Notes under the pieces: model-generated
Databases searched by the model: none
What the model saw: the letters and a program-made list of their open reading frames with translations, nothing else
Told to the model about the DNA's origin: nothing
In this document: piece by piece, positions 1-64,000 of the stretch
Layout of the letters: the number at the start of each line of letters is the position of its first letter
How positions within the stretch are numbered: position 1 is the stretch's first letter
From: Alphaproteobacteria bacterium
Lineage (GTDB): Bacteria > Pseudomonadota > Alphaproteobacteria > CAAHEQ01 > UBA3637
NCBI GenBank assembly: GCA_045605805.1
Contig: JAZUQR010000026.1
Span: 6,101 to 70,100, forward strand
Reading direction: 5' to 3'
Length of the DNA stretch: 64,000 nt
Program-made: the position numbers and the translations under genes

Positions 1-1
1 T

Positions 2-1705
2 GCGGTCACATTGGCCACAGCCGTTTTCTTTTCGTCTATCAATGCTTTAACACTCAGTCCCGCCTTGTGCGCTATTTTTTTGAAAGAAAATAAAACCTCC
101 AATCAAACATGGACAAAAGTCTTTAATCAAGCCTTAGATAAAGGGGAAAACATATACACCAAAAGCGTTGGATATTTGTGCCGGCATATGAAAATATGTC
201 TGATAACAAGTGCCTGTGTTTTGTGCGTTGTAGGATGGTTGTTTATGCGCATTCCTCAAAACTTTATTCCCCAAGAAGATCAAGGGATGATATTGGCCAG
301 TGTTCAATTGCCATCTACTGCCTCAATCAATCAAACGCAAGAATTGCTGTATCAGATGTCTGCCAAAATACGACAAATGAAAGGGATAGAGTCTTTCATC
401 GGCATTTCTGGAAACAGTATGTTATCGGCAAGTGGGGAAAATATCGGTATGGCGGCCATCGTACTGCGCCCTTGGGAGGAACGGGATAAACAAAAATTAT
501 CAATGGACAAAATCTTGAATAACTTGAATAAGCTGTATGCCAAAAACCCTCAGGCACAAATCAATTTTTTTGCTATGCCATCCATCCCAGGGGTCGGCAA
601 CGCAGATGGCTTGACTTTTCAATTAAATGCAGTAGATGAAAAAATCACGCCATCCGAATTGGAAGCAAGTTTGCAAAAGGTGTTGCAGTTTATCAACAAC
701 AGTCCGCTGTTCAGTGTGGGATTTTCGCCTTTTACAGCCAACACCCCACATATTTATCTGGATATTGACAGAACAAAGTTGTCGGCCTATCAAGTGCCGC
801 TTGCTAATTTGTTGCAGGTTTTACAAAATAATCTTGGATCACGATATGTGAATAATTTTGTGCTAGACGGTCAAATCAATAAAGTGATTGTGCAAGCGGA
901 TTTTGATGCGCGTCAAAGTACAGAGCAGGTTGAAAAACTCTATGTGCCAAACACAAATGGGCAATTGATTCAAATCCAAAACTTTATGACAAAAAAAATT
1001 GTGTTTATGCCACAAATTATCTATCGTTTCAATCAATATCTCAGCGCAGGCATCAATGCCCAAACAGCCCCACGAATAAGCACAGGAGAGGGGATATCGG
1101 CCCTTGAAAACTTTAACCTTGACAAACAATTTAATTTGGCGTGGACAGGTCTGACTTTTCAAGAAGTGGAAACATCTGGCTTGGCCTTGATTTTAATCAG
1201 CTTGGCGGTTTTGTTTTCTTATCTGTTTTTGGTGGCCTTGTATGAAAGTTGGTGGATTGCTATGGCTGTTATTTTAACCAATGTCTTTGGCGTTTTGGGG
1301 GCCTTGTTGGGCTTAAAAATATCTGGACTTTCTTTAACAATTTATGCCCAGTTGGGGATTGTCATGTTGATTGGATTGGCAAGTAAGAACGCCATCTTGA
1401 TTGTTCAGTTTATTTTGGATAATCAACACGCAGGGATGGACAGAATCTCGGCCTCGTTAAAAGGTTCAGGCGAAAGATTTCGGGCTGTGGTGATGACCGC
1501 ATTGACCTTCATCTTGGGAACTTTCCCCATGGTTGTGGCCACAGGGGCAGGGGCAGCCAGCCAGCGTTCCATCGGGACAGTCGTATTCTGGGGAATGATT
1601 GTGGCAACCTGTGTGGGTATTGTGTTTGTGCCGGCCTATTTTGTGTTGTTTGATATCATTGCACAACAGTTCAGCAAAAAGAAAAAACAAATCATATCGG
1701 GGATA
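2..1705 (+). CDS. RND (AcrB/HAE1-type) efflux permease, C-terminal ~565 aa; 5' end outside window; no in-frame stop before the downstream OMF gene
   Basis: Multi-TM C-terminal half typical of RND pumps. Reading frame continues into next gene. Confidence 0.75.
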
Positions 1706-3100
1706 ATGTTTCTGATTACAGGAGCAGGGTTGTGTGCTTGTTCTGTGGGGCCGGATTATCAACAACCCACTTTCTTTTCGGACGAACAATTGCAACAGGC
1801 CTTGAACACAGTGCCAAGCAAATCATCGGATAAAATAAATGAAAAATTATTTGACAATACATTAAAAACATTGTGGAAAAAAGCCCAAGAAAATAACCCT
1901 ACATTAAAAAGTGCCTTGTGGCGTTTGCATCAATCTCGGGCCAGTGTGAAAATTGCCAAAGCCGGTTTGTTGCCACAATTAGATGCTGCCGCCCAATATC
2001 AAGCCGTCACAGACAGCAAAAATATGGGGCTGATAATGGAAGACAGTTATTATATGATAGGGTTGGATGCGGCGTGGGAGTTAGATTTGTTCGGAGGCAA
2101 AAGACGCCGCATAGAAGCCGAAAAAGCCAATTTGAAACAAGCCTTATATGCAGTTCAAAATACCTTTTTGTCGTTGAATGCAGAAGTGGCAAGATTATAC
2201 ATTCAAGCCCGTACCACAGATGAATTGTTGCGTCAAACAAAAGAAAATATCCGCTTACAAACTGAAATGACAAAGTTGGTGGCCGATAAAAAAGAAACAG
2301 GGCTGGCAAGCCAATTGTCGTTGGAGCAGGCTCTGTATCTGTTAAAAAATACAACAGCCCAGTTAGCCCAACTAGTTTATCAAAAAGAAGAAGCTGAAAA
2401 TGCCTTATCATTAGTGTTGGGGGAATTGCCGGGCAGTGTAAAAGAATTGTTGGCCCAAGAAAAAGAAACACTTCTCAGTCGTCCCTTTGATTTTGATTTG
2501 AACGAAATCACGGCTGTGTCCGCCTCGGTTTTACGCCACCGTCCAGATGTAAAGTCGGCCGAAGAAGCCCTGATCGCCCAAAATGCCATGATAGGTGTGG
2601 CAGTTTCTCAAATGTTCCCACAAATTAAACTCTCCGCCTTGTTTGGTTTGGAAGCATTGGATTGGAATGATGTTTGGAAAAATAACAGTTTTACAAAAAA
2701 TATCATACCGTCTGTCACCACGCCGATTTTTCATTTTGGGGCGTTAAAAGAAAATGTGAATATCCAAAAAGCCATCAAAGAGGAACGATTGGCTGATTAT
2801 GAACAGGCCTTATTGAATGCTGCCAACGAAGTGAAAAACGCTATCACCGCATTGTTTCAAGAACGCCTGCGTTATCAGGCTTTGCAAGAAACCTTTAATC
2901 ATGCGGATAAAGTGGCTCAATTGATGCAGAATAAATATAAAAATGGATTGATAGAATACACCCAAGTGCTTCAATCAGAACAAAACCGACTTCAAGCGCA
3001 AAGCGAAATGATACAATCAGCCGGCACATTATATGCCAATTTGATTCACTTTTATAAAGCAATCGGAAAAGATTTGAACTTTAAGGAAGGGCAAAACTAA
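1706..3100 (+). CDS. Outer-membrane efflux factor lipoprotein (NodT/OprM family)
   Basis: N-terminal 'LITGAGLCAC' lipoprotein-like signal, two coiled-coil/beta-barrel repeat halves typical of OMF; follows RND gene. Confidence 0.75.
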   Translation: MFLITGAGLCACSVGPDYQQPTFFSDEQLQQALNTVPSKSSDKINEKLFDNTLKTLWKKAQENNPTLKSALWRLHQSRASVKIAKAGLLPQLDAAAQYQAVTDSKNMGLIMEDSYYMIGLDAAWELDLFGGKRRRIEAEKANLKQALYAVQNTFLSLNAEVARLYIQARTTDELLRQTKENIRLQTEMTKLVADKKETGLASQLSLEQALYLLKNTTAQLAQLVYQKEEAENALSLVLGELPGSVKELLAQEKETLLSRPFDFDLNEITAVSASVLRHRPDVKSAEEALIAQNAMIGVAVSQMFPQIKLSALFGLEALDWNDVWKNNSFTKNIIPSVTTPIFHFGALKENVNIQKAIKEERLADYEQALLNAANEVKNAITALFQERLRYQALQETFNHADKVAQLMQNKYKNGLIEYTQVLQSEQNRLQAQSEMIQSAGTLYANLIHFYKAIGKDLNFKEGQN

Positions 3101-3321
3101 TCGGCTTTTTTAACAAATAAATTGCAATGACAATGTCCCATTTCGGCCACTTCCTGTGCATGTTCGGCACAAGGACAAAGTCCCCGAGATTGATCACATG
3201 GGCAATTTCCGTTGCAGGCTGTTAAACAGCGTTTCAAAATCTTGTCCGCAAAAGGCGATAATTCCCACCCCTTCGCTTCGGCATATAAAGCCACAGCATG
3301 CTTAAAATGTTCAATTTCCAT
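3097..3321 (-). CDS. Small Cys-rich protein with CPC...CPC...CHC motifs (ferredoxin-thioredoxin-reductase catalytic-subunit-like)
   Basis: 'NGNCPCDQSRGLCPCAEH...GHCHC' spacing matches FTR catalytic chain motif. Confidence 0.45.
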   Translation of the reverse strand: MEIEHFKHAVALYAEAKGWELSPFADKILKRCLTACNGNCPCDQSRGLCPCAEHAQEVAEMGHCHCNLFVKKAD

Positions 3322-3341
3322 AAATTATTCTCCTTTGTTGA

Positions 3342-3959
3342 TTACATCTGGAAGTATTCTACCATAAGAACCTGAGCCATAGCAAGGATAAAAGCGGAAA
3401 AAATACCGGCAGTCACATCATCCATCATCACGCCCACAGGGTTTTTGCGTCTGTCCCAAAAGGCCACAGCACCCCATTTGAAAATATCAAAAAAGCGGAA
3501 TAAAACAAAGCCGGCAATCAACATCGGCCAATGCATAAAGTCGGAAATAACAATTGAAAAAGTAATCAGTTGTCCCACCACTTCGTCAATAATCACTTCT
3601 GATGGGTCTTTTTCTTTTTTATCGGCCGTATATTGTTGAATAGCTTTGATGCCAACAATAGCCAAAACAAAAGTCAAAATCCACAACATAGTAATACTGT
3701 ATCTGTTTAAGATATAAGCAATCGGTAAGGCTACCAAAGAACCAATTGTCCCAGCACCCTTTGGGAATAAACCGATTTTCCACAAAGTAGCTAATGGTGC
3801 CAAAGAAAAGCCCTTAGGGGCTGTTTGAAGTTGAGGTGTGGCACTCTTGTGGGATACAGAGCCACTTTTCACCCCAGTTGTTGCGGTTGCCTTTGCGGCC
3901 ACAGATTTTTTAGTCATAGGTTGTTTTTTTTGATTTTTTTTCTTTGAAACGGCCATCAT
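3342..3959 (-). CDS. pgpA: Phosphatidylglycerophosphatase A with Lys-rich N-terminal extension
   Basis: PgpA-family membrane core 'FWDRRKNPVGVMMDDVTAG'. Confidence 0.7.
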   Translation of the reverse strand: MMAVSKKKNQKKQPMTKKSVAAKATATTGVKSGSVSHKSATPQLQTAPKGFSLAPLATLWKIGLFPKGAGTIGSLVALPIAYILNRYSITMLWILTFVLAIVGIKAIQQYTADKKEKDPSEVIIDEVVGQLITFSIVISDFMHWPMLIAGFVLFRFFDIFKWGAVAFWDRRKNPVGVMMDDVTAGIFSAFILAMAQVLMVEYFQM

Positions 3960-3969
3960 ATCCTCCTTC

Positions 3970-5202
3970 TTATTGTTCGTCTAAGCTATCTGGTTTATCT
4001 GTATTATGTTCTTCTTCCTCTGCTTCTTCATCTTCATCTTCATCAAATGGAACATCGGGGAAGATAGAAAAATGTTTTTTCAGCAGTTGATGAAAGGTTG
4101 TCACATGCTCACCTTCATCTGCTTGATATTTTACCAAATAAATATGATTTTGCAACAAATAATTCACAACAGAGTCATAATTTTGAATAGACCCACGCAT
4201 CAGCAAAATTGTTGGAATAATAGAGGCATCAGGTTCAAGTTTTTCCAACAAAGCAGCTTGCTTCAAAACGGTGGCACCAATCGTTAAAGTTTCACCAATT
4301 TCATTGCGCCAAACCGAGTTTTCAATCGGGCTTGAAATATCCACCACCCAATTATGAGCTTCGCTTAAAAGTTTGCAAATCACAGCATCATTGTCTGAGG
4401 AATAAACCAAGTCAATAATTTGCCCTTCCAAAGCCACTTTCTTAAACACCGCCATATCCAGTGTGTCATCAATGTGCATCAGGCTTTCAATGTCTTGTGC
4501 TTTTTGTGAGACCGAGCTTGTACCAACAGAGGCTGTGGATACTCCAGCCACAGGACTTGCGGATACAGGCGAAACAGGGGGCAATCCCCCCCCTAAGGCA
4601 GCACCCGCTTGTATTGGGGGAGAGGAGCTGGGGGAAGCAACCGCTGGGTGCATAGGTGAAGTTTGAACACTCATGGGCTTTGGCGGTGTCAAAGTTGTTT
4701 TCGGATGTACACTGGGTACGGCAGGGGCAACAGGAGCTTGCGATGGCGAAGGAACGGTCACAGCTTCAACAGGTTTAGAAACAGAAGGAGATTGAAAAGA
4801 CTCAGAAGTCCCTGATTCAATTGGTCCCTGTTGGGATGGTTGTATCACAGAGTCAACTTGTCCCTGTACAGCCAAAGCCGGTTGCGCAACAGGTTCTGCA
4901 TGGGATTGGGGTGGTACAGCAGTTGCAGGGGTACTTACCCCCTCCATGTGTTTTGTGGTGACTTGTGAAACAACAGGTGTGGCCTGTGTGGGGGAATGGA
5001 AAAAGTGATGGCATAATTTAATCCAATAAAAAAGCCAACAGGCCGATAAAAATCCACCAAAGAAAAAGCCAAGAACATATTTGGATGTCCAGTTAATCTT
5101 CTGTAAAAAGGTTAAACCAAAAGCCGAACTTAAAAAATAGGCAGCAAAAATCTCTATCCCAATCCCTAATGCACCGGCGAAAAGACTAAACTTCCAAGAC
5201 AT
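3970..5202 (-). CDS. Hypothetical membrane protein: N-terminal TM helices, long Pro/Ser/Ala/Val-rich linker, C-terminal globular domain with acidic tail
   Basis: Long ORF. Compositional domain structure visible in translation. Confidence 0.5.
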   Translation of the reverse strand: MSWKFSLFAGALGIGIEIFAAYFLSSAFGLTFLQKINWTSKYVLGFFFGGFLSACWLFYWIKLCHHFFHSPTQATPVVSQVTTKHMEGVSTPATAVPPQSHAEPVAQPALAVQGQVDSVIQPSQQGPIESGTSESFQSPSVSKPVEAVTVPSPSQAPVAPAVPSVHPKTTLTPPKPMSVQTSPMHPAVASPSSSPPIQAGAALGGGLPPVSPVSASPVAGVSTASVGTSSVSQKAQDIESLMHIDDTLDMAVFKKVALEGQIIDLVYSSDNDAVICKLLSEAHNWVVDISSPIENSVWRNEIGETLTIGATVLKQAALLEKLEPDASIIPTILLMRGSIQNYDSVVNYLLQNHIYLVKYQADEGEHVTTFHQLLKKHFSIFPDVPFDEDEDEEAEEEEHNTDKPDSLDEQ

Positions 5203-5232
5203 CCTTTTATCCCCCCTTATTGCTCGGCTGTT

Positions 5233-7596
5233 TTAGCGTTGGCGCCCCTTAAATGTGAGAAGAAGATGCTCGGTCTCTTGCAGCTCAGTCAATTGGTCCT
5301 GAAGCGTTATCGGGCCTCCATTTTTAAGTTGCTCAAACTTCTTAGAAGCTTTTTCAAAACGGTCATTCAATAATTGCTGTTCAGGGATCAGTACACCTTT
5401 TTTAGCAGAATACCATTTGCCATCCTTTTGGGTAAAAGTTCTTATGTTTCCGCTGTTTAGTTGCATTGTAATTGACTTATTCTTAAGATCATAGGAACAA
5501 AACCCTTCACTCTTATTTTCTTTGCTGTCATAGCTAAAAGTAATGGTTTTGCTTTTCAAATCCACCTCAGTAGTAAAGGTTGTCTGCTCCCTCTCTTTCT
5601 GCATTGTGATAAGATTTTCTGCCTCGTTCTCCGTTTCATCGGCAATACCTTTACCGGATTTCCGTTCTGCTCCCAAAAGAGTCAAAGCCTGTAAAGCCTC
5701 GGCCGGCATAATTTTTGTTTCGGACAAAAGCTTAAACATATCTGCATTTTTGGCGTCAGCCAACATATCCGCCAAATAGTCATTCATTTGCTTGCCAAGA
5801 TCAGGATATTGCGCCTGTAAATCCGCCAATTTATCCATCCCTTTGAAATTGGGGTCGTTCCAAATGGCTTCCAATTTTTCGGCAAAATCCCTCATTTCAG
5901 GATGTTGTTTGGAATCTCGGTACAGACTCTTCAAATACATCTGTTGAAATTGCAATATAGCAGCGGCCGAATTCATCAACCCCAATACATGGGCATCTTG
6001 TGGGGCAAGTTGCGCATTGCCCTTCATCAAGGCTTCCAAACTGACACCGGCGTTTAATGCCTGTTGCAGGTCATAACCACCAATCATAATGTTTGCACCG
6101 TTTTGGTTGCCAAAGTTAAGATTGCTGCCAATCACAGGGCCATAGATATTGATAACAGTGCCGTTTCCGCCATTACCGCCATTTCCACCATTTCCACCAT
6201 TACCGCCATTGGGATTATTCTCATCTGATGGGTTATTACCAGCGTTATTATGAAACGGCTCTTTTGAATCCCACTTACCCCATTTATCTTCACTCAAACG
6301 CAGGTTGCGATTTTTAACCCATTCATCAAAGTTTGCCATCATAGTGGCCAGATTTTGCAAAGGCATCAACAAAAGGCCTTCACAAAAAGTAGCACCCATA
6401 TCCAATGGATCTGCCTTGGATAAAACATTCTTTTGATAAGAATCCCAAGTTTTTTCCCAACTTTTGGCAACAACATCGTTCAAGAAAGAATCCAACCCCA
6501 CATAATTGGAAGAAGATTTGGCAGGGGAAGCATTTTTTGTTAAAGCGTTTTTCAACGCATCAGAATGTTCGGGTTTAAGTTTTAAGCCAACAATTGTATC
6601 ACCATCTTTGTCAACAATATTGTCAGCAGTCACACCGCCACCAATGGTACCAACGATGTCTTTGACGATTTTGTCTTTCAAGCTATCAGGGAGGTCTTTC
6701 AAACTAAACTTTGTTTCGCCAGAATCCCAACCTTTATAATTATTTTTGTCTTTGTGTTTGTTGTATAAAGGAACAGCCCCCTCCAACCCCTTTTCCGCCA
6801 AGTCGTTGACAATAGGTTGCAGTTGTGTTTTCAACGCTTTAGGCGCTTCGGCAAGATTGTTGGTTCTTCTTTTAATGGCAGACAGTGCCTCATTCAAAGC
6901 GTCTTTTGCAGTCGTATCGCCATCTTGAAAAGCCTGAATACGGTTTGTATCGGTCAATATCTCCATCATCTTTTTCAGATCAATATCTTTATCGGACGTT
7001 TCAGGAGAATCGGATTCACGGTCATTAGAAGGTTCAGACTCGGCGGCCTCGTTATAAGCGGTTTGTAATTTCTTAAAGGCCTCCGACATCAAGCTCAAAT
7101 CTGTATTGCCTTCGTTTTTATACTCCTCCAAAGTTTTAGTTTCCCCAATACTTTTCATAATATCGTCCCAAACCTTTTGCACTAAAAGTGGGGGCAGATT
7201 GTCTATATTATCAAACCCTTCCAAAAGGTAATAGTCGTCAGGGTCTCCTGGTATTTGTTTAAATTTGCTCAAATCTTTATGTTTTGTGTAATGTTTAAGA
7301 GCCTCAGGAAAACGTTCGCCAAAATCTTGTTCGGCAATTTTATGAATTATTTCTAAGGCCTGATCCTTTTCGTCCGAGGGCTCTGCGTCGTTAACTTTTT
7401 GTGCCAAAAGTTTAATAGCTGTGTTATAAGAAGTTTTTAGAGCATCATCATCAGAGTTTAGTGCATCGACAGAGTTATCTCTAAGATAATCTGTCAAGTC
7501 ATCATCAGAGTTTAGCACATTGTTAAAGTTATCATTAAGATAATCTGTCAATTCTGCAATGCTGTCTTCCTCTAATTTGTTTGGACCAAGAGTCAT
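5233..7596 (-). CDS. Large hypothetical protein (787 aa) with N-terminal 'LTDYL.DN' duplications and a (GGN)n repeat; no signal peptide
   Basis: Long ORF with a strong consensus promoter upstream. Confidence 0.55.
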   Translation of the reverse strand: MTLGPNKLEEDSIAELTDYLNDNFNNVLNSDDDLTDYLRDNSVDALNSDDDALKTSYNTAIKLLAQKVNDAEPSDEKDQALEIIHKIAEQDFGERFPEALKHYTKHKDLSKFKQIPGDPDDYYLLEGFDNIDNLPPLLVQKVWDDIMKSIGETKTLEEYKNEGNTDLSLMSEAFKKLQTAYNEAAESEPSNDRESDSPETSDKDIDLKKMMEILTDTNRIQAFQDGDTTAKDALNEALSAIKRRTNNLAEAPKALKTQLQPIVNDLAEKGLEGAVPLYNKHKDKNNYKGWDSGETKFSLKDLPDSLKDKIVKDIVGTIGGGVTADNIVDKDGDTIVGLKLKPEHSDALKNALTKNASPAKSSSNYVGLDSFLNDVVAKSWEKTWDSYQKNVLSKADPLDMGATFCEGLLLMPLQNLATMMANFDEWVKNRNLRLSEDKWGKWDSKEPFHNNAGNNPSDENNPNGGNGGNGGNGGNGGNGTVINIYGPVIGSNLNFGNQNGANIMIGGYDLQQALNAGVSLEALMKGNAQLAPQDAHVLGLMNSAAAILQFQQMYLKSLYRDSKQHPEMRDFAEKLEAIWNDPNFKGMDKLADLQAQYPDLGKQMNDYLADMLADAKNADMFKLLSETKIMPAEALQALTLLGAERKSGKGIADETENEAENLITMQKEREQTTFTTEVDLKSKTITFSYDSKENKSEGFCSYDLKNKSITMQLNSGNIRTFTQKDGKWYSAKKGVLIPEQQLLNDRFEKASKKFEQLKNGGPITLQDQLTELQETEHLLLTFKGRQR

Positions 7597-7632
7597 AGGT
7601 TTCCTCCTTAAAAACAGTTATTTCTACTAACA

Positions 7633-7670
7633 ATTATACCATGCTTTAAGGTGATGTCAACAAAATAATG
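7633..7670 (-). promoter_or_regulatory. Sigma70-like promoter for the 787-aa gene (TTGACA-16-TATAAT on minus strand)
   Basis: Reverse complement reads ttgacatcaccttaaagcatggtataat ~40 nt upstream of RBS aaggagg. Confidence 0.5.
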
Positions 7671-7690
7671 CATAAAAAAATAAAAAATGT

Positions 7691-7719
7691 TGATTTTTGA
7701 AAAAAAGATTGGTAAGCTG
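7691..7719 (+). promoter_or_regulatory. Putative divergent promoter (TTGATT-17-TAAGCT) for the plus-strand membrane-protein operon
   Basis: -35/-10-like hexamers with 17-nt spacer upstream of RBS aagggggt and ATG at 7748. Confidence 0.35.
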
Positions 7720-7747
7720 AAAAAAAGTTGTAAAACAAGGGGGTTTT

Positions 7748-9553
7748 ATGAAGAAAAAACAATGGATGCTTCTTTGCTTTTTGGGAATCTTATTTTTTGC
7801 AAAAACGGCCTGTGCGGCAATTGTATATAAAGCAACATTGGCTGCCTATAATGCCATAGATAACGGCTGTTGGTTTTGTGGTGTTTTTGGAACCCTGTTT
7901 GATGTTATGAATGATATCACAACCAATATGTGTGAAGATATGCAAGGCACATTTTTGATGTTACTTGGTTTGTTTATGTTGTTTTGGTTGGCGATGCGGG
8001 TGGGTAAAGTCGTGTTGGATATTTCTCCCAATCCAGACACTTCTTTTGTGCCGGATTTGCTCAAACAAATACTGAAAGTCACAGCGGCTTCCTTGTTGAT
8101 TTCTGGATATATTTATGTGTTTCATAATGTCATAGGTCCTGCTTTGGAATTGAGTATTGGTGTTGGGAATCGGATAATGATGATGCAAGACCCTGGAACA
8201 ATTGTTGAGGCCAGTCGGACAAGTGCCCAAGGGACTGTAGCAAGCACAGAAAAGAGTATCTGTCAGGAGTTACATGATGCAATGGAAGAGGCAAAAAGTC
8301 AAAACGACACCGAAGGAGACAAGGCCTTTTCAAAGGTGACCAAAGAGGCCTTCTTGTGCTATATCAGAACGGCCAGTGCCGCTATGATAAACGGCATGGC
8401 GTTGGGCATAACGGCAGCACTGTCGTGGTATGAGATGAATTTTTGGAATAAATTTACTCATTTTGACATAATACTTGTGGGTACAACCCTATATTGGTGT
8501 TTCTTTATGCTCTTTGTTTACTTTCCAGTGCAGTTGTTTGACCCATTATTAAACCTTGTTTTTGTGTCAGCTATGTACCCATTGTGGATGGTTTTGGCTG
8601 TTTTTAATTCGACAAAAGGCTATGCAAATAAAGCCAAAGATCTGTTTTTAAGCGTGTTGGTTCATTTGATTGTTATTTCTATTATAGGGATGTTGGCTAT
8701 TCAAGTAATGGGTTTTGCCTTGGGAACAGCTGCTGAACGTCATCAGATAGAGCAAGCATTGCTAAATGGTGCTTCTGCTGGCACAGTGTTTTCCAATATG
8801 GTAAATCAAAGAATATGGGTCGTGTTGGCTTTGGGAATTATGGCGTTCAACTTGATGAAACAAGCTCCCAAAATTGCCTCTAACTTCCAAGCAGGTGTCA
8901 GTATGGGTGGAAATGACGCCATGGGTCGTATAACAGGCAGTGCTTTGAAGCTAAGCACAAATGCGGCGGCAAGTGGGATATCTGCCGGTGCGCATGCGGT
9001 GCAAGGTGGTGTGTCAAGAATGGCTCAACGAAACGATGGGTTGGGACGAGTGGGGCGCAATCTGCAACGGGCAGGCGATGCAGCAACGGCCGCTGTCTCC
9101 ACAGGCTTAGCTATAAGTACATTCGGTATGCTTGGCACTTCCAGTGCAGCCACCTCTATAAGAAGATTGGCCAAAGGGCGATCACCTTTTTTGGATGGTA
9201 AAGAGATGAAGAATAGTAAAGGTGAGACCTACACATTTAACAGCAAAAAGAATATCATGGGCAAAAAGGATGCCCAGGGGAATGCGTATAAAATTGATAA
9301 TAATACCGGGGTATATGAATCACAGGATAAATACGGTAAAACGCTTGGAAAATATGATTCAAAACATCAAGAGGTCTCTTTGGATGGAAGGAATTATAAA
9401 ATTGTCGGGGGCACAGTGAAGACAATGGATGATAAAGCTGTGGGTAGCAGTATTGCTAACCGTGTGTTGCAATTCCAAAAAGAAGCTGAGGCTAACATAA
9501 ATCATGTGAATAGAGTATACGGTGCGCTGAAAAAAAAGGGAAAAATTAAATGA
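7748..9553 (+). CDS. Polytopic membrane protein with signal peptide and N-terminal CWFC motif (paralog 1 of 3)
   Basis: Signal peptide 'MKKKQWMLLCFLGILFFAKTACA', 'NGCWFCGVFGTLF' motif, many TM helices. Stop overlaps next start. Confidence 0.6.
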   Translation: MKKKQWMLLCFLGILFFAKTACAAIVYKATLAAYNAIDNGCWFCGVFGTLFDVMNDITTNMCEDMQGTFLMLLGLFMLFWLAMRVGKVVLDISPNPDTSFVPDLLKQILKVTAASLLISGYIYVFHNVIGPALELSIGVGNRIMMMQDPGTIVEASRTSAQGTVASTEKSICQELHDAMEEAKSQNDTEGDKAFSKVTKEAFLCYIRTASAAMINGMALGITAALSWYEMNFWNKFTHFDIILVGTTLYWCFFMLFVYFPVQLFDPLLNLVFVSAMYPLWMVLAVFNSTKGYANKAKDLFLSVLVHLIVISIIGMLAIQVMGFALGTAAERHQIEQALLNGASAGTVFSNMVNQRIWVVLALGIMAFNLMKQAPKIASNFQAGVSMGGNDAMGRITGSALKLSTNAAASGISAGAHAVQGGVSRMAQRNDGLGRVGRNLQRAGDAATAAVSTGLAISTFGMLGTSSAATSIRRLAKGRSPFLDGKEMKNSKGETYTFNSKKNIMGKKDAQGNAYKIDNNTGVYESQDKYGKTLGKYDSKHQEVSLDGRNYKIVGGTVKTMDDKAVGSSIANRVLQFQKEAEANINHVNRVYGALKKKGKIK

Positions 9554-10893
9554 AACAAATAACAAAAAACATTTTAACAATTGTTTTTTTGATACTTGTT
9601 TGTGTGGCACTTTCAGCATGTGAAGCACCCAAGTTTGACCCAAACGATGGAAGTGCTACAATTAAAAATTGCTGGACCTGTGCGATTTATGGCTCTGTTT
9701 TTAATTTTATCAATTCAGTTGTGAAGGACTCTGTTTCAACTTCACTGTCTGTTGCTCAATTCTTGTTGGGTGCAGGGTTGTTGTTGTTTTTGCTGAAACA
9801 AGTGGGGTCAATCATGATTTTTGCAAGTGAAGCAGACATGCAAAAAACCATGAAAGAAACGGGTTATACGATTTTGAAAGCCATGATAATCTCATTCATC
9901 ATTTACCGACAAGATTGGTTTATGCAAACAATCAAGGATGTGCTGATTTATCCAATTGGCAGTTTTATAATGATGATGGGCAATGCTGTTTTAGACAGTA
10001 TTCCAGAGAGCAGTTCCTATTTTAGCGGGGTTCAAGGCTTGTCAAAAGACGGTACAAGTTTGATAGAAATAGGGGGAAAATTAGTCCCATTTGATGAAAC
10101 AGCAAGCCTTTTTGGTGATATTGGGATTCAGGTTCAATATATAGTAGCTCGGCTTTTTGCTTCGTTCAAAGGTGGCTTTGATTTGGGAAAACGGATCATT
10201 CAAGAAGGGGATATATATGCTTGGGCAGTTGGCTTGTTCTTTATGTGGGAAGTGGCCGATATAATGTTTATTTTTCCATTTGCTTTTGTGGACGCATTCC
10301 TCATCTTGGTTCTTTATGTGACGCTGTTTCCCATTGCGTTGGCACTGTGGGTGTTTCCACAAACAAAGAAATATTTTTCAAAAGTTTTTCCCGCCCCGTT
10401 TATAAGCCCCTTTTTGGATATATTGTTTGGCATAATTATTGTGACGCTGATGATGAGCATGGCTCAAATCTATGGTGATGTGGGCTTAGGGAATCTGATG
10501 AGTGGAGAAGCACAAGTAAATCGTTCGGATATTGCAGAAGGGGCTGCCAATGGTAAGCCGAATGTAATTATCATGCTTTTGTTAATTATGTGTGTCAAAA
10601 AAATGGCATTGAATATTTCGGATTTCAGTGCTCAATTCGGGGGTGAAGCTGCCCCTGCTGGTCTGTTTGCAACATTAAAGAAAGTACAAGATACAGTGAA
10701 AAAAATCGTGGCCCAAGTTGCCTTGGCATTTGCTACCGGTGGTGGCAGTTTGGCCGCAACTGTGGCAAAAGAAGCCTCTAAAGAAGCAGCAAAACAAGCA
10801 ATGGCCGCCGCCGCTGAATCCATGAGTAAAGCGGCCCCCAAAAAGGAATTGAAAGATGAAGAGGCCGAAAAACCAAAACCGGAGGGCGCATGA
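9550..10893 (+). CDS. Polytopic membrane protein with CWTC motif (paralog 2 of 3)
   Basis: ATGA overlap with upstream gene. 'KNCWTCAIYGSVF' motif. Ala/Lys-rich C-terminal tail. Confidence 0.6.
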   Translation: MKQITKNILTIVFLILVCVALSACEAPKFDPNDGSATIKNCWTCAIYGSVFNFINSVVKDSVSTSLSVAQFLLGAGLLLFLLKQVGSIMIFASEADMQKTMKETGYTILKAMIISFIIYRQDWFMQTIKDVLIYPIGSFIMMMGNAVLDSIPESSSYFSGVQGLSKDGTSLIEIGGKLVPFDETASLFGDIGIQVQYIVARLFASFKGGFDLGKRIIQEGDIYAWAVGLFFMWEVADIMFIFPFAFVDAFLILVLYVTLFPIALALWVFPQTKKYFSKVFPAPFISPFLDILFGIIIVTLMMSMAQIYGDVGLGNLMSGEAQVNRSDIAEGAANGKPNVIIMLLLIMCVKKMALNISDFSAQFGGEAAPAGLFATLKKVQDTVKKIVAQVALAFATGGGSLAATVAKEASKEAAKQAMAAAAESMSKAAPKKELKDEEAEKPKPEGA

Positions 10894-13256
10894 AGAAAAT
10901 AAAATATCTATTGAATCGCCTGTGTTTTGTTGGAGCTGCATTGTTTGGAATATGGGGGTGTTCTTTTCTGCCAACAACATTGTTGTCAGAAATGGGAAAA
11001 GTGTTTTGGGTACTCTCTGGTTTTGTGTTGGCCGTCTTTTGTGTGCTATGCCTAAAACGATATAAGAAAACAGCCATGACGCTTGTGGTGTGTTTTTTAT
11101 GTGGGTCGGCCCAAGCCCAATTTGAAGATAGGTGTGCGGTTGTAATGCAATCTTCGGTGGAAGAGGGAAATTGGTGTCTGTATGAAGGAATGATACAAAA
11201 GTTTGGCAGTCAGACTTGTTCGTTTATGAAGAGTTTTAATCCGACTAAAGTCAGGAAACGCCAAAGAGACAGAGAAGAAATGATGGAGCGGATTGCCAAT
11301 GCCGATGGGATTTTGGATGCCTATAATGCATTAGATGAAGGAAGAAAAAACGCACTGGCCTTAAATTGTCAAAGATTGACCCCAGAAGAAACAGAGTTAC
11401 CTGTTCAAAAAAAAGTCGATAAGTTAAAAAATGCAACGCATCCTGTTTGTTGTGCCGAAAATCTTCAATCATTGTACCAGATATATAACAGCCAATTTTC
11501 CAGCCGAGATATTGAAACTTTGCCAACGATGTTGATGGATGAAAAAAATCAATGCTGGGTGTGTGATGTGGTGTATATTTTAATCAATCTGGCCAATACA
11601 ATGGCATACCGAGCCGCCCCGCAAATGGCCGTTGTGGGTTTGTTCTTTTTGAAGTGGGCCTTTGTGTTTTGGTTGGTGTTAAAAATCGGCATGTTGTTTA
11701 TGAATAGAAACATCAATGGAAAACCATACAGCGGAGGTACTTTTTTCCAAGAATTACTCATCCGCTTGCTGTGTGTAGGCTTGGCAGCCATTGTGATTAC
11801 GGATACAGCCCAAAAAGTAAATGATTCACCAACCAGTGCTGTGACTGATGTTGAAAAAGGAACCATGTTGGATGAAGCATATAGCAAGTTGTTGAATCCG
11901 CCGTTGGAGTTGATTGCCGAAGTTGGTATCAACATTTCCGATAACCTACGCAAGGGCGAAGGCACATTTTTTGGTATGGTTGCAGAAAGGGTTAAACAAT
12001 CACCGAATTACGGTTTTGACTTAAATACAAGTGATTATTGTAAAACCAGTTTTGATATAAAACGTTCCTCTTTGCAACAGAAATTGACAAGTCCAACCAG
12101 CAAAGCAAAAGAGGTGATGGATGGGATCTATACAGGGCGTGTCATAGGCGAAGATTTAACAAAAAAAATGTTATGTTTAACACAACAGGCGTTTCGTGGG
12201 GTGTCACCTCTTGCCACACTGGGATCGTTGTTTTTGACGGATGGCATCAAAAATGGTGAATCGTTGCCACTTGGGATGGGAAGACTGCCAAAGTTAGCCC
12301 AATGTATTTATGGTTTAGTAATGATGCTTTGTTGTTGGTCGCTGGGAATATCTGTGGCCTTCCGATTGATAGATATCACCATACGCCTGTCAATTTTTAT
12401 TTTGTTGGCACCAATTTTAATCGCTTTGGCGGTGTTTCCAATTACCCGTGATAAAGCAAAAGCTGGCGTAAGATTTATGGTAAGTGCAATCATGGGCTTC
12501 ATAGAAATTTCCATAGGTGTCGCCCTTGTCATTCCATTCTTCATGGGTGCCATAGCACGCACTGAGGCACAAAAAGAGGCCTTGCTTGATGCGATGGTGG
12601 CACCGTCCAGTTCCAAATATGTATCCAATTTGTATGATATTTTTTCAAGTGGCGGGTTTATCACATTTGTGTTGGTCAGTTCTATCTGTTGGATGGGTAA
12701 GTTTTTGTTAGATGCCTCACAAAAGTTCTTTAATCATATTTTTGGCACACAAAATGTGGGACAAATGGGTGGTGCCTCAATGGCAGGGGTTGCTGCGGAT
12801 ATGCGTGGTGCAATTGGGGGTGTGGCTGATTGGACAAAAACCGACCGTGCCAAAATGATTGGGGCGGCCGCCAAAAATACCAAAGTAGGACGTGGTATGA
12901 CCAAAATGCAACAGGGGATTAAAAACTCGGCTGCCGGAGCAAAAAGATATGTGCAAGGTAAGGCTTCGCAAGCCTCAAATTATGTAAAGAACAGCAAGGT
13001 TGGTCGAGCCGCTTCGGCCGCAAAAAATGGCGTAAAAAATGTGGGACAAAAGGTGGCCAATTCAAAGGTTGGACAAGCCGCAAAAACCCTTGCCAATTCA
13101 AAGGTTGGACGTTTTGCAAAGGGCACAGGCAAAGTGGCAGGAGGTGTCTTAAAAGGGGTTGGCTCTATGGGTAAAGAAATGTTGCAACGAAGTGGAAAAT
13201 TTGTTAAAGATCAAGCCAAAAAAGGCGTACATGACTTCTTCCATCCCAAAGAATAA
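10890..13256 (+). CDS. Polytopic membrane protein with CWVC motif and C-terminal KNSKVG tandem repeats (paralog 3 of 3)
   Basis: ATGA overlap. 'NQCWVCDVVYIL' motif. Repetitive Lys/Gly-rich C-terminus. Confidence 0.6.
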   Translation: MKKIKYLLNRLCFVGAALFGIWGCSFLPTTLLSEMGKVFWVLSGFVLAVFCVLCLKRYKKTAMTLVVCFLCGSAQAQFEDRCAVVMQSSVEEGNWCLYEGMIQKFGSQTCSFMKSFNPTKVRKRQRDREEMMERIANADGILDAYNALDEGRKNALALNCQRLTPEETELPVQKKVDKLKNATHPVCCAENLQSLYQIYNSQFSSRDIETLPTMLMDEKNQCWVCDVVYILINLANTMAYRAAPQMAVVGLFFLKWAFVFWLVLKIGMLFMNRNINGKPYSGGTFFQELLIRLLCVGLAAIVITDTAQKVNDSPTSAVTDVEKGTMLDEAYSKLLNPPLELIAEVGINISDNLRKGEGTFFGMVAERVKQSPNYGFDLNTSDYCKTSFDIKRSSLQQKLTSPTSKAKEVMDGIYTGRVIGEDLTKKMLCLTQQAFRGVSPLATLGSLFLTDGIKNGESLPLGMGRLPKLAQCIYGLVMMLCCWSLGISVAFRLIDITIRLSIFILLAPILIALAVFPITRDKAKAGVRFMVSAIMGFIEISIGVALVIPFFMGAIARTEAQKEALLDAMVAPSSSKYVSNLYDIFSSGGFITFVLVSSICWMGKFLLDASQKFFNHIFGTQNVGQMGGASMAGVAADMRGAIGGVADWTKTDRAKMIGAAAKNTKVGRGMTKMQQGIKNSAAGAKRYVQGKASQASNYVKNSKVGRAASAAKNGVKNVGQKVANSKVGQAAKTLANSKVGRFAKGTGKVAGGVLKGVGSMGKEMLQRSGKFVKDQAKKGVHDFFHPKE
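12985..13115 (+). repeat. Degenerate ~39-bp tandem coding repeat (KNSKVG peptide repeats)
   Basis: 'gccaattcaaaggttggac' occurs twice 39 bp apart, with further degenerate copies upstream. Confidence 0.5.
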
Positions 13257-13346
13257 GATTTTTGTCTAAAAAAAACATTTTTTTTCATTTTGTCTATTTT
13301 CATATTTGTTTTTTTGGTGTATAGTATCCCAAAAAGGAGAGGAACG

Positions 13347-14333
13347 ATGGAAGAAATTGTGTTTCCCAATCAAATCAGAATGATGCGTCGTGTGTCTGGT
13401 AAATCTATGCAAGATGTGGCCGACTTGTTGAATTTAAGCATTTCTGCGGTCAGCAAAATTGAAAAAGGATACCGCCGCCTAAACGAAGCTCAGCTGAAAC
13501 AGATTGCGGCTTTTGTGGATTGCCCTGTTGGTTCATTGTTTGTGGCCGAAGGATCGGCGCAACCGGAAGTGATTCAAGCATGGAAAGAAGAACAAGGGCG
13601 TCGCCATAAAATGAACGAGGGGGGCGGCTTAAAAACTTTGGGGGCAGGTTTGCGTTATCTGCGTGGCCAAAGAAAAATCACATTGTCTGCGTTGGCCAAA
13701 GGGGCCAATATGACCTTGTCTGTCTATCACCGTATAGAAATGGGTCAACGGGAAGTGGATGAAGCTGCCTTTGAAGCAATTGCTCGTGCTTTGGGGATGA
13801 CAGCCTCAGATTTACAAAAGCGCATCTATGATTTGGATATGTCCGGAGCTTTGGAGGATTTGAAAAATAATGAATCACGCACAGGCATCAATCTGTTCAA
13901 GGGGGGATACAATGATTTGCCGATAAGTCGCTTGATGCTAAGGCGTGCTGAAGATCAAGAAGTGACAGTGCCGATTGAAGCATTTCCGGCGCAGGATGGA
14001 AAAATATATCGGGATAAAACACATTCTGTGGGGGCTGTGGTTTGTCCATCCACTTTGGCGAATGACCCAGGGCTGTATGCCATTCGTTTGGGGTCACGAG
14101 AATCGTTTGCAGGTGTGTTGCCGCCAAGTTCTGTGTTAGTTGTTTCACCAACAATGCCTCTGCGTGATAGTGATTTGGCAATTTTCTTGAAAGAGGAAAA
14201 TGAAATTGAAGTTGTGCGTGTGCATAAAACCGAAGGGCAAGAGGTGCAACTGTTCAGCTTTGCCACCGGACAAACATACACCGAAATAACTATGAAGAAC
14301 TTGCAAAAAGTTGTTTGGATTGCAATGTTGTAA
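13347..14333 (+). CDS. Dual-HTH XRE-family DNA-binding protein with C-terminal ~150-aa domain
   Basis: Two HTH_XRE-like segments ('MQDVADLLNLSISAVSKIEKG', 'LSALAKGANMTLSVYHRIEMG'). RBS aaaggagag before MEEIVF start. Confidence 0.65.
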   Translation: MEEIVFPNQIRMMRRVSGKSMQDVADLLNLSISAVSKIEKGYRRLNEAQLKQIAAFVDCPVGSLFVAEGSAQPEVIQAWKEEQGRRHKMNEGGGLKTLGAGLRYLRGQRKITLSALAKGANMTLSVYHRIEMGQREVDEAAFEAIARALGMTASDLQKRIYDLDMSGALEDLKNNESRTGINLFKGGYNDLPISRLMLRRAEDQEVTVPIEAFPAQDGKIYRDKTHSVGAVVCPSTLANDPGLYAIRLGSRESFAGVLPPSSVLVVSPTMPLRDSDLAIFLKEENEIEVVRVHKTEGQEVQLFSFATGQTYTEITMKNLQKVVWIAML

Positions 14334-14342
14334 AGGGGAAGC

Positions 14343-14927
14343 ATGATTGATAAACAAACAGAAGTCCAAAATCAATTTCATTCTTTTTTGAAACAAAAGA
14401 ACGCTAAAACAAATGTGGCTATGCAAGAAGCCCAAAGGCTTGTCAATTTATATCGTGTGTTGAATGAATTGGGCGGAGATTTTGTGGATACCTATAATAT
14501 AATGCTTCAAAATGCATCCAGTGAAGCCAAATCCTCTTTGAATGCATTAGTGGGCGGGCAGGAAGTGCGTCAGTACCTTGAGTTTTTGATGGAAAAAAAT
14601 CATATCAAGGAAGAACAAGAAGAAGGTACAGCAAAACAAGTGGGATGGTTGCCGTCCCCCGAACAAGAAAGAAATTCACCCCAAAACCAAAACGGATATG
14701 CTGTGTCGCCTGAACAATGGGAACAATTTGTGGCACAGCAAGAACAAAAGTGGGCGCAAATGGTGGCCGATTTGAAAGAAGAACATAAACAAGAATTAAA
14801 TCGTTTGATGAACCAATTTTCTGTGGCCTTGCAAACCAAACAAACGCCGGCACAAGCCTATACGCCTCCGCCACCGGCTGGGCAACAGCTAGAACCATCT
14901 TATTCCGAAATTATTGAAGAAAAATAA
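14343..14927 (+). CDS. Hypothetical Gln/Glu-rich coiled-coil protein
   Basis: ORF in operon context, 9 nt after previous stop. Confidence 0.45.
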   Translation: MIDKQTEVQNQFHSFLKQKNAKTNVAMQEAQRLVNLYRVLNELGGDFVDTYNIMLQNASSEAKSSLNALVGGQEVRQYLEFLMEKNHIKEEQEEGTAKQVGWLPSPEQERNSPQNQNGYAVSPEQWEQFVAQQEQKWAQMVADLKEEHKQELNRLMNQFSVALQTKQTPAQAYTPPPPAGQQLEPSYSEIIEEK

Positions 14928-14936
14928 GGAGACAAA

Positions 14937-16226
14937 ATGAATATAGAACGCATTTCTTCTGCTTTACAAACCTATAACGGGCAAGAAGATTCTATGCACG
15001 CCGTGGTGGATGTCCTTCAAGAAGAATTGGGTGAAAACTGGACAGATGTGGTTTTTGAACAGTTGCAACAATTATCCCCTGCCTTAAAGGATAATTTAAC
15101 CCATGCCTATAATTATTATGCCGCCACAATTGCGTGGAATGAAACGCAAAACTATTTGATGGATGAGACACTTCAAAAAACGCCCGATTTGGAAGAAAGA
15201 TTGCCGATTTTGAAACATTGGCTGGATTTTTTCGGTGCGCCAGGACAAAGTGCTTATCAGGAATTGGAAAATAAGCTGAATGCTTTGCCGACAGGGGATG
15301 AAGGAACGGATGATGAAGAAGTTCAAATGCCAGAAGCAGAGGTAATTCCTGAAGAAGAAATCGCCCTGCAAGAAAGTGGGGAAACGCAAACAGAAGAAGA
15401 AATAAACGAATCCTTTGAAGAAGAGGAAAACGAAGTTGATGAATGGATGAACTCTGATCAACCAACGGGGGATTCGGCTGAATCCGAAGAAGAGTTAGAA
15501 GATGTGGCAGATAAGCAAGAACAAGATGAATCGGAAGCAGACGAAACAGAGGAAGCGGATACGGAAGAAGAAAAGCTAGAAATAGAAGAGACCCCTGCCG
15601 TTTTTGAAATTAAAAAACTGCAAAAACAGTTGAATTTGCTAAACCAAAATCAAGCATGGCTTTCGGCCCGTTGTATCCAACTGAAAGGTATTGAAGTCTA
15701 TGCATATCCCTTCTATGGTTTTATTGTTGACCTGTTGCGTCAAACTTTGAAAAGTATGGAAAAAATTGAAAAAGATGAAGAAATGACTGCTTTGTTGCCG
15801 TCTGTGTTTGAAGGGGGAAAAGAAGCCTTTGACAATAAGAAGCAAGCCATTGAACATGATATTGAATTGGCCGAACAAAACTGTGAATCGGCTACCACCG
15901 CATTGATTTCTGATGAAACAGATATGGACGAGGTAAGGCGGACATTGGGGGCTATTGATACAAGTGATACAGTGGAATATGTTGGGCCTGCTCCTGATGG
16001 TTTTGAGTTATTAGATGATGAAGCCCCGCTGGACGAAAGTGTCATCAAACAGCAATATGAAAAATTGGAAAAGATAAATGCTTTAACAGGACAAACCGAT
16101 CAAAAAGCAAATGAAAATAAAATAATTCAAGAAAACACTTCACAAAATGAAGAAAAAGGTGTACAACAAAGAAAATTATCTTTTTCGTTGAAACGGACAA
16201 AACCAACTGAGGAAGGTAGTAATTAA
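14937..16226 (+). CDS. Hypothetical highly acidic protein (Glu/Asp-rich central region)
   Basis: ORF in operon. Low-complexity acidic stretch. Confidence 0.45.
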   Translation: MNIERISSALQTYNGQEDSMHAVVDVLQEELGENWTDVVFEQLQQLSPALKDNLTHAYNYYAATIAWNETQNYLMDETLQKTPDLEERLPILKHWLDFFGAPGQSAYQELENKLNALPTGDEGTDDEEVQMPEAEVIPEEEIALQESGETQTEEEINESFEEEENEVDEWMNSDQPTGDSAESEEELEDVADKQEQDESEADETEEADTEEEKLEIEETPAVFEIKKLQKQLNLLNQNQAWLSARCIQLKGIEVYAYPFYGFIVDLLRQTLKSMEKIEKDEEMTALLPSVFEGGKEAFDNKKQAIEHDIELAEQNCESATTALISDETDMDEVRRTLGAIDTSDTVEYVGPAPDGFELLDDEAPLDESVIKQQYEKLEKINALTGQTDQKANENKIIQENTSQNEEKGVQQRKLSFSLKRTKPTEEGSN

Positions 16227-16242
16227 ACAAAAGAGGGGACTT

Positions 16243-17388
16243 ATGAAAAAAAAAGGTGTTTGGTTTGGTTTGATAATGGCTTTTATGTGGGCAAGTGCCG
16301 TATTTGCAAATGCAGATATCCAAAAAGTTTCACCTGTGGCACTGGTTGATTTTGAAATGCCGTTTCGGTGTACAACCACACAATCTGATCAAGCCGTGTC
16401 GCAAACAATTGCTTTAACATTGGATGATTTTGCGTTCCAATCGCTTCAAGCAGGGAATGCTTTGCCACGGTTTGCTGTGAACGATTACACATTCAAAGAA
16501 CAACCCTTGGATAAAGTGTTGGCTAAGTTGGTTGAATCGGCAGGCATAAAGGTCATGGCTCCCAAAACAGAAATGATGTTGCTGACAGCAAAAAATGTCA
16601 ATGGCGATTTGGCCTCTGTGGTGCAACAATTGACGGATGCAGGAGAAATGTTTTATAACTATAAAGAGGCTTCCAAAACCTTAACCCTGTTGCGGCGTGC
16701 GGATTTTGCTTTGCAAGTACCAAAAAACAAAGCCATCTTGATGTCTGTTTTAGATGCGTTAAGAGGTCAAGAGATTCAAAATATATCGGTTGATTTTGAA
16801 AAATATAAAATTCGTATGAATGTAAGCCCCGAAGAATTGAAGCAGGCAAAAAAGGTTGTGCGCAAGATTTTAGACGATGCCTATTTGCTGGCCGCAGATA
16901 TAAAAATATATGAGCTTTTTTTGCCCTATGCGATAGAAGGTCAATGGAATACCATAATGCATAAAGCACTGCCAATGATTGCCACAACAAAAAATGCCTT
17001 AACAGGGCGGGCCATGATTTTGAAAAATCATAAAAATTCAGACGATATTGTCCAAATAGTCAAGCAGTTTTATCAAGTTCAGCCTCTGGTCAGCGGACAA
17101 TCTGTTGTGCCAAATGGATGGCAAATGCGGTTTAATATCAATGAATGTACAACAACGCCGTTGCCTTATGACAACATGAGCCTGTTGATGAAAACACGCA
17201 TTCATAACGAAATGGATGAGCGCACCCAAATCACTATCGCTTCTGGAAATGAAGTGTTAACAACCTTTGATATTACCAGCAATTTGAATCAAGAAGTTGT
17301 TTTGTTGGGAATGCGTCAGCCAAATAACAAAGAACTTTTAATTACAGTCAAGTTTAATTTAATACGCTTATCACAGAAAGGAGAATAA
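16243..17388 (+). CDS. Periplasmic protein with STN/secretin-N-like domains but no obvious C-terminal secretin beta-barrel
   Basis: Signal peptide. 'FKEQPLDKVLAKLVESAGIKVMA' resembles secretin/TonB N-terminal (STN) domain. 'ADIKIYELF' and 'EVVLLGMRQPNNKELLITVKFNLI' are secretin-like. Confidence 0.45.
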   Translation: MKKKGVWFGLIMAFMWASAVFANADIQKVSPVALVDFEMPFRCTTTQSDQAVSQTIALTLDDFAFQSLQAGNALPRFAVNDYTFKEQPLDKVLAKLVESAGIKVMAPKTEMMLLTAKNVNGDLASVVQQLTDAGEMFYNYKEASKTLTLLRRADFALQVPKNKAILMSVLDALRGQEIQNISVDFEKYKIRMNVSPEELKQAKKVVRKILDDAYLLAADIKIYELFLPYAIEGQWNTIMHKALPMIATTKNALTGRAMILKNHKNSDDIVQIVKQFYQVQPLVSGQSVVPNGWQMRFNINECTTTPLPYDNMSLLMKTRIHNEMDERTQITIASGNEVLTTFDITSNLNQEVVLLGMRQPNNKELLITVKFNLIRLSQKGE

Positions 17389-17389
17389 A

Positions 17390-17980
17390 ATGACGGATTT
17401 CAAAGCACCGCCACCACCACAAGGATTTGCACCGGAACCACAGGTGCGTCCAGAAGCCATCACACCAACACAGCCCACCCCTGTGGCTCAGGAACAGGTT
17501 CAGCCTGTGGCTGATACTAAAACGAATACAATGTCTTCGCAAGCAGGTTTGTCGTCACAGCAGATTCAAGGTAAAGTGGCCGACCTAAAAAATAAGTATG
17601 ATGCTTTGCCATCTCAGAAAAAAAACATTATTCTTTGCGTGGCAACCTTTGTGTTGGGCATTGTGATGGGCTGTGTGATGTTTGGTGGGGCAGAATCAGT
17701 CACACAAGCCCCAACAGGTCTGCAAGGAGTTATTGGCAATTCCGATATACGACCGGACCAAAAACTGAAAAGATGTGGTCAGTCAGAAGCCTCTTCGGCT
17801 TGCGTATTGTATGTGATGAATTATTATACATACGAAAAATCGGCAGCCGATTTCTTTGAATTGGCAGCTTCCTTAACGGGACGCAGTATAAGTTCAATCA
17901 GAACGGATAATGTACGATACGCTTCTATGAAAATCCCACCGGGGTATTTTGTGCAAATCAAAGTGCCACGCTATCAATAA
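17390..17980 (+). CDS. Hypothetical bitopic membrane protein with Pro-rich N-terminus
   Basis: Start overlaps previous stop (TAAAATG). Single TM 'IILCVATFVLGIVMGCVMFGG'. Confidence 0.5.
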   Translation: MTDFKAPPPPQGFAPEPQVRPEAITPTQPTPVAQEQVQPVADTKTNTMSSQAGLSSQQIQGKVADLKNKYDALPSQKKNIILCVATFVLGIVMGCVMFGGAESVTQAPTGLQGVIGNSDIRPDQKLKRCGQSEASSACVLYVMNYYTYEKSAADFFELAASLTGRSISSIRTDNVRYASMKIPPGYFVQIKVPRYQ

Positions 17981-17983
17981 AAA

Positions 17984-18009
17984 AATCCCCGATGTTAAAG
18001 TCGGGGATT
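17984..18009. terminator. Bidirectional rho-independent terminator between convergent genes
   Basis: Hairpin tccccga-N8-tcgggga flanked by A-run and T-run. Confidence 0.55.
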
Positions 18010-18426
18010 TGTCCATGTGAAACATAAAGCATCAAAACTGCCCCCTTTTTCGTGATAATAATTCGGCCGTACACCGGTTTGAATAAAACCATGCTTTTTG
18101 TATAATTGAATGGCTGGTTCGTTGGTGGCCCGTACTTCCAAAAAAATATGGTGTTTGGATTGGTCAAAGGCCATTTGTTGAAGCTGTTCTAAAAGACGGG
18201 AAGCCACCCCATTGCGGCGTCTGTTAGGATGCACGGCCAAAGTCAAAATCTCTAAATCCAGACCCAAATCGGCACAAAGCACAAAGCCAAACGCATCCCC
18301 AAAGCCAAAAGTGGTGGGTAAATCCAAAATCTTGCGAAAGTTATCCTCACTCCAAGGTTCGTCAAAACATAAAGCATGAAGTTTGGCAAGTGGCTCGGCA
18401 AAAAAAGATTCCTTAAAGTGTGACAT
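17995..18426 (-). CDS. rimI: Ribosomal-protein-alanine N-acetyltransferase (GNAT)
   Basis: GNAT motif 'RRNGVASRLLEQL'. Directly downstream of tsaB as in many bacteria. Confidence 0.65.
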   Translation of the reverse strand: MSHFKESFFAEPLAKLHALCFDEPWSEDNFRKILDLPTTFGFGDAFGFVLCADLGLDLEILTLAVHPNRRRNGVASRLLEQLQQMAFDQSKHHIFLEVRATNEPAIQLYKKHGFIQTGVRPNYYHEKGGSFDALCFTWTNPRL

Positions 18427-19060
18427 CGGCTTCCCGTAAATACAGCGGATGCGGTTCTTGAACTAAATCTGAATGCCATAAAGCAATATGGGCCACATTC
18501 AAAGCCAATGGAGCAACAGGCGATATCACCTCACAGCCAATTTCGTCGGCAAGTAAGGTGGCCCCACTACCCACAGCTGTAAACGGTAAAGATGATTTCA
18601 AAGCCAGCTCATCCAACAAAGCCGGTTCGTTCAAAGGAACACAAAAAGCATCAAAATCTTGAACAAAATAATCGGCCCGCTTGCTGTCTAACACAACCTT
18701 TACCGGTTGATGAAGGCCATAAGCGGTGGCCAAAAAATTATTCACACCATAAACAGGAATGTTAAGAGCCAAAGCTAAGCCTCGTGCAGTGGCAAGACCA
18801 ATGCGTACCCCCGTAAAAGAACCAGGACCCACGGCAACCGCAAGACAAGTCAAATCTTTTGAAGTGCAACCATATTCGTCAAACAAGTTTTGAATCAAGC
18901 CCATCAGGCATTCCCCTTGTCCACGGGAAAGAGTGGAGACCAAACTTGCTAAGCGCCCCTCGCTGTCCAATAAAGCAACAGAGGTGCAATCAGAAGTCGT
19001 ATCAATGGCTAAGCATAAAGTTTTTTTTGTCATAACCAAATTATACGCTGAATCCCCCAA
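18413..19060 (-). CDS. tsaB: tRNA threonylcarbamoyladenosine biosynthesis protein TsaB
   Basis: 'LAIDTTSDCTSVALL' ASKHA-fold N-terminus typical of TsaB/YeaZ. Confidence 0.8.
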   Translation of the reverse strand: MGDSAYNLVMTKKTLCLAIDTTSDCTSVALLDSEGRLASLVSTLSRGQGECLMGLIQNLFDEYGCTSKDLTCLAVAVGPGSFTGVRIGLATARGLALALNIPVYGVNNFLATAYGLHQPVKVVLDSKRADYFVQDFDAFCVPLNEPALLDELALKSSLPFTAVGSGATLLADEIGCEVISPVAPLALNVAHIALWHSDLVQEPHPLYLREADVTL

Positions 19061-19130
19061 AAAATCAAGCCAGAAAACACCTCACTTGATAAGAAAATAC
19101 GATTTTTTTGTGAAAAGATGAAAAAAAATG

Positions 19131-19159
19131 TTGCACTTTGTTTTTTTTTGTGCTAGTAT
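19131..19159 (+). promoter_or_regulatory. Promoter for tRNA-Thr (TTGCAC-17-TAGTAT)
   Basis: Hexamers with 17-nt spacer; -10 ends 9 nt before tRNA 5' end. Confidence 0.5.
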
Positions 19160-19168
19160 ATCTTCGTT

Positions 19169-19244
19169 GCCGATTTAGCTCAGCTGGTAGAGCAACTGAT
19201 TTGTAATCAGTAGGTCGTTAGTTCGAATCTGACAATCGGCACCA
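19169..19244 (+). tRNA. tRNA-Thr (anticodon UGU), CCA-encoded
   Basis: Cloverleaf folded by hand: acceptor GCCGATT/AATCGGC, anticodon loop TTTGTAA, T-loop TTCGAAT, 3' ACCA. Confidence 0.9.
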
Positions 19245-19347
19245 TCTTTTTTATAAGAATTGGGTCGTTTCTTTTGAAACGGCTTTTTTTGTTGCTTTTT
19301 GTGTTTTTTTCGGCTATCATAAAATGAATGATTTTAAGGAGTAAAAG

Positions 19348-20646
19348 ATGACAACGCAATTGATTAAACCCGCCTCAATCACAGGTTTTCCGGAATATCT
19401 GCCGGAAGAACGCATTTTAGAACAAAAAATGTTGGATGAAATCCGCAAGGTTTTTGAAAGCCATGGTTTCTGCTCTATTGAAACCCCAGTGGTGGAAAAG
19501 TTGGAAGTTTTGTTGTCCAAAAGTGCCGATACCAACAAAGAAATGTATGTGTTGGGTCGTTTGCAAGCCGAAGAAAAAGAAGAAGCCAAAATGGGTTTGC
19601 GCTATGATTTAACTGTTCCCTTTGCCCGCTATGTTGCCCAACACGAAAATGATTTGGTGTTTCCCTTCAAACGCTATCAAATTCAACCCTGTTGGCGTGG
19701 AGAAAGGCCAAAGTTGGGGCGCTATCGTCAATTCACACAATGTGATGTGGATGTGGTGGCTCGTGAAAAATTGGCCCTTGAATATGATGCCTTGATGCCG
19801 GCCATCGTGTGTGAGGCATGGCAAAAAATTGGCTTTGAAAATATCATCCTTCAAATTTCAAACCGTAAGATTTTGGCGGGTTTTGCCACAGGTTTGGGCA
19901 TTGAAAAGGTGGGCGAAACATTGCGTGTGCTGGATAAATTGAAAAAAATTGGTTCAGATGCGGTGCGTGAAATGTTGGGCGAACTGAATTTGTCTAACGA
20001 ACAAATTGAAGCCTGTTTGAAAATTGCCGAAATCAAAACAAATGATTTGTCCTTTGCTGATAAGGTGCGTGCCTTGGGCGTTGCCAACGAAACATTGGAA
20101 TTGGGCTTGAATGAATTGACACAATGCGTTGAATTATACAGTAAAATGTGTTCTGTGCCATATTGTGTGGATATGTCGCTTGTGCGTGGGTTTGATTATT
20201 ACACCGGCACAACTTATGAAGTTCAGCTGGTTGGCACCGATTTTGCTGATTCTATTGGCGGTGGCGGACGGTATGATAATCTGGCCTCTACAATGACCAA
20301 AAGTCGCTTGCCAGGGGTTGGCATTTCCATGGGGATTTCTCGGGCCTTGGGCGTTGCCTTAAAATTGGGTTTGATGCAAACAGGGGCTAAATCTCCCACC
20401 CAAGTGTTGGTTGTCAATGTGGAAAGCCAAGACAAAACAAAAATGTTGGCTGTGGCTGAAAAGTTGCGAGCCAGAGGCATTCAAACAGAGGTTTATTTGG
20501 AAGGTGGAAAATTGGCAAAACAATTAAAATATGCCAATGATAAAAAAATCCCTTATGTTTGGTTTGATATTGATAACGCTGTAAAAAATATGGAAACAGG
20601 GAATCAGGAAATCGGCAATCCGGACGAATGGCTGCCAACAAAATAA
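19348..20646 (+). CDS. hisS: Histidine--tRNA ligase
   Basis: Class II motif 2 'RYDLTVPFARY' and HisRS architecture, 432 aa. Confidence 0.8.
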   Translation: MTTQLIKPASITGFPEYLPEERILEQKMLDEIRKVFESHGFCSIETPVVEKLEVLLSKSADTNKEMYVLGRLQAEEKEEAKMGLRYDLTVPFARYVAQHENDLVFPFKRYQIQPCWRGERPKLGRYRQFTQCDVDVVAREKLALEYDALMPAIVCEAWQKIGFENIILQISNRKILAGFATGLGIEKVGETLRVLDKLKKIGSDAVREMLGELNLSNEQIEACLKIAEIKTNDLSFADKVRALGVANETLELGLNELTQCVELYSKMCSVPYCVDMSLVRGFDYYTGTTYEVQLVGTDFADSIGGGGRYDNLASTMTKSRLPGVGISMGISRALGVALKLGLMQTGAKSPTQVLVVNVESQDKTKMLAVAEKLRARGIQTEVYLEGGKLAKQLKYANDKKIPYVWFDIDNAVKNMETGNQEIGNPDEWLPTK

Positions 20647-20659
20647 AAAAGGAGATAAA

Positions 20660-21196
20660 ATGAAAAACATAATACTTGCACTGGTGTCATTATTTGCTTC
20701 TGTTAAAACATTTGCAAATCCGGCATGTACAACATTGTGTCCTTTAATTGTGGGGGCATCTTTAACAATTGCCCAAAAAATGGGAGTAAAAGATGAAGTG
20801 GTGGGCGTGCTGTCTGGTGCTTTGTTGGCCATCGTGGGCTATTGGATGATTCGTTTTTGTGAAAAAAGAAATTGGAACTTTCCGGCCAGAAACATTGTTT
20901 TAATGGCGGTATCCATTGCCTCCATCGGTTTTGTTTATGGGGGAACACTTACCTATAACCCCAGATTGCATTGGCATTTATTGTATATTGATTCCTTCTT
21001 GTTGGCGGCCTTATGTGGTGCTGCGGCTCATATTATTGGGGTCAATTTATATGGCTGGATGAAAGAAAAAAATGGGGGGCATGCGCATTTCCCATTTGAA
21101 AAAGTGGTTGTCCCTGTTCTTTTAGACGCACTTGTCTGTTGGATTTTTTGGCAAACAAACTTGTGCGAATGTCACGAAGTTATTATCTTAAAATAA
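20660..21196 (+). CDS. Hypothetical membrane protein with signal peptide
   Basis: RBS aaggag. Hydrophobic helices. Confidence 0.45.
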   Translation: MKNIILALVSLFASVKTFANPACTTLCPLIVGASLTIAQKMGVKDEVVGVLSGALLAIVGYWMIRFCEKRNWNFPARNIVLMAVSIASIGFVYGGTLTYNPRLHWHLLYIDSFLLAALCGAAAHIIGVNLYGWMKEKNGGHAHFPFEKVVVPVLLDALVCWIFWQTNLCECHEVIILK

Positions 21197-21220
21197 AATC
21201 AAAATAAACAAGGGGGAAAA

Positions 21221-22180
21221 ATGGGAACAACAATAGATTTTTGCTATTTGTTGAATAAAAAAGGATATGCCAAAGCAATCAGTAAAAACAAAATCCAACA
21301 AAGGAAAGCGCCTATATGGGTGCATATTGATTATCAAAAAAAACAAAATCAAAAATGGTTGTCCGAACAAAATCTTTCGCCATCTGTGTTGGAAAATCTG
21401 TTGGATGCAGATACGACACCCCGGTATTTTAAGGATGAAAAAGGAGTGTTGGCAGTGATGCGTGGCATCAATGCAAAAACTGAGTCAGAAGACGATATGA
21501 TAGCCGTTCATATATGGATGAGCAAAAACCTTTTGATGACTTTGTCGCACAGAGAATGTCCGAGTATACAGCAGGTGGTGGATAGATTCATCACAGGCTC
21601 TGGGCCGACTTCCATTCAAGAATGTTTTGTGGCATTGGCCCGCCAAATGAATAGCCAAATTGAAAAAACTTTGGTTGAAATACATGAAGAAGGAGATAGT
21701 TTGGAAGATGCCGTTATCTCAGAAACAACCTTCAAACAAGATTCTATTTTGCGCCACCGTTTAAGTCGTCTGCGCCATAAAATTGTTGGCTTGCGTCGCT
21801 ATTTAATACCCCAGCGTGAGATGATGAATAAATTGGTTCAAGACAGTGTTTTTGAAGAACAAAATAAACTGAATATGCAAGAAATTGCCCGAGATTTGAC
21901 AACTGTTGTATCCGAATTAGATTATGCAAAAGATCGCTCTTCTGTTATTCAAGAGGAATTAGATGCACAAACAAATATAGATATCAGCCGAACCATGTAT
22001 CTGATGAGTTTGATTATGGTAATTTTTACCCCGCTCAGCTTTTTAACCGGCTTGCTGGGGGCAAATGTCAAAGGCATTCCCTTTGGCGAACACGAAAACG
22101 GATTTTTAATTTTAAGTGTGGTTCTTGTGCTGTTTGCATGTGTTCAAGTGGCAATTATCAAAAAAGCAAAATGGTTCTAA
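21221..22180 (+). CDS. CorA/ZntB-family divalent cation transporter
   Basis: Soluble N-domain plus two C-terminal TM helices with 'LLGANVKG' GxN-type motif. Confidence 0.7.
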   Translation: MGTTIDFCYLLNKKGYAKAISKNKIQQRKAPIWVHIDYQKKQNQKWLSEQNLSPSVLENLLDADTTPRYFKDEKGVLAVMRGINAKTESEDDMIAVHIWMSKNLLMTLSHRECPSIQQVVDRFITGSGPTSIQECFVALARQMNSQIEKTLVEIHEEGDSLEDAVISETTFKQDSILRHRLSRLRHKIVGLRRYLIPQREMMNKLVQDSVFEEQNKLNMQEIARDLTTVVSELDYAKDRSSVIQEELDAQTNIDISRTMYLMSLIMVIFTPLSFLTGLLGANVKGIPFGEHENGFLILSVVLVLFACVQVAIIKKAKWF

Positions 22181-22183
22181 ACC

Positions 22184-22834
22184 TTACCAATTTTGACAAA
22201 GAGCAGTGGTTTTTTGATAGGATTCCTTTGTGTCAATAGCAGCATTTTTCTTTGCCATGGTATTGTTGATGTGTTGAATAACAGGTTGTAAATTATCAAG
22301 GACAGTCTGTGTCATTTTATTAGTAGCCGATTTAATGTCATTCTTATTATGTACAACCCTTGGTCGTAAAGAGGCAAGAGTTTTGGATAAAACCTTTTCA
22401 ACATCTGGCTTAAAGAAAGTCAATGCATGTTGCGACACAGATACATGATAATCTTCATGTTCTTTAATCACTTTGTATTCACAACTGTTGGCGGGATATT
22501 TTTTATCTATATAAACGGTTAAATTGGGATAGGATAAAGTCACTTCAACATCTTTTAATGAAACACAAAATTGTCCGGCATATTGTTCAATCTGTGGGGT
22601 AATAAGTGTGTTGAGGTCAAATTCTGCCACCGTAAGCCCTAAAGTGTGGGGCGAATAAGGTACCTTTGCTTTCCTAAGAAAATCCTTACGGGAATACGAT
22701 GTAATATATTTTGGGTTGCCTGTTTTTATTTTAACCAGCACTCGGGTACTCATTTGTGTACAAAAAGGCATTGCATTTTGGGCCAAAACAGGCGATACTA
22801 TAAATAAAGATAAAAATAAAAATAATTTTTTCAT
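22184..22834 (-). CDS. Secreted HExxH-motif protein (DUF922-like predicted metallopeptidase)
   Basis: Signal peptide 'MKKLFLFLSLFIVSPVLA'. 'KEHEDYHVSV' HExxH. Confidence 0.45.
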   Translation of the reverse strand: MKKLFLFLSLFIVSPVLAQNAMPFCTQMSTRVLVKIKTGNPKYITSYSRKDFLRKAKVPYSPHTLGLTVAEFDLNTLITPQIEQYAGQFCVSLKDVEVTLSYPNLTVYIDKKYPANSCEYKVIKEHEDYHVSVSQHALTFFKPDVEKVLSKTLASLRPRVVHNKNDIKSATNKMTQTVLDNLQPVIQHINNTMAKKNAAIDTKESYQKTTALCQNW

Positions 22835-22863
22835 AAAAACACTATATCATAGGAAAAAATAAA

Positions 22864-23658
22864 ATGCAAAAAATAATTTCATGGAATGTAGCCTCGGTTC
22901 GGGCAAGAATGCCTGCCTTAGAAAAATTGTTAAAACAAGAACAACCAGATATCGTTTTATTGCAGGAAATAAAGGCCGAACAAGATACTTTCCCTTTTTT
23001 GGAACTGCAAGGGTTGGGCTATCATTGTGCAATAAGCGGACAAAAATCTTATAACGGAGTAGCCATTTTATCCAAAGAGCCATTGACTGCGGTTCAAACA
23101 GCCCTGCCGGATTTCCAAGATACAGAACAACCACAAGCCCGCTTTGTGCAAGCAACATTGTCCTCAGGACAAAAGGTTATTTCTGTCTATGTGCCAAATG
23201 GCAATCCCCCCGAAAAAGACCCAGAAAATAAGGAAAAATTGGCGTATAAATTAAAGTGGATGGCTGCGCTAAATAAGTATGTAAATCAGCTGTTGTTAAG
23301 CGGAGAAAAAATCATTTTGGGCGGTGATTTCAATGTGATTGAAAAAGATACAGATGTGTATAATCCACAGGCGTATCGGACAAACGCTTTGATGGTAGAC
23401 AGTGTTCGGGAAAAATATGCCGAATTAAATGCGTTGCCGCTTATAAATGCAATCCGTTTGATGAATCCAGAACCCCATACCTATTCGTTTTGGGATTTTC
23501 AAATGCGGGCGTGGCCACTCAATCGGGGAATGTTGTTGGATGCGTTGTTTGTGAACAGCTCTATGAAACAGCAAGTATCCAGTGCCGGCATCTTGAAACA
23601 AGTGCGAGGATGGGAAAAAACATCGGATCATGCCCCCGTTTTTTTAATTTTGGATTAA
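22864..23658 (+). CDS. xthA: Exodeoxyribonuclease III
   Basis: 'MQKIISWNVASVRAR...DIVLLQEIK' EEP-family N-terminus. C-terminal 'SDHAPV'. Confidence 0.85.
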   Translation: MQKIISWNVASVRARMPALEKLLKQEQPDIVLLQEIKAEQDTFPFLELQGLGYHCAISGQKSYNGVAILSKEPLTAVQTALPDFQDTEQPQARFVQATLSSGQKVISVYVPNGNPPEKDPENKEKLAYKLKWMAALNKYVNQLLLSGEKIILGGDFNVIEKDTDVYNPQAYRTNALMVDSVREKYAELNALPLINAIRLMNPEPHTYSFWDFQMRAWPLNRGMLLDALFVNSSMKQQVSSAGILKQVRGWEKTSDHAPVFLILD

Positions 23659-23921
23659 AAATTGGGTAAGGGTAAATCTTCTTTGGAAACGCCCTCCACT
23701 TGAACCACTTTAAGGCGATTCGTTTGTCCTAATACAATGGAAAAAGCCCGTTTGGGTAAATGTAAGGAATCTGATAAAAATGCAATCAGAGCTTCGTTCG
23801 CCTTGCCATCCACAGCCGGAGCTTGAAGGGCAATTTTATAATGTGTGCCATTCCATATACCTGCCCAACCGGAACGCTTGGCATTAGGTAAAACACGAAT
23901 CTGTAAGCGACAATCAACCAT
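23655..23921 (-). CDS. DUF167 (YggU-like) protein
   Basis: 'LQIRVLPNAKRSGWAG...DGKANEALIAFLS' matches YggU family. Confidence 0.7.
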   Translation of the reverse strand: MVDCRLQIRVLPNAKRSGWAGIWNGTHYKIALQAPAVDGKANEALIAFLSDSLHLPKRAFSIVLGQTNRLKVVQVEGVSKEDLPLPNF

Positions 23922-24492
23922 GCGTCAGTTTAATTTTTTCGGTTTTGTTGTTCAAAGAGGGCAGGCAGGCGTGTTCCTTCATTTTTTGCAATTCATCTTG
24001 TAAAGCCAAAATCTCTTGATGCAAAGCCTGCAATTGGGGTTGTAAAGAAGTCACCACAGCAATTGCCGTATCAAAGGTTTCTGTTTTGCTGCGATACAGG
24101 CGAAAAGTGCGAATAACAGCATAAAGTACGGCAATAATAGCCACCAGATTTAAGCCAAATACACACAAACTTTGTAAAATATCACTGGTCATTTCCAATG
24201 TGTTCAACTTGGCCGAAACAGAAAACTTTGAAACCAAAGCGGTGATATATTGAAACACCGCCGAAGGATTGGTCAAAGACGAATTATTTTTCATTACTTC
24301 GGCAAACTTGTCCAAAGAAACAAGTTGGTCTTGCAGCTGATCAACGGAAAAGTGTTTGCGAATAAGAGTTGGAAGAATGCTTTTGCCATACAAATAAGCA
24401 ATAGCAACGGGCAATAACCAAACCAGTTGCCACGAAAAACACACAATCAAACGACAAACGGGGCGGACAATGGTCAAAAAAAGTTTTTTCAT
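23914..24492 (-). CDS. Hypothetical membrane protein
   Basis: ORF with TM helices. Start taken at MKKLFLTIV. Confidence 0.4.
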   Translation of the reverse strand: MKKLFLTIVRPVCRLIVCFSWQLVWLLPVAIAYLYGKSILPTLIRKHFSVDQLQDQLVSLDKFAEVMKNNSSLTNPSAVFQYITALVSKFSVSAKLNTLEMTSDILQSLCVFGLNLVAIIAVLYAVIRTFRLYRSKTETFDTAIAVVTSLQPQLQALHQEILALQDELQKMKEHACLPSLNNKTEKIKLTHG

Positions 24493-24505
24493 AACGCAAT
24501 CCTTC

Positions 24506-26458
24506 TTAAAAGAAACTGTATGGATCAATGTCAATGCGCACATCAACAGACGGATGTATTTTAACCTGTTTTAACCATTTTTGCAACAGATTTTGAATTT
24601 TAATTTGTTTATCGGCTTTAATCAAAATGCGATAGCGGTGTTTGTCCCGCAATTTTGCAATGGGAGCAACCACCGGCCCCAACACATCTAATCCTTCCAT
24701 AAAAGGTGCTTTTTGTGTAATCGTTTTGGCGGTTTGATATGTTTTTGCATTGTCCTTACCACTGATAATCAAACCCACCAATTTGCCATAGGGTGGCATT
24801 TTCAACAACTGTCTGGATATCATTTCTTCTTGTAAAAAAGTGTTGCGGTTGTTTTCCTGTAAAGCCTTCAAAATAAGGTTGTCAGGGGAATAAGTTTGTA
24901 AAAGAGCTAGGCCTTGTTTGGCTTCACGACCAGCCCGTCCCATCACTTGGTTCAGTAATTGGAAGGTACGTTCACCGGCCCTTAAATCGCCACCCGATAA
25001 ACTCATATCGGCATCCACAACCCCCACCAAAGTCAGGTTGGGAAAGTGATGTCCTTTGGCCAACATCTGTGTCCCAATTAAAATATCAATCATACCATTG
25101 TGGATTTTTTCCAACAAAGCCTCAAACTCGTTCAAAGAAGATAAAGTATCCGAAGTAATTTGGGCTATCCGAGCGTTGGGAAACAGGGTCAAAACTTCTT
25201 CGGCCAACCTTTCCACACCAGGGCCACACGCCACAAGTGTATCCTTTTCATGACAGCAAGGACATTCCGATGGTGTTTTTTTTGAATAGCCACAGTGATG
25301 ACATTGAACAAGGCCGGCTTTTCTGTGTTCAGTCAGCCACGCACTGCAATGCGGACATTGAAGTCTGGCCCCGCACGCCCGACACAACACAAGGGGCGCA
25401 TAGCCACGCCTGTTGATAAATAATAACGATTGCTCGCCCAAAGCCATCTTTTCGGCCAAAGCCTCTTGCAAGCGTTTGGAAATAAACTTCACAGGGCCTT
25501 TTTCCTTGTGGCGCATATCAACCAAATCAATTTGTGGTAAGCTGGCACCCGCAAAGCGTTCCGGTAAATGAATGTGCTTATAACGCCCATCAACAGCATT
25601 GCAATAAGTCTCCAAACTGGGGGTCGCACTGGCCAATATCACAGGACAGGGCGTTTGACTTGCCCGAACAATCGCCATATCTCGGGCATTATATAACACA
25701 CCATCTTCTTGTTTGAACGAGGCATCATGTTCTTCGTCCACAACAATCAAGCCTAAATCCTTAAACGGCAGGAATAAAGCCGATCTTGCCCCCACAACAA
25801 CCTGAGCCGTTCCTGCACGCACAGCCTCCCAAGTATCACGCCTTGTTTTTGGGGTAATGGATGAATGCCATAAAGCAGGTTGAACACCAAAGCGTTTTTC
25901 AAAACGATTCAACCATGCTGTCGTTAAAATAATTTCGGGTAAAAGAACCAAAACCTGCTTGCCTTGTTCAAAGGCTTGTGACAGAGCTTCAAAATACACT
26001 TCTGTTTTACCGGAGCCGGTCACACCATCCAGCAAAGCCACTTGAAATCCTTTCAATGAGAGCAGTTGCCGTATGGCTTTTTCTTGTGCCAGAGAAAAAG
26101 AAAGAGTTGAAAATTGTGGGTTGGGCGGTAAAAAAACAGTGGGCTTTTTGCTTGTTTTTTCAATTTCGGGATGTAATGCCATCTTCAAAACAGCCCCCGC
26201 CACACTCATGGTATAACCGGCCACCCAATTGATAAATTGAATGGTTTTAGGCGGTAAAGGTGGCAAAGGTAAAACCTCCAAAATCGGTTTTAATTTGTCC
26301 TGTGGAAAGTCTAAATCAGGCTTTTTGTCCCACACAATGCCCATCAACTTTTTTTTGCCCAAAGTCGCCCGCACAAAAGTGCCAACAGGCAAATCACAAT
26401 CATGCCTGTATTCATAACACCCCAAAGCCACAGGGAACAAAACCGAAAGTCGTTGCAT
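24506..26458 (-). CDS. priA: Primosomal protein N' (replication restart helicase PriA)
   Basis: Walker A 'GVTGSGKTEVY', 'DEEHD', Cys4 zinc-binding region 'CRACGARLQCPHCSAW'. Confidence 0.85.
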   Translation of the reverse strand: MQRLSVLFPVALGCYEYRHDCDLPVGTFVRATLGKKKLMGIVWDKKPDLDFPQDKLKPILEVLPLPPLPPKTIQFINWVAGYTMSVAGAVLKMALHPEIEKTSKKPTVFLPPNPQFSTLSFSLAQEKAIRQLLSLKGFQVALLDGVTGSGKTEVYFEALSQAFEQGKQVLVLLPEIILTTAWLNRFEKRFGVQPALWHSSITPKTRRDTWEAVRAGTAQVVVGARSALFLPFKDLGLIVVDEEHDASFKQEDGVLYNARDMAIVRASQTPCPVILASATPSLETYCNAVDGRYKHIHLPERFAGASLPQIDLVDMRHKEKGPVKFISKRLQEALAEKMALGEQSLLFINRRGYAPLVLCRACGARLQCPHCSAWLTEHRKAGLVQCHHCGYSKKTPSECPCCHEKDTLVACGPGVERLAEEVLTLFPNARIAQITSDTLSSLNEFEALLEKIHNGMIDILIGTQMLAKGHHFPNLTLVGVVDADMSLSGGDLRAGERTFQLLNQVMGRAGREAKQGLALLQTYSPDNLILKALQENNRNTFLQEEMISRQLLKMPPYGKLVGLIISGKDNAKTYQTAKTITQKAPFMEGLDVLGPVVAPIAKLRDKHRYRILIKADKQIKIQNLLQKWLKQVKIHPSVDVRIDIDPYSFF

Positions 26459-26502
26459 TTTGTTTTATTTTCCTTTACGATATAATAATAAGGATACACA
26501 AA

Positions 26503-27462
26503 ATGACACAAGAATTCAAGTCTTTCTCAATAACCACAGATAAAAAGTTGCAAGCCAAAATCAATGATTGGCAAAAATACCTGTTGTCCGAAAGGCGCTT
26601 GTCCGAAGCAACAGGAAGTTCATATTTGTTTGATTTGAAAAAGTTTTTTTCTTTTTTGTATGAACATTTTTCCCAACAAATTACCCTAAAAGAGTTGCAA
26701 GAATTAACGCTGGTTGATTTTCGCTCATTTTTGGTGTGGCGATCGGCACAAAAAATATCCCGCACCAGCATGGCCCGAGGCGTGTCCTCGCTTAAAAACT
26801 TTTTTCGTTTTTTGATGCAAGAAGGCAGTGTCCAAAATAAAGAAATTATGGCCTTAAAGTCGGCCAAAGTGCCACACAGTTTGCCCCATCCGCTTTCGGC
26901 AGAAAAGGCAAAGCAATTTTTGGCATTGGCCAAAGAAATGGCCAACGAACCATGGGAAGGCTATCGTGACAAAGCCCTTTATACTTTGTTGTATGGGGCA
27001 GGTTTAAGAATTGCCGAAGCCCTGTCCTTGAATGTAAAAGATGTCACCCAGAATACAGATGCTTTAAGAATTATCGGTAAAGGAAAAAAAGAAAGGCTTG
27101 TCCCCTTGTTGCCCCCAGTGTTGCATGAATTAAAAATCTATTTGAATCATCATCCGCACCCTATGCCAAATGAACCGTTGTTTGTGGGAACAAGGGGCGA
27201 CAGAATCAACCCTGGTGTTGTGCAACGCAATGTGCGTAAAATAAGGCATGCAATGGGATTGCCAAGCACCGTTACACCGCATGCTTTTCGTCACAGTTTT
27301 GCCACGCATCTTTTGCAAGGGGGGGGTGATTTAAGAAGTGTTCAGGAATTGTTGGGGCACAGCTCACTGTCGGCTACCCAACGCTATACCGAAATCACAA
27401 CAGAACACCTTGAAAAAGTTTATGCCAAAGCGCATCCCCGAGCCAATATCAAAGAAGATTAG
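26503..27462 (+). CDS. Tyrosine site-specific recombinase XerC/XerD family
   Basis: 'LRIIGKGKKERLVPL', 'HAFRHSFATHLL', 'LGHSSLSATQRYT' catalytic motifs. Start at MTQEFK with upstream AT-rich region. Confidence 0.8.
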   Translation: MTQEFKSFSITTDKKLQAKINDWQKYLLSERRLSEATGSSYLFDLKKFFSFLYEHFSQQITLKELQELTLVDFRSFLVWRSAQKISRTSMARGVSSLKNFFRFLMQEGSVQNKEIMALKSAKVPHSLPHPLSAEKAKQFLALAKEMANEPWEGYRDKALYTLLYGAGLRIAEALSLNVKDVTQNTDALRIIGKGKKERLVPLLPPVLHELKIYLNHHPHPMPNEPLFVGTRGDRINPGVVQRNVRKIRHAMGLPSTVTPHAFRHSFATHLLQGGGDLRSVQELLGHSSLSATQRYTEITTEHLEKVYAKAHPRANIKED

Positions 27463-27800
27463 TCTAAATAAAACTCTTTTTCCGTTGCTTCCACAGGACA
27501 TCTGTTGCCACGAAATTGCCAATCAATCACAATGCCTTCGTCTGTATAAACAACAAAATCGCAATAATAAACATAATTGTTCACACCCTTGCGTAAAAAA
27601 CTTTGCTGTTCATAATGATATTCACGAATACCCCAATTATCCACAAATTGTTTGGTTGGCACACCAAAATTGTCATACAAAGACGCCACCGTTTGCCCAT
27701 GATAAATCGTTGCTCGTTCAACATCAATGGGAAGGGATTCGCTGACACGACAGGCAGATAATAAAGCCAACAAAGAAAAAATAAATGTCTTCCTTATCAT
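27459..27800 (-). CDS. Small lipoprotein-like hypothetical protein
   Basis: 'MIRKTFIFSLLALLSAC' lipobox. Shorter start preferred over the 271-aa ORF call. Confidence 0.4.
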   Translation of the reverse strand: MIRKTFIFSLLALLSACRVSESLPIDVERATIYHGQTVASLYDNFGVPTKQFVDNWGIREYHYEQQSFLRKGVNNYVYYCDFVVYTDEGIVIDWQFRGNRCPVEATEKEFYLD

Positions 27801-27888
27801 AAAGATATTGTAAGTATTTTTTTTGCCTTGTTCAAGAGTTTTTTTGTTTTTGCTTGAAAAAAATGAAAAATCAAGTATAATAACGGCC

Positions 27889-28920
27889 ATGAAAACACAA
27901 GTTTTTGATTTTGATTTGCCCCAAGAATTGATTGCCAATAAGCCATGCGAACCACGGGACGCAGCCAGATTGTTGCATATTGAGCAGGATAAATTGACAG
28001 ATGGCACAATGGCCAATTTGGTGGATTGGTTAAAGCCAACGGATGTATTGGTGTTTAATGATACCAAAGTCATTCCTGCCCGTTTATATGGAATGCGTGG
28101 CTCAGCGCAAATAGAAATGACGCTTTTCAAGCAAATAGACTTATCAACATGGGAAACACTGGTGAAAAATGCCCGTCGTCTGCGTGTGGGGGATGTTATC
28201 CGCTTTTCCGATGCGTTTGAAGCAACAGTGATACAAAAAACAGAAAAAGGCTCGGTCCTTGTTTGCTTTAACAAAAGGGGTGTGGATTTGTTTGCCGAAT
28301 TGCATAAAGTTGGGACAATGCCCTTGCCACCCTATATCAAACGCTTGCGGGGCGGTTTAGATTCGGACAAGGCCGACTATCAAACAATGTATGCGTGTCA
28401 TGAAGGGGCGGTGGCAGCCCCAACGGCAGGCCTTCATTTTACCCAGCGGTTATTTGACGCCTTGGAACAAAAAGGCATTCAAAAAGAGTTTGTCACCCTT
28501 CATGTGGGGGGAGGCACTTTTTTACCGGTAAAGGTGGAAGATACAGACCATCACCAAATGCATGCGGAATATGGTATTATCACACAAGAGGTGGCCGAAA
28601 GATTGAATGAAGCACATGCGCATGGCGCAAGAATCATTCCTGTTGGTACAACTTCATTGCGCTTGTTGGAATCGGCTGCCGATGAAAACGGAATGATTCA
28701 TCCATTTGCCCAAGAAACATCTATTTTTATCACCCCAGGCTATCGTTTTAAGGCCATAGATGCACTGTTCACCAACTTTCATACACCCAAATCAACACTG
28801 TTTATGTTGGTCAGTGCGCTGGCAGGGTTGGACACAATGCAAAACGCATATAAACACGCCATAGAAGAAAGATATCGTTTTTTCTCCTATGGCGATGCGT
28901 GTTTAATTGAAAAACAATAA
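27889..28920 (+). CDS. queA: S-adenosylmethionine:tRNA ribosyltransferase-isomerase
   Basis: 'FDFDLPQELIANKPCEPRDAARLL' QueA N-terminus, ~343 aa. Confidence 0.85.
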   Translation: MKTQVFDFDLPQELIANKPCEPRDAARLLHIEQDKLTDGTMANLVDWLKPTDVLVFNDTKVIPARLYGMRGSAQIEMTLFKQIDLSTWETLVKNARRLRVGDVIRFSDAFEATVIQKTEKGSVLVCFNKRGVDLFAELHKVGTMPLPPYIKRLRGGLDSDKADYQTMYACHEGAVAAPTAGLHFTQRLFDALEQKGIQKEFVTLHVGGGTFLPVKVEDTDHHQMHAEYGIITQEVAERLNEAHAHGARIIPVGTTSLRLLESAADENGMIHPFAQETSIFITPGYRFKAIDALFTNFHTPKSTLFMLVSALAGLDTMQNAYKHAIEERYRFFSYGDACLIEKQ

Positions 28921-28921
28921 A

Positions 28922-29614
28922 TTATTTTTGCAATTTTGACAAAATGACAACATTGGTTGCAATTAAAAGCATCACAGTAAACCATGGGTTAAGCATTACA
29001 TTTGCTGTGAAGATTGAAACAAAATACAGCGCAACCAAAGGAATGACAAAGGTCAATGAGGTCACACGCCATGCCTTGTGATTGCCCAAGTCCAACGCAA
29101 GCAGTTTGGCAAACAACATGGTGAACAACAGCGTAATAAAATAAAACGCAACGGCAAAAACAACCCAAAGGATAAGGGTAATAGCAAAAACACCCCATAA
29201 ACCATAGCGGATGGCTTGACGAATTGTATCAGGTGAAACAATCATGTCCTCAGTTAAAGGTGTTTTGTCTAAACGAGTGCCATTTTCGGAAACCATAAAC
29301 AAAGCATTTTTGGTAAGATACAGCCCATTTGGAATGCCAGCCGGCAATGTTTCCACACTGGAATCAATAACAAACGGTACTTGTGGGGCAATCATCGTAG
29401 CAAAACGAATGTTTGGTTCTTGAATAGCCCCATCTTTAATGGAAAAAGTTGGCACTGAATCAATCAATTTTGTAATGGCAGCAGAATGAAAAAATTGATT
29501 CCCCATTTGGCGGGTAACAGTGGCAACCAAAAGCCCAGAAACAAAAATTAAAATAAAAATAAAAAGAAAACCACGGTTTTTGGCGTTTTGCAAATAATTG
29601 ACAAGTTTGTTCAT
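28922..29614 (-). CDS. Hypothetical membrane protein (DUF1189-like)
   Basis: N-terminal TM, periplasmic domain, C-terminal TM bundle. Confidence 0.45.
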   Translation of the reverse strand: MNKLVNYLQNAKNRGFLFIFILIFVSGLLVATVTRQMGNQFFHSAAITKLIDSVPTFSIKDGAIQEPNIRFATMIAPQVPFVIDSSVETLPAGIPNGLYLTKNALFMVSENGTRLDKTPLTEDMIVSPDTIRQAIRYGLWGVFAITLILWVVFAVAFYFITLLFTMLFAKLLALDLGNHKAWRVTSLTFVIPLVALYFVSIFTANVMLNPWFTVMLLIATNVVILSKLQK

Positions 29615-29748
29615 ATAAAACCTCCTGAAAAAAATATGTATACATCATTATAAGCAAAAAAAGAGGATATAAGTCAAGAGATTTTGTAAAAAAAAATTGT
29701 ATGCTTCATTTTTTAATGATAAAATAGTTTATATCAAAGGAGTCAAAC

Positions 29749-30153
29749 ATGGATAAAAAACGGATAACTGTCACCGCTGGAATCATTGAATATGAAAACA
29801 AGATTTTAATTGCCGAACGACGCAAAGATAAATCTTTGGGTGGTTTGTGGGAGTTTCCTGGTGGTAAAATTGAACAGGGCGAAACTTGCCCCGAAACGCT
29901 GAAACGGGAAATTAAAGAAGAGTTTGATATTGAAATTGAAGTGGGTGAGTATGTGATGGAACACATCTTTGAATATCCCACCTTCTTCTTGAAAATGTAT
30001 GTTTATAAAGCCACATGGAACGGCCAAGGCACAATTCGGATTTGTGACCACGAACAATATCGCTTTGTCACATTGGATGAAATGGCCAATTTTGAATTTG
30101 CCGGTGCTGATGTGCCAGTCATTGAGTTTTTGAAAAACAATCAAAAATCTTGA
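29749..30153 (+). CDS. Nudix hydrolase, MutT-like (8-oxo-dGTP diphosphatase type)
   Basis: Nudix box 'GGKIEQGETCPETLKREIKEEFDI'. Confidence 0.75.
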   Translation: MDKKRITVTAGIIEYENKILIAERRKDKSLGGLWEFPGGKIEQGETCPETLKREIKEEFDIEIEVGEYVMEHIFEYPTFFLKMYVYKATWNGQGTIRICDHEQYRFVTLDEMANFEFAGADVPVIEFLKNNQKS

Positions 30154-30169
30154 ACAAAAAAAGGGGGGA

Positions 30170-31112
30170 TTGATGAGATTAGGATTATTCAAATTGCGCA
30201 ACCGCTTCATTAAAGCCTATGATGAAGGGTGGTTGCCCCCATGCGATGGACATGAAATACATTATTATCAGGTGGGTAATCCATCAGGTGAAGTGGTCAT
30301 TCATTTTCATGGTGGGCCAGGGGGTAGTGCAAAGCCAAGCAGAGCCAGCACCTATAATTTGAAAAAACAAAGAATTATTATGTTTGACCAACGAGCCTGT
30401 GGCCAATCAAGATATCAAGAGGCGTTTTATAAAAACACCCCACAGGATACAGTCAAAGACTGCCAATCGTCTGTTAAAGGCTTTGAAGATAAAGGGGAAA
30501 GTGGTGTCGGCCGGTGCGTCTTTTGGGGCAACATTGGCGGTGTTGTTTGCCCAAACATATCCCCAAAAAATCAAGCGGTTATGTGTGAATAGTGTCTTTT
30601 TGGGCCGACAAAAGGATGTGGAAAATATGACGCCTGTGTCAGATTTATTCTATCCGGATGCGGTGGCACAAGTGAAAAAACAAGTAAAAGGAAAAAACTT
30701 AAATAAAAGCTATGCCCAATTGGTTTTTAGTAAAAAGCAATCAGATAATGAAAAAGCATTGCGTTATTTTGCTCACTTGGAACGCATGGCAGGCGGTGGA
30801 GCATTAAAGGTTGATTTTCCAAAAACATCCTTTACGGAAAAAGATGTTCATCGCTTTCGGGTTTATATGCATTATGTCAAGAATAATATGTTCTTAAAGC
30901 CCAATCAATTGATAAAAGAGGCCACAAAAATAAAACATATTCCGGCTGAGATTTTTCAAAATCGCCTGGATTTTTGCTGTCCGCCCTATCAAGCATGGGA
31001 ATTACATCAAGCATTGCCAAAATCAAAATTGACCCTTGTGGCTGATAAAGGACATGGAAGCACTTTAATGGGGTATCTGATGTATCTGGGTAATAAAGCA
31101 AGAAAGTATTAA
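30170..31112 (+). pseudogene. Proline iminopeptidase-type alpha/beta hydrolase, disrupted by +1 frameshift near 30450
   Basis: N-terminal 'HFHGGPGGS...IIMFDQRACGQS' in one frame, continuation 'ANRLLKALKIKGKVVSAGASFGATLAVLFAQTYP' in another. Junction consistent with a single extra T in 'gactgcc'. Confidence 0.55.
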
Positions 31113-31183
31113 GGTTATTTCTCTGTGCGATTTGCTTGACTTTTTCCCATAAAAAGAATATCCTTGTGCAAAACGAGGGAAAA

Positions 31184-32569
31184 ATGAAAGATATCAATCA
31201 CAATCTGTTTGAAAAAGCGGGGGTTCAAAAGGCCTTTTGGACTTTGGTTTTGCCAACGATTATAAGCCAATTGATTGGTGTTGTGTATAATATGACCGAT
31301 TCTTTTTGGATTGGGCAAATGAATATACCGGCCCAAATTGCTGCCGCCACAATATGCGTGCCAACCTTTTTGTTTATATTGGGTATAGCCAACTTGTTCG
31401 GCATAGGTGGGGCCAGTCTGATTGCCCGCTGTTTGGGTAAAAAAGAATTGAATAAAGCCAAATCGGCCTGTGCGTTCAGCCTTTGGTCTGCCATTGGCAT
31501 CGCTGTGTTTTATGGCATTACTTTCGCTTTTTTTGAACAGCCAATTCTGTTTGCCATTGGGGCAACACCGGAGACATATATTTATTGCCAGCAATATGTT
31601 TTGTGGACGGTGATTATTGGTTCCATACCAGCCACATTAAGCACCGTTTTTGCCCATCTTGTGCGCTCGGAAGGATATGCCAAACAAGCCAGTATAGGGA
31701 TGATTTTTGGGCTTATTTTGAACATTATTTTGGATCCGATTTTCATCTTCTTCTTAAAAATGGAAATAACAGGGGCAGCCTTGGCCACTTTCTTGTCAAT
31801 GTCTGCCGGATGTGGGTATTTTTTGTGGTTTATGTCCCATTTGCCCAAAGCAAGTGTTTTAACAATATCTCCACGCTATTATCGGGCAGGGGATAAAATA
31901 GCATCCGAAGTGTTGTTGGTGGGGTTTCCCAGTGCATTGATGAGTTGGATGGCAATGCTGTCCGGAGTTGTGTTAAATGTTTTAACGGCCAGTTATTCCA
32001 CCGTTGTGGTGGCTGGCATGGGCATCGCTAAACGCTTGGATATGGTCATTTTTGCCATTTCTAATGGAATAGGGCAAGGTGTTTTGCCATTGATTTCCTA
32101 TAATTATGCCGCCAAAAACTATGCACGCATGAAAGCGGCCATTAAAATAACATTGCTTTACAGTGTGTGCTTTGCTTTTTTAATTACGGGCTATTTGTTT
32201 TTCGGGGCCCATTGGACAACACAATTGTTTATTGAAGATGCCGAAACGGTGGCGTACGGCAAACAGTTTTTGCAAATCATTTGTTTAACTTGTCCGTGTG
32301 TCGCCATTACATTGGTGATGATGACAATCTTCCAAGCCGTTGGTAAAAAAGCACAACCCACCCTGTTGTCGCTGGTGCGCAAAGGGGGGTTGGATATCCC
32401 ATTGATGTACGGCCTGAATGCGGTGATGGGTGTGACAGGTATTGCATGGGCTATTCCTGTGGAAGATGTGTTGGCTATGTTGATTGCGATCGGCTTGTTT
32501 ATTCCATTTTGGCACTCTATTCAAAAAGAAGAATGTCTTGAAACAAAAAAAGAACAACAGAAAGGATAA
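31184..32569 (+). CDS. MATE-family multidrug efflux transporter
   Basis: 12-TM MATE architecture. Start at MKDINHN after RBS gaggga. Confidence 0.75.
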   Translation: MKDINHNLFEKAGVQKAFWTLVLPTIISQLIGVVYNMTDSFWIGQMNIPAQIAAATICVPTFLFILGIANLFGIGGASLIARCLGKKELNKAKSACAFSLWSAIGIAVFYGITFAFFEQPILFAIGATPETYIYCQQYVLWTVIIGSIPATLSTVFAHLVRSEGYAKQASIGMIFGLILNIILDPIFIFFLKMEITGAALATFLSMSAGCGYFLWFMSHLPKASVLTISPRYYRAGDKIASEVLLVGFPSALMSWMAMLSGVVLNVLTASYSTVVVAGMGIAKRLDMVIFAISNGIGQGVLPLISYNYAAKNYARMKAAIKITLLYSVCFAFLITGYLFFGAHWTTQLFIEDAETVAYGKQFLQIICLTCPCVAITLVMMTIFQAVGKKAQPTLLSLVRKGGLDIPLMYGLNAVMGVTGIAWAIPVEDVLAMLIAIGLFIPFWHSIQKEECLETKKEQQKG

Positions 32570-32571
32570 CA

Positions 32572-33315
32572 ATGAATACAAAAGCCCAACAGCTAAGCCA
32601 AGAAATAGAAGTACGTTATTCGGATATGGATTTGGATAAGAACTTGAAAATGACTTCTGTTTTAAGTTTTTTTCAAGATATTGCAACCGCAAGTGCCGAA
32701 AAACTTGGTTTTGGTCATAGCTATACCTTTCCCAAAAAGATGATGTGGGTCCTGTTGAAATATCGCATAGAAATCAAAGAGTACCCAACCGAACGGGCAA
32801 AGTTGACTCTGATAACCGAACCAAGAGGATGTAATAAGTTTTTTGCTTTTCGTAATTTTCAATTATTTGAACAGAATCGCTTGATTGCGCAAGCCTCGTC
32901 AACTTGGGCGTTGGTCAATTTTGAAACAATGGAGATTATAGGTGTGGAAAACGCCTGTGCCGAAGTGCCAACAATGCAAAAGTTTGTGCCAAACGAAACA
33001 GATTTGAAATATGATAAAATCCCCCCTTTAACACAAACAGATTATGAAGAAACATTTACCGTACGCTATGCCGATTTGGATATCAACCATCACGCCAATA
33101 ATACCCGCTATATTGAATGGGCGTTGGAACCGCTGCCATATGAATATAAAAGACAACATAAATTAAAAAATGTGGATATCGTTTATAAAAAAGAAATTAA
33201 ATATGGGGAAAAATTGGTGTCCAAAGTTCAAATGGTGGATGAAAAAACTACAGTGCATGTGGTGCAAAATGCCGAAAATGGCCAAGATTTGTGCTATCTG
33301 AAATGCGAATGGTAA
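32572..33315 (+). CDS. Acyl-ACP thioesterase (FatA/B-like hotdog pair)
   Basis: ~247 aa with two hotdog halves. 'YSDMDLDKNLKMTS' and 'RYADLDINHHANN' halves. Confidence 0.7.
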   Translation: MNTKAQQLSQEIEVRYSDMDLDKNLKMTSVLSFFQDIATASAEKLGFGHSYTFPKKMMWVLLKYRIEIKEYPTERAKLTLITEPRGCNKFFAFRNFQLFEQNRLIAQASSTWALVNFETMEIIGVENACAEVPTMQKFVPNETDLKYDKIPPLTQTDYEETFTVRYADLDINHHANNTRYIEWALEPLPYEYKRQHKLKNVDIVYKKEIKYGEKLVSKVQMVDEKTTVHVVQNAENGQDLCYLKCEW

Positions 33316-33398
33316 AAGTGTGACATCAAGGAAAAGGTAAAAATAGGAAAATAATCCTTTGCTTTTTCTTCAAAATGTGCTATACTTCGTTTCGGTTA

Positions 33399-33570
33399 GG
33401 GTGACCAGTCAGATTTCAAAAGTGACCAGCCCCCGATTTTTGAAAATAGTATAAGTATTTGATATTACTGTATTTTTATGCGGCCAGTGACGAGACCGAT
33501 TTTTTCTGTTTCGCTAAAAAAATGGCGCGGCTTGTGTCCCCGAATATGAATTATCACCAGGAAGGATCCG
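33399..33570. repeat. Conserved ~170-bp non-coding element, copy A (GTGACCAG iterons plus conserved core 'ttcgcta.aaa.atggcgcggcttg.gtccccg.atatgaa...ccaggaagga')
   Basis: Aligns at ~75% identity with 51152-51318, same orientation. Confidence 0.6.
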
Positions 33571-33633
33571 GTGGCATATTTCCCCCCTAAAAAGGATTGG
33601 CTCTCTATACCCAAACGGCAGTTATGGCCATGT

Positions 33634-33966
33634 TCATATCTGTTGGATTTCAATCCCCAGCACGCCATATTTTTGTTGAGAATCAGGTGTATAAAATTCT
33701 TGTAAAACCGTAATCAATTCTTCTTTGGATGTAAAACCTGCCTGTTCCGGTGTGATAATTTGGCATAGTTTATCAAAACTTTCGGCCCTGTGCAGGTTTA
33801 TGACCCGAGCAACAAAGGAATCATTTGTATCAGATAAATTAGAAAACACAATCTTATCCCCTATTTTTATTTGTTGCCTTTTTTCGTCAAACAACCTAAG
33901 CTCAACAACTTTTTTACCTGATTTTAACAGATTGTAATACTTTGTTTGGACTTTCATATGATGCAT
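33634..33966 (-). CDS. ASCH-domain protein (YqfB-like)
   Basis: 'LKSGKKVVELRL...IKIGDKIVF' and C-terminal 'YGVLGIEIQ' parallel E. coli YqfB architecture. Confidence 0.55.
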   Translation of the reverse strand: MHHMKVQTKYYNLLKSGKKVVELRLFDEKRQQIKIGDKIVFSNLSDTNDSFVARVINLHRAESFDKLCQIITPEQAGFTSKEELITVLQEFYTPDSQQKYGVLGIEIQQI

Positions 33967-34038
33967 AATTTTTCTCCTTGAAAAGACTTATATTTTAAGA
34001 TATACTATAAAAAACAGTATGCATTAAAGGATACAAAT

Positions 34039-34563
34039 ATGCAAATAAAAACTTTTCATTCTTTTCACAAAGAGCATAAAAAGTTATACGAAGATATTTT
34101 AAGTTTAACTTATTCTGTCAATGATACTTACCCACAATATTCAACTTGGTTTAAAGAAAAGTTTTTACCAGACCTTAAAAATAAAAAAAGGATGTATATC
34201 GTTGCACAGGATGAAAGCGGAAAATTAGTTGGTTGTGTTTTGATTAAAAACACCGAAGAAGAAAAGAAAATTTGTACATTATTGGTTCATCCGGATTATC
34301 GCAAACAAGGTGTTGGTGAAAAACTGATGGAACAAACTTTATCAGAATTAGGTGAGCACCCTTTGATAACCGTTTCTGATAGAAATATAGCACAACTAAC
34401 TCCTCTTTTAAGAAAAAAAGGTTTTCATTTATCGGCAGTTAAAAAAGGGGCTTATCGTCCAGAAGACACAGAGTATTATTTTAACGATAAAAAAGCAGAT
34501 GCTATAAAAAACGGTCTTATTCCCGTTTTAATCAAAAGAATGAATAAATTACGTCAAAAATAA
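34039..34563 (+). CDS. GNAT-family N-acetyltransferase
   Basis: Motif A 'LLVHPDYRKQGVGEKLMEQ'. Confidence 0.7.
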   Translation: MQIKTFHSFHKEHKKLYEDILSLTYSVNDTYPQYSTWFKEKFLPDLKNKKRMYIVAQDESGKLVGCVLIKNTEEEKKICTLLVHPDYRKQGVGEKLMEQTLSELGEHPLITVSDRNIAQLTPLLRKKGFHLSAVKKGAYRPEDTEYYFNDKKADAIKNGLIPVLIKRMNKLRQK

Positions 34564-34591
34564 ATATTTTTCATCGCCTCATTTCAGGCAC

Positions 34592-34633
34592 GAAAAAAGC
34601 CCGTTTCAAACGGGCTGAATCTTAAATTGGTGG
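34592..34633. repeat. 42-bp direct repeat identical to 53901-53942 (tRNA-Ala 3' end plus terminator hairpin); putative att site, left island boundary
   Basis: Exact 42/42 match. Sequences diverge immediately outside. Confidence 0.7.
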
Positions 34634-34813
34634 TGTTACTTGATTTTTGAACGAAAAGGATGCATTTGTCCTTTGCTTTTGGGGCATTTTGCAAATGACT
34701 TGTATGCAAAAATAGTGTTGCTTATCGTCAAAAATGCACCTTTTCAAAATATAAGTTGATAAATCTGTAAATAAGAGCATGTATGGTGATCTCCTCAATT
34801 GAAAGGAGAATAC

Positions 34814-34909
34814 ATGGAAAAACAACTTAAACTCTTGGCTCAAATCATCCTGCCAACGCTCTTAACCGTATTGAAAGATAATAAAAAAAATAAAAAACAC
34901 CGATCTTAA
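34814..34909 (+). CDS. Possible 31-aa hydrophobic/Lys-tailed small peptide
   Basis: Strong RBS gaaaggagaatacATG. 'MEKQLKLLAQIILPTLLTVLKDNKKNKKHRS'. Confidence 0.2.
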   Translation: MEKQLKLLAQIILPTLLTVLKDNKKNKKHRS

Positions 34910-34926
34910 GCCAAAAAAGGATACCT

Positions 34927-35397
34927 CTACTTTTCGGTTTTTTTATAGAGAATAAAGTGAGGTAATTTATCCATATCTATATAATTAAACATTTTATAAT
35001 TAGCTCGTCTGGCTTCAGGAGATAAGGTGTACTTTCTTAAATGATCCTTAGGGACGAAAGGATAGAACCAAATCTCATGATGTGAAACACCTTTTTCTTT
35101 CCATTTAAAATTGAGAATTAACAACGGAGGTAAAATCCCAGCTTTCAAAACTTTTTCCATAATGTCCCAACCGGCTCCACGAACAACGGATGAAGGTTTA
35201 TGGTTAGCACTTTTAATTTGGGCGCGAAAATTACAGCCAGTACATTGAATATCACACAGCGGATAATTGTTTGGTAAAAGCATTAACTTTTTACCGCCAT
35301 TAGGACAACAGACCAAATCTACAACTTCTTGTTCCCCAAGCTTTCCATTTTCCTGGTTAATTGACATTTCTACCTCCATATCTGTTGTTATATACAT
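34927..35397 (-). CDS. Hypothetical protein with Cys-cluster (CC-x11-C-x3-C-x2-C, zinc-ribbon-like)
   Basis: ORF with 'CCPNGGKKLMLLPNNYPLCDIQCTGC'. Confidence 0.4.
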   Translation of the reverse strand: MYITTDMEVEMSINQENGKLGEQEVVDLVCCPNGGKKLMLLPNNYPLCDIQCTGCNFRAQIKSANHKPSSVVRGAGWDIMEKVLKAGILPPLLILNFKWKEKGVSHHEIWFYPFVPKDHLRKYTLSPEARRANYKMFNYIDMDKLPHFILYKKTEK

Positions 35398-35508
35398 AAT
35401 AACAGCTGAAAGTTTTAGAATTTACAATATTATTCAAAAATTTTTCTATTTCACTGGACTTCTTCGTTTTTCCAAGCATTCATTGTAATGTAACGAAAGG
35501 AGTTTATT

Positions 35509-35763
35509 ATGAATACAGTTAAAGTTTATTTGGTGCGAAAACCTTTGGATTTTGAAGAAGTAAAAAACTTATGCAAAAAGTATGCGCATAAGGCCGAAGA
35601 GATCTTAATTGAAGAAACTGTCAACCTACCACCAACTTGGTATGAGGAGTTTTGCCAACGCCCATTGGATAACTACATTTTCTTATCCGGTAAAGGCGGT
35701 TATGATGATTTAGGCCACCGCAAAGTAGTTGCTATAAAATGCCTAGGCAAGCCAACGCTCTAG
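35509..35763 (+). CDS. Small protein family A (paralog of 50738-51046); ends at an in-frame TAG
   Basis: RBS aaaggag. 'YIFLSGKGGY' shared with paralog. Confidence 0.55.
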   Translation: MNTVKVYLVRKPLDFEEVKNLCKKYAHKAEEILIEETVNLPPTWYEEFCQRPLDNYIFLSGKGGYDDLGHRKVVAIKCLGKPTL

Positions 35764-35809
35764 GTTGATCCTTCCGGCTCAAGCTATTGCCGATATATGG
35801 GAGTAGAAA

Positions 35810-36046
35810 ATGAAAAATTATAATGACATTCCTCCAAATTACAAAATCAGCATGCCGATGGTTTATAACCACGCAATTAGAGTACTTGATAGGCTGGATA
35901 GACGACTGAGCAGACTTAACACCCCAGCGCTACCGATTAAATACAAATACGAAATCAATCGTCTAGAACATAAACTGGAACAAATGGTCGCTAAATACAA
36001 AGCCATTGAAAAGGAGTTGGAATATGTCCGAACCAAAATATCCTGA
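35810..36046 (+). CDS. Hypothetical small coiled-coil protein
   Basis: RBS gggagtag. Absent from the paralogous cassette. Confidence 0.3.
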   Translation: MKNYNDIPPNYKISMPMVYNHAIRVLDRLDRRLSRLNTPALPIKYKYEINRLEHKLEQMVAKYKAIEKELEYVRTKIS

Positions 36047-36227
36047 GATAACTGTGCACCTGGCAGGTGAAAATGGGAATGCTTTTTATATTTTAGGCAA
36101 ATGTCGTTCGGCGATGAGGCGTGCTAACATCTCCAAAGAAGAACAAGATGAATTTTACCGCCAAGCCACCGCCAGCGACTATAATCACTTATTCATCACC
36201 TGTATGGAATGGTTTAATGTAGAATAG
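36024..36227 (+). CDS. Small protein family B (paralog of 50530-50727)
   Basis: RBS aaggag. 'KYPEITVHLAGENGNAFYILG' conserved with paralog 'KYPDIIVQLTGKDGNAFNILG'. Confidence 0.55.
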   Translation: MSEPKYPEITVHLAGENGNAFYILGKCRSAMRRANISKEEQDEFYRQATASDYNHLFITCMEWFNVE

Positions 36228-36292
36228 GTCTATTTTTCTTGATTTTTTATGAATTAAAGGATATGCTGATTAAAAATCAGGAGGAAATAGCT

Positions 36293-37216
36293 ATGCAACC
36301 CAAATTTTTACATTCTTTTGTGACGCGTTCTCATAAAGGCGTTTATGGCATTATTCGGAAAAATAATCAGATTTTACTCATCCGTAAAGCACGTGGTCCC
36401 TATACAGGGCTTTATGATTTGCCCGGTGGAAGTCCGGAAGCTGATGAAACACCTGAACAAACAGTGGCTCGTGAAATCAAAGAAGAAACAAATTGTGATT
36501 TAATTTCTTGCACCAACCAACGTGAAAAAACAATTTTCTTTTCCAAATTTACCAAAGAAAGTGGAGAAGAAGGCTGTATGCAACACACGGGGATTTTGTT
36601 TGATGTTAAGGTGGCGGGTGAACCCACAACCCAAGGGGATGGATTAGATTCCAATGGAGCTGTTTGGGTAGATATCAATACTTTATCCAGTCAAAATGCA
36701 ACACCTTTTGTTTTAATGGGCTGTGGTAAGGAAGTTATCAATTTAGCCAATGAAGAGGATTACCCTGTGGATGTCGCTGTGCGTGGGGAACCTATCCCCG
36801 AAGGAAGGTGTCCCATGATTGCAGGTCTCTTTTTGTTCAACTCTAAAGGCAATATTATTTTGCAGAAAGTGGCTTTATCAAAGAAAACAGATCCGGGGAA
36901 ATGGAGTTATTCTGCTGCTGGGCATGTGGATGCTGGTGAAACTTATGAACAGGCTGCCTTACGTGAATTAAGCGAAGAAATGGGAATTAAGGCCTCCGGC
37001 ATAACCTTTGTTGGAAAAGGCCATATATTAAAGAACGGCAATCCTCGTGCTTTTCATCATGTATTCAAGGTGATTTCTGATGATAAGATTACTTTTGAAC
37101 CGACCGAGGTAGCCGAAGTTAAAGAATGGACTATTCCGGAATTAAAAGAGCAAATAGGGACTCACCCCGAACAATTCAAAGATATTTTTGCCCAAATTTT
37201 TATGGAGGTCTTTTAA
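36293..37216 (+). CDS. Tandem (double) Nudix hydrolase
   Basis: Two Nudix boxes: 'GGSPEADETPEQTVAREIKEETNCD' and 'GHVDAGETYEQAALRELSEEMGI'. Confidence 0.75.
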   Translation: MQPKFLHSFVTRSHKGVYGIIRKNNQILLIRKARGPYTGLYDLPGGSPEADETPEQTVAREIKEETNCDLISCTNQREKTIFFSKFTKESGEEGCMQHTGILFDVKVAGEPTTQGDGLDSNGAVWVDINTLSSQNATPFVLMGCGKEVINLANEEDYPVDVAVRGEPIPEGRCPMIAGLFLFNSKGNIILQKVALSKKTDPGKWSYSAAGHVDAGETYEQAALRELSEEMGIKASGITFVGKGHILKNGNPRAFHHVFKVISDDKITFEPTEVAEVKEWTIPELKEQIGTHPEQFKDIFAQIFMEVF

Positions 37217-37229
37217 TCAAGGAGGAAAC

Positions 37230-37664
37230 ATGTCAGGACCAGAAAGATTTAAAGTACCCGTTGGGATTTTTATAATGCTACGTCAAGACGATAAAGTTTT
37301 GTTGCAGCTGAGGCAAAATTGCTCGTTCAGTGGATATTGGGGATTCGTTGGTGGCCATTTGGATGGAAATGAACAGATCATCTCTGCCGCTATTCGTGAA
37401 GCAAAAGAGGAAGTCGGGGTGGATATTTTACCGGACGATTTGACCTTAAAGACCATTTGCCACAGTAATAAAGGCGAAGAGTACCTGCAATTTTATTTTG
37501 AATGTCGCAAGTGGTTAGGTGAAATTGAAAATAAGGAGCCCCACAAATGCGAACGCTTGGAATGGCATGAATGGAATAAGCTCCCTGAGCATACTTGTCC
37601 CTATTTGAAGGAAGCAGTAAGCAAAATCAATTCAGGAATTTCTTTTTACGAGGATACTTTTTAA
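37230..37664 (+). CDS. Nudix hydrolase
   Basis: 'GGHLDGNEQIISAAIREAKEEVGVD'. RBS aaggagg. Confidence 0.75.
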   Translation: MSGPERFKVPVGIFIMLRQDDKVLLQLRQNCSFSGYWGFVGGHLDGNEQIISAAIREAKEEVGVDILPDDLTLKTICHSNKGEEYLQFYFECRKWLGEIENKEPHKCERLEWHEWNKLPEHTCPYLKEAVSKINSGISFYEDTF

Positions 37665-38254
37665 TGCTGAATAAACTTATTTACTTAACGACAAATCCTC
37701 ATAAAGTTCAAGAAGCCAATGAATTTCTTATTAAGAAATATGGGTTTAATTTGGAAATCATGAAACCTTCTTTTGAAGTGCTGGAGATTCAAGCAAAAAC
37801 TTGTGGCGAGGTTGCGAAATTTAGCGCTAAGTATGGGGCTGAAAAACTGGGAGTTCCGGTTTTGAAATCCGATTCAGGACTTTATATCGAAGCATTGGGC
37901 GGTTTGCCAGGACCTTATAATGCCTATTTTGACAAGCAAATAGGAACAGAAAAGTTTTTGGATATGATGAAAGATATCCCAAATAGGCATGCTAAATTGG
38001 AACATTGTTTTGCTTATTGTGAGCCAGGACAAGAACCCATCTTGTTTACAGGGGGAAGTACGGGGCGTATTTCTTATGAAGCCAAAGGAGAGAAAGGGCG
38101 TTGGCATGACAAGTTTTATATCCCTGATGGGGAAGAAAAAACACTCAGCGAATTACGCGCCATCAACCATGAATATGAGGCACAATTTTGGGGACATGCC
38201 TTGGATGACTTTGCAAAATGGTACAAAGAAAAATTAGAAAAGGATAAAATTTAG
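37664..38254 (+). CDS. Ham1/Maf-superfamily non-canonical purine NTP pyrophosphatase (ITPase-like)
   Basis: 'LTTNPHKVQEAN' and 'SDSGLYIEALGGLPGPYNAYF' motifs. TAATG overlap with upstream gene. Confidence 0.7.
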   Translation: MLNKLIYLTTNPHKVQEANEFLIKKYGFNLEIMKPSFEVLEIQAKTCGEVAKFSAKYGAEKLGVPVLKSDSGLYIEALGGLPGPYNAYFDKQIGTEKFLDMMKDIPNRHAKLEHCFAYCEPGQEPILFTGGSTGRISYEAKGEKGRWHDKFYIPDGEEKTLSELRAINHEYEAQFWGHALDDFAKWYKEKLEKDKI

Positions 38255-38268
38255 TGAAAGGATAACAA

Positions 38269-38850
38269 ATGCAATTACCAGAACAAATTGAATCAGAACG
38301 GATTATTTTAAAGCACCCTATGAAACCGACCTTTAAATTGGCTGAGGAGCTTTACGCGATTGTGGATAAATCCAGAAATACTTTAAGCGAATGGCTCCCT
38401 TGGGTGGATAAAACGAACTCTGTAGAGGATGAATTTACTGGATATCTGGTGAGTCTGAATCAAAAACATTGGGATGAAGGAAATGGTTTCGGTTATCTTA
38501 TTTATCAAAAGGAAACAAATCAGATTTTAGGCGTTGTGGATTTATGCCATGTTGAGGAAAAACATCAATCCGCCGAAATCGGGTATTGGCTCTCTGATGA
38601 CGCAACAGGTCATGGGTATATGCAAGAGGCTGTGCGTGCGTTGGAAAGCGAGGCCTTTCAAAATGGACTTAACCGGATTATCATCAGAAATGATACTTTG
38701 AATATACGCTCTGCCCATGTGGCTGAACGCTGTGGTTATATTTTGGAAGGTGTCATGCGTCAAGATTGTTGGGATGATTATCATCAGCATTTACGTAATA
38801 CCAATATCTGGAGCAAACTCAAATCCGAATGGGAGAAAGAACAAAAATGA
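38269..38850 (+). CDS. GNAT acetyltransferase (RimJ/RimL-like)
   Basis: 'IGYWLSDDATGHGYMQEAVRAL' motif. Confidence 0.7.
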   Translation: MQLPEQIESERIILKHPMKPTFKLAEELYAIVDKSRNTLSEWLPWVDKTNSVEDEFTGYLVSLNQKHWDEGNGFGYLIYQKETNQILGVVDLCHVEEKHQSAEIGYWLSDDATGHGYMQEAVRALESEAFQNGLNRIIIRNDTLNIRSAHVAERCGYILEGVMRQDCWDDYHQHLRNTNIWSKLKSEWEKEQK

Positions 38851-40058
38851 TTTCACTCAAATCAGCCCCTAGATGGTTATCTATTGCTTATGCCTTAACA
38901 TCGGCATTGTTTTGCCTGCCGACATTAATGCTTTTTTATGGGTTTAAAGGTGTTGGTATGGGGGATTTTTTCTTGATTCAAGGGATATCAAATCTCACTG
39001 TATTTTTTATGGAAGTTCCAACCGGCTATATCGGTGATTTGTTTTCCAGAAAACACACTTTAATTATCGGGGTATTGTTTTGGATCTTGGGGCATGTTAT
39101 TTGGATTTTGGGTTCAGGATTTTTCATTATTTTACTGGGGGAATTGTTATTTGCATTAGCGATTGCTTTCATTTCCGGCACGGCGGAAGCATATTTATAC
39201 GATTTATTGAAAAAACGACATAAAGAAAGTTTATTCCATAAAAAATATGCTAAAATGAAAATGTTGGATGGAATTGCTTTGATGGTGGCTACGCTGACCG
39301 GTGCTTTTATCTATCAATTTTTGGGGCCAACCATTCCGTTATACTTAACAATTTTCTGTTTAATGTTAAGTGTTGTTATTTTATGGCAATTACCGGATGT
39401 TCCCGAATCCAGACGTATTGTTGACAAAGATAAAAGCAAATGGCAGGATATTTTGGATATTTCCAAATATGCCGTTAAACATCCTGAAATAAAATGGCTG
39501 ATGCTTTTACCGGCGGTGTATGGGACATTAACGCTTATTTTGATGTGGGGATTACAATCCGTTATGGTATTTCATCAATTACCTGTATTTGTTTTCAGTT
39601 TGATTTTAGGGATAAACGCATTGATGAGAACTTTTTGGTCGGGCGTTTCCGGTCGGATATTGGAAAAAATAAACCTTTCCGGAACCATAAAATTGCAAAG
39701 TTTAATTATTATCATTGCCTCTTTGGGGGCATGTATATCGGCCTATGTTCCGTTATGGGGTGTTTATATATGTTTGGGCTTGATGATTATCGGATCAGCC
39801 TCCAGTTCTTTATCCAGTATCACAACATCTGTTTTGGTCAATCATAGGATTCAATCCAATGAACGGGCGACAATTTTATCGGTTAAATCAATGCTGGCAA
39901 AGGCTTTTCATGGGGTGGGACTTATCTGCTTGAAACCCTTGTTTGACGGAATAGGTGTCGGACCAACTTTTATGGTATCTGCCCTGCTTTTAATCCCTAT
40001 TCTGATTTGTGCAAGACACCTGTATAAGATGAAGTTAAGGATAATGAAAGGGGACTGA
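38847..40058 (+). CDS. MFS transporter
   Basis: 12 TM helices. ATGA overlap with upstream stop. Confidence 0.7.
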   Translation: MISLKSAPRWLSIAYALTSALFCLPTLMLFYGFKGVGMGDFFLIQGISNLTVFFMEVPTGYIGDLFSRKHTLIIGVLFWILGHVIWILGSGFFIILLGELLFALAIAFISGTAEAYLYDLLKKRHKESLFHKKYAKMKMLDGIALMVATLTGAFIYQFLGPTIPLYLTIFCLMLSVVILWQLPDVPESRRIVDKDKSKWQDILDISKYAVKHPEIKWLMLLPAVYGTLTLILMWGLQSVMVFHQLPVFVFSLILGINALMRTFWSGVSGRILEKINLSGTIKLQSLIIIIASLGACISAYVPLWGVYICLGLMIIGSASSSLSSITTSVLVNHRIQSNERATILSVKSMLAKAFHGVGLICLKPLFDGIGVGPTFMVSALLLIPILICARHLYKMKLRIMKGD

Positions 40059-40059
40059 T

Positions 40060-40953
40060 ATGCTGATACTGAACATCAATGGGCCAATGAATTCTGGGAA
40101 ATCTACGGTTTCTAAGATTTTGGTGAATATGCTCCCTAACGCCACTTTTATTGAAGTGGATGAATTAATGAGTGATGAGGAACAAGAAAAACTGGGGCTA
40201 TCCCTGCAACAAGGGTGGCGGGAACGTCATAAACGATTAAATCAGAAATTAAGGGCTCTTAAAAAATCGCATGAGTATGAAACTGTGATTTTTGCTTATC
40301 CGATTGCTGACAATACTTATCAGGATTGGAAAATGCTGGAGGATAACCACACAAAGTTTTTGAACATTACCCTTGCGCCCAGTTTGGAAGAATGTTTGAA
40401 AAATCGTGGCACACGAGAACTCACCGATTGGGAAAGAAATCGCATTCGTGAAATGTATGAAGAGGGATATCAAAACCGCCCATACGCCGACTTTATCATC
40501 AATAATGACCATCAAACACCCAAAGAAACTGCTGAGATTATTAAAGGATTTATTGAACATGCTCTCTCCCCAAAACAACAATGGTTACATTTGGTGGAAA
40601 AACGTTGGCCCGCCCTTTTGAACGGAGAAAAAACTTCCACTTTCCGTTTCAATGAAGGTTTCATCCATAAGGGCTTCTTGGTTTATAAAGACTGCCCAAA
40701 CGAACAGTTGGCCGAGGTTGTTTATGTGACACATGTGTATTATGTGCCTTTGCGCCAAGCCAATGAAATAGACGGATATGATGAGCATACACCGGATATG
40801 GAAACAGCCTTAAAACAAATGCGTGTTCATTATCCAGATATTACTTTGGATACGCCCATTTTATTTGCTCAGCACTTAGGAGTTCCTGAAACCAAACAGA
40901 AATATCCAGAAGAAGTTAAAGAAATATTGGAGAAAATGAATGTCAAAAACTAA
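40060..40953 (+). CDS. P-loop small-molecule kinase (CPT/zeta/uridine-kinase-like) fused to a C-terminal ASCH-like domain
   Basis: Walker A 'INGPMNSGKSTV'. C-terminal 'LLNGEKTSTFRFNEGFIHKG' ASCH-like. Confidence 0.5.
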   Translation: MLILNINGPMNSGKSTVSKILVNMLPNATFIEVDELMSDEEQEKLGLSLQQGWRERHKRLNQKLRALKKSHEYETVIFAYPIADNTYQDWKMLEDNHTKFLNITLAPSLEECLKNRGTRELTDWERNRIREMYEEGYQNRPYADFIINNDHQTPKETAEIIKGFIEHALSPKQQWLHLVEKRWPALLNGEKTSTFRFNEGFIHKGFLVYKDCPNEQLAEVVYVTHVYYVPLRQANEIDGYDEHTPDMETALKQMRVHYPDITLDTPILFAQHLGVPETKQKYPEEVKEILEKMNVKN

Positions 40954-41347
40954 ATTATCAGTATGTGGTGTCATTGTACATCAGAGCAAATTTCTAATAG
41001 TCAAACGTTCTGAAACAGATGACTTTTTGCCAAATTGTTGGGAATTCCCTGGTGGTGGTGTAGAAGATGGTGAAACAATATCCGAAGCCTTGAAACGAGA
41101 AATAAAAGAAGAAATAGGTTGGGATATATCAAATGAATATCCAAAACTCATCGGTATTTCTGAAGAGTTTATGAATGAAGAAAAAACAGAAAGATATTTA
41201 CAATTAAATTATAAGATTGTTATGGACACAGAACCCAACATGACACTCAGTTCCGAACATGTCGCTTTTGATTGGGCGGACACGACCGATTCCAGATTGG
41301 ACGATTTTCTAAAAGAGATTATTAGGCAACTGAATACAACAATCTAA
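40940..41347 (+). CDS. Nudix hydrolase
   Basis: 'GGGVEDGETISEALKREIKEEIGWD'. Confidence 0.7.
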   Translation: MSKTKLSVCGVIVHQSKFLIVKRSETDDFLPNCWEFPGGGVEDGETISEALKREIKEEIGWDISNEYPKLIGISEEFMNEEKTERYLQLNYKIVMDTEPNMTLSSEHVAFDWADTTDSRLDDFLKEIIRQLNTTI

Positions 41348-41729
41348 ACTCTTCGCATTCTAACATTGTGTCAGGGGTAATGTCTTTCCAATATGCCTTG
41401 TGAATTTTGCGCCAAGTAGCAAGGGTTTTATCTCCTTCGCCTTCTTTACGAGCAAAATCGGCATCTACATTATTAAAAGGAACAACAGAGACTTTGGTAT
41501 CCTCAATAATTGCTTGAGCATTACCAGTAGAATCTAGGATAATACTGATATCTCCTGCTTGATTGGTATTGCCACCTCGATAAATGCAACTAGTGGCCGT
41601 TTTCTCGCCACTTATGACCAATTGCAACAACTCATCTGGTTTGTCGCCAAAAGTAAAGATGTCATAAGATTTGCCTTTATATGATGGGAACTTTTCAACA
41701 AACTCTTTCCATAATTGTTCGGGAGTCAT
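41322..41729 (-). CDS. ASCH-domain protein
   Basis: 'FTFGDKPDELLQLVISGEKTATS' canonical ASCH N-terminal motif. Confidence 0.65.
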   Translation of the reverse strand: MTPEQLWKEFVEKFPSYKGKSYDIFTFGDKPDELLQLVISGEKTATSCIYRGGNTNQAGDISIILDSTGNAQAIIEDTKVSVVPFNNVDADFARKEGEGDKTLATWRKIHKAYWKDITPDTMLECEEFRLLYSVA

Positions 41730-41983
41730 TTGTTTCGCGCTCCTTTTACCCCAAAGACAGCTTTGAAGTTATACCTGTTCTTGTGAATAAGTTCAACCCC
41801 ATGGGCTTTGGATATAACCAGAACATATTTGCCTATCCACAGACGAAAGTAATAACTTTTAATGGCTAATTTAATATTTTCTTTTGTGCGATATTCAGTA
41901 CCATCAGCCCGCTCCACTTCAACACTTCGGCCGAAGCCAAAGCGATTGTTATCCAAATCAAATCCGTATTCAATGTAAATCAT
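41726..41983 (-). CDS. Hypothetical small protein in RM operon
   Basis: ATGA-coupled to downstream ASCH gene and overlaps upstream phosphatase gene. Confidence 0.4.
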   Translation of the reverse strand: MIYIEYGFDLDNNRFGFGRSVEVERADGTEYRTKENIKLAIKSYYFRLWIGKYVLVISKAHGVELIHKNRYNFKAVFGVKGARNK

Positions 41984-42440
41984 TTTTCTCCAAATAATCT
42001 AAAAACGCTTGGCAACCTTCATAAATATCCCAATAGGTTTCATCAAAGTTGCCAGTGTACCAAGGGTCTTTAACTGGTCGAGGATTTTGGGTGAAGTCCA
42101 ACAGACGATGCACTTTATGGTCTTTATCCTCGCCAACGATATCCAAAATATCCCGCACATTGTTATCGTCCATCGCCAAAATATAGTCAAATTTATCATA
42201 GTCGGACTTGCGAATTTGACGCGAGTAGTGTTGGGTGAAAGGGACTTTCATCTGCCGAAGCATATCCGCCGCTCGGTAATCCAGCGCCTCATGCACCATT
42301 TCGTTATACCCCTCTGTCGCGGCAGAGACAATTTCAAACTTGTCCGCTACACCTTTCTCAGCGACCATTTGCTTCATCACAAATTCCGCCATTGGCGACC
42401 GACAAATATTTCCAAGACATACGAATAGAACTTTAATCAT
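41970..42440 (-). CDS. Low-molecular-weight protein-tyrosine phosphatase / ArsC-like
   Basis: 'VLFVCLGNICRSPMAE' CX5R P-loop and 'DPWY' motif. TAATG overlap with hsdR stop. Confidence 0.8.
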   Translation of the reverse strand: MIKVLFVCLGNICRSPMAEFVMKQMVAEKGVADKFEIVSAATEGYNEMVHEALDYRAADMLRQMKVPFTQHYSRQIRKSDYDKFDYILAMDDNNVRDILDIVGEDKDHKVHRLLDFTQNPRPVKDPWYTGNFDETYWDIYEGCQAFLDYLEKNDLH

Positions 42441-45400
42441 TAAGCAACCCTCACATTGTCTGTCCAAAGTTCACATTGAGTCATAACCGTTTCAACGGCA
42501 TCCTCTACACCTTCTGGGGGATACTTATGCTTTTTCAATAACTTTTTAATAAGCATACGCATCTTTGCACGAGCATTCTCACGCCTTTGCCAGTCAATTG
42601 TTTTATTTTTACGCAGTGTTTCTGTTAGTTCTTTTGTAATGGCAACTAATTCGTCATTTTCATAAAAATCCTTAACTGCTTGAGGCTTTGTTAATGCATC
42701 ATAAAAGGCAACTTCTTCTGGTGTTAATCCTAAATCTGCCCCTTCCTTTTGGGCCTCCGAAATTTGTTTTGCCAGGCTGAGTAACTCTTCTATTACCTGC
42801 TCGTTGGTAAGCATACCATTTAGGTAGCGGTTCATAATTGCCTGAATTATTTCACTAAACTTTTCAGAACGCACAACGTTTGTTTTACGGTAAATAGAAA
42901 TTTGTTCTGCAATTAATTTTTTCAAAAGTTCAAGGGCTAAATTCTTTTGTTTCATTTTTGAAATTTCTTCCAAAAACTTCGGATCAAACAAAGAAAATTC
43001 TTTCTTTACATCAGAAAATAAATTAATAACGCCATCGCTTTTTATACTTTGTTTCAGCAACTCATTAATACGTTCATTCATTTCCTTCAAAGAAATCTTT
43101 TTGCCTTCTCCTGCATTAGTTAAGCGTAAGGTCAAAACACGAACGGCTTCCATAAAAGCGGCTTCTATGCGTTTTTCTTCCTTAACAATAGAAGAACACA
43201 AAGATAAGGATTGATGTAGCATCAAGGCATGCTTCAGGAATTGTTCTTTTTTCTTATCTGTTCCAATAATAAAGTTTACTGCCCCACTAATAAGCTCAGC
43301 ACGCTTTAAATTACTACCCGTCATAAATTGTTGATAATCAAATCCATGCAATAAATCACGACAAACACTTAATTTTTCTTCAAATTCTTTAAGTGCTGTT
43401 TCAGCGATATTCATATTTCCATAGTTCTTTTTATCACGAACTGTGTAATCGTTCATCGCTTGTTTCAGCGCATTTGCAATTCCGACATAATCTACAACAA
43501 GTCCACCTTCTTTATCCTCAAATACACGATTAACGCGAGCTATTGCCTGCATTAAATTATGTCCCATCATTGGTTTATAAACATACATCGTTGCCAAAGA
43601 AGGTACATCAAATCCGGTCAACCACATATCCACCACAATGGCAATTTTTAGAGGATCTTTGTTATCCTTAAATTTACGGGCCAACGCTTCTTTATGAGAT
43701 TTATTTCCAATGATTTGACGCCAATCTTCTGGGTCATCATTACTAGAAGTCATCACAACCCCCACTTTTTCTTTCCAATTGGGACGTAATTTTAAGATTT
43801 CTTCATAAATTTTCAAAGCAATAGGACGTGAATAAGCAACAATCATCGCCTTTCCAGTAAGCAAGTTTTCCCGATAATTTTCATAGTGGTCTATAATATC
43901 GTTTACCAAGGAATGAATAGTGTTATCATTCCCCAGAATTGCTTCCATTTGCCCAAGTTTCTTTTTACTTGCTTCAATGACTTCAGGATCTGCATTTTGG
44001 GCCATTAAATCATATTCATCATCAATTTTCTTGAGTGTTTCTTTATCCAGATTCAACTTAACCACTCGACTTTCATAGTAAACGGGGCGAGTTGCTCCAT
44101 CTTCCACAGCCTGTGTCATATCATAGATATCAATATAATTTCCAAACACTTCTTGCGTATTTCTGTCTTTTTTGGAAATAGGTGTCCCCGTAAACCCGAT
44201 AAATGTTGCATTTGGAAGACTATTGCGGATAACACGAGCAGTCCCTGTTTTAATTTTCCCGTCTTTGGTTATTTTTTCCGCCAAACCATATTGCCCCCGA
44301 TGAGCTTCATCTGCCATCACAATAATATTCCGGCGAGTGGACAATGGCTCTTCGGATTCTTCAAACTTCTGCATCGTTGTAAAGAAAATCCCATTGGCCT
44401 TGATACCATTTAATAACTTTTTCAAATGTTCCCGACTAGTTGCTTGAACGGGTTCTTGTCTTAAAAAGTCTTTACATTTGGCAAATTGTCCATAGAGTTG
44501 ATCGTCCAAATCATTGCGGTCTGTTAGTACCACAATTGTCGGACTGTTTAAAGCACTTTGTAGCAGGTGGGCATAAAACACCATAGATAAAGATTTACCA
44601 GAACCTTGTGTATGCCAAAACACACCACCTTTACCATCTGTTTCTGTTGCTTTTTGAGTTGAAGTAATGGCTTTTTTCACCGCGAAGTATTGGTGATATC
44701 CGGCCAAGATCTTTTTGCTTCCTTTATTTTCATTGGAAAAGCAAATAAAGTTCTTCAAAATATCCAAGAGTCTCTCTTTTGGAAAGATGCCTTTAAAAAA
44801 AGTATCAAACTGTGCGTGTTGGGTATTTTCATATTTTCCATCCACAGTTTTCCATTCCATAAAGCGTGTTTCATCAGAAGTAATCGTTCCCGCCTTGGAT
44901 GTCAATAAATCGCTTGTGACGCAAATAGCGTTATAGATAAACATAGAGGGGATTTCATGTTTATAGTTTTGGATTTGGCGATATGCCTCGGAGGCATCTG
45001 TTTCTTCACGGGAAGGAGATTTCAACTCCATCAAAACCAAAGGCAATCCGTTCACAAATAACAAAATATCCGGACGTTTTTCGCTGTTTTCAATAAAGGT
45101 CCATTGGTTAGCTACAATAAAAGAGTTTTTATCAGGTCTATTATAATCAATCAAATAAACAATGGTATCTTTGGGTTCTCCCTTTTCTGTATAGCGAACC
45201 GTAATACCACTTTGCAAATACTCCATAAACACAGCATTCTTTTGTGTTAGTTCTGCGTTCTCAAAGTTCTTTAATTTTGTTAAGGCCTCTTTAATCGCCA
45301 CTTCGGGAAGTTTAGGATTCAAGCGGCACAAAGCATCAATCAACTCATCTTCGTATAAGGGAGAATGAAAATCCCGACTTTCTAAATCAGGCCCATAGAC

Positions 45401-45487
45401 ATACCGATACCCCATCCCCTCAAACAACTCTATTACAGAGTTTTCATAAGCTTCTTCATTTACAGGATTGATAAAAGTATCGGTCAT
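42440..45487 (-). CDS. hsdR: Type I restriction enzyme R subunit
   Basis: 'TQGSGKSLSM' motif I, 'MADEAHRGQ' DEAH box, 1015 aa, HsdR N-terminal nuclease region. Confidence 0.9.
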   Translation of the reverse strand: MTDTFINPVNEEAYENSVIELFEGMGYRYVYGPDLESRDFHSPLYEDELIDALCRLNPKLPEVAIKEALTKLKNFENAELTQKNAVFMEYLQSGITVRYTEKGEPKDTIVYLIDYNRPDKNSFIVANQWTFIENSEKRPDILLFVNGLPLVLMELKSPSREETDASEAYRQIQNYKHEIPSMFIYNAICVTSDLLTSKAGTITSDETRFMEWKTVDGKYENTQHAQFDTFFKGIFPKERLLDILKNFICFSNENKGSKKILAGYHQYFAVKKAITSTQKATETDGKGGVFWHTQGSGKSLSMVFYAHLLQSALNSPTIVVLTDRNDLDDQLYGQFAKCKDFLRQEPVQATSREHLKKLLNGIKANGIFFTTMQKFEESEEPLSTRRNIIVMADEAHRGQYGLAEKITKDGKIKTGTARVIRNSLPNATFIGFTGTPISKKDRNTQEVFGNYIDIYDMTQAVEDGATRPVYYESRVVKLNLDKETLKKIDDEYDLMAQNADPEVIEASKKKLGQMEAILGNDNTIHSLVNDIIDHYENYRENLLTGKAMIVAYSRPIALKIYEEILKLRPNWKEKVGVVMTSSNDDPEDWRQIIGNKSHKEALARKFKDNKDPLKIAIVVDMWLTGFDVPSLATMYVYKPMMGHNLMQAIARVNRVFEDKEGGLVVDYVGIANALKQAMNDYTVRDKKNYGNMNIAETALKEFEEKLSVCRDLLHGFDYQQFMTGSNLKRAELISGAVNFIIGTDKKKEQFLKHALMLHQSLSLCSSIVKEEKRIEAAFMEAVRVLTLRLTNAGEGKKISLKEMNERINELLKQSIKSDGVINLFSDVKKEFSLFDPKFLEEISKMKQKNLALELLKKLIAEQISIYRKTNVVRSEKFSEIIQAIMNRYLNGMLTNEQVIEELLSLAKQISEAQKEGADLGLTPEEVAFYDALTKPQAVKDFYENDELVAITKELTETLRKNKTIDWQRRENARAKMRMLIKKLLKKHKYPPEGVEDAVETVMTQCELWTDNVRVA

Positions 45488-46338
45488 TTTTTCTCCTTTA
45501 ATCCTTTAAGAAATTCAGCCATTTTGTTTTTCCGTTCTTTATTATCTTTAGCCAAAACGCAGAATAAAAGCAATTGATAAATTTCATCATACCACTTTTC
45601 TAATTCTTCATTGGTCAGATTTGTTACTAGATTATTTTTCTTTTTACCTGCCTTGTTATTATGACGAATATCTAAATTATTAAGCATATTCTTTGCAGTT
45701 TTGAAATAATCAGTGAATCCGTCAATAGGATTATCTAAAATAGGTTCATATTCCTGAGCAATTCGACGTAAAATATCTTTTTTTTCTGCTAATTGTCCCT
45801 TTAATGATGCATGATGGTATTTTAAAATTGCCATTGCTGTATCTGTAGAGGAAATTTCTGCTACAGCTGTTGCAGCAGGATTTTTAGGAATTAAAATAAC
45901 TTTTTCTTCTTCAGTAAATATCTTCTTTTCATGGTGAATATGTTCTAAAAGCAAATCTATATTACTCAAAAGCATAGGATATTCATTATAATACTGAAAA
46001 TTAATATTTTGACGACCAACTCCTCGCTTCTGTATCAATAAATTTATAAGATTAAGATAATACTCTAAAATTGTTACCATTTCATCAGTGGTATCCACAT
46101 GTTCTGAAATGAATATTTTGTGTCTCATTTCATCACAGTTTAAGCAACTTCCTCTTTGCTTCCAATTTACAAAAGCATAACTATCTACCATTTGTTCAAT
46201 AGTTCCCTGTGTTTGTTGAAAATTTAAAGGATTTGTATACACCAACATTGCGGTATTAAATAATTTAACAATTTTTCGAAATTCTTTTTGAAAATCATAC
46301 TTGCTTGCTAAAATTTCAAAGATATTTTTACGAGTCAT
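45484..46338 (-). CDS. Uncharacterised protein embedded between hsdS and hsdR (284 aa)
   Basis: ATGA overlaps on both sides. No motif I can assign. Confidence 0.55.
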   Translation of the reverse strand: MTRKNIFEILASKYDFQKEFRKIVKLFNTAMLVYTNPLNFQQTQGTIEQMVDSYAFVNWKQRGSCLNCDEMRHKIFISEHVDTTDEMVTILEYYLNLINLLIQKRGVGRQNINFQYYNEYPMLLSNIDLLLEHIHHEKKIFTEEEKVILIPKNPAATAVAEISSTDTAMAILKYHHASLKGQLAEKKDILRRIAQEYEPILDNPIDGFTDYFKTAKNMLNNLDIRHNNKAGKKKNNLVTNLTNEELEKWYDEIYQLLLFCVLAKDNKERKNKMAEFLKGLKEKK

Positions 46339-46808
46339 GGGGCATCCTTTTTATTTTCCAGTGGCTTATTAAAACAATCGATATTCTTTTTTAGTTCTAC
46401 TGTTAAATCGTTGGTTACAGCATATATTTTATAATCTTTTATATTGGCAATATCTTTATTAGTATTATCATCTATTTTGGGAATAAAAACAGTATTATAG
46501 GGAGATATCACAAGGGGACTCCCTAACGCGGTCCAAAAACCACTTTGCGTATTATTATCTTCTACATATATACGGTAAATAACTTCCGTTTTATTTTTAT
46601 GATTAACAATGCAAAAGTTTGTTATATTTGCCTTTTGAGTCTTGTGATCATACATTGCTGTCGGCAAAACAATAGATAAATCGTGCCCCGTTCTTTCTTG
46701 TTTATCATCTTTTGCTATCTTTGCCATGGTCTTGGTAAGGAAAAATATGGCAATTGTCAAAATTAACATTGATGTTGATAAAACTATGTTCCAATCTATA
46801 TAAACCAT
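46335..46808 (-). CDS. Uncharacterised membrane-anchored protein embedded in RM operon (~157 aa)
   Basis: N-terminal TM 'VLSTSMLILTIAIFFL'. ATG at 46808 preferred over TTG at 46814. Confidence 0.5.
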   Translation of the reverse strand: MVYIDWNIVLSTSMLILTIAIFFLTKTMAKIAKDDKQERTGHDLSIVLPTAMYDHKTQKANITNFCIVNHKNKTEVIYRIYVEDNNTQSGFWTALGSPLVISPYNTVFIPKIDDNTNKDIANIKDYKIYAVTNDLTVELKKNIDCFNKPLENKKDAP

Positions 46809-46810
46809 AT

Positions 46811-48022
46811 TCAAACCTCCACATTATCGACATTGATTTTGCCGGACATGAGTTTGGGTAATAAAGTGTCTCGAAGTGCAGACAACTGGATATTTTCTCT
46901 TTGGTTTGCTTTAATTTGTGCAAACATTGGAGAAATCACAGAATGGAAATCTTTCAATTCAGATTCTTCTGGCATAACAAAAGGCATTGATTTAATAATT
47001 TTTGAATTAACGGCAGTTGCAATGGATGACGTGCTCCCCATTGTTTGAAAATTAAAGTTTTTCAAATAATAATACAAATATTCGTTTATTTCTTTTTTAT
47101 CTGTTCCAAAATGAGCAATGGCTTCGTTTGTTGCCATTTCTCCATCTGTAATTGCAATTCTTCCAACAGTCAGTTTAAAGCTCAATAGAACAGTATTATC
47201 TGGTACAATTTTAACATTAAATTTGGAAATTGACTCTGGAACTAAATATTCAGAACTATCAGAAATATACAGCCCACAATTTCCCATATCGGATATAGAT
47301 ATCCATTTAATATCATTAGTGTTTTTTGAAAACCATTCAGGCTCTTTTCGGGGAGGAGTTTTCCCGATTGTAATATTAAAAAATTCTTCAGCTTTTATCG
47401 TTTTTCTGTTTGGATTTATTTTATCTATGAACCAAGATTTAAAGAGGGCTTGGGCTTGGAGTTCGAGGTTTTGATTGATTTTGTTGTTCAGCTCTATCTT
47501 ATCATCCAGAGCCCCCAACACCCCCGCAATCTTCCTCTGCACCTCCACTGGCGGTATATTTACAGGGATGGAATACAAATGTCCAACCTTTATGCTAGGT
47601 TGTACAGAACTTATATTCAATGCTTGTATATAACTTTGTATATTGGGTTGAGATAAACAATAATACATGAATGTAGAGTCAATGTCCTCTTTATACTGCA
47701 TGGCAATGATGTTTTGCGCTATACACCCCTTATCTTGCGGCATTAAAGCAACTTTTCCAATGTTTCCAACAGTTGTTATTAAAACATCTTTTGGGTTGGG
47801 ATGTCCACTTCGAAACCAATTCTGATACGTTTCAATATTAACAAATTTTGATGCAGAAGCCAAATCTGGGTATCTATCTCCAGCTTTTAATAAGTTGCTT
47901 TCAAGTAGAGGAATGATACCTTCCGTATCCAAGGGTGCATTCTTTCCCCGGTTATCAATTGTATTTTTAACCAAATCCCCTAATTTAATCTCTCGCCAAC
48001 CTGACATTATATTATTTGCCAT
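46811..48022 (-). CDS. hsdS: Type I restriction-modification specificity subunit
   Basis: Two target-recognition-domain halves with conserved central/C-terminal helices. Start MANNIMSGW with RBS aggga. Confidence 0.8.
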   Translation of the reverse strand: MANNIMSGWREIKLGDLVKNTIDNRGKNAPLDTEGIIPLLESNLLKAGDRYPDLASASKFVNIETYQNWFRSGHPNPKDVLITTVGNIGKVALMPQDKGCIAQNIIAMQYKEDIDSTFMYYCLSQPNIQSYIQALNISSVQPSIKVGHLYSIPVNIPPVEVQRKIAGVLGALDDKIELNNKINQNLELQAQALFKSWFIDKINPNRKTIKAEEFFNITIGKTPPRKEPEWFSKNTNDIKWISISDMGNCGLYISDSSEYLVPESISKFNVKIVPDNTVLLSFKLTVGRIAITDGEMATNEAIAHFGTDKKEINEYLYYYLKNFNFQTMGSTSSIATAVNSKIIKSMPFVMPEESELKDFHSVISPMFAQIKANQRENIQLSALRDTLLPKLMSGKINVDNVEV

Positions 48023-48032
48023 CAAATATTCC

Positions 48033-48917
48033 CTATTTTTTAATAAGTTCATATAGCAAAGGAAAGTTACTTTTTTGGTAAGAATCCAAGTATTGGCTTG
48101 GAATGTCCTTTAATGTTTCATTATTAAATTCATAGATATCAACAATTTCCCTTGAAACAATTTTTTCTTCACCATTTTTCTGTAATTTATTATATCTTAC
48201 CAAGGCTAAAATAGTATCATTTTGATTGCTACGACGCAATGGATGCTTTCCTAATAAAAACTCCTCTCTAAACTTCTGGTCTTTTATTGATGCAATTAAT
48301 GTTGTATTATTTTCTAAATCTTTAAAATTCCAATTTCCCTCTGTTTCCGTATTAATTGGTTTGTATATAACTAGTTTCTGGATTTTATATACGGGATCTA
48401 AATTTCTTATGATATCCCCTTCCACATATTTGAGAAAATCTTTTCTTTTAATTGGAAAGGTATGTTCATTAGAAAAACCAACCCCATTAATATGGTTATT
48501 TAGCCAACACCTTTTATAAAAGTTTGATTTTGCATTAAGTGCAGCATCCAAATTTATCGATGCAGGAATTTCGATATGTTCTTGCAACATGAAGCCAGAA
48601 AACATTTCAGAAATATATTGTCCGGCGTTTTCCCCCAATTCATTTAGGCTCTTCCCTGTTAATCCTTTAATAAAACCAGGCACAAATTCATTAAACAAAA
48701 ATGATCCCAAAAACAAACAAATTGTAAATTTTCCTTTAAAAGAACCTTCTTCTGTTGCATTTAAATATATTTGATAATCCGTGTCCTTAAAACAGGTTTT
48801 TGTAATATTTTTATATATCAATTCAATTTGCTGTGATAAAAAAATAAAATCAGATAATTCCAACGCATGTGTTGGGGTATCTAAATGTAATATAAATTCA
48901 CTCTTTTGTTCAGTCAT
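48033..48917 (-). CDS. Uncharacterised protein embedded between hsdM and hsdS (294 aa)
   Basis: ATGA overlap with hsdM stop. No recognisable motif. Confidence 0.55.
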   Translation of the reverse strand: MTEQKSEFILHLDTPTHALELSDFIFLSQQIELIYKNITKTCFKDTDYQIYLNATEEGSFKGKFTICLFLGSFLFNEFVPGFIKGLTGKSLNELGENAGQYISEMFSGFMLQEHIEIPASINLDAALNAKSNFYKRCWLNNHINGVGFSNEHTFPIKRKDFLKYVEGDIIRNLDPVYKIQKLVIYKPINTETEGNWNFKDLENNTTLIASIKDQKFREEFLLGKHPLRRSNQNDTILALVRYNKLQKNGEEKIVSREIVDIYEFNNETLKDIPSQYLDSYQKSNFPLLYELIKK

Positions 48918-50425
48918 TCAACCTCCCATCCAATTTGTTTCAATTTTGTTTTGATTTCTTCTTGAAGTGTAGAGGATTGTTTGAACATCTCGGAAAGTTC
49001 AGCCGTCAAACGTTTCATTTTGTCTTCAAACGGTTCGCCATCATCGGCTTGTTCCTCTATCCCCACATAACGACCTGGCGTCAAGATGTAATCTTGCTTG
49101 GCAATATCCTCAGTTGTTGCAACAGCACAGAAACCTTTCACATTTTCCAATGTGCCATTTTGGAATGCGGTAAATGTATCGGCCAATTTCTTGATGTCTT
49201 TATCTGTGAAGTCACGGTGTTTTCTGTCCACCATATATCCCATCTTGCGTGCATCAATGAAAACTGTGCGGCCTTTTTGTTGCTTATTCTTGGTAATAAA
49301 CCACAATGTGACCGGAATTGTGACGCTATAGAACAATTGTGTTGGCAGAGCAATAATACCTTCCACTAAGTCAGCCTCAATAATCCGCCGGCGAATATCG
49401 CCTTCACCACTATTGGTAGAGGAAAGGGCTCCGTTCGCCAAGACTAAACCGATTTTACCCCCTGGTGCCAAATGATGTATCATATGCTGAATCCACGCAT
49501 AGTTAGCATTACCTGCCGGAGGTGTTCCAAATTCCCATCGAGGATCGTCTTTTAATTTGTCTTGTCCCCAGTTGGATAGGTTAAATGGAGGATTCGCCAT
49601 AATGAAGTCAAACTTTTCGTGTTGGTGCAGGTCGTTAAAGAATGTATCGGCCTGATACGGTCCCAAATTGGCATCTATCCCACGAATAGCCATATTCATT
49701 TTTGCCATTTTCCAAGTATCTGCGTTGGATTCTTGACCATATACAGAGATTCTGTCACGATTGCCACTGTGGGCTTGCAAGAACTTAACCGATTGCACAA
49801 ACATGCCACCCGAACCACAGCATGGGTCATAAACGCGGCAGTTGTCAAAGGGTTTCAAAACTTCTACAATTGTGCGGACAATGCTGGATGGAGTGTAAAA
49901 TTCACCGCCTTTTGTTCCTTCATACGCGGCAAACTGAGCAATGCAGTATTCATAAGTTCTGCCCAACAGGTCTTTGTCCTTATCCGTTTCGGACATATCT
50001 ATGTTGTTTGTAAACAAATCCACAACATTGCCCAAAACTCGTTTATCCAAATCTTGGTTAGCATAGTTCTTTGGAAGAACGTTTTTCAGGGATTTATTTT
50101 CAGCCTCAATAGCACGCATGGCTTCATCAATCACCATACCGATTTCGGGAGTATGGGCGGCTTCGGCTATTTTGCTCCAACGAGCTGCCTCAGGAACATA
50201 GAAAATGCCTTCCATTATATAAGCATCTTTATCGTTTTCAAAACCATCCCCTTCTGCGACCAATTGGTTATAACGCTTTTCAAATGCAAAAGAAATGTAG
50301 CGCAGGAAAATTAAACCCACAATGACTTTGCGGTAATCCGCCGCAGGAATATGTCCCCACAGTTCGCATGCGGCTTCCCAGATTTGCTTTTCAAAACCTA
50401 TATTTGCGTTGTTTTTCCCTGCCAT
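48914..50425 (-). CDS. hsdM: Type I restriction-modification N6-adenine DNA methyltransferase
   Basis: 'FIMANPPFNLSNW' motif IV, 'VYDPCCGSGGM' motif I, HsdM N-terminal domain. RBS aaagaggt. Confidence 0.9.
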   Translation of the reverse strand: MAGKNNANIGFEKQIWEAACELWGHIPAADYRKVIVGLIFLRYISFAFEKRYNQLVAEGDGFENDKDAYIMEGIFYVPEAARWSKIAEAAHTPEIGMVIDEAMRAIEAENKSLKNVLPKNYANQDLDKRVLGNVVDLFTNNIDMSETDKDKDLLGRTYEYCIAQFAAYEGTKGGEFYTPSSIVRTIVEVLKPFDNCRVYDPCCGSGGMFVQSVKFLQAHSGNRDRISVYGQESNADTWKMAKMNMAIRGIDANLGPYQADTFFNDLHQHEKFDFIMANPPFNLSNWGQDKLKDDPRWEFGTPPAGNANYAWIQHMIHHLAPGGKIGLVLANGALSSTNSGEGDIRRRIIEADLVEGIIALPTQLFYSVTIPVTLWFITKNKQQKGRTVFIDARKMGYMVDRKHRDFTDKDIKKLADTFTAFQNGTLENVKGFCAVATTEDIAKQDYILTPGRYVGIEEQADDGEPFEDKMKRLTAELSEMFKQSSTLQEEIKTKLKQIGWEVE

Positions 50426-50529
50426 TTTGGACCTCTTTTCGTTTAGAATCATAATATCGTAAATTCTAGCCGATTTTTTCTGAAAAGGCAATCAGAAATA
50501 TAAGGTCTGTTGTATTTAATTATGGTGCT

Positions 50530-50727
50530 TTACTCTACCTCAAACCATTTCATGCAGGTGGCAAGCAAGTGGTCGTAATTGCCGGAGGTGGCTTCTGCCT
50601 GAAAGGCATCTTGTTCTTTTTGATTCAAACCGGCTTGACGCATGGCTCTTAAACAGATACCTAGGATATTAAAGGCATTCCCGTCTTTACCGGTCAACTG
50701 GACAATAATATCAGGATATTTTGGCAT
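50530..50727 (-). CDS. Small protein family B' (paralog of 36024-36227)
   Basis: RBS aaggag. Conserved 'DHLLATCMKWFEVE' versus 'NHLFITCMEWFNVE'. Confidence 0.55.
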   Translation of the reverse strand: MPKYPDIIVQLTGKDGNAFNILGICLRAMRQAGLNQKEQDAFQAEATSGNYDHLLATCMKWFEVE

Positions 50728-50737
50728 GACGATCTCC

Positions 50738-51046
50738 TTATTTAACCTCAAGCCCCAAGTAGCGGCAGTAGCTTGATCCTGACGGGTCGGCGTAAAGTGT
50801 CGGCTGACCGTCACATTCCAGGGCGATAACCTGACGTTGGTTGTCGTCGTTATATCCGCCTTTGCCGGATAAAAAGATGTAGTTATCCAGAGGGCGTTGG
50901 CAGACAGCCTGATACCAAGCAGGCGATAAATGAACTGTTTCGGCTATCACCACTTCTTTGGCTTGGTGTGCATATTTTTGGGTTAAATCCCGAACTTCGG
51001 AAATATCGGAGGGCTTGCGGACCATGTAAGTTTTAACTGTTTTCAT
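50738..51046 (-). CDS. Small protein family A' (paralog of 35509-35763)
   Basis: RBS aaaggag. 'VCQRPLDNYIFLSGKGGYND'. Confidence 0.55.
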   Translation of the reverse strand: MKTVKTYMVRKPSDISEVRDLTQKYAHQAKEVVIAETVHLSPAWYQAVCQRPLDNYIFLSGKGGYNDDNQRQVIALECDGQPTLYADPSGSSYCRYLGLEVK

Positions 51047-51151
51047 GATAATCTCCTTTCGCATCACAATGAACGCTCTTTTTCGAAGAATTATCCAGTT
51101 ATTTCTGTACTAAATCGCAAGAAATATGCATTATTTTGAGGGGGTGACCAG

Positions 51152-51318
51152 CCAGAAGTGACCAGTGACCAGCCAGGAAAAATTGGGTCCCCTTATAACC
51201 CTTGTGTTTATTGGGGTTTGAGATATACCCGACCAGCCAGAATTTTTCGGTTTCGCTAGAAATATGGCGCGGCTTGCGTCCCCGCATATGAAATCTCGCC
51301 AGGAAGGACCTCTGGCCA
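51152..51318. repeat. Conserved ~170-bp non-coding element, copy B (three GTGACCAG iterons plus conserved core)
   Basis: Aligns with 33399-33570. Lies in the 5' leader of the RM operon and 3' of the nitroreductase gene. Confidence 0.6.
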
Positions 51319-51363
51319 GATACCTGATCACCCGAGTGGCTAGTAATCCAAGCAACCAAGAAA

Positions 51364-51879
51364 TTATAAAAATTGAACGGTATCGGACAAGGGCTTCTTG
51401 TTCGTATGCGTTGGCGCTGGTGCCGCCGAGGCTGTCGGATAACCGAACATCATGAGCAAAACGGGCACTTCGTTTTCGGGTAAATCAAAAGCCTTGCGCG
51501 TTTCATCCGGGTTAAACATATTCACCCAAGTGGAATGAACGCCCAAGTCTGCGGCCTGCAACATCATGTGTGTTGCCACAATGGATGCATCCTCAACGCC
51601 CGAAGTAATAGTCTCATCAGTTGGGTTGTGCCATTCTTGATTTTTATCATAGCAAATAATCATGGCAAGCGGGGCATTATAATGGCAGGGTGTCACAGCC
51701 CGCAACTTTTCCATGGCCGCCGGTGATTGAACAACATAAACCTTTTGCGGTTGGTTGTTTTTGGCGGTAGGGGCCACCCGTCCGGCTTGTAAAATCTTTT
51801 GGATTTTTTCATCTTCAACCGGTTTGTTGTCATAGCTTCTTTGCGTATAACGCACTGTACTCAGTTCTTCAAATGTCAT
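51364..51879 (-). CDS. Nitroreductase-family protein
   Basis: 'RRSYDNKPV...AGRVAPTAKNNQP' NfsB-like N-terminus, 171 aa. Confidence 0.7.
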   Translation of the reverse strand: MTFEELSTVRYTQRSYDNKPVEDEKIQKILQAGRVAPTAKNNQPQKVYVVQSPAAMEKLRAVTPCHYNAPLAMIICYDKNQEWHNPTDETITSGVEDASIVATHMMLQAADLGVHSTWVNMFNPDETRKAFDLPENEVPVLLMMFGYPTASAAPAPTHTNKKPLSDTVQFL

Positions 51880-51958
51880 TGTTTATCCTTTCTGTTTGTG
51901 ATTATTATATAGCACTGTTTTTTCAAAAAAAGAAAGTAAATTAGTAAGCTCAAAACTT

Positions 51959-52723
51959 TTAGCCTTCTTCATTGGTTTTGGCATATTCTTCCCCGTACAT
52001 TTCCCATTGGTCAACCGAACGCTTCCAATCTTTAATTGGGTTGCCATACTTATCACGCCACTTTTGGCGGGAATAATAAGCGTGGAATTGGTAAGGGTTG
52101 ATTCTATGATAGTTCATTGTTTGACAATACTCTTCCACTTGTTCTATGGACGGGCTGTTATCACTTGATCCCAACAGTTGTCCGATTGGAACCGGACCTT
52201 TAGAAATTGAGCCTTGCCTTGGCACACTCCAATTCATTGCCAAGCCTGAGGGAGTTTCTTTTTCATTATATACATTCTGGGCATTCTTTCCTTTCTTATT
52301 TATAGCCGCAGGTAGTTCGCCGGTCGTCCGCAGGTAGTTCGCGCCTGAGTCGCATTGGGACAATTCATCACCGCCTAACACATTGAAATCATTATATTTT
52401 AACATCTTTATAAGTAGTCCGTTTGCTAAGCGTTTTGTATCAACTTCCCCGGTTTTTTTGAGTTTTGCTATAACCCGCTTGATTTATTGCGGGGATTTTT
52501 TTAAGGCCTCTGAAATCACTGCATAACTGGTCAGCAATTCGCCTTTATGGATAACATATTCATAAAGTTCTTTATCTTGGAAATTTGCGCGCAGTAAGAG
52601 ATAAAGATATACTTGGCACACATTCTCATCCGGAAGCCAGCGCCAGTTTAAATAACGTCTGTCTAATTTGACAAAGCCAAGAGGAAAATGCGGATCATCC
52701 GTTTTTTGTTTGTTTTGAGACAT
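51959..52723 (-). pseudogene. Phage/ICE-type replisome-organiser (DnaD-like) gene split by frameshift in an A7 run (~52486)
   Basis: N-fragment 'FVKLDRRYLNWRWLPDENVCQVYLYLLLRAN', C-fragment '...KYGNPIKDWKRSVDQWEMY'. The alternative frame joins them. Confidence 0.5.
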
Positions 52724-52740
52724 CAGGTGTGTCCTTTCTA

Positions 52741-53714
52741 ATGAGAGGGAAAATGGTTAATCTTTGACGGGTGGAAAACCGAACAGTTTTCTTTGTTCGG
52801 GCCAACTGGCCGGGATAGAGGCCCTCAATAATTCTCGGGCGGTCATAGTTTTGGGTTGAGCTCCCCGTAAAATGGCATCAATAATATCCGGTGCCAAAAA
52901 GGTAAGCCGAATTTGCGCCCCGATATAGGCCGGATCCTGATGATATACTTCGGCCAGTTCATGCAGGTTTAAGTTCTTGGCTTCCTAGGTTTCACGATAA
53001 GTAAAACCGTTGGCCAAAATCTTAATGAGATAGCGGTCTTCTTTCTTGGATGGCTTTTCACCTGAGGTCAAATACAGCATATCCGACACCGTTTCGGGCA
53101 AATGAATCTCTTTGCTCCCACGATGTGTAATCAGGTTAAAGGGAACCGTTGATTCCATCAGTTCCGGTTTTAATTCATTGGGTTTCAAACTGGCTTTCAG
53201 GCGTTTGTCCATCAGGTGAAGGGCCAAAGGTTTCCAGACCACAATAATTTTATCGGCAAAAATCGTTACCCCGTGAACCAGCAGGCTGACTATTTTTTCC
53301 TTTTGCGTGCCGGTCAGTTGTTGAAAGACAGAGTCAGTTTCACGCATGGCATAAAAGACTTCGCTTTCTTTTAAGTCCGGTTGCACTTGGCAGGCTTCCT
53401 GAGCCAGCGCCTGTAAAACATACGGGGATTTAATCAGTGGATTGAGCAAGTCCATCACCAAATTATCCAACAAGTGCATGGGGATGGCATTCAGCCGACA
53501 TGAATGAGGTCCGTATTTTTTGTGTATTTGATTTGAATAGGTTTTGGGCGGATTCAAATGTTTCTTTATCAATAATCGCTTGATGTTGGCCCGGGAAAGA
53601 AGTCCCTTTATGCGTAATCTCACCGATATAAACACGATTATTAAGCATACTCCTTAAAAAGGTCCAGCCGGGAACTTTTCCCCGAAAAGTGCAATTTTCC
53701 CGTAAAAGGCGCAA
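52741..53714 (-). pseudogene. Large serine recombinase remnant (internal TAG, frameshift, catalytic N-domain missing)
   Basis: 'NNRVYIGEITHKGTSFPGQHQAIIDKETFESAQ' recombinase-domain motif. C-terminal 'LAPDIIDAILRGAQPKTMTARELL' after in-frame TAG. Confidence 0.55.
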
Positions 53715-53900
53715 AGTTATCGCTTTTTATGGATTACCTAGCAAAGAAAGTTTTGGTTGGTTCATCTGCTTAAATAGCACTTTTGCTTTCTTTTCCCAAA
53801 AAACACAGATGAATTGTGGTAAATGGGCATTTTCACATTGAGCCTAAAATGCATCACAAGAGCTTTTGTAACGGGCTTATCATTCCCCTGTTTCAAATAT

Positions 53901-53942
53901 GAAAAAAGCCCGTTTCAAACGGGCTGAATCTTAAATTGGTGG
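53901..53942. repeat. 42-bp direct repeat copy 2 (tRNA-Ala last 6 nt plus downstream terminator); right island boundary
   Basis: Identical to 34592-34633. Hairpin agcccgttt/aaacgggct followed by T-run on minus strand acts as tRNA-Ala terminator. Confidence 0.7.
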
Positions 53943-54012
53943 AGATAAGGGGAATCGAACCCCTGACCTACGCATTGCGAACGCGTCGCTCTACCAACTG
54001 AGCTATATCCCC
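53937..54012 (-). tRNA. tRNA-Ala (anticodon CGC) with G3:U70 identity pair, CCA-encoded
   Basis: Reverse complement folds into cloverleaf: acceptor GGGGATA/TATCTCC, anticodon loop TTCGCAA, T-loop TTCGATT. Confidence 0.9.
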
Positions 54013-54059
54013 AAGCGAATGCAAGCATTATAGCATTTTCAAAATCCGCTGTCAAGCGT

Positions 54060-55034
54060 TTATTTCACGGGAACCCAAACCGTGTCGGCAAGTTTGTCGG
54101 CATCAGCAATGAGCATAATCAAACGATCAACCCCCAAAGCATTGCCACTGGCTTCGGGCATGCCCAATTCTAAGGCAGACAAAAAGTCTTCATCCATCGG
54201 ATCTTCCCATCCGTACAGGCGTTTGCGTTCGGCATAATTGGCCACAAAACGTTCTCGTTGTTCAACAGGATCAGTCAGTTCAGAAAAAGCGTTGCACAGT
54301 TCGACACCGCACACATAAGCCTCAAACCGTTCACACACTTTGGGATTGTCTGGCTTTTTGCGTGCCAAAGCCCCAAGCTGGGTGGGATATTCGCATAACA
54401 GAGTGGGGCGTTCGTCCCCCAAATGATCTTCCACTTTATTCAACATAATCCGAAAAAACACATCTTCCCATGTGTCATTTTCACCACAAAAAATGCCTTG
54501 TGCTTCGGCCTCTTTTTTCAAATCATCAGCCCATAAATTGACATTGGCATAACGCTGAAAAGCCTCCTCAACGGTTAAAACTTCCCATTCTAAAAAGGGA
54601 TTGGCACTGCGCCCATTATGCTTTAATTCTGTCACCCCGCAGGCAGTACAGCACGCCCGCACCAACGAAATGGTGTCGGCCATCATGGCATGATAATCGG
54701 TGTCGGTGCGATACCATTCCAACATCAAAAACTCGGGGGCGTGCGTGTCGGAAACAGGCTCGTCACGATAGGCGTGACATAAAGTATAAATAGCCTTTTC
54801 ACCAGCGACTAACAATTTTTTCATGGCCAGTTCGGGGCTTGTGTGCAGATACATATCGCCTGTTTGAAAACATTTCAAGTGTACCTCATCACTTGGGGCA
54901 GGTTGCAGGGCAGGGACATCTACTTCATTTAATCCCACCGAATCAAAGTGTGCACGAATTGTTTTAATCACTTGTCGGCGTATGTTCCGATAAGTTGTGT
55001 TTTTTAAGTATAAATCAGGTTTCCACCATTTCAT
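54060..55034 (-). CDS. epmA: Elongation factor P--(R)-beta-lysine ligase (truncated LysRS paralog)
   Basis: Class II aaRS catalytic core ('EFLMLEWY', 'GNALGVDRLIML') without anticodon-binding domain. Divergent from efp. Confidence 0.8.
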   Translation of the reverse strand: MKWWKPDLYLKNTTYRNIRRQVIKTIRAHFDSVGLNEVDVPALQPAPSDEVHLKCFQTGDMYLHTSPELAMKKLLVAGEKAIYTLCHAYRDEPVSDTHAPEFLMLEWYRTDTDYHAMMADTISLVRACCTACGVTELKHNGRSANPFLEWEVLTVEEAFQRYANVNLWADDLKKEAEAQGIFCGENDTWEDVFFRIMLNKVEDHLGDERPTLLCEYPTQLGALARKKPDNPKVCERFEAYVCGVELCNAFSELTDPVEQRERFVANYAERKRLYGWEDPMDEDFLSALELGMPEASGNALGVDRLIMLIADADKLADTVWVPVK

Positions 55035-55101
55035 CTTGACTTTCCTTTCTGATTTTAGTATACTACATTTATTCAATTTTTTCAAGGAAAGGATTTAAAA
55101 T

Positions 55102-55668
55102 ATGAAACAACAAGCAAACCAAATGCGCCCAGGGTGGGTCATTGACTTTAATGGCAAACAATATCTGGTCACAAAAATCAATATCATCACACCGGGAAAA
55201 GGCGGTGCTTTTATCCAAGTTGAAATGCGTGATGTGAAAACCGGTTTGAAAACCGAACAGCGTTGGCGCACAGCGGATACTGTTGAAAAATTGATGAGTG
55301 AAGAGTTTGATTGCACATATCTGTATCGTGAGGGCGATAATTTGTGTTTTATGAATGCTGAAAACTATGAACAATTTGAAATTCCTGCCGAAATGTTGGG
55401 TGAAAAAGCCTTGTTCTTGCAAGATAATATGGCTGTCACAGTGAACTTTATTGAAGGCAAACCTGTGTCTGTGAATTTGCCAATGCATGTGACATTGACA
55501 ATTGTTGAAACAGAACCCTGTATCAAAGGGGCAACGGTGACAACCTCTTTCAAATCGGCTGTGTTGGAAAACGGTATTCGGACAACAGTGCCACCCTTTA
55601 TTGCACAAGGTGAAAGAATTGTGGTGTCCACAGAAGATAATTCTTATGTAGAACGGGCCAAAAACTAG
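55102..55668 (+). CDS. efp: Elongation factor P
   Basis: 188 aa with 'PGKGGAF' loop containing the modified Lys, three OB/KOW-like domains. Confidence 0.9.
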   Translation: MKQQANQMRPGWVIDFNGKQYLVTKINIITPGKGGAFIQVEMRDVKTGLKTEQRWRTADTVEKLMSEEFDCTYLYREGDNLCFMNAENYEQFEIPAEMLGEKALFLQDNMAVTVNFIEGKPVSVNLPMHVTLTIVETEPCIKGATVTTSFKSAVLENGIRTTVPPFIAQGERIVVSTEDNSYVERAKN

Positions 55669-56270
55669 GCTTTGCCGGCCTCGCTGATAAGCAGGTTCGC
55701 ATCAATTCCCAAAGTGGCAAGGGCTTCTTGCCACTTTTTGTTATCGGGAGTGTGAAAAATTAAATCCAAATGAAGCGGGGCTAAAATCCACATATTACCC
55801 ATCAATTCTTCCTCCAATTGGCCTCGTTCCCAAACAGACTTGCCCACAAACACGATAAAGTCTTTTGGGCCGGTCCCCTCTGAAATGTCATCTAAAACCT
55901 GTTGTGTTTCGGTCAATAATAAATGATGGCACAGGTCTTGCGAATCCAAAGCATGATAATCATCCGTATGTAAAACAGCACCATGTCCCAAATCAACAGG
56001 GCCACCCTGATAAATGTGAAAATCATCCCCCAAATAAGCAATATCCCTGTTCTTAAACACTTCTTTTGGCGTTAAATGCGTTAAAGGGTGATTCAAAACA
56101 AAACCTGTGGCGCCATCTTGTTCGGTGTGTTTTGTGATTAAAATAACGGATTTGTTAAAAAACTGTCCTGCCTCGTTTTGGGCAGAAATAATCAATTGAC
56201 CTTGTAAAGATTGAAAAGGGGGGAGAGTCCTAACCATTTCCTTCGTCTTCAAAGTTTTCCATAATATCAT
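55665..56270 (-). CDS. YqgE/AlgH-family protein (UPF0301)
   Basis: 'GATGFVLNHPL' core motif. Confidence 0.65.
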   Translation of the reverse strand: MILWKTLKTKEMVRTLPPFQSLQGQLIISAQNEAGQFFNKSVILITKHTEQDGATGFVLNHPLTHLTPKEVFKNRDIAYLGDDFHIYQGGPVDLGHGAVLHTDDYHALDSQDLCHHLLLTETQQVLDDISEGTGPKDFIVFVGKSVWERGQLEEELMGNMWILAPLHLDLIFHTPDNKKWQEALATLGIDANLLISEAGKA

Positions 56271-56583
56271 TCAAGTCTGGATCATTTGGATTCAAATCGC
56301 CATCTTCTTCCAAAATATCCAATTCTTGTGGTTCATCATCTTCATCTGTCAATTGTAAGGAAGTCATATTCAATAAGGCTTCATCATTCAAATCTTCGTC
56401 ATCCAGTTTTGGGGCAGCTTTTCTTGCCATCTTAGCCAAATGTTTTGCCCGAGCCTGTTCATATGTTTCCAAAGTATATTCAACGCCACATTTTGGGCAA
56501 ACAAACTCAGGTTTACCCATATCATAGAAAAAAGCCCCACATTTATGACATTGTCTTTTTAATCCCCACTTTGATTTATCCAT
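56230..56583 (-). CDS. Zinc-ribbon protein (FYDxxGK-type, TIGR02300-like) with acidic C-terminus
   Basis: 'CHKCGAFFYDMGK...VCPKCG'. RBS aaggag. Confidence 0.5.
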   Translation of the reverse strand: MDKSKWGLKRQCHKCGAFFYDMGKPEFVCPKCGVEYTLETYEQARAKHLAKMARKAAPKLDDEDLNDEALLNMTSLQLTDEDDEPQELDILEEDGDLNPNDPDLNDIMENFEDEGNG

Positions 56584-56728
56584 ATTCTTCTCCTTTTTTT
56601 CTAAGTGTTTTTCAGACTGTTTTATTGATTTTTTCAAGATTGTCAAGAAAAAAATGTATAAAAGCACTTGTATTGTTAAAAATTATCAGATATCATTGCT
56701 TCCAGCAGAAAAAATACAGGAGATTCTT

Positions 56729-57736
56729 ATGAAAGAAAAAGGAACAATTTATGTTGTCATGCCGGCCTATAATGTGGAACGCTTTTTGGCCACTGCGTTT
56801 GATTCCTTGCTGGCTCAAACATATACAGATTGGGTTTGTTTGTGTATGAATGATGGGTCAAGTGATAAAACATACGAAGTGATGCAAAAATATGCCGCCC
56901 TTGACACAAGAATCAAGATTTACTCGCAAGAAAATCAAGGGCTCACAAAAACAATGAATACATTGCTCAATATGGTAAAAGGGCCATATTTATCTTTTTT
57001 GGATGCAGATGATGCATATCACCCCCAAATGCTGGAAGTGCTGATGAATACGATGGTTTGGGCAAATGCGGATGTTGTTGAATGTGGCGTACGGCGTTTC
57101 GTGGATACAGTTCCCGGCGAATTTTTACAACCGATAGAATCCAGTCAAAATGAAATACAGGTATTGGAAAATATGAATATCTTTTTGACGCATAAAACAT
57201 CGGTTGGAGCATGGATTCCAAAATGGAATAAATTATATGACTTTGATAAAGTAAAAACCATCAGGTTTAGTGAGCAATTATGCCATGAAGACGATTACTT
57301 CTATAATTCATTGGTGCATACGGTTATCAAGAAAAAAGTGCTTGTTCCATATCCGTTTTATTTTTACAGACATAACAGTTCCAGCCTGTGCGGGAATGTC
57401 AATTGGAAACGCTATCAAACTTCCGGTATCAACAGAATCAAATTGAGTTATGATTATTTTATTGCGGGCGGTAAATGTGGTGAAATATATCAAAAGGCCT
57501 TTTTGAATGATTTGTCACAAGATGCGTACAGAATGATTGTCAGAAAGCCCATCAAATGCGAAAAGAACAAAGACACAAGACGACAAATCTATAACAATGC
57601 CAAGACCGCTATGCAAGACTATCTCTCACACGGAATTGTGCAAACACAGTTTCTTAAACCGATGGCTCGTTTTCATATATGGTTGCTGGTTCATAATTGG
57701 TATTATTTAACACTTTTAATGGCTAAATTGAGTTAA
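56729..57736 (+). CDS. Family-2 glycosyltransferase
   Basis: 'IYVVMPAYNVERFL...SFLDADD' GT-A fold motifs. Confidence 0.7.
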   Translation: MKEKGTIYVVMPAYNVERFLATAFDSLLAQTYTDWVCLCMNDGSSDKTYEVMQKYAALDTRIKIYSQENQGLTKTMNTLLNMVKGPYLSFLDADDAYHPQMLEVLMNTMVWANADVVECGVRRFVDTVPGEFLQPIESSQNEIQVLENMNIFLTHKTSVGAWIPKWNKLYDFDKVKTIRFSEQLCHEDDYFYNSLVHTVIKKKVLVPYPFYFYRHNSSSLCGNVNWKRYQTSGINRIKLSYDYFIAGGKCGEIYQKAFLNDLSQDAYRMIVRKPIKCEKNKDTRRQIYNNAKTAMQDYLSHGIVQTQFLKPMARFHIWLLVHNWYYLTLLMAKLS

Positions 57737-58128
57737 CGGCTCAACCATTGTTGTAAAATCACCCGAGCGCTTTCGGCATCCAACACCGCCTTGCGTTTGT
57801 CGGGTCGCATAAAAAGAGCCTCTTTCAAAAACGATTCGGCCCGCAAGGAAGTTTTGGTTTCATCTTGCCAATAAATCGGCAAATGATATTTTTCTTCCAA
57901 TCGGTTGGCAAATAAACGAGCGTTTCGGGCAGTTTCCCCTTCCGTTCCATCAGGTTGTAAGGGCAGTCCAATCACAAAAGCCATCACGCCTTTTGCCGGT
58001 ACAATATCGTCCAGCTCGGTGATTTTGTGGATAATTTTGAAAGCCTTTGCAATGCGTTCCTTTTCGCCCGCCAAAGCCAATCCAATGCGTTTTGCACCAT
58101 AGTCAATGCCTAAAAAATTTTTTTCCAT
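57733..58128 (-). CDS. ruvX: Holliday-junction-resolvase-like YqgF/RuvX
   Basis: 'LGIDYGAKRIGLALA' RNase H-like N-terminus, 'VIGLPL'. Confidence 0.8.
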   Translation of the reverse strand: MEKNFLGIDYGAKRIGLALAGEKERIAKAFKIIHKITELDDIVPAKGVMAFVIGLPLQPDGTEGETARNARLFANRLEEKYHLPIYWQDETKTSLRAESFLKEALFMRPDKRKAVLDAESARVILQQWLSR

Positions 58129-58196
58129 AAAAAGTCCTTGCACTCTTGAACGAATTTCGGTAAAATCTTGATAAAATAAATTGTACCAATGAAGGA

Positions 58197-58652
58197 GTGG
58201 AAATGCAAGAAAAAAAGATATTGATTGCCTCGGACCACGGTGGCTTTACCTTAAAACAATCTCTGAAAAGCTATTTATTGGAAAAAGGATATGAAGTTTT
58301 GGATTGTGGCACGCATTCTGCCGATTCGGTCAATTATCCGGATTATGCGGCTGCTTTGGCAAAAGGCATGAAAGAAGGTAAAGCCAATAAGGGAATCTTG
58401 ATTTGTACCTCTGGCATTGGGATGAGTATTGCCGCCAACCGCTATCCGTTCATTCGGGCAGCATTGGTTGCTAATCGGGAGCTGGCTGAACTTGCCCGCT
58501 TGCATAACGATGCCAATGTGTTAGTATTCGGGGCCAAGTTTATCTCTGAGGAAGTGGCCAAAGAATGTGTGGATGTATTTTTAACAACAGAGTTTTCCGG
58601 TGGACGTCACTGTTGCCGAGTGGAAGCTCTTGAAAGGATGACAAATGAATAA
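58197..58652 (+). CDS. rpiB: Ribose-5-phosphate isomerase B
   Basis: '[13 protein letters not shown]...[16 protein letters not shown]' RpiB/LacAB motifs. Confidence 0.8.
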
Positions 58653-59913
58653 TTTTTTTGATGCCTCATTAAAACAATCAGACAGCGCTGTGGCTGATAT
58701 TCTTCAAAAAGAATTGGCACGCCAGCAAGACCATATTGAATTGATTGCGTCTGAAAATATCGTCTCTCGTGCCGTTATTGAAACGATGGGTTCTGTCTTA
58801 ACAAACAAATATGCCGAAGGCTATCCCGCCAAAAGATATTATCATGGCTGTGAATGTGTGGATGAAGCCGAAGTGTTGGCGCAAGAACGGTTGAAAAAGA
58901 TATTTAATGCCGCCTTTGCGAATGTCCAACCACACTCTGGCTCACAGGCAAATGCCGCTGTGTATATGGCTTTATTGCAACCTCAGGATACACTGATGGG
59001 ACTCAGTCTGGATGCGGGCGGTCACCTCACGCATGGGGCAAGCGTGTCATCATCTGGCAAATACTATCATGCGGTGCAATATGGGGTCAATGAAAACGGT
59101 TTAATTGATTATGATGCGGTGGAAGCGTTGGCAAAAGAACATCGCCCAAAATTGATTGTGACAGGCGGTTCGGCCTATCCTCGGTTGATTGATTTTAAGC
59201 GTTTTCGTGAAATTGCCGATTCTGTGGGGGCTTATCTGATGGTGGATATGGCGCACTTTGCTGGCTTGGTGGCTGGTAAGCAAATCCCAAATCCGTTGGA
59301 CTATGCTGATGTGGTGACTTCTACAACACATAAAACATTACGGGGTCCTCGTGGCGGTGTGATTTTAACCAACAAAGAAGAATTGTATAAAAAATTGAAC
59401 TCGGCCATCTTCCCCGGCTTGCAAGGTGGCCCTTTGATGCATGTGATTGCCGCCAAAGCGGTGGCCTTTGGGGAAGCCTTAAAACCCGAATTTGAAGCCT
59501 ATGCGAAACAGGTGATTCAAAACGCAAAAGTGATGGAAAAAGTATTCACGCAACGGAACATTGATATGGTTTCGGGGGGAACGGATACACATTTGTTGTT
59601 GATTGATTTAAGAAATCGTTCTTTGAAGGGGAACGAAGTGTGTGACGCATTGGCTTCGGCCCATATTATCTGTAATAAAAATGCCGTGCCGAATGATCCG
59701 CAAAAACCAAGTGTGACTTCTGGCTTGCGAGTGGGAACACCGGCTGGCACAACACGAGGCTTTGGGGAACAAGAGTTTGCCCAAATTGCCAATTGGATTG
59801 CTGATATTGTGGATGCTGTACCAACGGATAAATTACCTTCTGTGATTGAGGAGGTGAAAGCCAAAGTGTCTCATCTGTGTCAATCTTTCCCGATTTATGA
59901 AAGGGGTTTTTAA
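58645..59913 (+). CDS. glyA: Serine hydroxymethyltransferase
   Basis: '[10 protein letters not shown]', PLP-Lys region '[15 protein letters not shown]'. Confidence 0.9.
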
Positions 59914-60380
59914 TGCGTTGTCCGTTTTGCGGTTATGCCGATACACAGGTGAAAGATTCCAGACCCAGTGACGATGGTACAAGCATTCGCAGAAGACGAG
60001 GCTGTCCCAAATGTCATGCCCGCTTTTCAACGGTGGAACATGTCCAACTGCGTGACTTGACGGTGGTAAAAAAAGATGGAACAAAAGTGCCGTTTGATCG
60101 GGATAAATTGGAATACTCACTGGCTTTGGCCACACGCAAACGCAACATTGAACAAAGCAAAGTGTCGGTGCTTGTCAATCAAATTGTGCGTCGGTTGGAA
60201 GAACTGGGTGAAACGGAAATCCATTCCAACGAAATTGGCTCATTTGTGATGGAAGCACTATTAAAACTTGACAAAGTTGCATATATACGCTATGCTTCTG
60301 TATATAAAAACTTCACTTCCACGGAAGACTTTGAAGATTTTGTGGCACATTTAACAGAAAAGAAAGACAATGGAAAATAG
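59913..60380 (+). CDS. nrdR: Transcriptional repressor NrdR
   Basis: '[17 protein letters not shown]' zinc ribbon plus ATP-cone. Confidence 0.85.
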   Translation: MRCPFCGYADTQVKDSRPSDDGTSIRRRRGCPKCHARFSTVEHVQLRDLTVVKKDGTKVPFDRDKLEYSLALATRKRNIEQSKVSVLVNQIVRRLEELGETEIHSNEIGSFVMEALLKLDKVAYIRYASVYKNFTSTEDFEDFVAHLTEKKDNGK

Positions 60381-60840
60381 AACATTAAAATACACAAATG
60401 CCCGTTTAATGGCGGTTCAAGCCGTCTATGCCCAAGCACAATCCAATGAAGATTGGAATAAACTGATAAGCCGTTTTTTGTTGGAAGAAGTGGGTGGAAC
60501 GGTGATTGAAGGAAAAGGAAAAGAACAAAAATATATTGATTTGGAACCGGCCGATAAAGAATTGTTTGCATCACTGGTTCAATATGTGCGGGATAACCAA
60601 GAAAATCTGGCCGAAACGGTAAAAGCCTCGCTGTCCGAACACTTGAAAAAGGCCGAATTGGATGCAGTTTTGACAGCTTTGTTAAAAGTCGGTGTGGCCG
60701 AATTTTTTGTCAATCCAAACTTGGATGCCCCGATTATCATCAACGAATATGTGGATTTGGCTCGTTCTTTTTATGAGGGGGCAGAAGTTAAAATCACAAA
60801 TGCTGTGATGGATAAAGTGGCAAAGGTTTTGCGCACATAG
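60370..60840 (+). CDS. nusB: Transcription antitermination factor NusB
   Basis: 'ARLMAVQAVYAQAQS' NusB N-terminal helix, ~156 aa. Confidence 0.65.
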   Translation: MENRTLKYTNARLMAVQAVYAQAQSNEDWNKLISRFLLEEVGGTVIEGKGKEQKYIDLEPADKELFASLVQYVRDNQENLAETVKASLSEHLKKAELDAVLTALLKVGVAEFFVNPNLDAPIIINEYVDLARSFYEGAEVKITNAVMDKVAKVLRT

Positions 60841-60888
60841 CAAACATTATTGCGTGACAAAGCACAAAAAGTGTGCTAAAATAAAAAT

Positions 60889-62004
60889 ATGTTAAAATAT
60901 AAAGTTTTGAAAAAAGAAGGCAAAGCTCGTCGTGGCGTTCTGGAAACGGCCCATGGTGTGGTGAATACACCGGCCTTTATGCCTGTTGGTACAGTGGGTA
61001 CGGTGAAAGCGATGACACCCGAAGCAGTGGCCGATACGGGTGCGGAAATCCTTTTGGGAAATACCTATCACCTGATGTTGCGCCCAACGGCCGAAAGGGT
61101 AGCCTCTTTCGGTGGATTGCATAAGTTTATGAATTGGCCAAAGCCGATTTTAACCGACAGTGGTGGTTTTCAAGTAATGAGTCTGTCTGGTTTAAGAAAA
61201 ATTACCGAAGAGGGGGTCACTTTCCAATCACACCTGTCCGGAGAAAAGATTTTTTTATCACCTGAACGATCAATGGAAATCCAATATCTGTTAGATTCCA
61301 ATATCACAATGGCGTTTGATGAGTGTATTAAATATCCTTCGCCTCGCAAAGATGTGGAGGAATCTATGCGTCGTTCTATGCGTTGGGCAAAACGATCAAA
61401 AAAAGCATTTAAGGACCGAGAAGGCTATGGTCTGTTTGGTATTGTGCAAGGTGGAATGTTTGAAGATTTGCGTCAAGAATCTATCCGAGCCCTCACCGAA
61501 ATCGGATTTGATGGGTACGCTATTGGCGGTTTGGCGGTGGGCGAAGGTCAAGAAACAATGTTTGAAGTTTTGGACTATACAGCTTGTGCCTTGCCTGAAG
61601 AAAAACCACGTTATCTGATGGGCGTTGGCCGACCAAGCGATATTGTGGGGGCGGTGGCCCGTGGGGTGGATATGTTTGATTGTGTGATGCCGTCCCGTTC
61701 TGGCAGAACAGGCCAAGCCTTTACAAGCCATGGTGTGTTGAATATGCGCAATGCGTGCCATACAGACAGTCACAGCCCATTGGATGCACAATGCGCCTGT
61801 CCGGCTTGTCAAAATTATACCCGAGGCTATATCCATCACCTGTTTATGGCGGGCGAGATTTTGGGGCCTATGCTGTTGACCCAACATAACATCACCTTCT
61901 ATGAAACACTGATGCAGCAAATTCGCCAAGCGATTGAAGAAAATCGTTTTGATGCCTTTTATCAATCTTTTTTGGAAAGATATAAGGATGAAAGAAAGTT
62001 TTAA
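60889..62004 (+). CDS. tgt: Queuine tRNA-ribosyltransferase
   Basis: '[10 protein letters not shown]', 'LTDSGGFQ', zinc site '[16 protein letters not shown]'. Confidence 0.9.
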
Positions 62005-62500
62005 GACAGAACCCCGATCCCGCCAATATGAAGGACTTGCTCCTTTAACAAAAGATGCAAACACTTTGACAAAAAACATCTTTGGCGACAGGGGTTTCGT
62101 CGGGGTGGATCTTATCACGAATTGGGCAGAAATTGTGGGCAAAGATTTGGCACAAGGCGTTCTGCCGGTGCGTTTAACCTTCCCACAAAATCAACGCAGT
62201 AATGGTGTGCTTCATGTGCGCACAGCAGGTGGGGCTTTTGCCTTGTTGTTTGAACACCAAAAAACACGGGTTATAGAACGAGTCAATACCTATTTTGGTT
62301 ATCCAGCCATAGCCCAAATTCGCCTTGTTCAAGGGGCGGTCAAATTGCCCAAACCCGAACCACACGAAGTAGAATGGCCTTTGGAAGACGAGGAAGTGCA
62401 AGCCTTGCTGAAAAAAGTGGATGCCATTGAAGATAATGATTTGCGTTCCCGTGTTTTTGAATTGGGTGTGGCTATGATTCAAAAAAGGAAGAAAGCATGA
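61988..62500 (+). CDS. DUF721-family protein (DciA-like)
   Basis: '[20 protein letters not shown]...[16 protein letters not shown]' DUF721 pattern. Start uncertain (61934 or 61988). Confidence 0.5.
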
Positions 62501-63396
62501 AAAAACTTTTGGTGTTGGTACTGATTTTTATGGGTGGATATTGGGCCTATAAAGCATCAGAGCAACATACAAAAAGATGTTTGTTTGTGCGGGATGGTCA
62601 ATGTTTTCAATGTCACCAACAAGAAACAGTTCCTGTGGCTTACAAAGAAAATTGCACACTGTGTCCTAACCGAAGGGCAGTGTATATTCAAGAAGGTTTA
62701 ATGCCCGCATGGCAGTGCGCTGTAAAAGAGAAAGTCGCCGAAACAGCACAGGTTGAAAGAAGTAAAGCAAACTGTCCCTTTAACGCTCCGTTAAAGGATT
62801 GGTTGGGTAATTGTTTTTCTTGTGAAGCGGAAAATCCTGTGCGAGTAGGCGGAAAAAAATCCAAAGAGGTATGTGATAAAAAACGCTATCATTTGCCTGA
62901 TGGCGTGGCCGAAAAATCATTAAAATGCCCTCCGATAGAACAAATAACCGATCCGGAACTCTGTTGGCAGTGCGGGGGTTCTTTGAACCAAAAAGGCTGT
63001 GCGTCCAAAGGAAAAAATCGTTTTTGTGAAACAAATGAAATGTGTCAAGCAAATGAATGGTGCTATCCGTTCAAAATGCCAACCAAAAACAAAAAAGGGG
63101 TGTGTGTAAGGCAAACAGAAGAAGATTGGATTTTCACCCAAACAGATGGGTATGATTTAGCATCTGTCACTGAGTTTTGTTCTCGTCAAGGAATGCGTTT
63201 GCCCATCTTGGAAGAAATAGAGCAGGCCAAACAAAAACTTTTGGCGCAAGCCCCAAAAACAGATGTGTGGATTTTCTTTAATCCAAACGGTGTTGTGTGG
63301 TTAAAATCGTTGGAGGACGAGTTTATTTTCACCCGAGAAGGTGAATCCGAAAAATTGGGAGGTCATCAATTTTATGGTTTGTGCCATAAAAATTGA
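62497..63396 (+). CDS. Secreted Cys-rich hypothetical protein
   Basis: Signal peptide plus >20 Cys. ATGA overlap with upstream gene. Confidence 0.4.
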   Translation: MKKLLVLVLIFMGGYWAYKASEQHTKRCLFVRDGQCFQCHQQETVPVAYKENCTLCPNRRAVYIQEGLMPAWQCAVKEKVAETAQVERSKANCPFNAPLKDWLGNCFSCEAENPVRVGGKKSKEVCDKKRYHLPDGVAEKSLKCPPIEQITDPELCWQCGGSLNQKGCASKGKNRFCETNEMCQANEWCYPFKMPTKNKKGVCVRQTEEDWIFTQTDGYDLASVTEFCSRQGMRLPILEEIEQAKQKLLAQAPKTDVWIFFNPNGVVWLKSLEDEFIFTREGESEKLGGHQFYGLCHKN

Positions 63397-64000
63397 AGTT
63401 TGCAAGCCACCTCATCCACCGAAATATCTTCAATTTTTTCACCCACTAAATTGGTAATATGTGATCCTTTTTGAGCCGAACACGCAGTGATTTTGGCAAA
63501 CAAAGTAATGGCAGGAACGCCCGATAATTCGGCCATATGCTGGGGGCCGGTATCATTTCCAACCAGCGCCAAAGCGCCCTCGGCAATTTGTGGAATATCC
63601 AAAAGGGCAGACTTGTTGCAAAAGTTCACAGCCAACGGATTGTCGGCACAAATAGCTTCAATTTCTTTTTTTTCATCATTAGTCCCCAGCACAACAATCG
63701 GAATGTGATGAGATGCCAAAATCTTGCCCAATGTCTGATAAGATTCGGCCGGCCATCTTTTGTATGGATGGGCTGGTGAACACCCTGGCACAAATAAAAC
63801 ATAGCGTTGCGGGAGTTGTTTTAACACATCCGGATTCGCTTTGCAAAAAGAAAGCGATGGTTTGTTGCCCGAAAAAGGAATATCAAACGCAACACTTTTG
63901 CCCCACATAAAAGGCAATTTTTGGTTTGTTTGTTTCACACAAAGTGACTTTGCTTTGGGTTCTGCCCAACAAAAAGGCTTGCGTGAAAGAAGGCGCCCCA
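63372..64000 (-). CDS. ADP-heptose:LPS heptosyltransferase (GT9) C-terminal part; N-terminus beyond window
   Basis: 'LVGNDTGPQHMAELSGVPAITLF' GT9 motif. Confidence 0.7.
   Translation of the reverse strand, partial: GRLLSRKPFCWAEPKAKSLCVKQTNQKLPFMWGKSVAFDIPFSGNKPSLSFCKANPDVLKQLPQRYVLFVPGCSPAHPYKRWPAESYQTLGKILASHHIPIVVLGTNDEKKEIEAICADNPLAVNFCNKSALLDIPQIAEGALALVGNDTGPQHMAELSGVPAITLFAKITACSAQKGSHITNLVGEKIEDISVDEVACKLQFLWHKP

What the first reader, a model, noticed from the sequence alone, without database searches (positions are those of the whole stretch)
34592..53942. About 19-kb island bounded by 42-bp direct repeats derived from the tRNA-Ala 3' end
An exact 42-bp sequence occurs at 34592-34633 and 53901-53942. 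It covers the last 6 nt of tRNA-Ala (CCACCA) plus its terminator hairpin. The second copy overlaps the tRNA gene itself, which is the classic attL/attR signature of site-specific integration at a tRNA 3' end. Just inside the tRNA-proximal boundary are a degraded large serine recombinase (internal TAG, catalytic domain missing) and a frameshifted phage-type replisome organiser. This fits an immobilised integrative element. Its cargo is the R-M operon and the Nudix operon.
Basis: seen in the sequence. Interest (0 to 1): 0.6.

Follow-up and report, generated by a model that had tools for sequence, protein, structure and literature searches.

The report
Decayed serine-recombinase island at tRNA-Ala
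The 19-kb stretch is a dead mobile genetic island inserted at the end of an alanine tRNA gene; it belongs to a family, seen here in gut and rumen metagenomes, that uses a large serine recombinase, a type of enzyme rarely linked to tRNA targets.

Summary
The exact 42-bp repeat (34592-34633 / 53901-53942) is real and not due to chance. It covers CCACCA of tRNA-Ala(CGC) plus a terminator-like hairpin. The 19.3 kb between the copies is foreign by composition. It is absent from the four closest relatives found, which keep EpmA-tRNA-Ala but have other terminators.

The repeat is not a generic terminator. Together with about 220 bp beyond it, it is the tRNA-proximal end of an element family found after tRNA-Ala(GGC or CGC) genes in at least eight unrelated host contexts. 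Intact members encode HTH_17, DUF2924, a 570-aa large serine recombinase and a DnaD-like loader, followed by an iteron-bearing region ("X") and defence cargo.

The window copy is immobilised. Two microhomology deletions and a TAG ruin the recombinase. The loader has a TAA nonsense codon, not a frameshift.

The locus would then be a two-member tandem array.

This is a new member of a known kind. It is of moderate interest because serine integrases at tRNA genes are rarely reported.

The parts
53937..54012 (-). Host tRNA-Ala(CGC), the integration target. A perfect sigma-70-like promoter lies at 54055-54027.
   Evidence: The tRNA follows EpmA in all five relatives L006-L010.
53901..53942 (-). R2, the right copy of the 42-bp repeat: CCACCA plus the terminator-like hairpin (53907-53925). 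It is the tRNA-proximal end of element E_a (attL-like junction).
   Evidence: The same 42-mer (93-100% identical; 100% in the copies retrieved by the exact-match scan) follows tRNA-Ala genes in L010, L012-L018, L021-L024, L032 and L040.
53701..53900 (-). 23-nt flank (type 2) plus the 'P-arm', a conserved non-coding proximal arm of the element family.
   Evidence: 80-90% identical in the P-arm-bearing loci L010, L012, L013, L017, L018, L021-L024 and L040 (partial copies in L015, L016 and L019), whereas the 200 nt upstream of the tRNAs are unrelated.
53704..53709 (-). Scar of a roughly 2.4-3.9-kb deletion at a CCTTTT microhomology. It removed the defence genes, HTH_17, DUF2924 and recombinase residues 1-201.
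   Evidence: The intact arrangement is seen in L021 and L024.
52757..53709 (-). Remnant of the large serine recombinase (residues 202-570 of the intact protein). It also carries a 145-bp deletion at about 53512-53524 (CACAAAAAAT microhomology, which shifts the frame) and CAG>TAG at 52985-52987.
   Evidence: Pfam Recombinase domain. tblastn against the L024 recombinase gives 88-96% identity. Junction sequences.
51959..52723 (-). DnaD-like helicase-loader ('replisome organiser') pseudogene with a single CAA>TAA nonsense codon at 52484-52486. There is no frameshift.
   Evidence: phrog_2514. 96% aa identity in one frame to the L024 254-aa protein.
51364..51879 (-). Nitroreductase, cargo in the variable slot between the loader gene and X.
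   Evidence: Pfam. Absent at this position in L024. Present in L015, and as a remnant in L013.
51142..51308 (-). X2, a conserved non-coding region of the family: a 78-nt block, an AT-rich spacer and GGCTGGTCAC iterons. It is a candidate replication origin.
   Evidence: It lies directly 3' of the loader gene in L021, L024 and L025. No Rfam match.
50530..51067 (-). Small conserved backbone genes A' and B' (B' = phrog_1933, function unknown).
   Evidence: 88-92% DNA identity to L021 and L024.
42440..50491 (-). Type I R-M cargo: hsdM 48914-50491, orf294, hsdS 46811-48052, orf159, orf284, hsdR 42440-45487.
   Evidence: Pfam. GC 0.339 for 42440-48917. L024 carries a different type I R-M at the same position.
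41322..42467 (-). LMW phosphotyrosine phosphatase, DUF3977 and ASCH genes (cargo).
   Evidence: Pfam.
36239..41347 (+). Nudix module (cargo): double-Nudix, Nudix, Ham1, GNAT, MFS, kinase-ASCH, Nudix.
   Evidence: Pfam. The double-Nudix protein matches PADLOC candidate PDC-S07 at 1e-19.
35509..36227 (+). A / orf78 / B, a second and inverted paralogous set of the A'/B' backbone genes.
   Evidence: Inverted repeats I1 and I2. phrog_1933.
34927..35397 (-). DpnI-like (methyl-directed restriction-like) gene.
   Evidence: Pfam DpnI. PADLOC mREase_II. Homologues are widespread and also sit in ordinary chromosomal settings.
34634..34807 (-). 'D-arm', the distal end of E_a, ending ...AAGTAACA directly before the repeat's first bases (CCACCAA).
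   Evidence: Found before R in L019 (94%) and, in another context, in L032 and L033 (96%).
34569..34633 (-). R1 (34592-34633) plus the 23-nt type-1 flank (34569-34591): the proximal end of the second family member, E_b.
   Evidence: The stretch is 98.5% identical over 65 nt to the tRNA-adjacent sequence of L010.
33399..34568 (-). Rest of E_b: GNAT 34039-34563 (+), ASCH 33634-33966 (-) and X1 33399-33566 (type-1 X).
   Evidence: The GNAT/ASCH pair sits between the loader gene and X in family members L040 and L019. GC 0.340.
32572..33315 (+). Acyl-ACP thioesterase, the first housekeeping gene where the chromosome resumes.
   Evidence: Pfam for this gene and its left neighbours MatE, QueA, PriA, CorA and HisRS.

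Best explanation
The locus is a tandem array of two decayed members of one family of integrative elements. The family inserts at the 3' end (CCACCAA) of tRNA-Ala genes and encodes a large serine recombinase.

It carries the family backbone: R - flank - P-arm - [HTH_17, DUF2924, recombinase; here deleted or broken] - DnaD-like loader - X - A'/B'. Its cargo is a nitroreductase, a type I R-M system, a phosphatase/ASCH group, the Nudix module and a DpnI-like gene. It ends in a distal arm (the D-arm).

E_b runs from 34633 down to about 33399. It is an older, internally deleted member consisting of R1 - flank - GNAT - ASCH - X1.

The element brings its own terminator hairpin (R) for the tRNA. The 42-bp direct repeat exists because E_a inserted between the tRNA and the R end of the resident E_b.

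Shown: the repeat, the family, its association with tRNA-Ala, the lesions, and the absence of the island from close relatives.

Inferred: that the serine recombinase is the integrase, that crossover occurs within CCACCAA, that E_a entered by accretion (attP x attL-like recombination, or RecA recombination across R-flank), and that X is a replication origin.

Both members are now immobile.
For: Family and target. R+flank+P-arm (84-95% identical pairwise among complete copies) follows tRNA-Ala(GGC) or tRNA-Ala(CGC) genes that are only 75-100% identical to one another. The 200 nt upstream are unrelated (52-63%) in all but two pairs.

Presence and absence. The window, L010 and L016 have R after EpmA-tRNA-Ala(CGC). 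The closer relatives L006-L009 (EpmA 85-91%) lose similarity 3-7 nt past the tRNA and have their own terminators.

Intact members. L021 and L024 show tRNA-R-P-arm-[AbiEii etc.]-HTH_17-DUF2924-recombinase(568/570 aa)-loader-X-A'-B'-cargo. No tyrosine integrase appears in the first 11 kb or so. The recombinase cluster has 358 members.

Decay by deletion. L013 and L017 are 99.5% identical upstream, yet L013 lacks the recombinase. L040 lacks DUF2924, the recombinase and the 5' part of the loader gene. The window has two microhomology deletions and two nonsense codons.

E_b as a family member. X1 is a type-1 X, like those of L013 and L015. The GNAT/ASCH pair fills the slot between loader and X in L040 and L019. 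The same flank|GNAT junction sits alone on a tRNA-Ala(GGC) in L032 and L033.

An attP-like or tandem junction (D-arm - R - flank - P-arm, with no tRNA) exists in L019.

Composition is foreign from about 33.4 to 53.4 kb. Housekeeping genes resume at 33315.

Precedent. Tandem serine-recombinase islands bounded by 3'-end repeats, some lacking an integration module, are described at Dehalococcoides ssrA (PMC3146451).
Against: - No experiment, and no excised circle of an intact member, links the recombinase to the tRNA junction.
- The far ends of the intact elements in L021 and L024 lie outside the 10-kb flanks I could fetch, so a second integrase there is not excluded.
- No dyad symmetry typical of serine-integrase att sites was detectable around CCACCAA.
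- Serine integrases do not normally recombine attP with attL, so the accretion step may have needed homologous recombination.
- The ASCH/GNAT pair also occurs in plain housekeeping contexts (L029, L034-L039) and next to the orthologous tRNA in L007, where there is no R. It could therefore be host DNA.
- The D-arm also occurs next to PgsA/UvrC in L032, inverted relative to R. The model does not explain this.
- More distant recombinase homologues (about 40% identity, Shinella and Ralstonia) have no tRNA nearby.
Confidence: 0.68

Rival explanations
1. A single classical integration. The ancestral chromosome read EpmA - tRNA-Ala - R - flank - GNAT - ASCH - X1 - thioesterase, with R as the host's own terminator. 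One element, whose attP carried a copy of that 42-65-bp stretch, integrated there. R1 is then the displaced host copy, and the island is exactly 34634-53900.
For: - L032 and L033 show tRNA-Ala(GGC)-R-flank-GNAT-ASCH contiguous with nothing in between, 89.7% identical to window 33528-34633.
- L007 has the ASCH/GNAT pair next to the orthologous tRNA-Ala(CGC), with ordinary genes beyond it and no integrase.
- The pair lies among housekeeping genes in L029 and L034-L039.
Against: - R is missing from the four closest relatives, L006-L009.
- R-flank travels with the element into at least eight unrelated host contexts.
- X1, an internal element sequence, flanks the pair.
- L040 and L019 show the pair inside family members.
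- The segment has GC 0.34 and foreign tetranucleotide usage.
- In L007 the pair is inverted and only 48-60% identical in protein, against 90% for EpmA.
- A serine integrase is not expected to leave a 42-bp duplication at a naive site (general knowledge; short common cores are noted in PMC10654092).
Confidence: 0.22
2. The island was integrated by some other enzyme, such as a tyrosine integrase now lost or encoded at the unseen far end of intact members. The serine recombinase would then serve another role (resolution, inversion, or movement of a nested sub-element).
For: - Surveys report that tRNA-gene targets are overwhelmingly used by tyrosine integrases, with serine-integrase cases rare and unproven (PMC4383910, PMC7192596).
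- The far ends of L021 and L024 were not seen.
- There are 2-3.6 kb of other genes between R and the recombinase operon.
Against: - No tyrosine recombinase domain appears in the window island, which is bounded on both sides.
- None appears in the first 11-15 kb of L021 or L024.
- The HTH_17-DUF2924-recombinase operon is the only recombination module and is conserved next to the junction in every undeleted member (L010, L012, L017, L018, L020-L025). Not every one of these loci contains both the junction and the recombinase gene.
Confidence: 0.07
3. This is not an insertion at all. The repeat would come from a local segmental duplication, or from a terminator motif that recurs in this genome.
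For: The repeat contains a generic-looking intrinsic terminator.
Against: - There are only two copies in 64 kb, with none expected by chance.
- Seven of the eight occurrences in the metagenome scan are joined to a tRNA-Ala gene; the eighth, L019, is joined to a D-arm instead.
- The intervening 19 kb is compositionally foreign and absent from relatives.
Confidence: 0.02

Closest known systems
Dehalococcoides ssrA-specific genomic islands (serine recombinase DsiB, CcrB-like; McMurdie et al. 2011, PMC3146451)
   Same: Serine-recombinase islands inserted at the 3' end of a small stable-RNA gene. They form tandem arrays delimited by direct repeats of that 3' end. The integration module lies next to one boundary. 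Some array members lack an integration module and are interpreted as cis-mobilisable remnants that joined by accretion. Cargo is low in GC.
   Different: The target there is tmRNA (T-loop), not tRNA-Ala at CCACCAA. The repeat is 20 bp of the RNA gene itself, whereas here 36 of the 42 bp lie downstream of the gene and are brought by the element. The Dehalococcoides module has two recombinases (DsiA and DsiB) and no replication gene. This family has one large serine recombinase with HTH_17 and DUF2924, plus a DnaD-like loader and an iteron region. I did not test sequence relatedness of the recombinases.
SCCmec / SCC elements (CcrAB serine recombinases at the 3' end of rlmH/orfX)
   Same: Serine-recombinase islands that target the 3' end of a conserved gene, are flanked by short direct repeats, and stack into composite tandem arrays. 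This rests on general knowledge and on the discussion in PMC3146451.
   Different: The target there is a protein-coding gene, the host is a Firmicute, two Ccr subunits are needed, and the cargo is resistance genes. Membership was not tested.
Classical tRNA-gene genomic islands with tyrosine integrases (Islander/TIGER class; PMC4383910, PMC7192596)
   Same: An island lies between an intact tRNA gene and a displaced copy of its 3' region. The element restores the gene end. Tandem arrays occur. Composition is foreign.
   Different: No tyrosine integrase is present. The repeat covers only 6 nt of the tRNA. Those surveys state that serine integrases were not known to target tRNA genes (2015), and then found only 14 of 297 computational cases, 'experimental proof required' (2020).
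Large serine recombinases of proteobacterial prophages (phage WO, Acidithiobacillus phage AcaML1, Ralstonia phages)
   Same: These are the best annotated relatives of the family's recombinase, at 30-44% identity over most of its length. A DUF2924 gene next to the recombinase is also seen in phage WO (PMC11376236).
   Different: Those are full prophages with structural genes. The window island, which is bounded on both sides, has no capsid, tail, terminase or conjugation genes. More distant chromosomal homologues have no tRNA nearby.

Membership tests
Site-specific integrative genomic island at a tRNA gene | An intact tRNA gene at one boundary and a direct repeat of its 3' region at the other, in the same orientation. 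| tested here: met
   Only 6 nt of the repeat are tRNA; 36 nt lie downstream of the gene.
Site-specific integrative genomic island at a tRNA gene | The insert is absent from related genomes that keep the flanking gene and the tRNA. | tested here: met
   L006-L009 have EpmA-tRNA-Ala(CGC), but similarity ends 3-7 nt after the tRNA. The far-side flank (thioesterase/MatE) is not syntenic in these relatives, so no perfectly matching empty site was found.
Site-specific integrative genomic island at a tRNA gene | Composition foreign to the flanks. | tested here: met
   The tetranucleotide distance is 1.6-2.7 times the backbone mean and exceeds the backbone maximum in every 5-kb chunk from 33.4 to 53.4 kb.
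Site-specific integrative genomic island at a tRNA gene | A recombinase gene inside the island, next to the tRNA-proximal boundary. | tested here: met
   The recombinase remnant at 52757-53709 starts 192 bp from R2. It is intact in L021 and L024.
Large serine recombinase (serine integrase) elements | A protein with Resolvase + Recombinase + Zn_ribbon_recom domains. | tested here: met
   The intact homologues P0001, P0122 and P0124 carry PF00239, PF07508 and PF13408. The window copy retains only part of the PF07508 region and the C-terminus.
Large serine recombinase (serine integrase) elements | attP and attB share only a short core, usually a 2-bp crossover, with imperfect dyad symmetry in each site. 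| tested here: inconclusive
   The sequence shared by naive sites, occupied sites and the attP-like junction narrows to CCACCAA. No dyad symmetry above chance was found. The 42-bp identity of R1 and R2 exceeds what a serine-integrase event at a naive site would leave.
Large serine recombinase (serine integrase) elements | The recombinase catalyses integration or excision at these att sites. | not testable with these tools
   This needs an in vivo or in vitro recombination assay, or read-level detection of excised circles and empty sites.
Tandem array / accretion with a cis-mobilisable remnant (CIME-like) | A second unit, bounded by the same end sequences but lacking its own recombinase, lies next to the first. 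| tested here: met
   R1-flank-GNAT-ASCH-X1 begins with the family's proximal end and closes with its X region. The same unit occurs alone on a tRNA-Ala(GGC) in L032 and L033.
Tandem array / accretion with a cis-mobilisable remnant (CIME-like) | The remnant can be mobilised in trans or together with its neighbour. | not testable with these tools
   The only evidence is that the unit occurs in two different chromosomal places (the window and L032).
Prophage / phage satellite / ICE | Virion, packaging or conjugation genes. | tested here: not met
   Pfam, PHROGs and PADLOC searches of the main ORFs (up to 39 examined) in and next to the island found no capsid, terminase, tail, relaxase or T4SS genes.

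The most novel reading that the evidence does not exclude
This would be a specific family of large serine integrases whose natural target is the CCACCAA 3' end of tRNA-Ala genes (both GGC and CGC isoacceptors). The element supplies a replacement terminator for the tRNA, replicates from an iteron origin (X) with its own DnaD-like loader, and spawns 1-3-kb non-autonomous R...X derivatives that stack into arrays. It would be the first well-documented serine-integrase lineage dedicated to a tRNA target. The recombinase cluster has 358 member sequences, and members occur in human-gut and ruminant metagenomes.
Probability: 0.5. Interest if true: 0.55.

Novelty: new member of a known kind. Interest (0 to 1): 0.4.

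Why it matters
In the window itself this is an ordinary outcome: a dead defence-cargo island at a tRNA gene.

The family behind it is more useful. Two systematic surveys state that serine integrases were not known to target tRNA genes, or did so in only 14 of 297 unproven computational cases (PMC4383910, PMC7192596). Here the same junction recurs in at least eight unrelated host contexts, next to an intact 570-aa serine recombinase operon. That gives a concrete enzyme, a candidate attP and naive attB sequences that could be tested directly.

If the family is active, it offers a serine integrase with a conserved, multi-host tRNA landing site. It would also be a natural example of accretion and decay of such elements in little-studied gut Alphaproteobacteria.

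Tried and rejected
- Generic terminator: rejected. There are only two copies in the window. In the metagenome scan, seven of eight copies adjoin a tRNA-Ala gene; L019 does not.
- Viral origin: three scans of viral contigs (R, D-arm, X core) found nothing.
- X as a structured RNA: no Rfam match, even at E<=1.
- Exact-protein look-ups for window EF-P and GNAT gave only short contigs or nothing.
- DpnI-like gene as a marker of the element's far end: rejected. Homologues are widespread (including Patescibacteria) and sit in ordinary chromosomal settings in L027 and L028. L026 links the gene to a different degraded recombinase (38% identity).
- Dyad symmetry around CCACCAA: not above chance.
- D-arm-like sequence after type-1 X copies: none found.
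- tRNA association of more distant recombinase homologues (Shinella, Ralstonia): none.
- Literature on phage AcaML1 gave no att information.
- TAG/TAA read as recoded glutamine codons: considered because both stops replace Gln codons. Rejected as unsupported, since these are two single C>T changes in a copy that also has two deletions.

Full report
**1. The observation**

The 42-mer occurs exactly twice in the window, at 34592-34633 and 53901-53942. None is expected by chance, and no third copy appears with up to 3 mismatches. tRNA-Ala(CGC) lies at 53937-54012 on the minus strand, so the right copy (R2) covers its last six bases, CCACCA, and the 36 nt downstream. Both copies contain an 8-bp-stem hairpin followed by a T-run, and the tRNA has a perfect -35/-10 promoter.

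Similarity continues weakly for 23 nt beyond the repeat on its left in window coordinates.

The region from 33.4 to 53.4 kb is compositionally foreign. Island GC is 0.382, and 0.339 for hsdS-hsdR, against 0.41-0.43 in the flanks. Every 5-kb chunk exceeds the largest tetranucleotide distance seen in the backbone.

**2. Gene content**

The following reads from the tRNA leftwards in window coordinates, which is forward along the minus strand (Pfam, PHROGs and PADLOC):
- R2, then a 200-bp non-coding arm (the P-arm);
- fragments of a large serine recombinase;
- a DnaD-like helicase loader;
- a nitroreductase;
- a 167-bp non-coding region (X2);
- two small genes, A' and B' (B' = phrog_1933);
- a type I R-M operon with three embedded unknown ORFs;
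- LMW phosphatase, DUF3977 and ASCH;
- on the other strand, a Nudix/Ham1/GNAT/MFS/kinase-ASCH/Nudix module preceded by a second, inverted A/orf78/B set;
- a DpnI-like gene;
- a non-coding distal arm (D-arm, 34807-34634);
- R1.

Left of R1 lie a GNAT gene, an ASCH gene and a second copy of X (X1, 33399-33566; 82-85% identical to X2 in two blocks). Housekeeping genes follow: acyl-ACP thioesterase, MatE, QueA, PriA, CorA and HisRS.

No virion, packaging or conjugation genes were found.

**3. Organism and relatives**

EpmA-based retrieval shows the window comes from an uncultured gut or rumen alphaproteobacterium. All five relatives have tRNA-Ala(CGC) right after EpmA.

In the four closest (L006-L009, EpmA 85-91%), DNA similarity to the window stops 3-7 nt after the tRNA, and each has a different terminator. 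None has the island. The more distant L010 and L016 (EpmA 73-76%) do have R plus the P-arm at 85-90% identity. That pattern fits horizontal spread.

**4. The repeat belongs to a mobile family**

The single metagenome scan with R gave eight loci. In seven of them R directly follows a tRNA-Ala gene, either GGC or CGC. The eighth (L019) has no tRNA.

Look-ups through recombinase and GNAT homologues added L020-L025, L032 and L040. Across these loci:
- the 200 nt upstream of the tRNA are unrelated (52-63%) in all but two pairs;
- the tRNAs are 75-100% identical;
- the 240 nt from CCACCA onward are 84-95% identical among complete copies.

The sharp change at the tRNA 3' end, in at least eight host contexts, shows that R, the 23-nt flank and the P-arm form the end of an element that inserts at tRNA-Ala. 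The sequence shared by naive sites, occupied sites and the tRNA-free junction narrows to CCACCAA.

**5. Intact members**

L021 (a 360-kb Hadza gut contig) and L024 (a 230-kb contig) read as follows:

tRNA-Ala(GGC) - R - P-arm - AbiEii and two ORFs (reverse strand) - HTH_17 - 32-aa ORF - DUF2924 - 568/570-aa recombinase (Resolvase + Recombinase + Zn_ribbon) - 254/257-aa DnaD-like loader - X - A' - B' - cargo.

In L024 the cargo is another type I R-M with Fic and a SieB-like gene. The recombinase cluster has 358 member sequences. No tyrosine integrase appears in the stretches I could fetch.

The best annotated relatives of the recombinase are prophage large serine recombinases at 30-44% identity (phage WO, AcaML1, Ralstonia phages). 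DUF2924 next to the recombinase is also known from phage WO.

**6. Lesions in the window copy**

Relative to L021 and L024:
- A deletion of about 3.9 kb (2.4 kb relative to L010) at a CCTTTT microhomology (53704-53709) removed the defence genes, HTH_17, DUF2924 and recombinase residues 1-201.
- A 145-bp deletion at a CACAAAAAAT microhomology (about 53512-53524) shifts the frame.
- CAG>TAG at 52985-52987.
- The loader gene is collinear in one frame with the intact protein (96% identity) and carries a single CAA>TAA at 52484-52486.

The element cannot move by itself.

**7. X**

X lies directly 3' of the loader gene in intact members. It consists of a conserved 78-nt block, an AT-rich spacer in two sequence types, and two or three GGCTGGTCAC iterons. 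Four of the five matches to the iteron in the window, allowing up to one mismatch, fall in X1 and X2. It has no Rfam match.

A replication origin served by the adjacent loader is the most economical reading. This is an inference.

Type-1 X copies (window X1, L013, L015) are followed, within about 10 nt of the last iteron, by three different host-like contexts. In that subtype X also behaves as an element terminus.

**8. What R1 is**

Two readings were weighed.

(a) R1-flank-GNAT-ASCH-X1 is ancestral host DNA, and R1 is the displaced native terminator. In favour:
- L032 and L033 show tRNA-Ala(GGC)-R-flank-GNAT-ASCH contiguous, 89.7% identical to window 33528-34633.
- L007 has the ASCH/GNAT pair next to the orthologous tRNA without R.
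- The pair sits among housekeeping genes in L029 and L034-L039.

(b) It is a second, internally deleted family member. In favour:
- R is absent from the four closest relatives.
- X1 is a family sequence.
- In L040 the pair follows the 3' remnant of the loader gene in an element on tRNA-Ala(GGC).
- In L019 the pair precedes X - D-arm - R - flank - P-arm.
- The slot between loader and X is visibly variable: empty in L024; nitroreductase in the window, L015 and L013; a 227-aa ORF in L021; GNAT-ASCH in L040 and L019.
- The segment has GC 0.34 and foreign tetranucleotide usage.
- Internal deletion is the family's documented way of decaying. L013 and L017 are 99.5% identical upstream but differ by loss of the recombinase.

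I favour (b). The locus is then a two-member tandem array, and E_a inserted between the tRNA and the R end of the resident E_b.

**9. Mechanism and its limits**

A serine integrase is expected to leave only a short shared core at a naive site. A 42-bp identity (65 bp near-identity) therefore fits entry next to a resident R. That could happen by attP x attL-like recombination, as inferred for stacked SCC and Dehalococcoides ssrA islands, or by RecA recombination across R-flank.

I could not detect att-site dyad symmetry. I could not test catalysis.

The D-arm also occurs between PgsA and a truncated X in L032 and L033, inverted relative to R, in two independent samples. This remains unexplained.

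**10. Comparison with known systems**

The closest analogue in architecture is the Dehalococcoides ssrA genomic island family. These are serine-recombinase islands in tandem at the 3' end of a stable-RNA gene, with direct repeats at the boundaries and some members lacking an integration module (PMC3146451). SCC elements are similar in principle.

Classical tRNA islands use tyrosine integrases. Two surveys state that serine integrases were not known to target tRNA genes, or did so in only 14 of 297 unverified cases (PMC4383910, PMC7192596).

The island is thus a new member of a known kind. The family's dedicated tRNA-Ala target, with an element-borne terminator, is its most noteworthy feature.

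**11. Verdict**

Interest is moderate at 0.4. It comes from the family rather than from the dead copy in the window.

Noticed in passing
window 33634-34563; L007 11656-12563; L029 9601-10675; L032 6980-8048; L034 9103-10525: The divergent ASCH/GNAT gene pair lies next to the 3' end of a tRNA gene in every context seen (tRNA-Ala CGC, Ala GGC, Met, Val). It is sometimes inside the element family and sometimes among housekeeping genes. Either the pair has a mobile history of its own or it has a tRNA-related function. The E. coli ASCH protein YqfB is an ac4C amidohydrolase (from memory, not checked).
   Followed up: partly
L032 6700-6875 and L033 4-28 versus window 34807-34632: The 176-bp D-arm that precedes R1 in the window is found at 96% identity between PgsA/UvrC and a truncated X (joined at X position 39), inverted relative to R. 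It appears in two independent samples. No model tried here explains this junction.
   Followed up: partly
window 36239-41347: The Nudix module (double-Nudix, Nudix, Ham1, GNAT, MFS, kinase-ASCH, Nudix) may be a defence or nucleotide-sanitising system rather than housekeeping. The double-Nudix protein matches PADLOC candidate PDC-S07 at 1e-19, and the kinase-ASCH protein weakly matches a viperin-kinase model.
   Followed up: partly
window 45484-48917: Three unknown ORFs are embedded in the type I R-M operon: 294 aa between hsdM and hsdS, and 159 and 284 aa between hsdS and hsdR. They have only weak PADLOC hints (PDC-S42, NucC-like). L024 has Fic and SieB-like genes at equivalent positions. This looks like a recurring slot for extra defence genes.
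   Followed up: partly
window 35509-36227 (+) versus 50530-51067 (-): The two small backbone genes A and B are present twice in inverted orientation (71-75% DNA identity) at the two ends of the 16-kb cargo block. This suggests the cargo was assembled from parts of two family members.
   Followed up: no
L026 965-2319: In another metagenome, the A/DpnI-like segment (88-91% identical to window 35592-34775) abuts a different, N-terminally truncated and frameshifted large serine recombinase, only 38% identical to this family's.
   Followed up: partly
window 52484-52486 and 52985-52987: Both in-frame stops in the backbone genes replace glutamine codons by single C>T changes (CAA>TAA, CAG>TAG). I read these as ordinary decay and did not test for recoding.
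   Followed up: partly
window 6161-6210 and 7445-7552: There is a 9-bp tandem repeat (four copies) and a 54-bp tandem duplication in the left part of the window. They are probably inside a repetitive coding region and unrelated to the island.
   Followed up: no
L034 9330-9560 (also L035-L039): There are three tandem copies of a roughly 75-bp repeat between the ASCH gene and a degenerate X-like fragment that faces the 3' end of tRNA-Val(GAC).
   Followed up: no

Follow-up and report, generated by a model that had tools for sequence, protein, structure and literature searches.

Solo versions of the domains that build polyvalent proteins have been reported near phage structural genes (Iyer et al. 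2017, PMC5512222), and the same paper reports a link between LPD30 and LPD29. The small protein A, which is encoded by the first gene of the cassettes described here, behaves like these solo domains in several respects: it also occurs inside multidomain proteins (with ArdC-N and a PolyVal metallopeptidase, LPD29, LPD7 or DUF2213), it is found as a stand-alone protein of ~100 aa beside phage structural genes in arrays of small ORFs, and it is sometimes fused with its neighbours, which in the case of A are B or c9. Unlike the solo domains described, A lacks a Pfam model, and it heads defence-cargo operons in a chromosomal island. A further described protein to be compared is MdfA (YjbA, UPF0736; PDB 8b3s), whose N-domain is of the alpha/beta type and whose C-domain is a helical bundle (PMC11960690). 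The fold of its N-domain is like that of the model obtained for A, but without detectable sequence homology, and MdfA belongs to a different phylum and a different biology, being a ClpC adaptor of Bacillus sporulation that is encoded by a chromosomal gene restricted to Bacillaceae. Moreover, its C-domain comprises ~108 aa, whereas protein B, the partner of A, has 65 aa and three helices.

Small genes at the head of R-M operons are also known from the controller (C) proteins of R-M systems. C proteins are HTH DNA binders of the Xre type that act on a C-box, whereas A and B show no HTH, and their cassette also precedes non-R-M cargo or nothing at all. ArdA, ArdB/KlcA, Ocr and lambda Ral are alike in being small, acidic-to-neutral proteins of mobile elements or phages that are encoded near methylase or R-M genes; one fusion protein with an A domain carries ArdC-N, but otherwise there is no Pfam sequence match to the anti-restriction proteins. 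At the level of the whole element, phage satellites and prophages with hotspots for defence cargo provide the closest comparison, namely P4-like and PICI-like elements. The island shares with them an integrase end, a possible replication gene (c8) by an iteron-like repeat array, variable defence cargo behind conserved backbone genes, and regulatory sequences in common with a resident prophage family. It differs from them in its recombinase, a serine recombinase with DUF2924, and the copy of the island studied here is decayed. No capsid-redirecting genes were identified.

The sequence analysed, a stretch of 64,000 nt subsequently designated the window, carries both cassettes inside one decaying island at a tRNA-Ala gene of a gut alphaproteobacterium (Table 1). 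The first-pass annotation of the window had described A and B as two protein families that occur as adjacent pairs twice, on opposite strands, and that are clearly homologous as proteins while having diverged at the nucleotide level. The ORF listing and a reading of the sequence bear out the two cassettes. The A proteins share 63% identity over 84 aa (BLASTP, E 6e-44) and the B proteins 56% over 64 aa (E 5e-30), while at the nucleotide level the copies are recognisable as inverted repeats for the B genes only (71–75% complementary). Adjacency in the strict sense applies to copy 2, in which the true start of B is the ATG at 50727, 10 nt past the A stop codon and with a GGAG ribosome-binding site in between, but not to copy 1, where a third small gene, c1, is located between A and B. 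At its ATG, c1 overlaps with what was originally the end of A, and at its other end with the start of B. Each cassette was further said to head a co-directional operon, which is correct: in copy 1 the Nudix ORF begins at 36239, behind the end of B at 36227, in copy 2 the hsdM ORF begins at 50491, behind the end of B at 50530, and a consensus scan predicted no terminator between cassette and operon in either copy.

Table 1. Positions in the window of the two cassettes, the elements upstream of them and the island that encloses them.
Feature	Coordinates	Strand	Remarks
Distal island boundary	34568..34638		71-nt direct repeat: tRNA-Ala 3' tip and adjoining sequence
Promoter-like motif ACTGGAC-N16-CATTCATTG	35453..35489	+	conserved, upstream of A copy 1
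Family A, copy 1	35509..35763	+	84-aa allele, in-frame TAG 35761-35763 at nearly invariant Tyr85
Leftover C-terminus of A copy 1 past the nonsense codon	35764..35823	+	in frame reads VDPSGSSYCRYMGVENEKL*
Family c1	35810..36046	+	78 aa, predicted coiled coil, between A and B of copy 1
Family B, copy 1	36024..36227	+	67 aa, PHROG 1933
Cargo operon, cassette 1	36239..41347	+	three Nudix, Ham1, GNAT, MFS transporter, kinase-ASCH fusion
Cargo operon, cassette 2	41970..50491	-	type I R-M (hsdM, hsdS, hsdR), three extra genes
Family B, copy 2	50530..50727	-	65 aa, PHROG 1933
Family A, copy 2	50738..51046	-	102 aa, intact
Promoter-like motif ACTGGAT-N16-CGTTCATTG	51064..51099	-	conserved, upstream of A copy 2
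Non-coding element of 167 nt, four CTGGTCAC repeats	51144..51310	-	upstream of cassette 2
Second, diverged 167-nt CTGGTCAC element	33399..33566	-	direct repeat, 82-85% identical
Backbone gene c8	51959..52723	-	in-frame TAA, CAA->TAA at codon 80
Large serine recombinase remnant	52766..53708	-	residues ~202-568 only, frameshifted
Proximal island boundary	53877..54012	-	partner 71-nt repeat 53877-53947 and tRNA-Ala(CGC) 53937-54012

The size range of 84–102 aa given initially for family A agrees with the ORF lengths, but its lower value is due to a nonsense allele and not to natural variation. Members of the family usually have 101–104 aa, and in an alignment of 32 of them the C-terminal motif PTLYVDPSGSSYCRYMG is nearly invariant. 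Codon 85 of copy-1 A is TAG, whereas it is TAT (Tyr) in the closest loci, L046 and L063; a three-sequence alignment of the window with these two loci has a mean column identity of 94%, and after the TAG the conserved C-terminal residues continue in frame in the window. The exact 84-aa product is on record solely on this contig of 75,315 nt, and the 90% cluster of copy-1 A has 545 members that are mostly 104 aa long. The exchange of TAT for TAG is a private nonsense mutation, which removes the most conserved motif of A. Recoding of stop codons was considered and rejected, since the in-frame stops differ, being TAG at a Tyr codon in A but TAA at a Gln codon in c8, and since TAG terminates 8 of the 55 long ORFs of the window.

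The 71-nt direct repeats that delimit the island are 83% identical, and the ~19.3 kb between them hold both cassettes, which face inward. A low-molecular-weight phosphatase is encoded by the last gene of the cargo operon behind cassette 2. The recombinase remnant, which adjoins the tRNA gene, corresponds to the C-terminal two thirds of the protein and is 96% identical to intact relatives; ~2.6 kb present in these relatives are absent here, comprising the catalytic N-terminus, DUF2924 and HTH_17. The island is decaying, because the recombinase is largely deleted and c8, a gene that by inspection is possibly replication-related, carries a nonsense codon; the loss of A at copy 1 is part of this decay. 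An Rfam scan of the whole window returned two tRNAs and nothing else.

Upstream of A, the sequence ACTGGAY-N16-(G/C)RTTCATTG was found 20–60 nt from the start codon in 14 of 15 loci, covering all architectures. Over the 40 nt before A, this motif included, islands and prophages are 95–100% identical, while the A proteins encoded there are only ~60% identical. A sigma-54 reading of the motif was discarded by inspection, the spacing being wrong. In prophages, the CTGGTCAC element precedes the gene of a ParB-methylase. An RNA structure was considered for this element and dismissed, the covariation term being about zero; as its sequence is conserved without covariation, it looks like a protein-binding array, not an RNA. 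Two ORFs of 86 aa and 74 aa at 51099-51359 are spurious, being translations of this conserved non-coding repeat element.

The structure models of both proteins were confident, with pLDDT values of 91.6 for A and 91.7 for B. The model of B, consisting of a strand, three helices and a strand, returned generic helical-bundle matches only. The model of A resembles solely the N-domain of the ClpC adaptor MdfA, with which it shares the N-domain fold. Sequence homology to MdfA could not be detected in Pfam, and phmmer and profile searches of the PDB did not return 8b3s at E <= 10. Sequence and profile searches of the PDB gave nothing significant, the weak matches being eIF3A, a heptose kinase and the N-terminal domain of MuB; the last one, at E 0.19, was also the best HTH-like PDB sequence match and is not significant. 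No HTH or other DNA-binding family matched A or B, and the search with the B model found no HTH fold. Likewise, A, B and c1 had no match in Pfam, NCBIfam and PADLOC, which includes the Pfam families of ArdA, ArdB/KlcA, ArdC and Ocr, and together with c18 they had none in PADLOC-DB 2.0 at E <= 0.01. All homologues of A and B that were found are named 'hypothetical protein' in the databases.

The best lead to a function came from the proteins in which A is one of several domains. Phages and conjugative elements encode polyvalent proteins, which are defined by partner domains of the kinds found in these fusions. The wider A family is characterised by the conserved motifs RKP, GKGG and DPxGxxYxRYxG, and it includes P0383, in which A is combined with ArdC-N and the zincin peptidase domain MPTase-PolyVal. 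LPD29 is combined with A in P0287, P0300, P0339, P0374 and WP_024931840, the latter from a C. botulinum plasmid, and further combinations are LPD7 with A (P0364) and DUF2213 with A (P0249). A Foldseek search of viral models with A also returned an LPD29 protein. When the LPD29-A fusions were scanned with Pfam, no second LPD was found. A was also compared with the Pfam family DUF6329 (PF19854), a model of 39 positions: the A proteins of the window do not match it, weak matches were obtained for 8 of 54 distant A relatives (best E 2.4e-4), and one fusion protein scores 25.7 bits at a cut-off of 26.8. A literature search on DUF6329 returned no papers. A probably represents an uncharacterised domain of the polyvalent-protein repertoire, an assignment that is based on its fusions and not on a named Pfam family.

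Family A is not restricted to this genome, nor is c1. The protein collection contains 236 close homologues of A, and a full profile search yielded 303 representative clusters, while a collection of phage genomes gave no match. Among species-representative genomes, 96 A loci were found, of which 80 from 63 assemblies were kept; c1 is kept beside A in 45 related loci. The A-bearing assemblies are nearly all labelled as gut or rumen Alphaproteobacteria MAGs, and 14 of them have 2–3 copies. To describe the gene neighbourhoods, ORFs were called in all fetched loci and clustered, and frequent clusters were named with Pfam; architectures were counted for the 65 distinct A genes with >= 3 kb of downstream sequence. 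The most frequent form (27/65) is A followed by c1 and then by convergent genes, the last of which encodes a low-molecular-weight phosphatase; beyond them, defence genes are located (type I R-M, helicases, reverse transcriptases, AAA_15). In 23 of these 27 loci no co-directional gene is present behind the cassette, the neighbouring genes being directed towards it. A prophage form accounts for 14 of the 65 genes. Here, A is preceded by DUF6291, DUF6362, SAM synthetase (MetK) and a ParB-N6/N4 methylase, and followed by DUF6891, c9, c18, B, the small and large terminase subunits and the portal protein. The same layout, with a solo A beside terminase and portal genes, was seen again in IMG/VR contigs and in the Ralstonia phage-plasmid pm01. 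The third form (8/65) is found at the recombinase side of islands and reads DUF2924, serine recombinase, c8, A, (c18), B, (HTH_17) and type I R-M, and the remaining 16 genes have other arrangements. A single island has the A-c1 type at one end and the recombinase-side type at the other, as seen in the window and also in the closest relative of it (L018 and L030, which lie on one contig).

Downstream genes were surveyed for 27 distinct A..B cassettes with enough sequence behind them. A co-directional type I R-M system follows in 11 of them, a terminase gene lies within five genes in another 11, two precede a Nudix operon, and three were classed as other, of which two (L094, L097) are likewise prophage loci and one precedes other genes. 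The suggestion that cassettes recur upstream of R-M operons is thus valid for ~40% of them (11/27), but 11–13 prophage cassettes, depending on whether L094 and L097 are counted, are placed upstream of a terminase instead. As a property of the whole family, the operon-head position had to be given up: the prophage cassettes are located near the terminase, and 23 of the 27 A-c1 genes have no co-directional follower. The R-M systems behind the cassettes come from at least two different HsdR families, and therefore the cassette rather appears to be part of the element backbone, with R-M being cargo.

Family B is the more widespread partner. It has 713 homologues, and both copies match PHROG 1933 (E 2.9e-22 for copy 1 and 5.8e-26 for copy 2) over profile positions 6–71 of 71; a literature search on phrog_1933 returned no papers. 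A tblastn search with B detected 231 phage records at ~45–52% identity, always annotated as 'hypothetical protein', from phages of Mycobacterium, Listeria, Arthrobacter, Microbacterium and Campylobacter. The neighbours of lone B genes in phages are heterogeneous and comprise dUTPase, RNA ligase 2, an M15 peptidase and only occasionally a methylase. A Calothrix plasmid carries a B gene that overlaps with a DNA methylase gene at the end of the latter. The idea that B is tied to DNA methylases in general was nonetheless rejected, the link being confined to the prophage type, the Calothrix plasmid and one viral contig and not seen in most of the sampled phage contexts.

B accompanies 24 of the 65 A genes, and it is present without A in 24 of the 43 viral contigs that carry B. 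Wherever both are present in the A-anchored loci, A precedes B on the same strand (36/36 paired cases), with 0–3 small genes in between. Among 44 viral contigs retrieved with B as query, A is located upstream of B on the same strand in 15, and in four the two form a single A-B polypeptide of 171–207 aa (L119, L121, L122 and L127). A fifth A-B fusion, P0276, is among the representatives of the profile search, and in three proteins A is fused to the c9 family. A and B are probably functionally coupled, since their order is fixed and natural A-B fusion proteins exist, and the initial view that their pairing is not due to chance is upheld by the same two facts.

From these arrangements we propose that the cassettes are diverged copies of a backbone block of temperate phages and phage-derived islands in gut and rumen Alphaproteobacteria. 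In the prophage, the block consists of A, zero to three small variable genes and B, and it lies between the ParB-DNA-methylase, with the SAM synthetase before it, and the small terminase. In the island, the order is serine recombinase, c8, CTGGTCAC repeats, A and B, and the position behind B is taken by defence cargo; this would be the reason why the cassettes head type I R-M and Nudix operons. The R-M cargo would occupy the site that the packaging module has in prophages. Most likely, A and B act jointly as a protein-binding pair, which in some phages is one polypeptide, and they may be factors that are made upon activation of the element and serve the element itself.

Homology, gene order, fusions, genomic contexts, the structure of the island and the decay of copy 1 are observations; an A-B complex, a target for it and a role in counter-defence or establishment are what we infer. 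That such a complex carries out an establishment or counter-defence function to the benefit of the element is the reading we tentatively favour, at slightly less than an even chance, because of the polyvalent-protein partners of A and the methylase and SAM-synthetase context. Of the roles proposed at the outset, which were controller-like, addiction-type or anti-restriction, it is the anti-restriction or establishment role that stays plausible, judged from domain fusions and gene context. Several observations speak against it: B occurs alone in many unrelated phages among mixed neighbours, and its role may be general; the prophage position by the terminase would be just as expected for a late or packaging function; and A is dispensable at copy 1, since the allele there is a nonsense allele. 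A late phage function is a serious rival, albeit a rather unlikely one. The pair would then act in DNA packaging or in methylation prior to packaging, e.g. as partner of the ParB-methylase or the terminase, and the island copies would be inherited baggage or a means to exploit a helper phage. This would account for the conserved neighbourhood of ParB-methylase, A(-B), a DUF3489-like gene (similarity by eye) and small terminase, which is kept over large distances and in differing gene orders, also on the contigs with fusions and in Ralstonia. Islands and prophages have the CTGGTCAC element and the 40 nt before A in common, which points in the same direction, as does the overlap of B with a methylase gene on the Calothrix plasmid. 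However, the A domain is also found in proteins of conjugative type (ArdC-N, LPD7), where no capsid packaging takes place, B is as a rule not near terminase or methylase genes in other phages, and intact cassettes are kept in islands that lack packaging genes.

The remaining roles are less probable still than a late function. We infer that A and B are neither transcription controllers of the cargo nor a toxin-antitoxin pair. A regulatory, controller-like role, as first suggested, would consist in control of the downstream operon by the cassette proteins, e.g. by timing restriction versus methylation after transfer in the manner of R-M controller proteins; the position at the operon head in the window and in 11 of 27 A..B cassettes, the conserved motif upstream of A and the tight or overlapping gene gaps would all agree with it. 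We consider it improbable nonetheless: A and B match no HTH or other DNA-binding family, the cargo varies by locus (R-M of different HsdR families, Nudix operon, terminase module) or is absent, as in the 23 of 27 A-c1 loci without a co-directional gene behind the cassette, and B is present in lytic phages that have no R-M. Another possibility, to which we give little credence and which derives from the structure model of A, is that A and B make up an adaptor of the MdfA kind, divided into two parts and carried by mobile elements. It would bind an AAA+ unfoldase of the host at its N-domain and redirect proteolysis, e.g. towards HsdR while the type I R-M cargo is being established, or it would bind a defence protein and direct it to degradation. 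The order of N-domain and helical C-domain in MdfA parallels that of A and B and their fusions, and E. coli acquiring type I R-M genes needs ClpXP-dependent degradation of HsdR. Against such an adaptor stand the missing relation of A and B to MdfA at the sequence level, the small size of B (three helices, 65 aa, compared with ~108 aa for the MdfA C-domain) and the absence of 8b3s among the best 60 matches listed for the B model. ClpC is not known to be typical of Alphaproteobacteria. Half of the cassettes have no adjoining R-M system. The addiction-type role, in which A and B would stabilise the island as a toxin-antitoxin pair, is the one we regard as very improbable. Two small, adjacent and co-transcribed genes on a mobile element would suit it, and copy 1 has lost A and kept B, as might an orphan antitoxin. 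Yet no toxin or antitoxin family matches in Pfam, NCBIfam or PADLOC, the co-occurrence is loose, with B beside only 24 of the 65 A genes and B alone in 24 of 43 B-carrying viral contigs and in 231 A-free phage records, up to three other genes may part A from B, and the two are fused in one polypeptide in some cases.

Taken together, the cassette is real, conserved and not a product of chance, and as a module it is best filed as a new member among the solo polyvalent-protein-type domains of phages and the islands derived from them. In the defence-carrying islands and prophages of gut Alphaproteobacteria, which are poorly studied, it indicates where the backbone ends and the cargo begins, and it can therefore serve as an anchor in practical searches for new defence cargo. 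It also joins two widespread families, a polyvalent-protein domain (A) and a PHROG of hundreds of phages (B) that infect Actinobacteria, Listeria and Campylobacter, and gene order and fusions provide concrete evidence that these families work together. Going by its structure model, A may be related to the N-domain fold of MdfA, as the first candidate of this kind. Should the adaptor reading prove true, A would be the only known relative of this fold, with B as its helical partner; the pair would be a portable device for restriction alleviation or establishment of phages and islands, and this would explain why it is located in front of type I R-M cargo and next to phage methylases. If the counter-defence or establishment role is true, a compact module would be added to that repertoire.

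Both small-gene cassettes lie inside an island of ~19.3 kb, which in the window is delimited by a 71-nt direct repeat. Relative to the related locus L021, ~2.6 kb is deleted from the island, which removes the DUF2924 and HTH_17 genes and the catalytic N-terminus of the serine recombinase. The backbone gene c8 carries a nonsense codon (CAA to TAA). The island in the window looks immobilised. The recombinase end adjoins the same tRNA-Ala(CGC) in many related loci.

Coordinates of features in and around the island (window positions)
Feature	Positions	Remarks
71-nt direct repeat	34568-34638; within 53877-54012	83% identical; takes in 3' tip of tRNA-Ala(CGC)
Serine recombinase remnant and c8 backbone gene	51959-53708	
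Conserved motif upstream of A	35453-35489; 51064-51099	core GGAY-N16-CRTT; alignment A6
167-nt non-coding element	51144-51310; 33399-33566	GC-rich hairpin and four CTGGTCAC repeats
Three extra genes within type I R-M operon	45484-46338; 46335-46814; 48033-48917	284, 159 and 294 aa
Low-molecular-weight phosphotyrosine phosphatase gene	41970-42467	cluster c2
Genes possibly acting on modified or non-canonical nucleotides	33634-33966; 34927-35397; 36239-41729	

The 167-nt element is also present in the related loci L030, L038, L068, L073, L084, L090 and L094 as well as in prophage loci. In islands it precedes the A gene; in prophages it precedes the ParB-methylase gene. Since no covariation was found in it, the element is probably not an RNA; it could represent an iteron or operator array. 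The motif upstream of A shows a putative likeness to ECF-type promoters, for example the alphaproteobacterial consensus GGAAC-N16-17-CGTT. In the prophages (loci L070-L094 and L103-L118), a SAM synthetase gene directly precedes the ParB-methylase gene, and members of the small families DUF6891, c9 and c18 are located between A and B. A is fused to c9 in the proteins P0260, P0283 and P0302.

The defence-cargo operons of the islands end with the phosphatase gene, which is conserved in ~30 loci and is terminal irrespective of the kind of cargo, i.e. R-M systems, helicases or reverse transcriptases. For the three genes interleaved in the R-M operon no Pfam match was found, and their PADLOC matches are weak (NucC, E 4.5e-4; PDC-S42, E 3.3e-4). 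The island abounds in genes with putative activity on modified or non-canonical nucleotides. Three of them code for ASCH-domain proteins and three for Nudix proteins; one Nudix protein matches the PADLOC candidate PDC-S07 (E 1e-19). The others encode Ham1 and a methyl-directed, DpnI-like restriction enzyme.

Follow-up and report, generated by a model that had tools for sequence, protein, structure and literature searches.

A translationally coupled array of putative nucleotide-sanitation and detoxification enzymes on a tRNA-Ala island of an uncultured gut alphaproteobacterium

House-cleaning NTP pyrophosphatases of the Nudix and Ham1/RdgB/ITPA families are scattered. The C-terminal domain of MccE and the RimL acetyltransferases detoxify processed microcin C and aminoacyl-nucleotides. 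E. coli YqfB-type ASCH enzymes are N4-acylcytosine/ac4C amidohydrolases with a GxKxxTxR ("GKTR") octapeptide, in which Lys and Thr are catalytic, and ASCH proteins with either type of motif remove the acetyl group from tRNA ac4C (bioRxiv 10.64898/2026.02.27.708502). GNAT, ASCH, and AAA_17-type ATPase genes are recurrently associated in (PIN)-GNAT-EVE operons (Bell et al. 2020, PMC7641849). The Kongming system, KomABC, comprises the adenosine deaminase KomA, the HAM1 protein KomB, and the SIR2 protein KomC and operates by dITP signaling; in defensive HAM1s, the catalytic Asp is always His (bioRxiv 10.1101/2024.12.20.629578). Integron cassette arrays and T4-type phage plasticity regions are same-strand stacks of small genes with one function each, acetyltransferases and Nudix hydrolases among them, and their membership varies gene by gene between relatives.

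The locus described here lies in a 64,000-nt stretch (the window) of contig JAZUQR010000026.1, from an uncultured gut alphaproteobacterium. It resembles the last of these systems in organization, but its house-cleaning-type enzymes are encoded in a single coupled operon carried by a mobile island instead of being scattered. With moderate confidence, we interpret it as a clade-specific aggregate whose co-transcribed genes encode independent enzymes for nucleotide sanitation and detoxification (house-cleaning and small-molecule modification), carried as cargo on a decayed serine-recombinase island at tRNA-Ala.

Gene content of the array

The array consists of seven co-directional plus-strand ORFs, G1-G7 (36293-41347), and every junction falls within -14 to +14 nt. 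Stop and start codons overlap as TAATG at 37662-37666 and ATGA at 38847-38850, there is a 14-nt overlap at 40940-40953, and the remaining gaps are 13, 14, and 1 nt. ORF coordinates and junction sequences therefore agree with the initial annotation, which had described seven plus-strand genes with stop/start overlaps. The genes are real, since orthologues at 80-98% identity occur in other assemblies. The same annotation's domain calls (Nudix, Ham1, GNAT, MFS, and P-loop kinase plus ASCH) hold in Pfam, but its count of five Nudix domains in three proteins does not: Pfam gives four (two in G1 and one each in G2 and G7), and a fifth Nudix gene lies outside the array at 29749-30153. Matches of the array proteins to characterized enzymes are all weak, with PDB E values of 1e-9 to 1e-14 and NCBIfam scores under cut-off.

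G1 (36293-37216, plus strand) carries two Nudix domains (two Pfam NUDIX stretches, E 3.5e-36), and its translation contains two intact Nudix boxes, REIKEE and RELSEE; in structure databases, its C-terminal domain is nearest to DR0079, IDI, and YfcD. G2 (37230-37664, plus strand; NUDIX 7.8e-18, box REAKEE) and G7 (40940-41347, plus strand; NUDIX 8.6e-17, box REIKEE) are single-domain hydrolases, the former with the RppH-like 3ees as best PDB neighbor followed by MutT-like proteins, the latter MutT/NudG/NudI-like. The catalytic REUXEE of the Nudix box (GX5EX7REUXEEXGU) is thus kept in all four domains, and intact boxes, typical sizes, and single-domain architectures are shared with house-cleaning MutT/NudG/NudI-type hydrolases. 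Unlike those enzymes and the Ham1/RdgB/ITPA pyrophosphatases, however, the array proteins score under every NCBIfam equivalog cut-off; against the MutT, NudG, RppH, and ADPR-pyrophosphatase equivalogs, the best scores were 45-60 bits versus cut-offs of 95-250.

G3 (37664-38254, plus strand) is an archaeal-type Ham1/ITPase-family NTP pyrophosphatase (Ham1p_like 1.6e-30, 106.8 bits) that scored 96 bits with PH1917 and 62 bits with KomB in structure databases, and 147 and 126 bits with NCBIfam models whose cut-offs are 203 and 145. It shares the fold of the Ham1/RdgB/ITPA/PH1917 ITPases, the N-terminal T/SxNxxK motif (TTNPHK), and the catalytic Asp (SDSGL), but differs in the base pocket, where GRWHDKFY and QFWGH replace GFGYDPIF and SHR; ITP/XTP specificity is therefore doubtful. 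Tandem Ham1 paralogues in a related locus (L009) carry the same replacement. The 14-nt spacer that follows G3 (38255-38268, plus strand) is the scar of a deleted second paralogue, G3': in the relative L006, G3' ends in the same letters as the spacer's tail, GAAAGGATAACAA.

G4 (38269-38850, plus strand) is an MccE/RimL-type GNAT N-acetyltransferase (Acetyltransf_3 5.1e-22). Its best solved relative is MccE (3r95, 57 bits), followed by YdaF and RimL (RimL structures, 43 bits). Unlike MccE and RimL proper, G4 has no mcc biosynthetic or MccF context, no mcc genes being found by ORF and domain scans of the neighborhood, and it scores 68.6 bits with the RimL model NF007539, under the equivalog cut-off of 184. 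G5 (38847-40058, plus strand) is an MFS transporter (MFS_1 4.2e-20, 72 bits) that most resembles drug-efflux families, with weak matches to the HP1165, TetA(P), and Tet(40) models that are far under their cut-offs.

G6 (40060-40953, plus strand; Pfam SKI/AAA_18 and ASCH) joins a P-loop small-molecule kinase (residues 1-168) to an ASCH domain (about 172-290) that scores 28 bits in Pfam against a cut-off of 21.2. The ASCH half found no sequence match in the PDB. It has the ASCH fold and the GKTR octapeptide of YqfB-type enzymes, and 15 homologues all share G189, K191, T194, and R196, but in G6 the domain is fused to an N-terminal kinase. Fold matches of the kinase half are non-discriminating: gluconate and shikimate kinases score alike, and TmrD (tunicamycin resistance) and chloramphenicol phosphotransferase are as close as metabolic kinases. 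Among 1.84 billion cluster representatives searched, the kinase-ASCH fusion is limited to one 50%-identity cluster. A stand-alone ASCH gene (41322-41729, minus strand; ASCH 2.3e-21; PDB 1t62, 3s9x) is convergent with the array and shares the 26 nt at its 3' end with the end of G7.

The layout is that of an operon, with all genes on the same strand, short or overlapping junctions, and no convincing terminator inside the array, and on this spacing we infer that G1-G7 are co-transcribed. In a promoter and terminator scan, sites were no commoner than in shuffled sequence. Three small plus-strand ORFs lie upstream (35509-36227): sA (35509-35763, shortened by a TAG), sB (35810-46), and sC (36024-36227), which matches phrog_1933 (3e-22) and 218 phage records. 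These are phage-type proteins. In L006, all three likewise precede the array; in L013, only sC does. A putative weak TTGATT-17-TATGCT site occurs in the conserved sC-G1 spacer, and the transcription unit may start further upstream, at the small ORFs.

Island setting and distribution among relatives

The array is carried on an approximately 19-kb island at tRNA-Ala. On the left, the island is bounded by an att-like 71-nt direct repeat (34568-34638, no strand assigned), which is 83% identical to the right copy at 53877-53947. Alignment of the left copy to the tRNA-Ala region of the window and of a relative (L033) showed that it consists of a terminator-like hairpin and approximately 8-11 nt matching the 3' tip of tRNA-Ala; the right copy abuts and overlaps the 3' end of tRNA-Ala(cgc) (53937-54012; right boundary 53877-54012, minus strand). 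Just inside this boundary are fragments of a large serine recombinase (52985-53714, minus strand) that retain part of the Recombinase domain only, with 90-96% nucleotide identity to part of the gene for an intact 568-aa orthologue in L007; the N-terminal catalytic domain is absent and the frame is broken. Judged from these remnants, the fragments are the island's decayed integrase, and the island is therefore probably immobile now. The site differs in a relative: in L033, the same tRNA-Ala repeat is adjoined by a kinase-kinase gene only. In L007, the slot equivalent to the array holds a DuOB-DUF488 pair. Flanking the array on the island are a DpnI-like gene and a type I R-M system; the phage-type small ORFs belong to the island as well. 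ORFs, domains, repeats, tRNA-Ala, and the recombinase remnant thus uphold the R-M neighborhood and island setting proposed initially.

Related loci were collected with G6 as the query, so the comparison covers arrays that contain this kinase gene, in 77 species-level genomes. The number of clearly related genes per array varies from 1 to about 12; L001 and L073 have longer co-directional runs, which take in phage or unrelated genes. Only the window and L006 have G1-G7 in exactly this order. Other genomes have subsets of the seven, or other kinases, GNATs, Nudix hydrolases, a histidine phosphatase, or an S51 peptidase, and in most of them the kinase gene adjoins metabolic genes. The neighboring families present in other arrays (AAA_33/zeta-like and AAA_18 kinases, GNATs, hexapeptide acetyltransferase, His_Phos_1, Peptidase_S51, glyoxalase-PPase, CYTH, and nitroreductase) are all small hydrolases, transferases, or kinases. 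G6 of the window groups with loci that lack the other array genes. Genes are gained and lost singly among these loci, junctions have been rebuilt gene-precisely (G4|G6, G2|G6, G1|G6, and G2|G3'), and deletion scars persist both as the G3' tail and as a c28 tail in L011. Elsewhere, the G1-type double Nudix (49-64% identity) and the G3-type Ham1 (72-82% identity) occur as single genes in core-like contexts. One assembly has G1-like and G6-like genes on different contigs (L093 and L077), an assignment that depends on binning, as most of the relatives' sequences are metagenome bins.

The initial annotation had suggested a single dedicated seven-gene module, for which scattered core-genome orthologues in relatives were to count against the idea. 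That is what was found for the double Nudix and the Ham1 protein, and with the order kept in one other of the 77 genomes and genes coming and going singly, the idea of one module found no support. The annotation's theme of nucleotide sanitation or detoxification did, fitting the enzymology of four Nudix boxes, a Ham1 Asp, an MccE/RimL-type GNAT, an efflux-like MFS protein, and a small-molecule-type kinase.

An integron cassette array was considered and rejected: there is no IntI and no attC, the only recombinase is the decayed serine type, no repeat families occur between the genes, and junctions of -14 to +14 nt leave no room for recombination sites. In contrast to integrons, changes in the array look like microhomology deletions or recombination at stop/RBS/start sequences, with scars, and the associated large serine recombinase serves the whole island.

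Resistance, RNA, and defense readings

Three other roles would accommodate parts of this gene content. The array might be a resistance cassette against nucleoside-type or aminoacyl-nucleotide antibiotics of gut competitors (microcin C-like, albomycin-like, N4-acyl, or amino-nucleoside), in which the GNAT acetylates, the kinase phosphorylates, the ASCH domain deacylates, the Nudix and Ham1 enzymes destroy activated NTP forms, and the MFS protein exports. The relationships of G4 to the microcin C immunity acetyltransferase MccE, of G5 to efflux-type models, and of the G6 kinase to TmrD and chloramphenicol phosphotransferase all point this way, as do the position of the array as mobile-island cargo and the presence in other arrays of hexapeptide acetyltransferases, a glyoxalase/bleomycin-resistance domain, a PPDK_N protein, and nitroreductases. 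However, every score with a resistance-family model is far under its curated cut-off, and the genes turn over singly rather than as a cassette, have homologues in core-like contexts elsewhere, and include four Nudix domains and a Ham1 protein, which are unusual resistance determinants; we therefore regard this role as unlikely, while giving it some weight. Self-resistance, as proposed initially, does not apply, since there are no biosynthetic genes. Still less probable is an RNA-directed editing or repair module, in which the ASCH domain would erase tRNA ac4C, RNA ends or tRNA would be substrates of the fused kinase with its PNK/PSTK-like fold, 5' ends or caps those of an RppH-like Nudix, and RNA or aminoacyl-tRNA those of the GNAT. 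The deacetylation of tRNA ac4C by both ASCH motif types (bioRxiv 10.64898/2026.02.27.708502), the RppH-type best match of G2, and the recurrence of GNAT, ASCH, and AAA_17-type ATPase in (PIN)-GNAT-EVE operons (PMC7641849) argue for it. The array resembles those operons in that a GNAT, ASCH, and a small P-loop ATPase/kinase lie together close to type I R-M genes, but its GNAT is of the stand-alone RimL type, its ASCH is fused to the kinase, and RNA ligase, PIN, EVE, and HTH partners are absent. Moreover, the kinase fold matches gluconate and shikimate kinases equally well, Ham1 and the MFS protein fit poorly, and variable gene content speaks against a fixed pathway.

We give least credence to the defense or counter-defense role also raised by the initial annotation, in which the array would act on nucleotide pools or immune signals by hydrolyzing, for example, dITP, ADPR-derived, or cyclic signals, or by depleting modified dNTPs that phages need. 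The support for it is circumstantial: a location on an integrative island with a DpnI-like gene on one side and a type I R-M system on the other, typical of defense cargo; the DuOB-DUF488 pair in the equivalent slot of L007; the phage-type small ORFs upstream; the distant relationship of G3 to KomB; and matches of the Nudix proteins to PADLOC candidate PDC-S07 at 45-73 bits (G1 69, G2 46, and G7 73), a generic MutT-like Nudix model with no curated cut-off. Against this, PADLOC found nothing beyond that generic similarity except three weak unrelated matches (E 3e-5 to 1e-3), no effector or sensor domain is present, and there are no relatives in IMG/VR or GenBank phages; homologues stand alone in core-like contexts, and the kinase has metabolic neighbors in most other genomes. 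Kongming is likewise a poor fit. A HAM1-family protein and nearby defense genes are shared, but G3 is nearer to the archaeal housekeeping-type PH1917 and has the catalytic Asp, not His, and no KomA adenosine deaminase or KomC SIR2 was found among the ORFs scanned at 32.5-48.9 kb (a scan of genes other than HsdR, HsdS, and HsdM).

Proposed function and bearing

Under the sanitation and detoxification reading, a promoter upstream of G1, or one ahead of the small ORFs, would drive all the genes, and each product would act alone. The four Nudix domains and Ham1 would hydrolyze non-canonical or modified (d)NTPs or NDP-X to monophosphates, thereby preventing incorporation or accumulation. The ASCH half of G6 may, like YqfB-type enzymes, deacylate N4-acylated cytosine nucleosides or RNA, and its kinase half may phosphorylate a nucleoside-like or other small substrate. 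G4 would neutralize amino-bearing nucleotide-like toxins or metabolites by N-acetylation, and G5 would be the membrane transporter of a related compound. The seven genes would not form an obligate system; they would have aggregated, and gene-precise deletions together with recombination at stop/RBS/start junctions would then have trimmed and reshuffled the set.

Domain fusions qualify this independence. The G6-type kinase is fused to ASCH, PPase-like, or AAA_33 domains, the double Nudix to PPase-like or AAA_33 domains, and a Nudix to ASCH; this network links at least the kinase, Nudix, ASCH, and PPase-like functions, and "fully independent" is perhaps too strong. We offer as speculation, with low confidence, that the recurrent fusions and adjacencies of the G6-type kinase, ASCH, double Nudix, and short pyrophosphatase-like domains mark an undescribed pathway of gut Alphaproteobacteria for salvaging or detoxifying N4-acylated or otherwise modified cytidine nucleosides or nucleotides. 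Kinase-ASCH would then be a bifunctional "deacylate-then-phosphorylate" enzyme, and the array around it would evolve as genes are exchanged in cassette fashion at stop/start junctions, with no integron machinery involved.

If the sanitation reading is right, nucleotide-handling enzymes massed beside an R-M system on an island need not be defense, and the locus would serve as a cautionary example. Gene-precise reshuffling of a translationally coupled operon makes it a tidy case study in operon evolution. If our readings of the individual proteins are right, the Ham1 subfamily with an altered base pocket and up to three tandem paralogues is a concrete lead, the lineage-restricted kinase-ASCH fusion could couple ac4C/N4-acylcytidine deacylation to phosphorylation, and the fusion network of kinase, Nudix, PPase-like, and ASCH domains predicts functional coupling. 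More broadly, the array bears on how never-cultured, small-genome gut bacteria keep their nucleotide pools clean amid modified nucleosides and nucleoside-like toxins.

Organization and predicted products of the array

The seven plus-strand genes proposed in the initial annotation were all recovered by ORF calling: G1 (36293–37216; two NUDIX stretches by Pfam), G2 (37230–37664; NUDIX), G3 (37664–38254; Ham1p_like), G4 (38269–38850; Acetyltransf_3), G5 (38847–40058; MFS_1), G6 (40060–40953; SKI/AAA_18 P-loop kinase plus ASCH), and G7 (40940–41347; NUDIX). The couplings between them were likewise as described, with TAATG at 37662–37666, ATGA at 38847–38850, and a 14-nt overlap at 40940–40953; the other gaps are 13, 14, and 1 nt. 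A scan for consensus promoters and terminators found sites no more often than in shuffled sequence and did not define transcript limits, so co-transcription of G1–G7 is predicted from gene spacing alone. The operon was thought to encode five Nudix domains, but there are four, all with intact Nudix boxes when read from the translations; a fifth Nudix gene lies outside, at 29749–30153. None of the seven proteins reached an NCBIfam equivalog cut-off, and homology therefore assigns no substrate.

The predicted structure of G6 is compact and two-domain, and the model is confident (pLDDT 93, pTM 0.90). Its ASCH half carries a YqfB-type GxKxxTxR octapeptide in which G189, K191, T194, and R196 are invariant; ac4C/N4-acylcytosine deacylation has been shown to require the octapeptide's Lys and Thr/Glu. 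No PDB sequence matched the ASCH half, the kinase half dominated the fold searches with G6, which yielded no match for ASCH, and an exact-sequence lookup of the window's G6 returned no record. G4 has the microcin C immunity acetyltransferase MccE as its best solved relative, followed by YdaF and RimL. The array Nudix domains matched their PDB neighbors with E-values of 1e-9 to 1e-10 throughout: DR0079, IDI, and YfcD for the G1 C-domain; a putative CTP pyrophosphohydrolase, MutT, and NudI for G7; and RppH-like proteins for G2. DR0079 prefers CDP/CTP, and the recurrence of a cytidine theme across these matches is only suggestive.

G3 is nearest to the archaeal enzymes PH1917 and Mj0226; it retains the catalytic Asp and lacks the GFGYDP and SHR base-pocket motifs, a pattern repeated in two further tandem paralogues at the related locus L009. 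Up to three Ham1 paralogues occur in tandem (L009 7050–8785; L006 2605–3762), approximately 35% identical to each other, all with the catalytic Asp and all without GFGYDP and SHR. This suggests that these Ham1 proteins form a diversified subfamily whose substrates are not ITP.

Gene content and junctions of related loci

Eighty species-representative loci, mostly from metagenome bins, were gathered with an alignment of G6 homologues, so that the sample covers G6-containing arrays; window genes were mapped onto them and neighboring ORFs were clustered. The homologues belong to uncultured Alphaproteobacteria from the guts of humans, ruminants, rabbits, and birds, among them 'Candidatus Enterousia' and 'Candidatus Scatocola'. 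Apart from the window, L006 alone among these G6-collected loci has the full G1–G7 order, with an additional Ham1 paralogue. Three arrays are near-complete (L007, L009, and L013), and elsewhere only partial sets occur: G4-G6, G1-G2-G6, G1-G6, G5-G6, G3-G5-G6, G2-G6, G6-G7, or G6 alone. Of the 77 genomes scored for a contiguous same-strand array, 26 had a GNAT in it, 24 a Nudix, 12 a second kinase, 9 an MFS transporter, and 7 a Ham1. Other enzymes are spliced into some arrays, namely AAA_33/zeta-like and AAA_18 kinases, other GNATs, a hexapeptide acetyltransferase, His_Phos_1, Peptidase_S51, a YpsA/SLOG protein, a glyoxalase-PPase fusion, CYTH, and Nudix-ASCH. In the kinase-domain tree, the window's G6 falls with loci without the other array genes, and G1–G5 are 91–98% identical to their L006 counterparts; together, these two observations show the array to be a recombinant mosaic.

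The array genes are not unrelated, since domain fusions link them. The G6 kinase is found fused with ASCH, with a short PF00719 pyrophosphatase (PPase)-like domain, and with an AAA_33 kinase; the double Nudix has the PPase-like domain or AAA_33 kinases as fusion partners; and Nudix-ASCH and glyoxalase-PPase-like fusions also occur. Among 1.84 billion cluster representatives, the kinase-ASCH fusion forms a single 50%-identity cluster, and stand-alone homologues of the kinase and of the ASCH domain exist separately.

Two further G6 contexts were observed. In L001 (5569–9820) and L003 (5488–9820), from two species, the kinase-ASCH gene has its own promoter-like TTG...TATAAT site, and its 5′ neighbors (small membrane proteins and a 745-aa protein) are, judging from their sequences, presumably phage lysis-type genes; the position resembles that of a moron at a prophage end. 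In L038 (6442–9684) and L040, the homologue consists of the kinase only, and the genes on either side encode a nitroreductase, a classical SIR2 (PF02146), and a PPDK_N-domain protein; deacylase and phosphotransferase functions are again mixed here.

Rebuilt junctions are gene-precise for G4|G6 (AATGTTAA) and G2|G6 (TAAATG), and the junction of G2 with G3′, a second Ham1 paralogue deleted in the window, lies at a common TTTTAA followed by GGAGG. Scars of deletion are also present: the 14-nt G3–G4 spacer of the window retains the last bases of G3′, and in L011 the 3′ tail of a histidine-phosphatase gene that has been deleted survives ahead of the following start codon. The pattern is what would be expected of microhomology deletions and recombination that pass a filter of selection for translational coupling, and does not fit a cassette-capture machine as the builder of the array. 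An integron was rejected because neither attC nor IntI is present.

The initial annotation had treated scattered core-genome orthologues as counting against its reading, and such stand-alone homologues were indeed found for G1 and G3. G3-type Ham1 proteins with 72–82% identity are encoded by single genes in core-like contexts, either Peptidase_U32–M23–Ham1–KDO8P synthase, in organisms with 25–27% GC, or between amylase and TauE genes on an alphaproteobacterial-like contig. Seven loci of the former GC range (L081–L086 and L089), one labelled 'Bacilli bacterium', have Ham1 genes 75–78% identical to G3, again in a core-like context, which is conserved. Identity this high between organisms so far apart in GC content and taxonomy suggests that G3-type Ham1 was recently transferred horizontally among anaerobic, mostly gut, bacteria. 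G1-type double-Nudix genes (49–64% identity) stand beside AlaRS and an AP endonuclease, among EF-Tu, SecB, and SpoU, or between transporter genes (L091), and one assembly has a G1-like gene (L093) and a G6-like gene (L077) on separate contigs.

The island at tRNA-Ala

A segment of ~19 kb around the array is bounded by a 71-nt direct repeat (34568–34638 and 53877–53947, 83% identity), whose right copy adjoins the 3′ tip of tRNA-Ala(cgc) and overlaps it. Besides the seven array genes, the segment contains ~280 bp of conserved noncoding DNA, a DpnI-like gene, and three small phage-type ORFs (sA, sB, and sC; phrog_1933 and 218 phage records match sC). It also carries a convergent gene for an ASCH protein, genes for a DUF3977 protein and an LMW-PTP, and a type I R-M operon that includes three extra ORFs and bears out the R-M neighbor reported initially. 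The remaining contents are paralogues of sA and sC in inverted orientation, a nitroreductase, a DnaD-like fragment, and fragments of a large serine recombinase. An intact 568-aa orthologue of the recombinase (Resolvase + Recombinase + Zn_ribbon_recom) adjoins the equivalent array in L007, and L033 has only a kinase-kinase fusion gene at the same tRNA-Ala site. From the direct repeat with its right copy at tRNA-Ala, the recombinase fragments, the intact orthologue, and the L033 site, it follows that the array is cargo of a decayed integrative element. The GC content of the island is mildly lower than that of its flanks (0.38 versus 0.41–0.43).

The ~280-bp noncoding-looking element at the left end (34620–34905) is 83–92% identical in seven other loci; it stands before the DpnI-like gene in the window and occurs twice in L007, flanking a DuOB-DUF488 gene pair. 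An Rfam search returned two tRNAs only and one sub-threshold match at this end. The element includes a 31-codon ORF (34814–34909, +; MEKQLKLLAQIILPTLLTVLKDNKKNKKHRS) with a good RBS, copies of which differ mostly at synonymous sites, and which may encode a type I toxin-like membrane peptide or a leader. Just upstream of the array and divergent from it, 34927–35397 (−) encodes a 156-aa protein matching the DpnI/Dam-replacing family (PF06044, 8.3e-16), probably a methyl-directed restriction nuclease domain.

The R-M operon (42440–50491, −) comprises hsdR (42440–45487), hsdS (46811–48052), and hsdM (48914–50491) and has the lowest GC of the window (0.32–0.37); its inserted ORFs (45484–46338, 46335–46814, and 48033–48917) had no convincing family match, only weak ones to NucC and Translin. 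The sA/sC paralogues at 50530–51067 (−) and 35509–36227 (+) bracket the array and R-M block as inverted repeats (I1 and I2) that are 71–75% complementary and ~14.3 kb apart. A TAG at 35761–35763 truncates the left copy of sA, and the frame runs on past it. In L013, sC has hsdM immediately before it, an arrangement that would be expected if the bracketed segment could invert or recombine.

A second, apparently noncoding direct-repeat pair (33399–33566 and 51142–51308; 33 nt + 78 nt, 82–85% identity, 17.7 kb apart) has one copy outside the left boundary and the other inside, and may be a remnant of an earlier related element. Just beyond the island, near this tRNA-Ala site, the host chromosome likewise keeps Nudix, ASCH, and GNAT genes: a MutT-like Nudix (29749–30153), a GKER-type ASCH/DUF3850 (33634–33966, −), and a RimI-like GNAT (34039–34563). 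Two overlapping ORFs in different frames at 30170–31112 (+; 30170–30592 and 30384–31112), which by eye from the translation we take to be one frameshifted alpha/beta-hydrolase (proline iminopeptidase-like) gene, would be either a pseudogene or an assembly error.

Defense, salvage, and the nature of the array

The initial annotation proposed a defense or counter-defense role for the array. The island position on which this drew is real, and the equivalent upstream slot in L007 is occupied by the DuOB-DUF488 pair; such a role is therefore possible, but nothing specific supports it. PADLOC returned a generic Nudix candidate (PDC-S07) and three weak matches (E 3e-5 to 1e-3) tied to no system: G6 to pVip-kinase (3.4e-5), G4 to MTase_II (1.2e-3), and the R-M-embedded ORF 45484–46338 to NucC (4.5e-4). 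The array has no effector-type domain. A scan of IMG/VR with the G6 alignment found no relatives, nor did G6 match any GenBank phage. Kongming needs KomA, KomC, and an Asp-to-His HAM1, and all three features are absent. Plasmids in PLSDB gave only separate, distant matches to the kinase (Burkholderia chromids) or to ASCH (Pantoea megaplasmids), in uninformative contexts. NARP3-type NAD salvage (PnuC plus a NadR-like protein) was considered because of weak Nrk1 similarity and rejected because both an NMN adenylyltransferase and PnuC are absent.

The most economical reading is that the array, carried on a decayed mobile island, is a clade-specific aggregate in which independent enzymes for nucleotide sanitation and small-molecule modification are presumably co-expressed. 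Within it, a functionally linked kinase/ASCH/Nudix/PPase core is predicted, and this deserves biochemical work.
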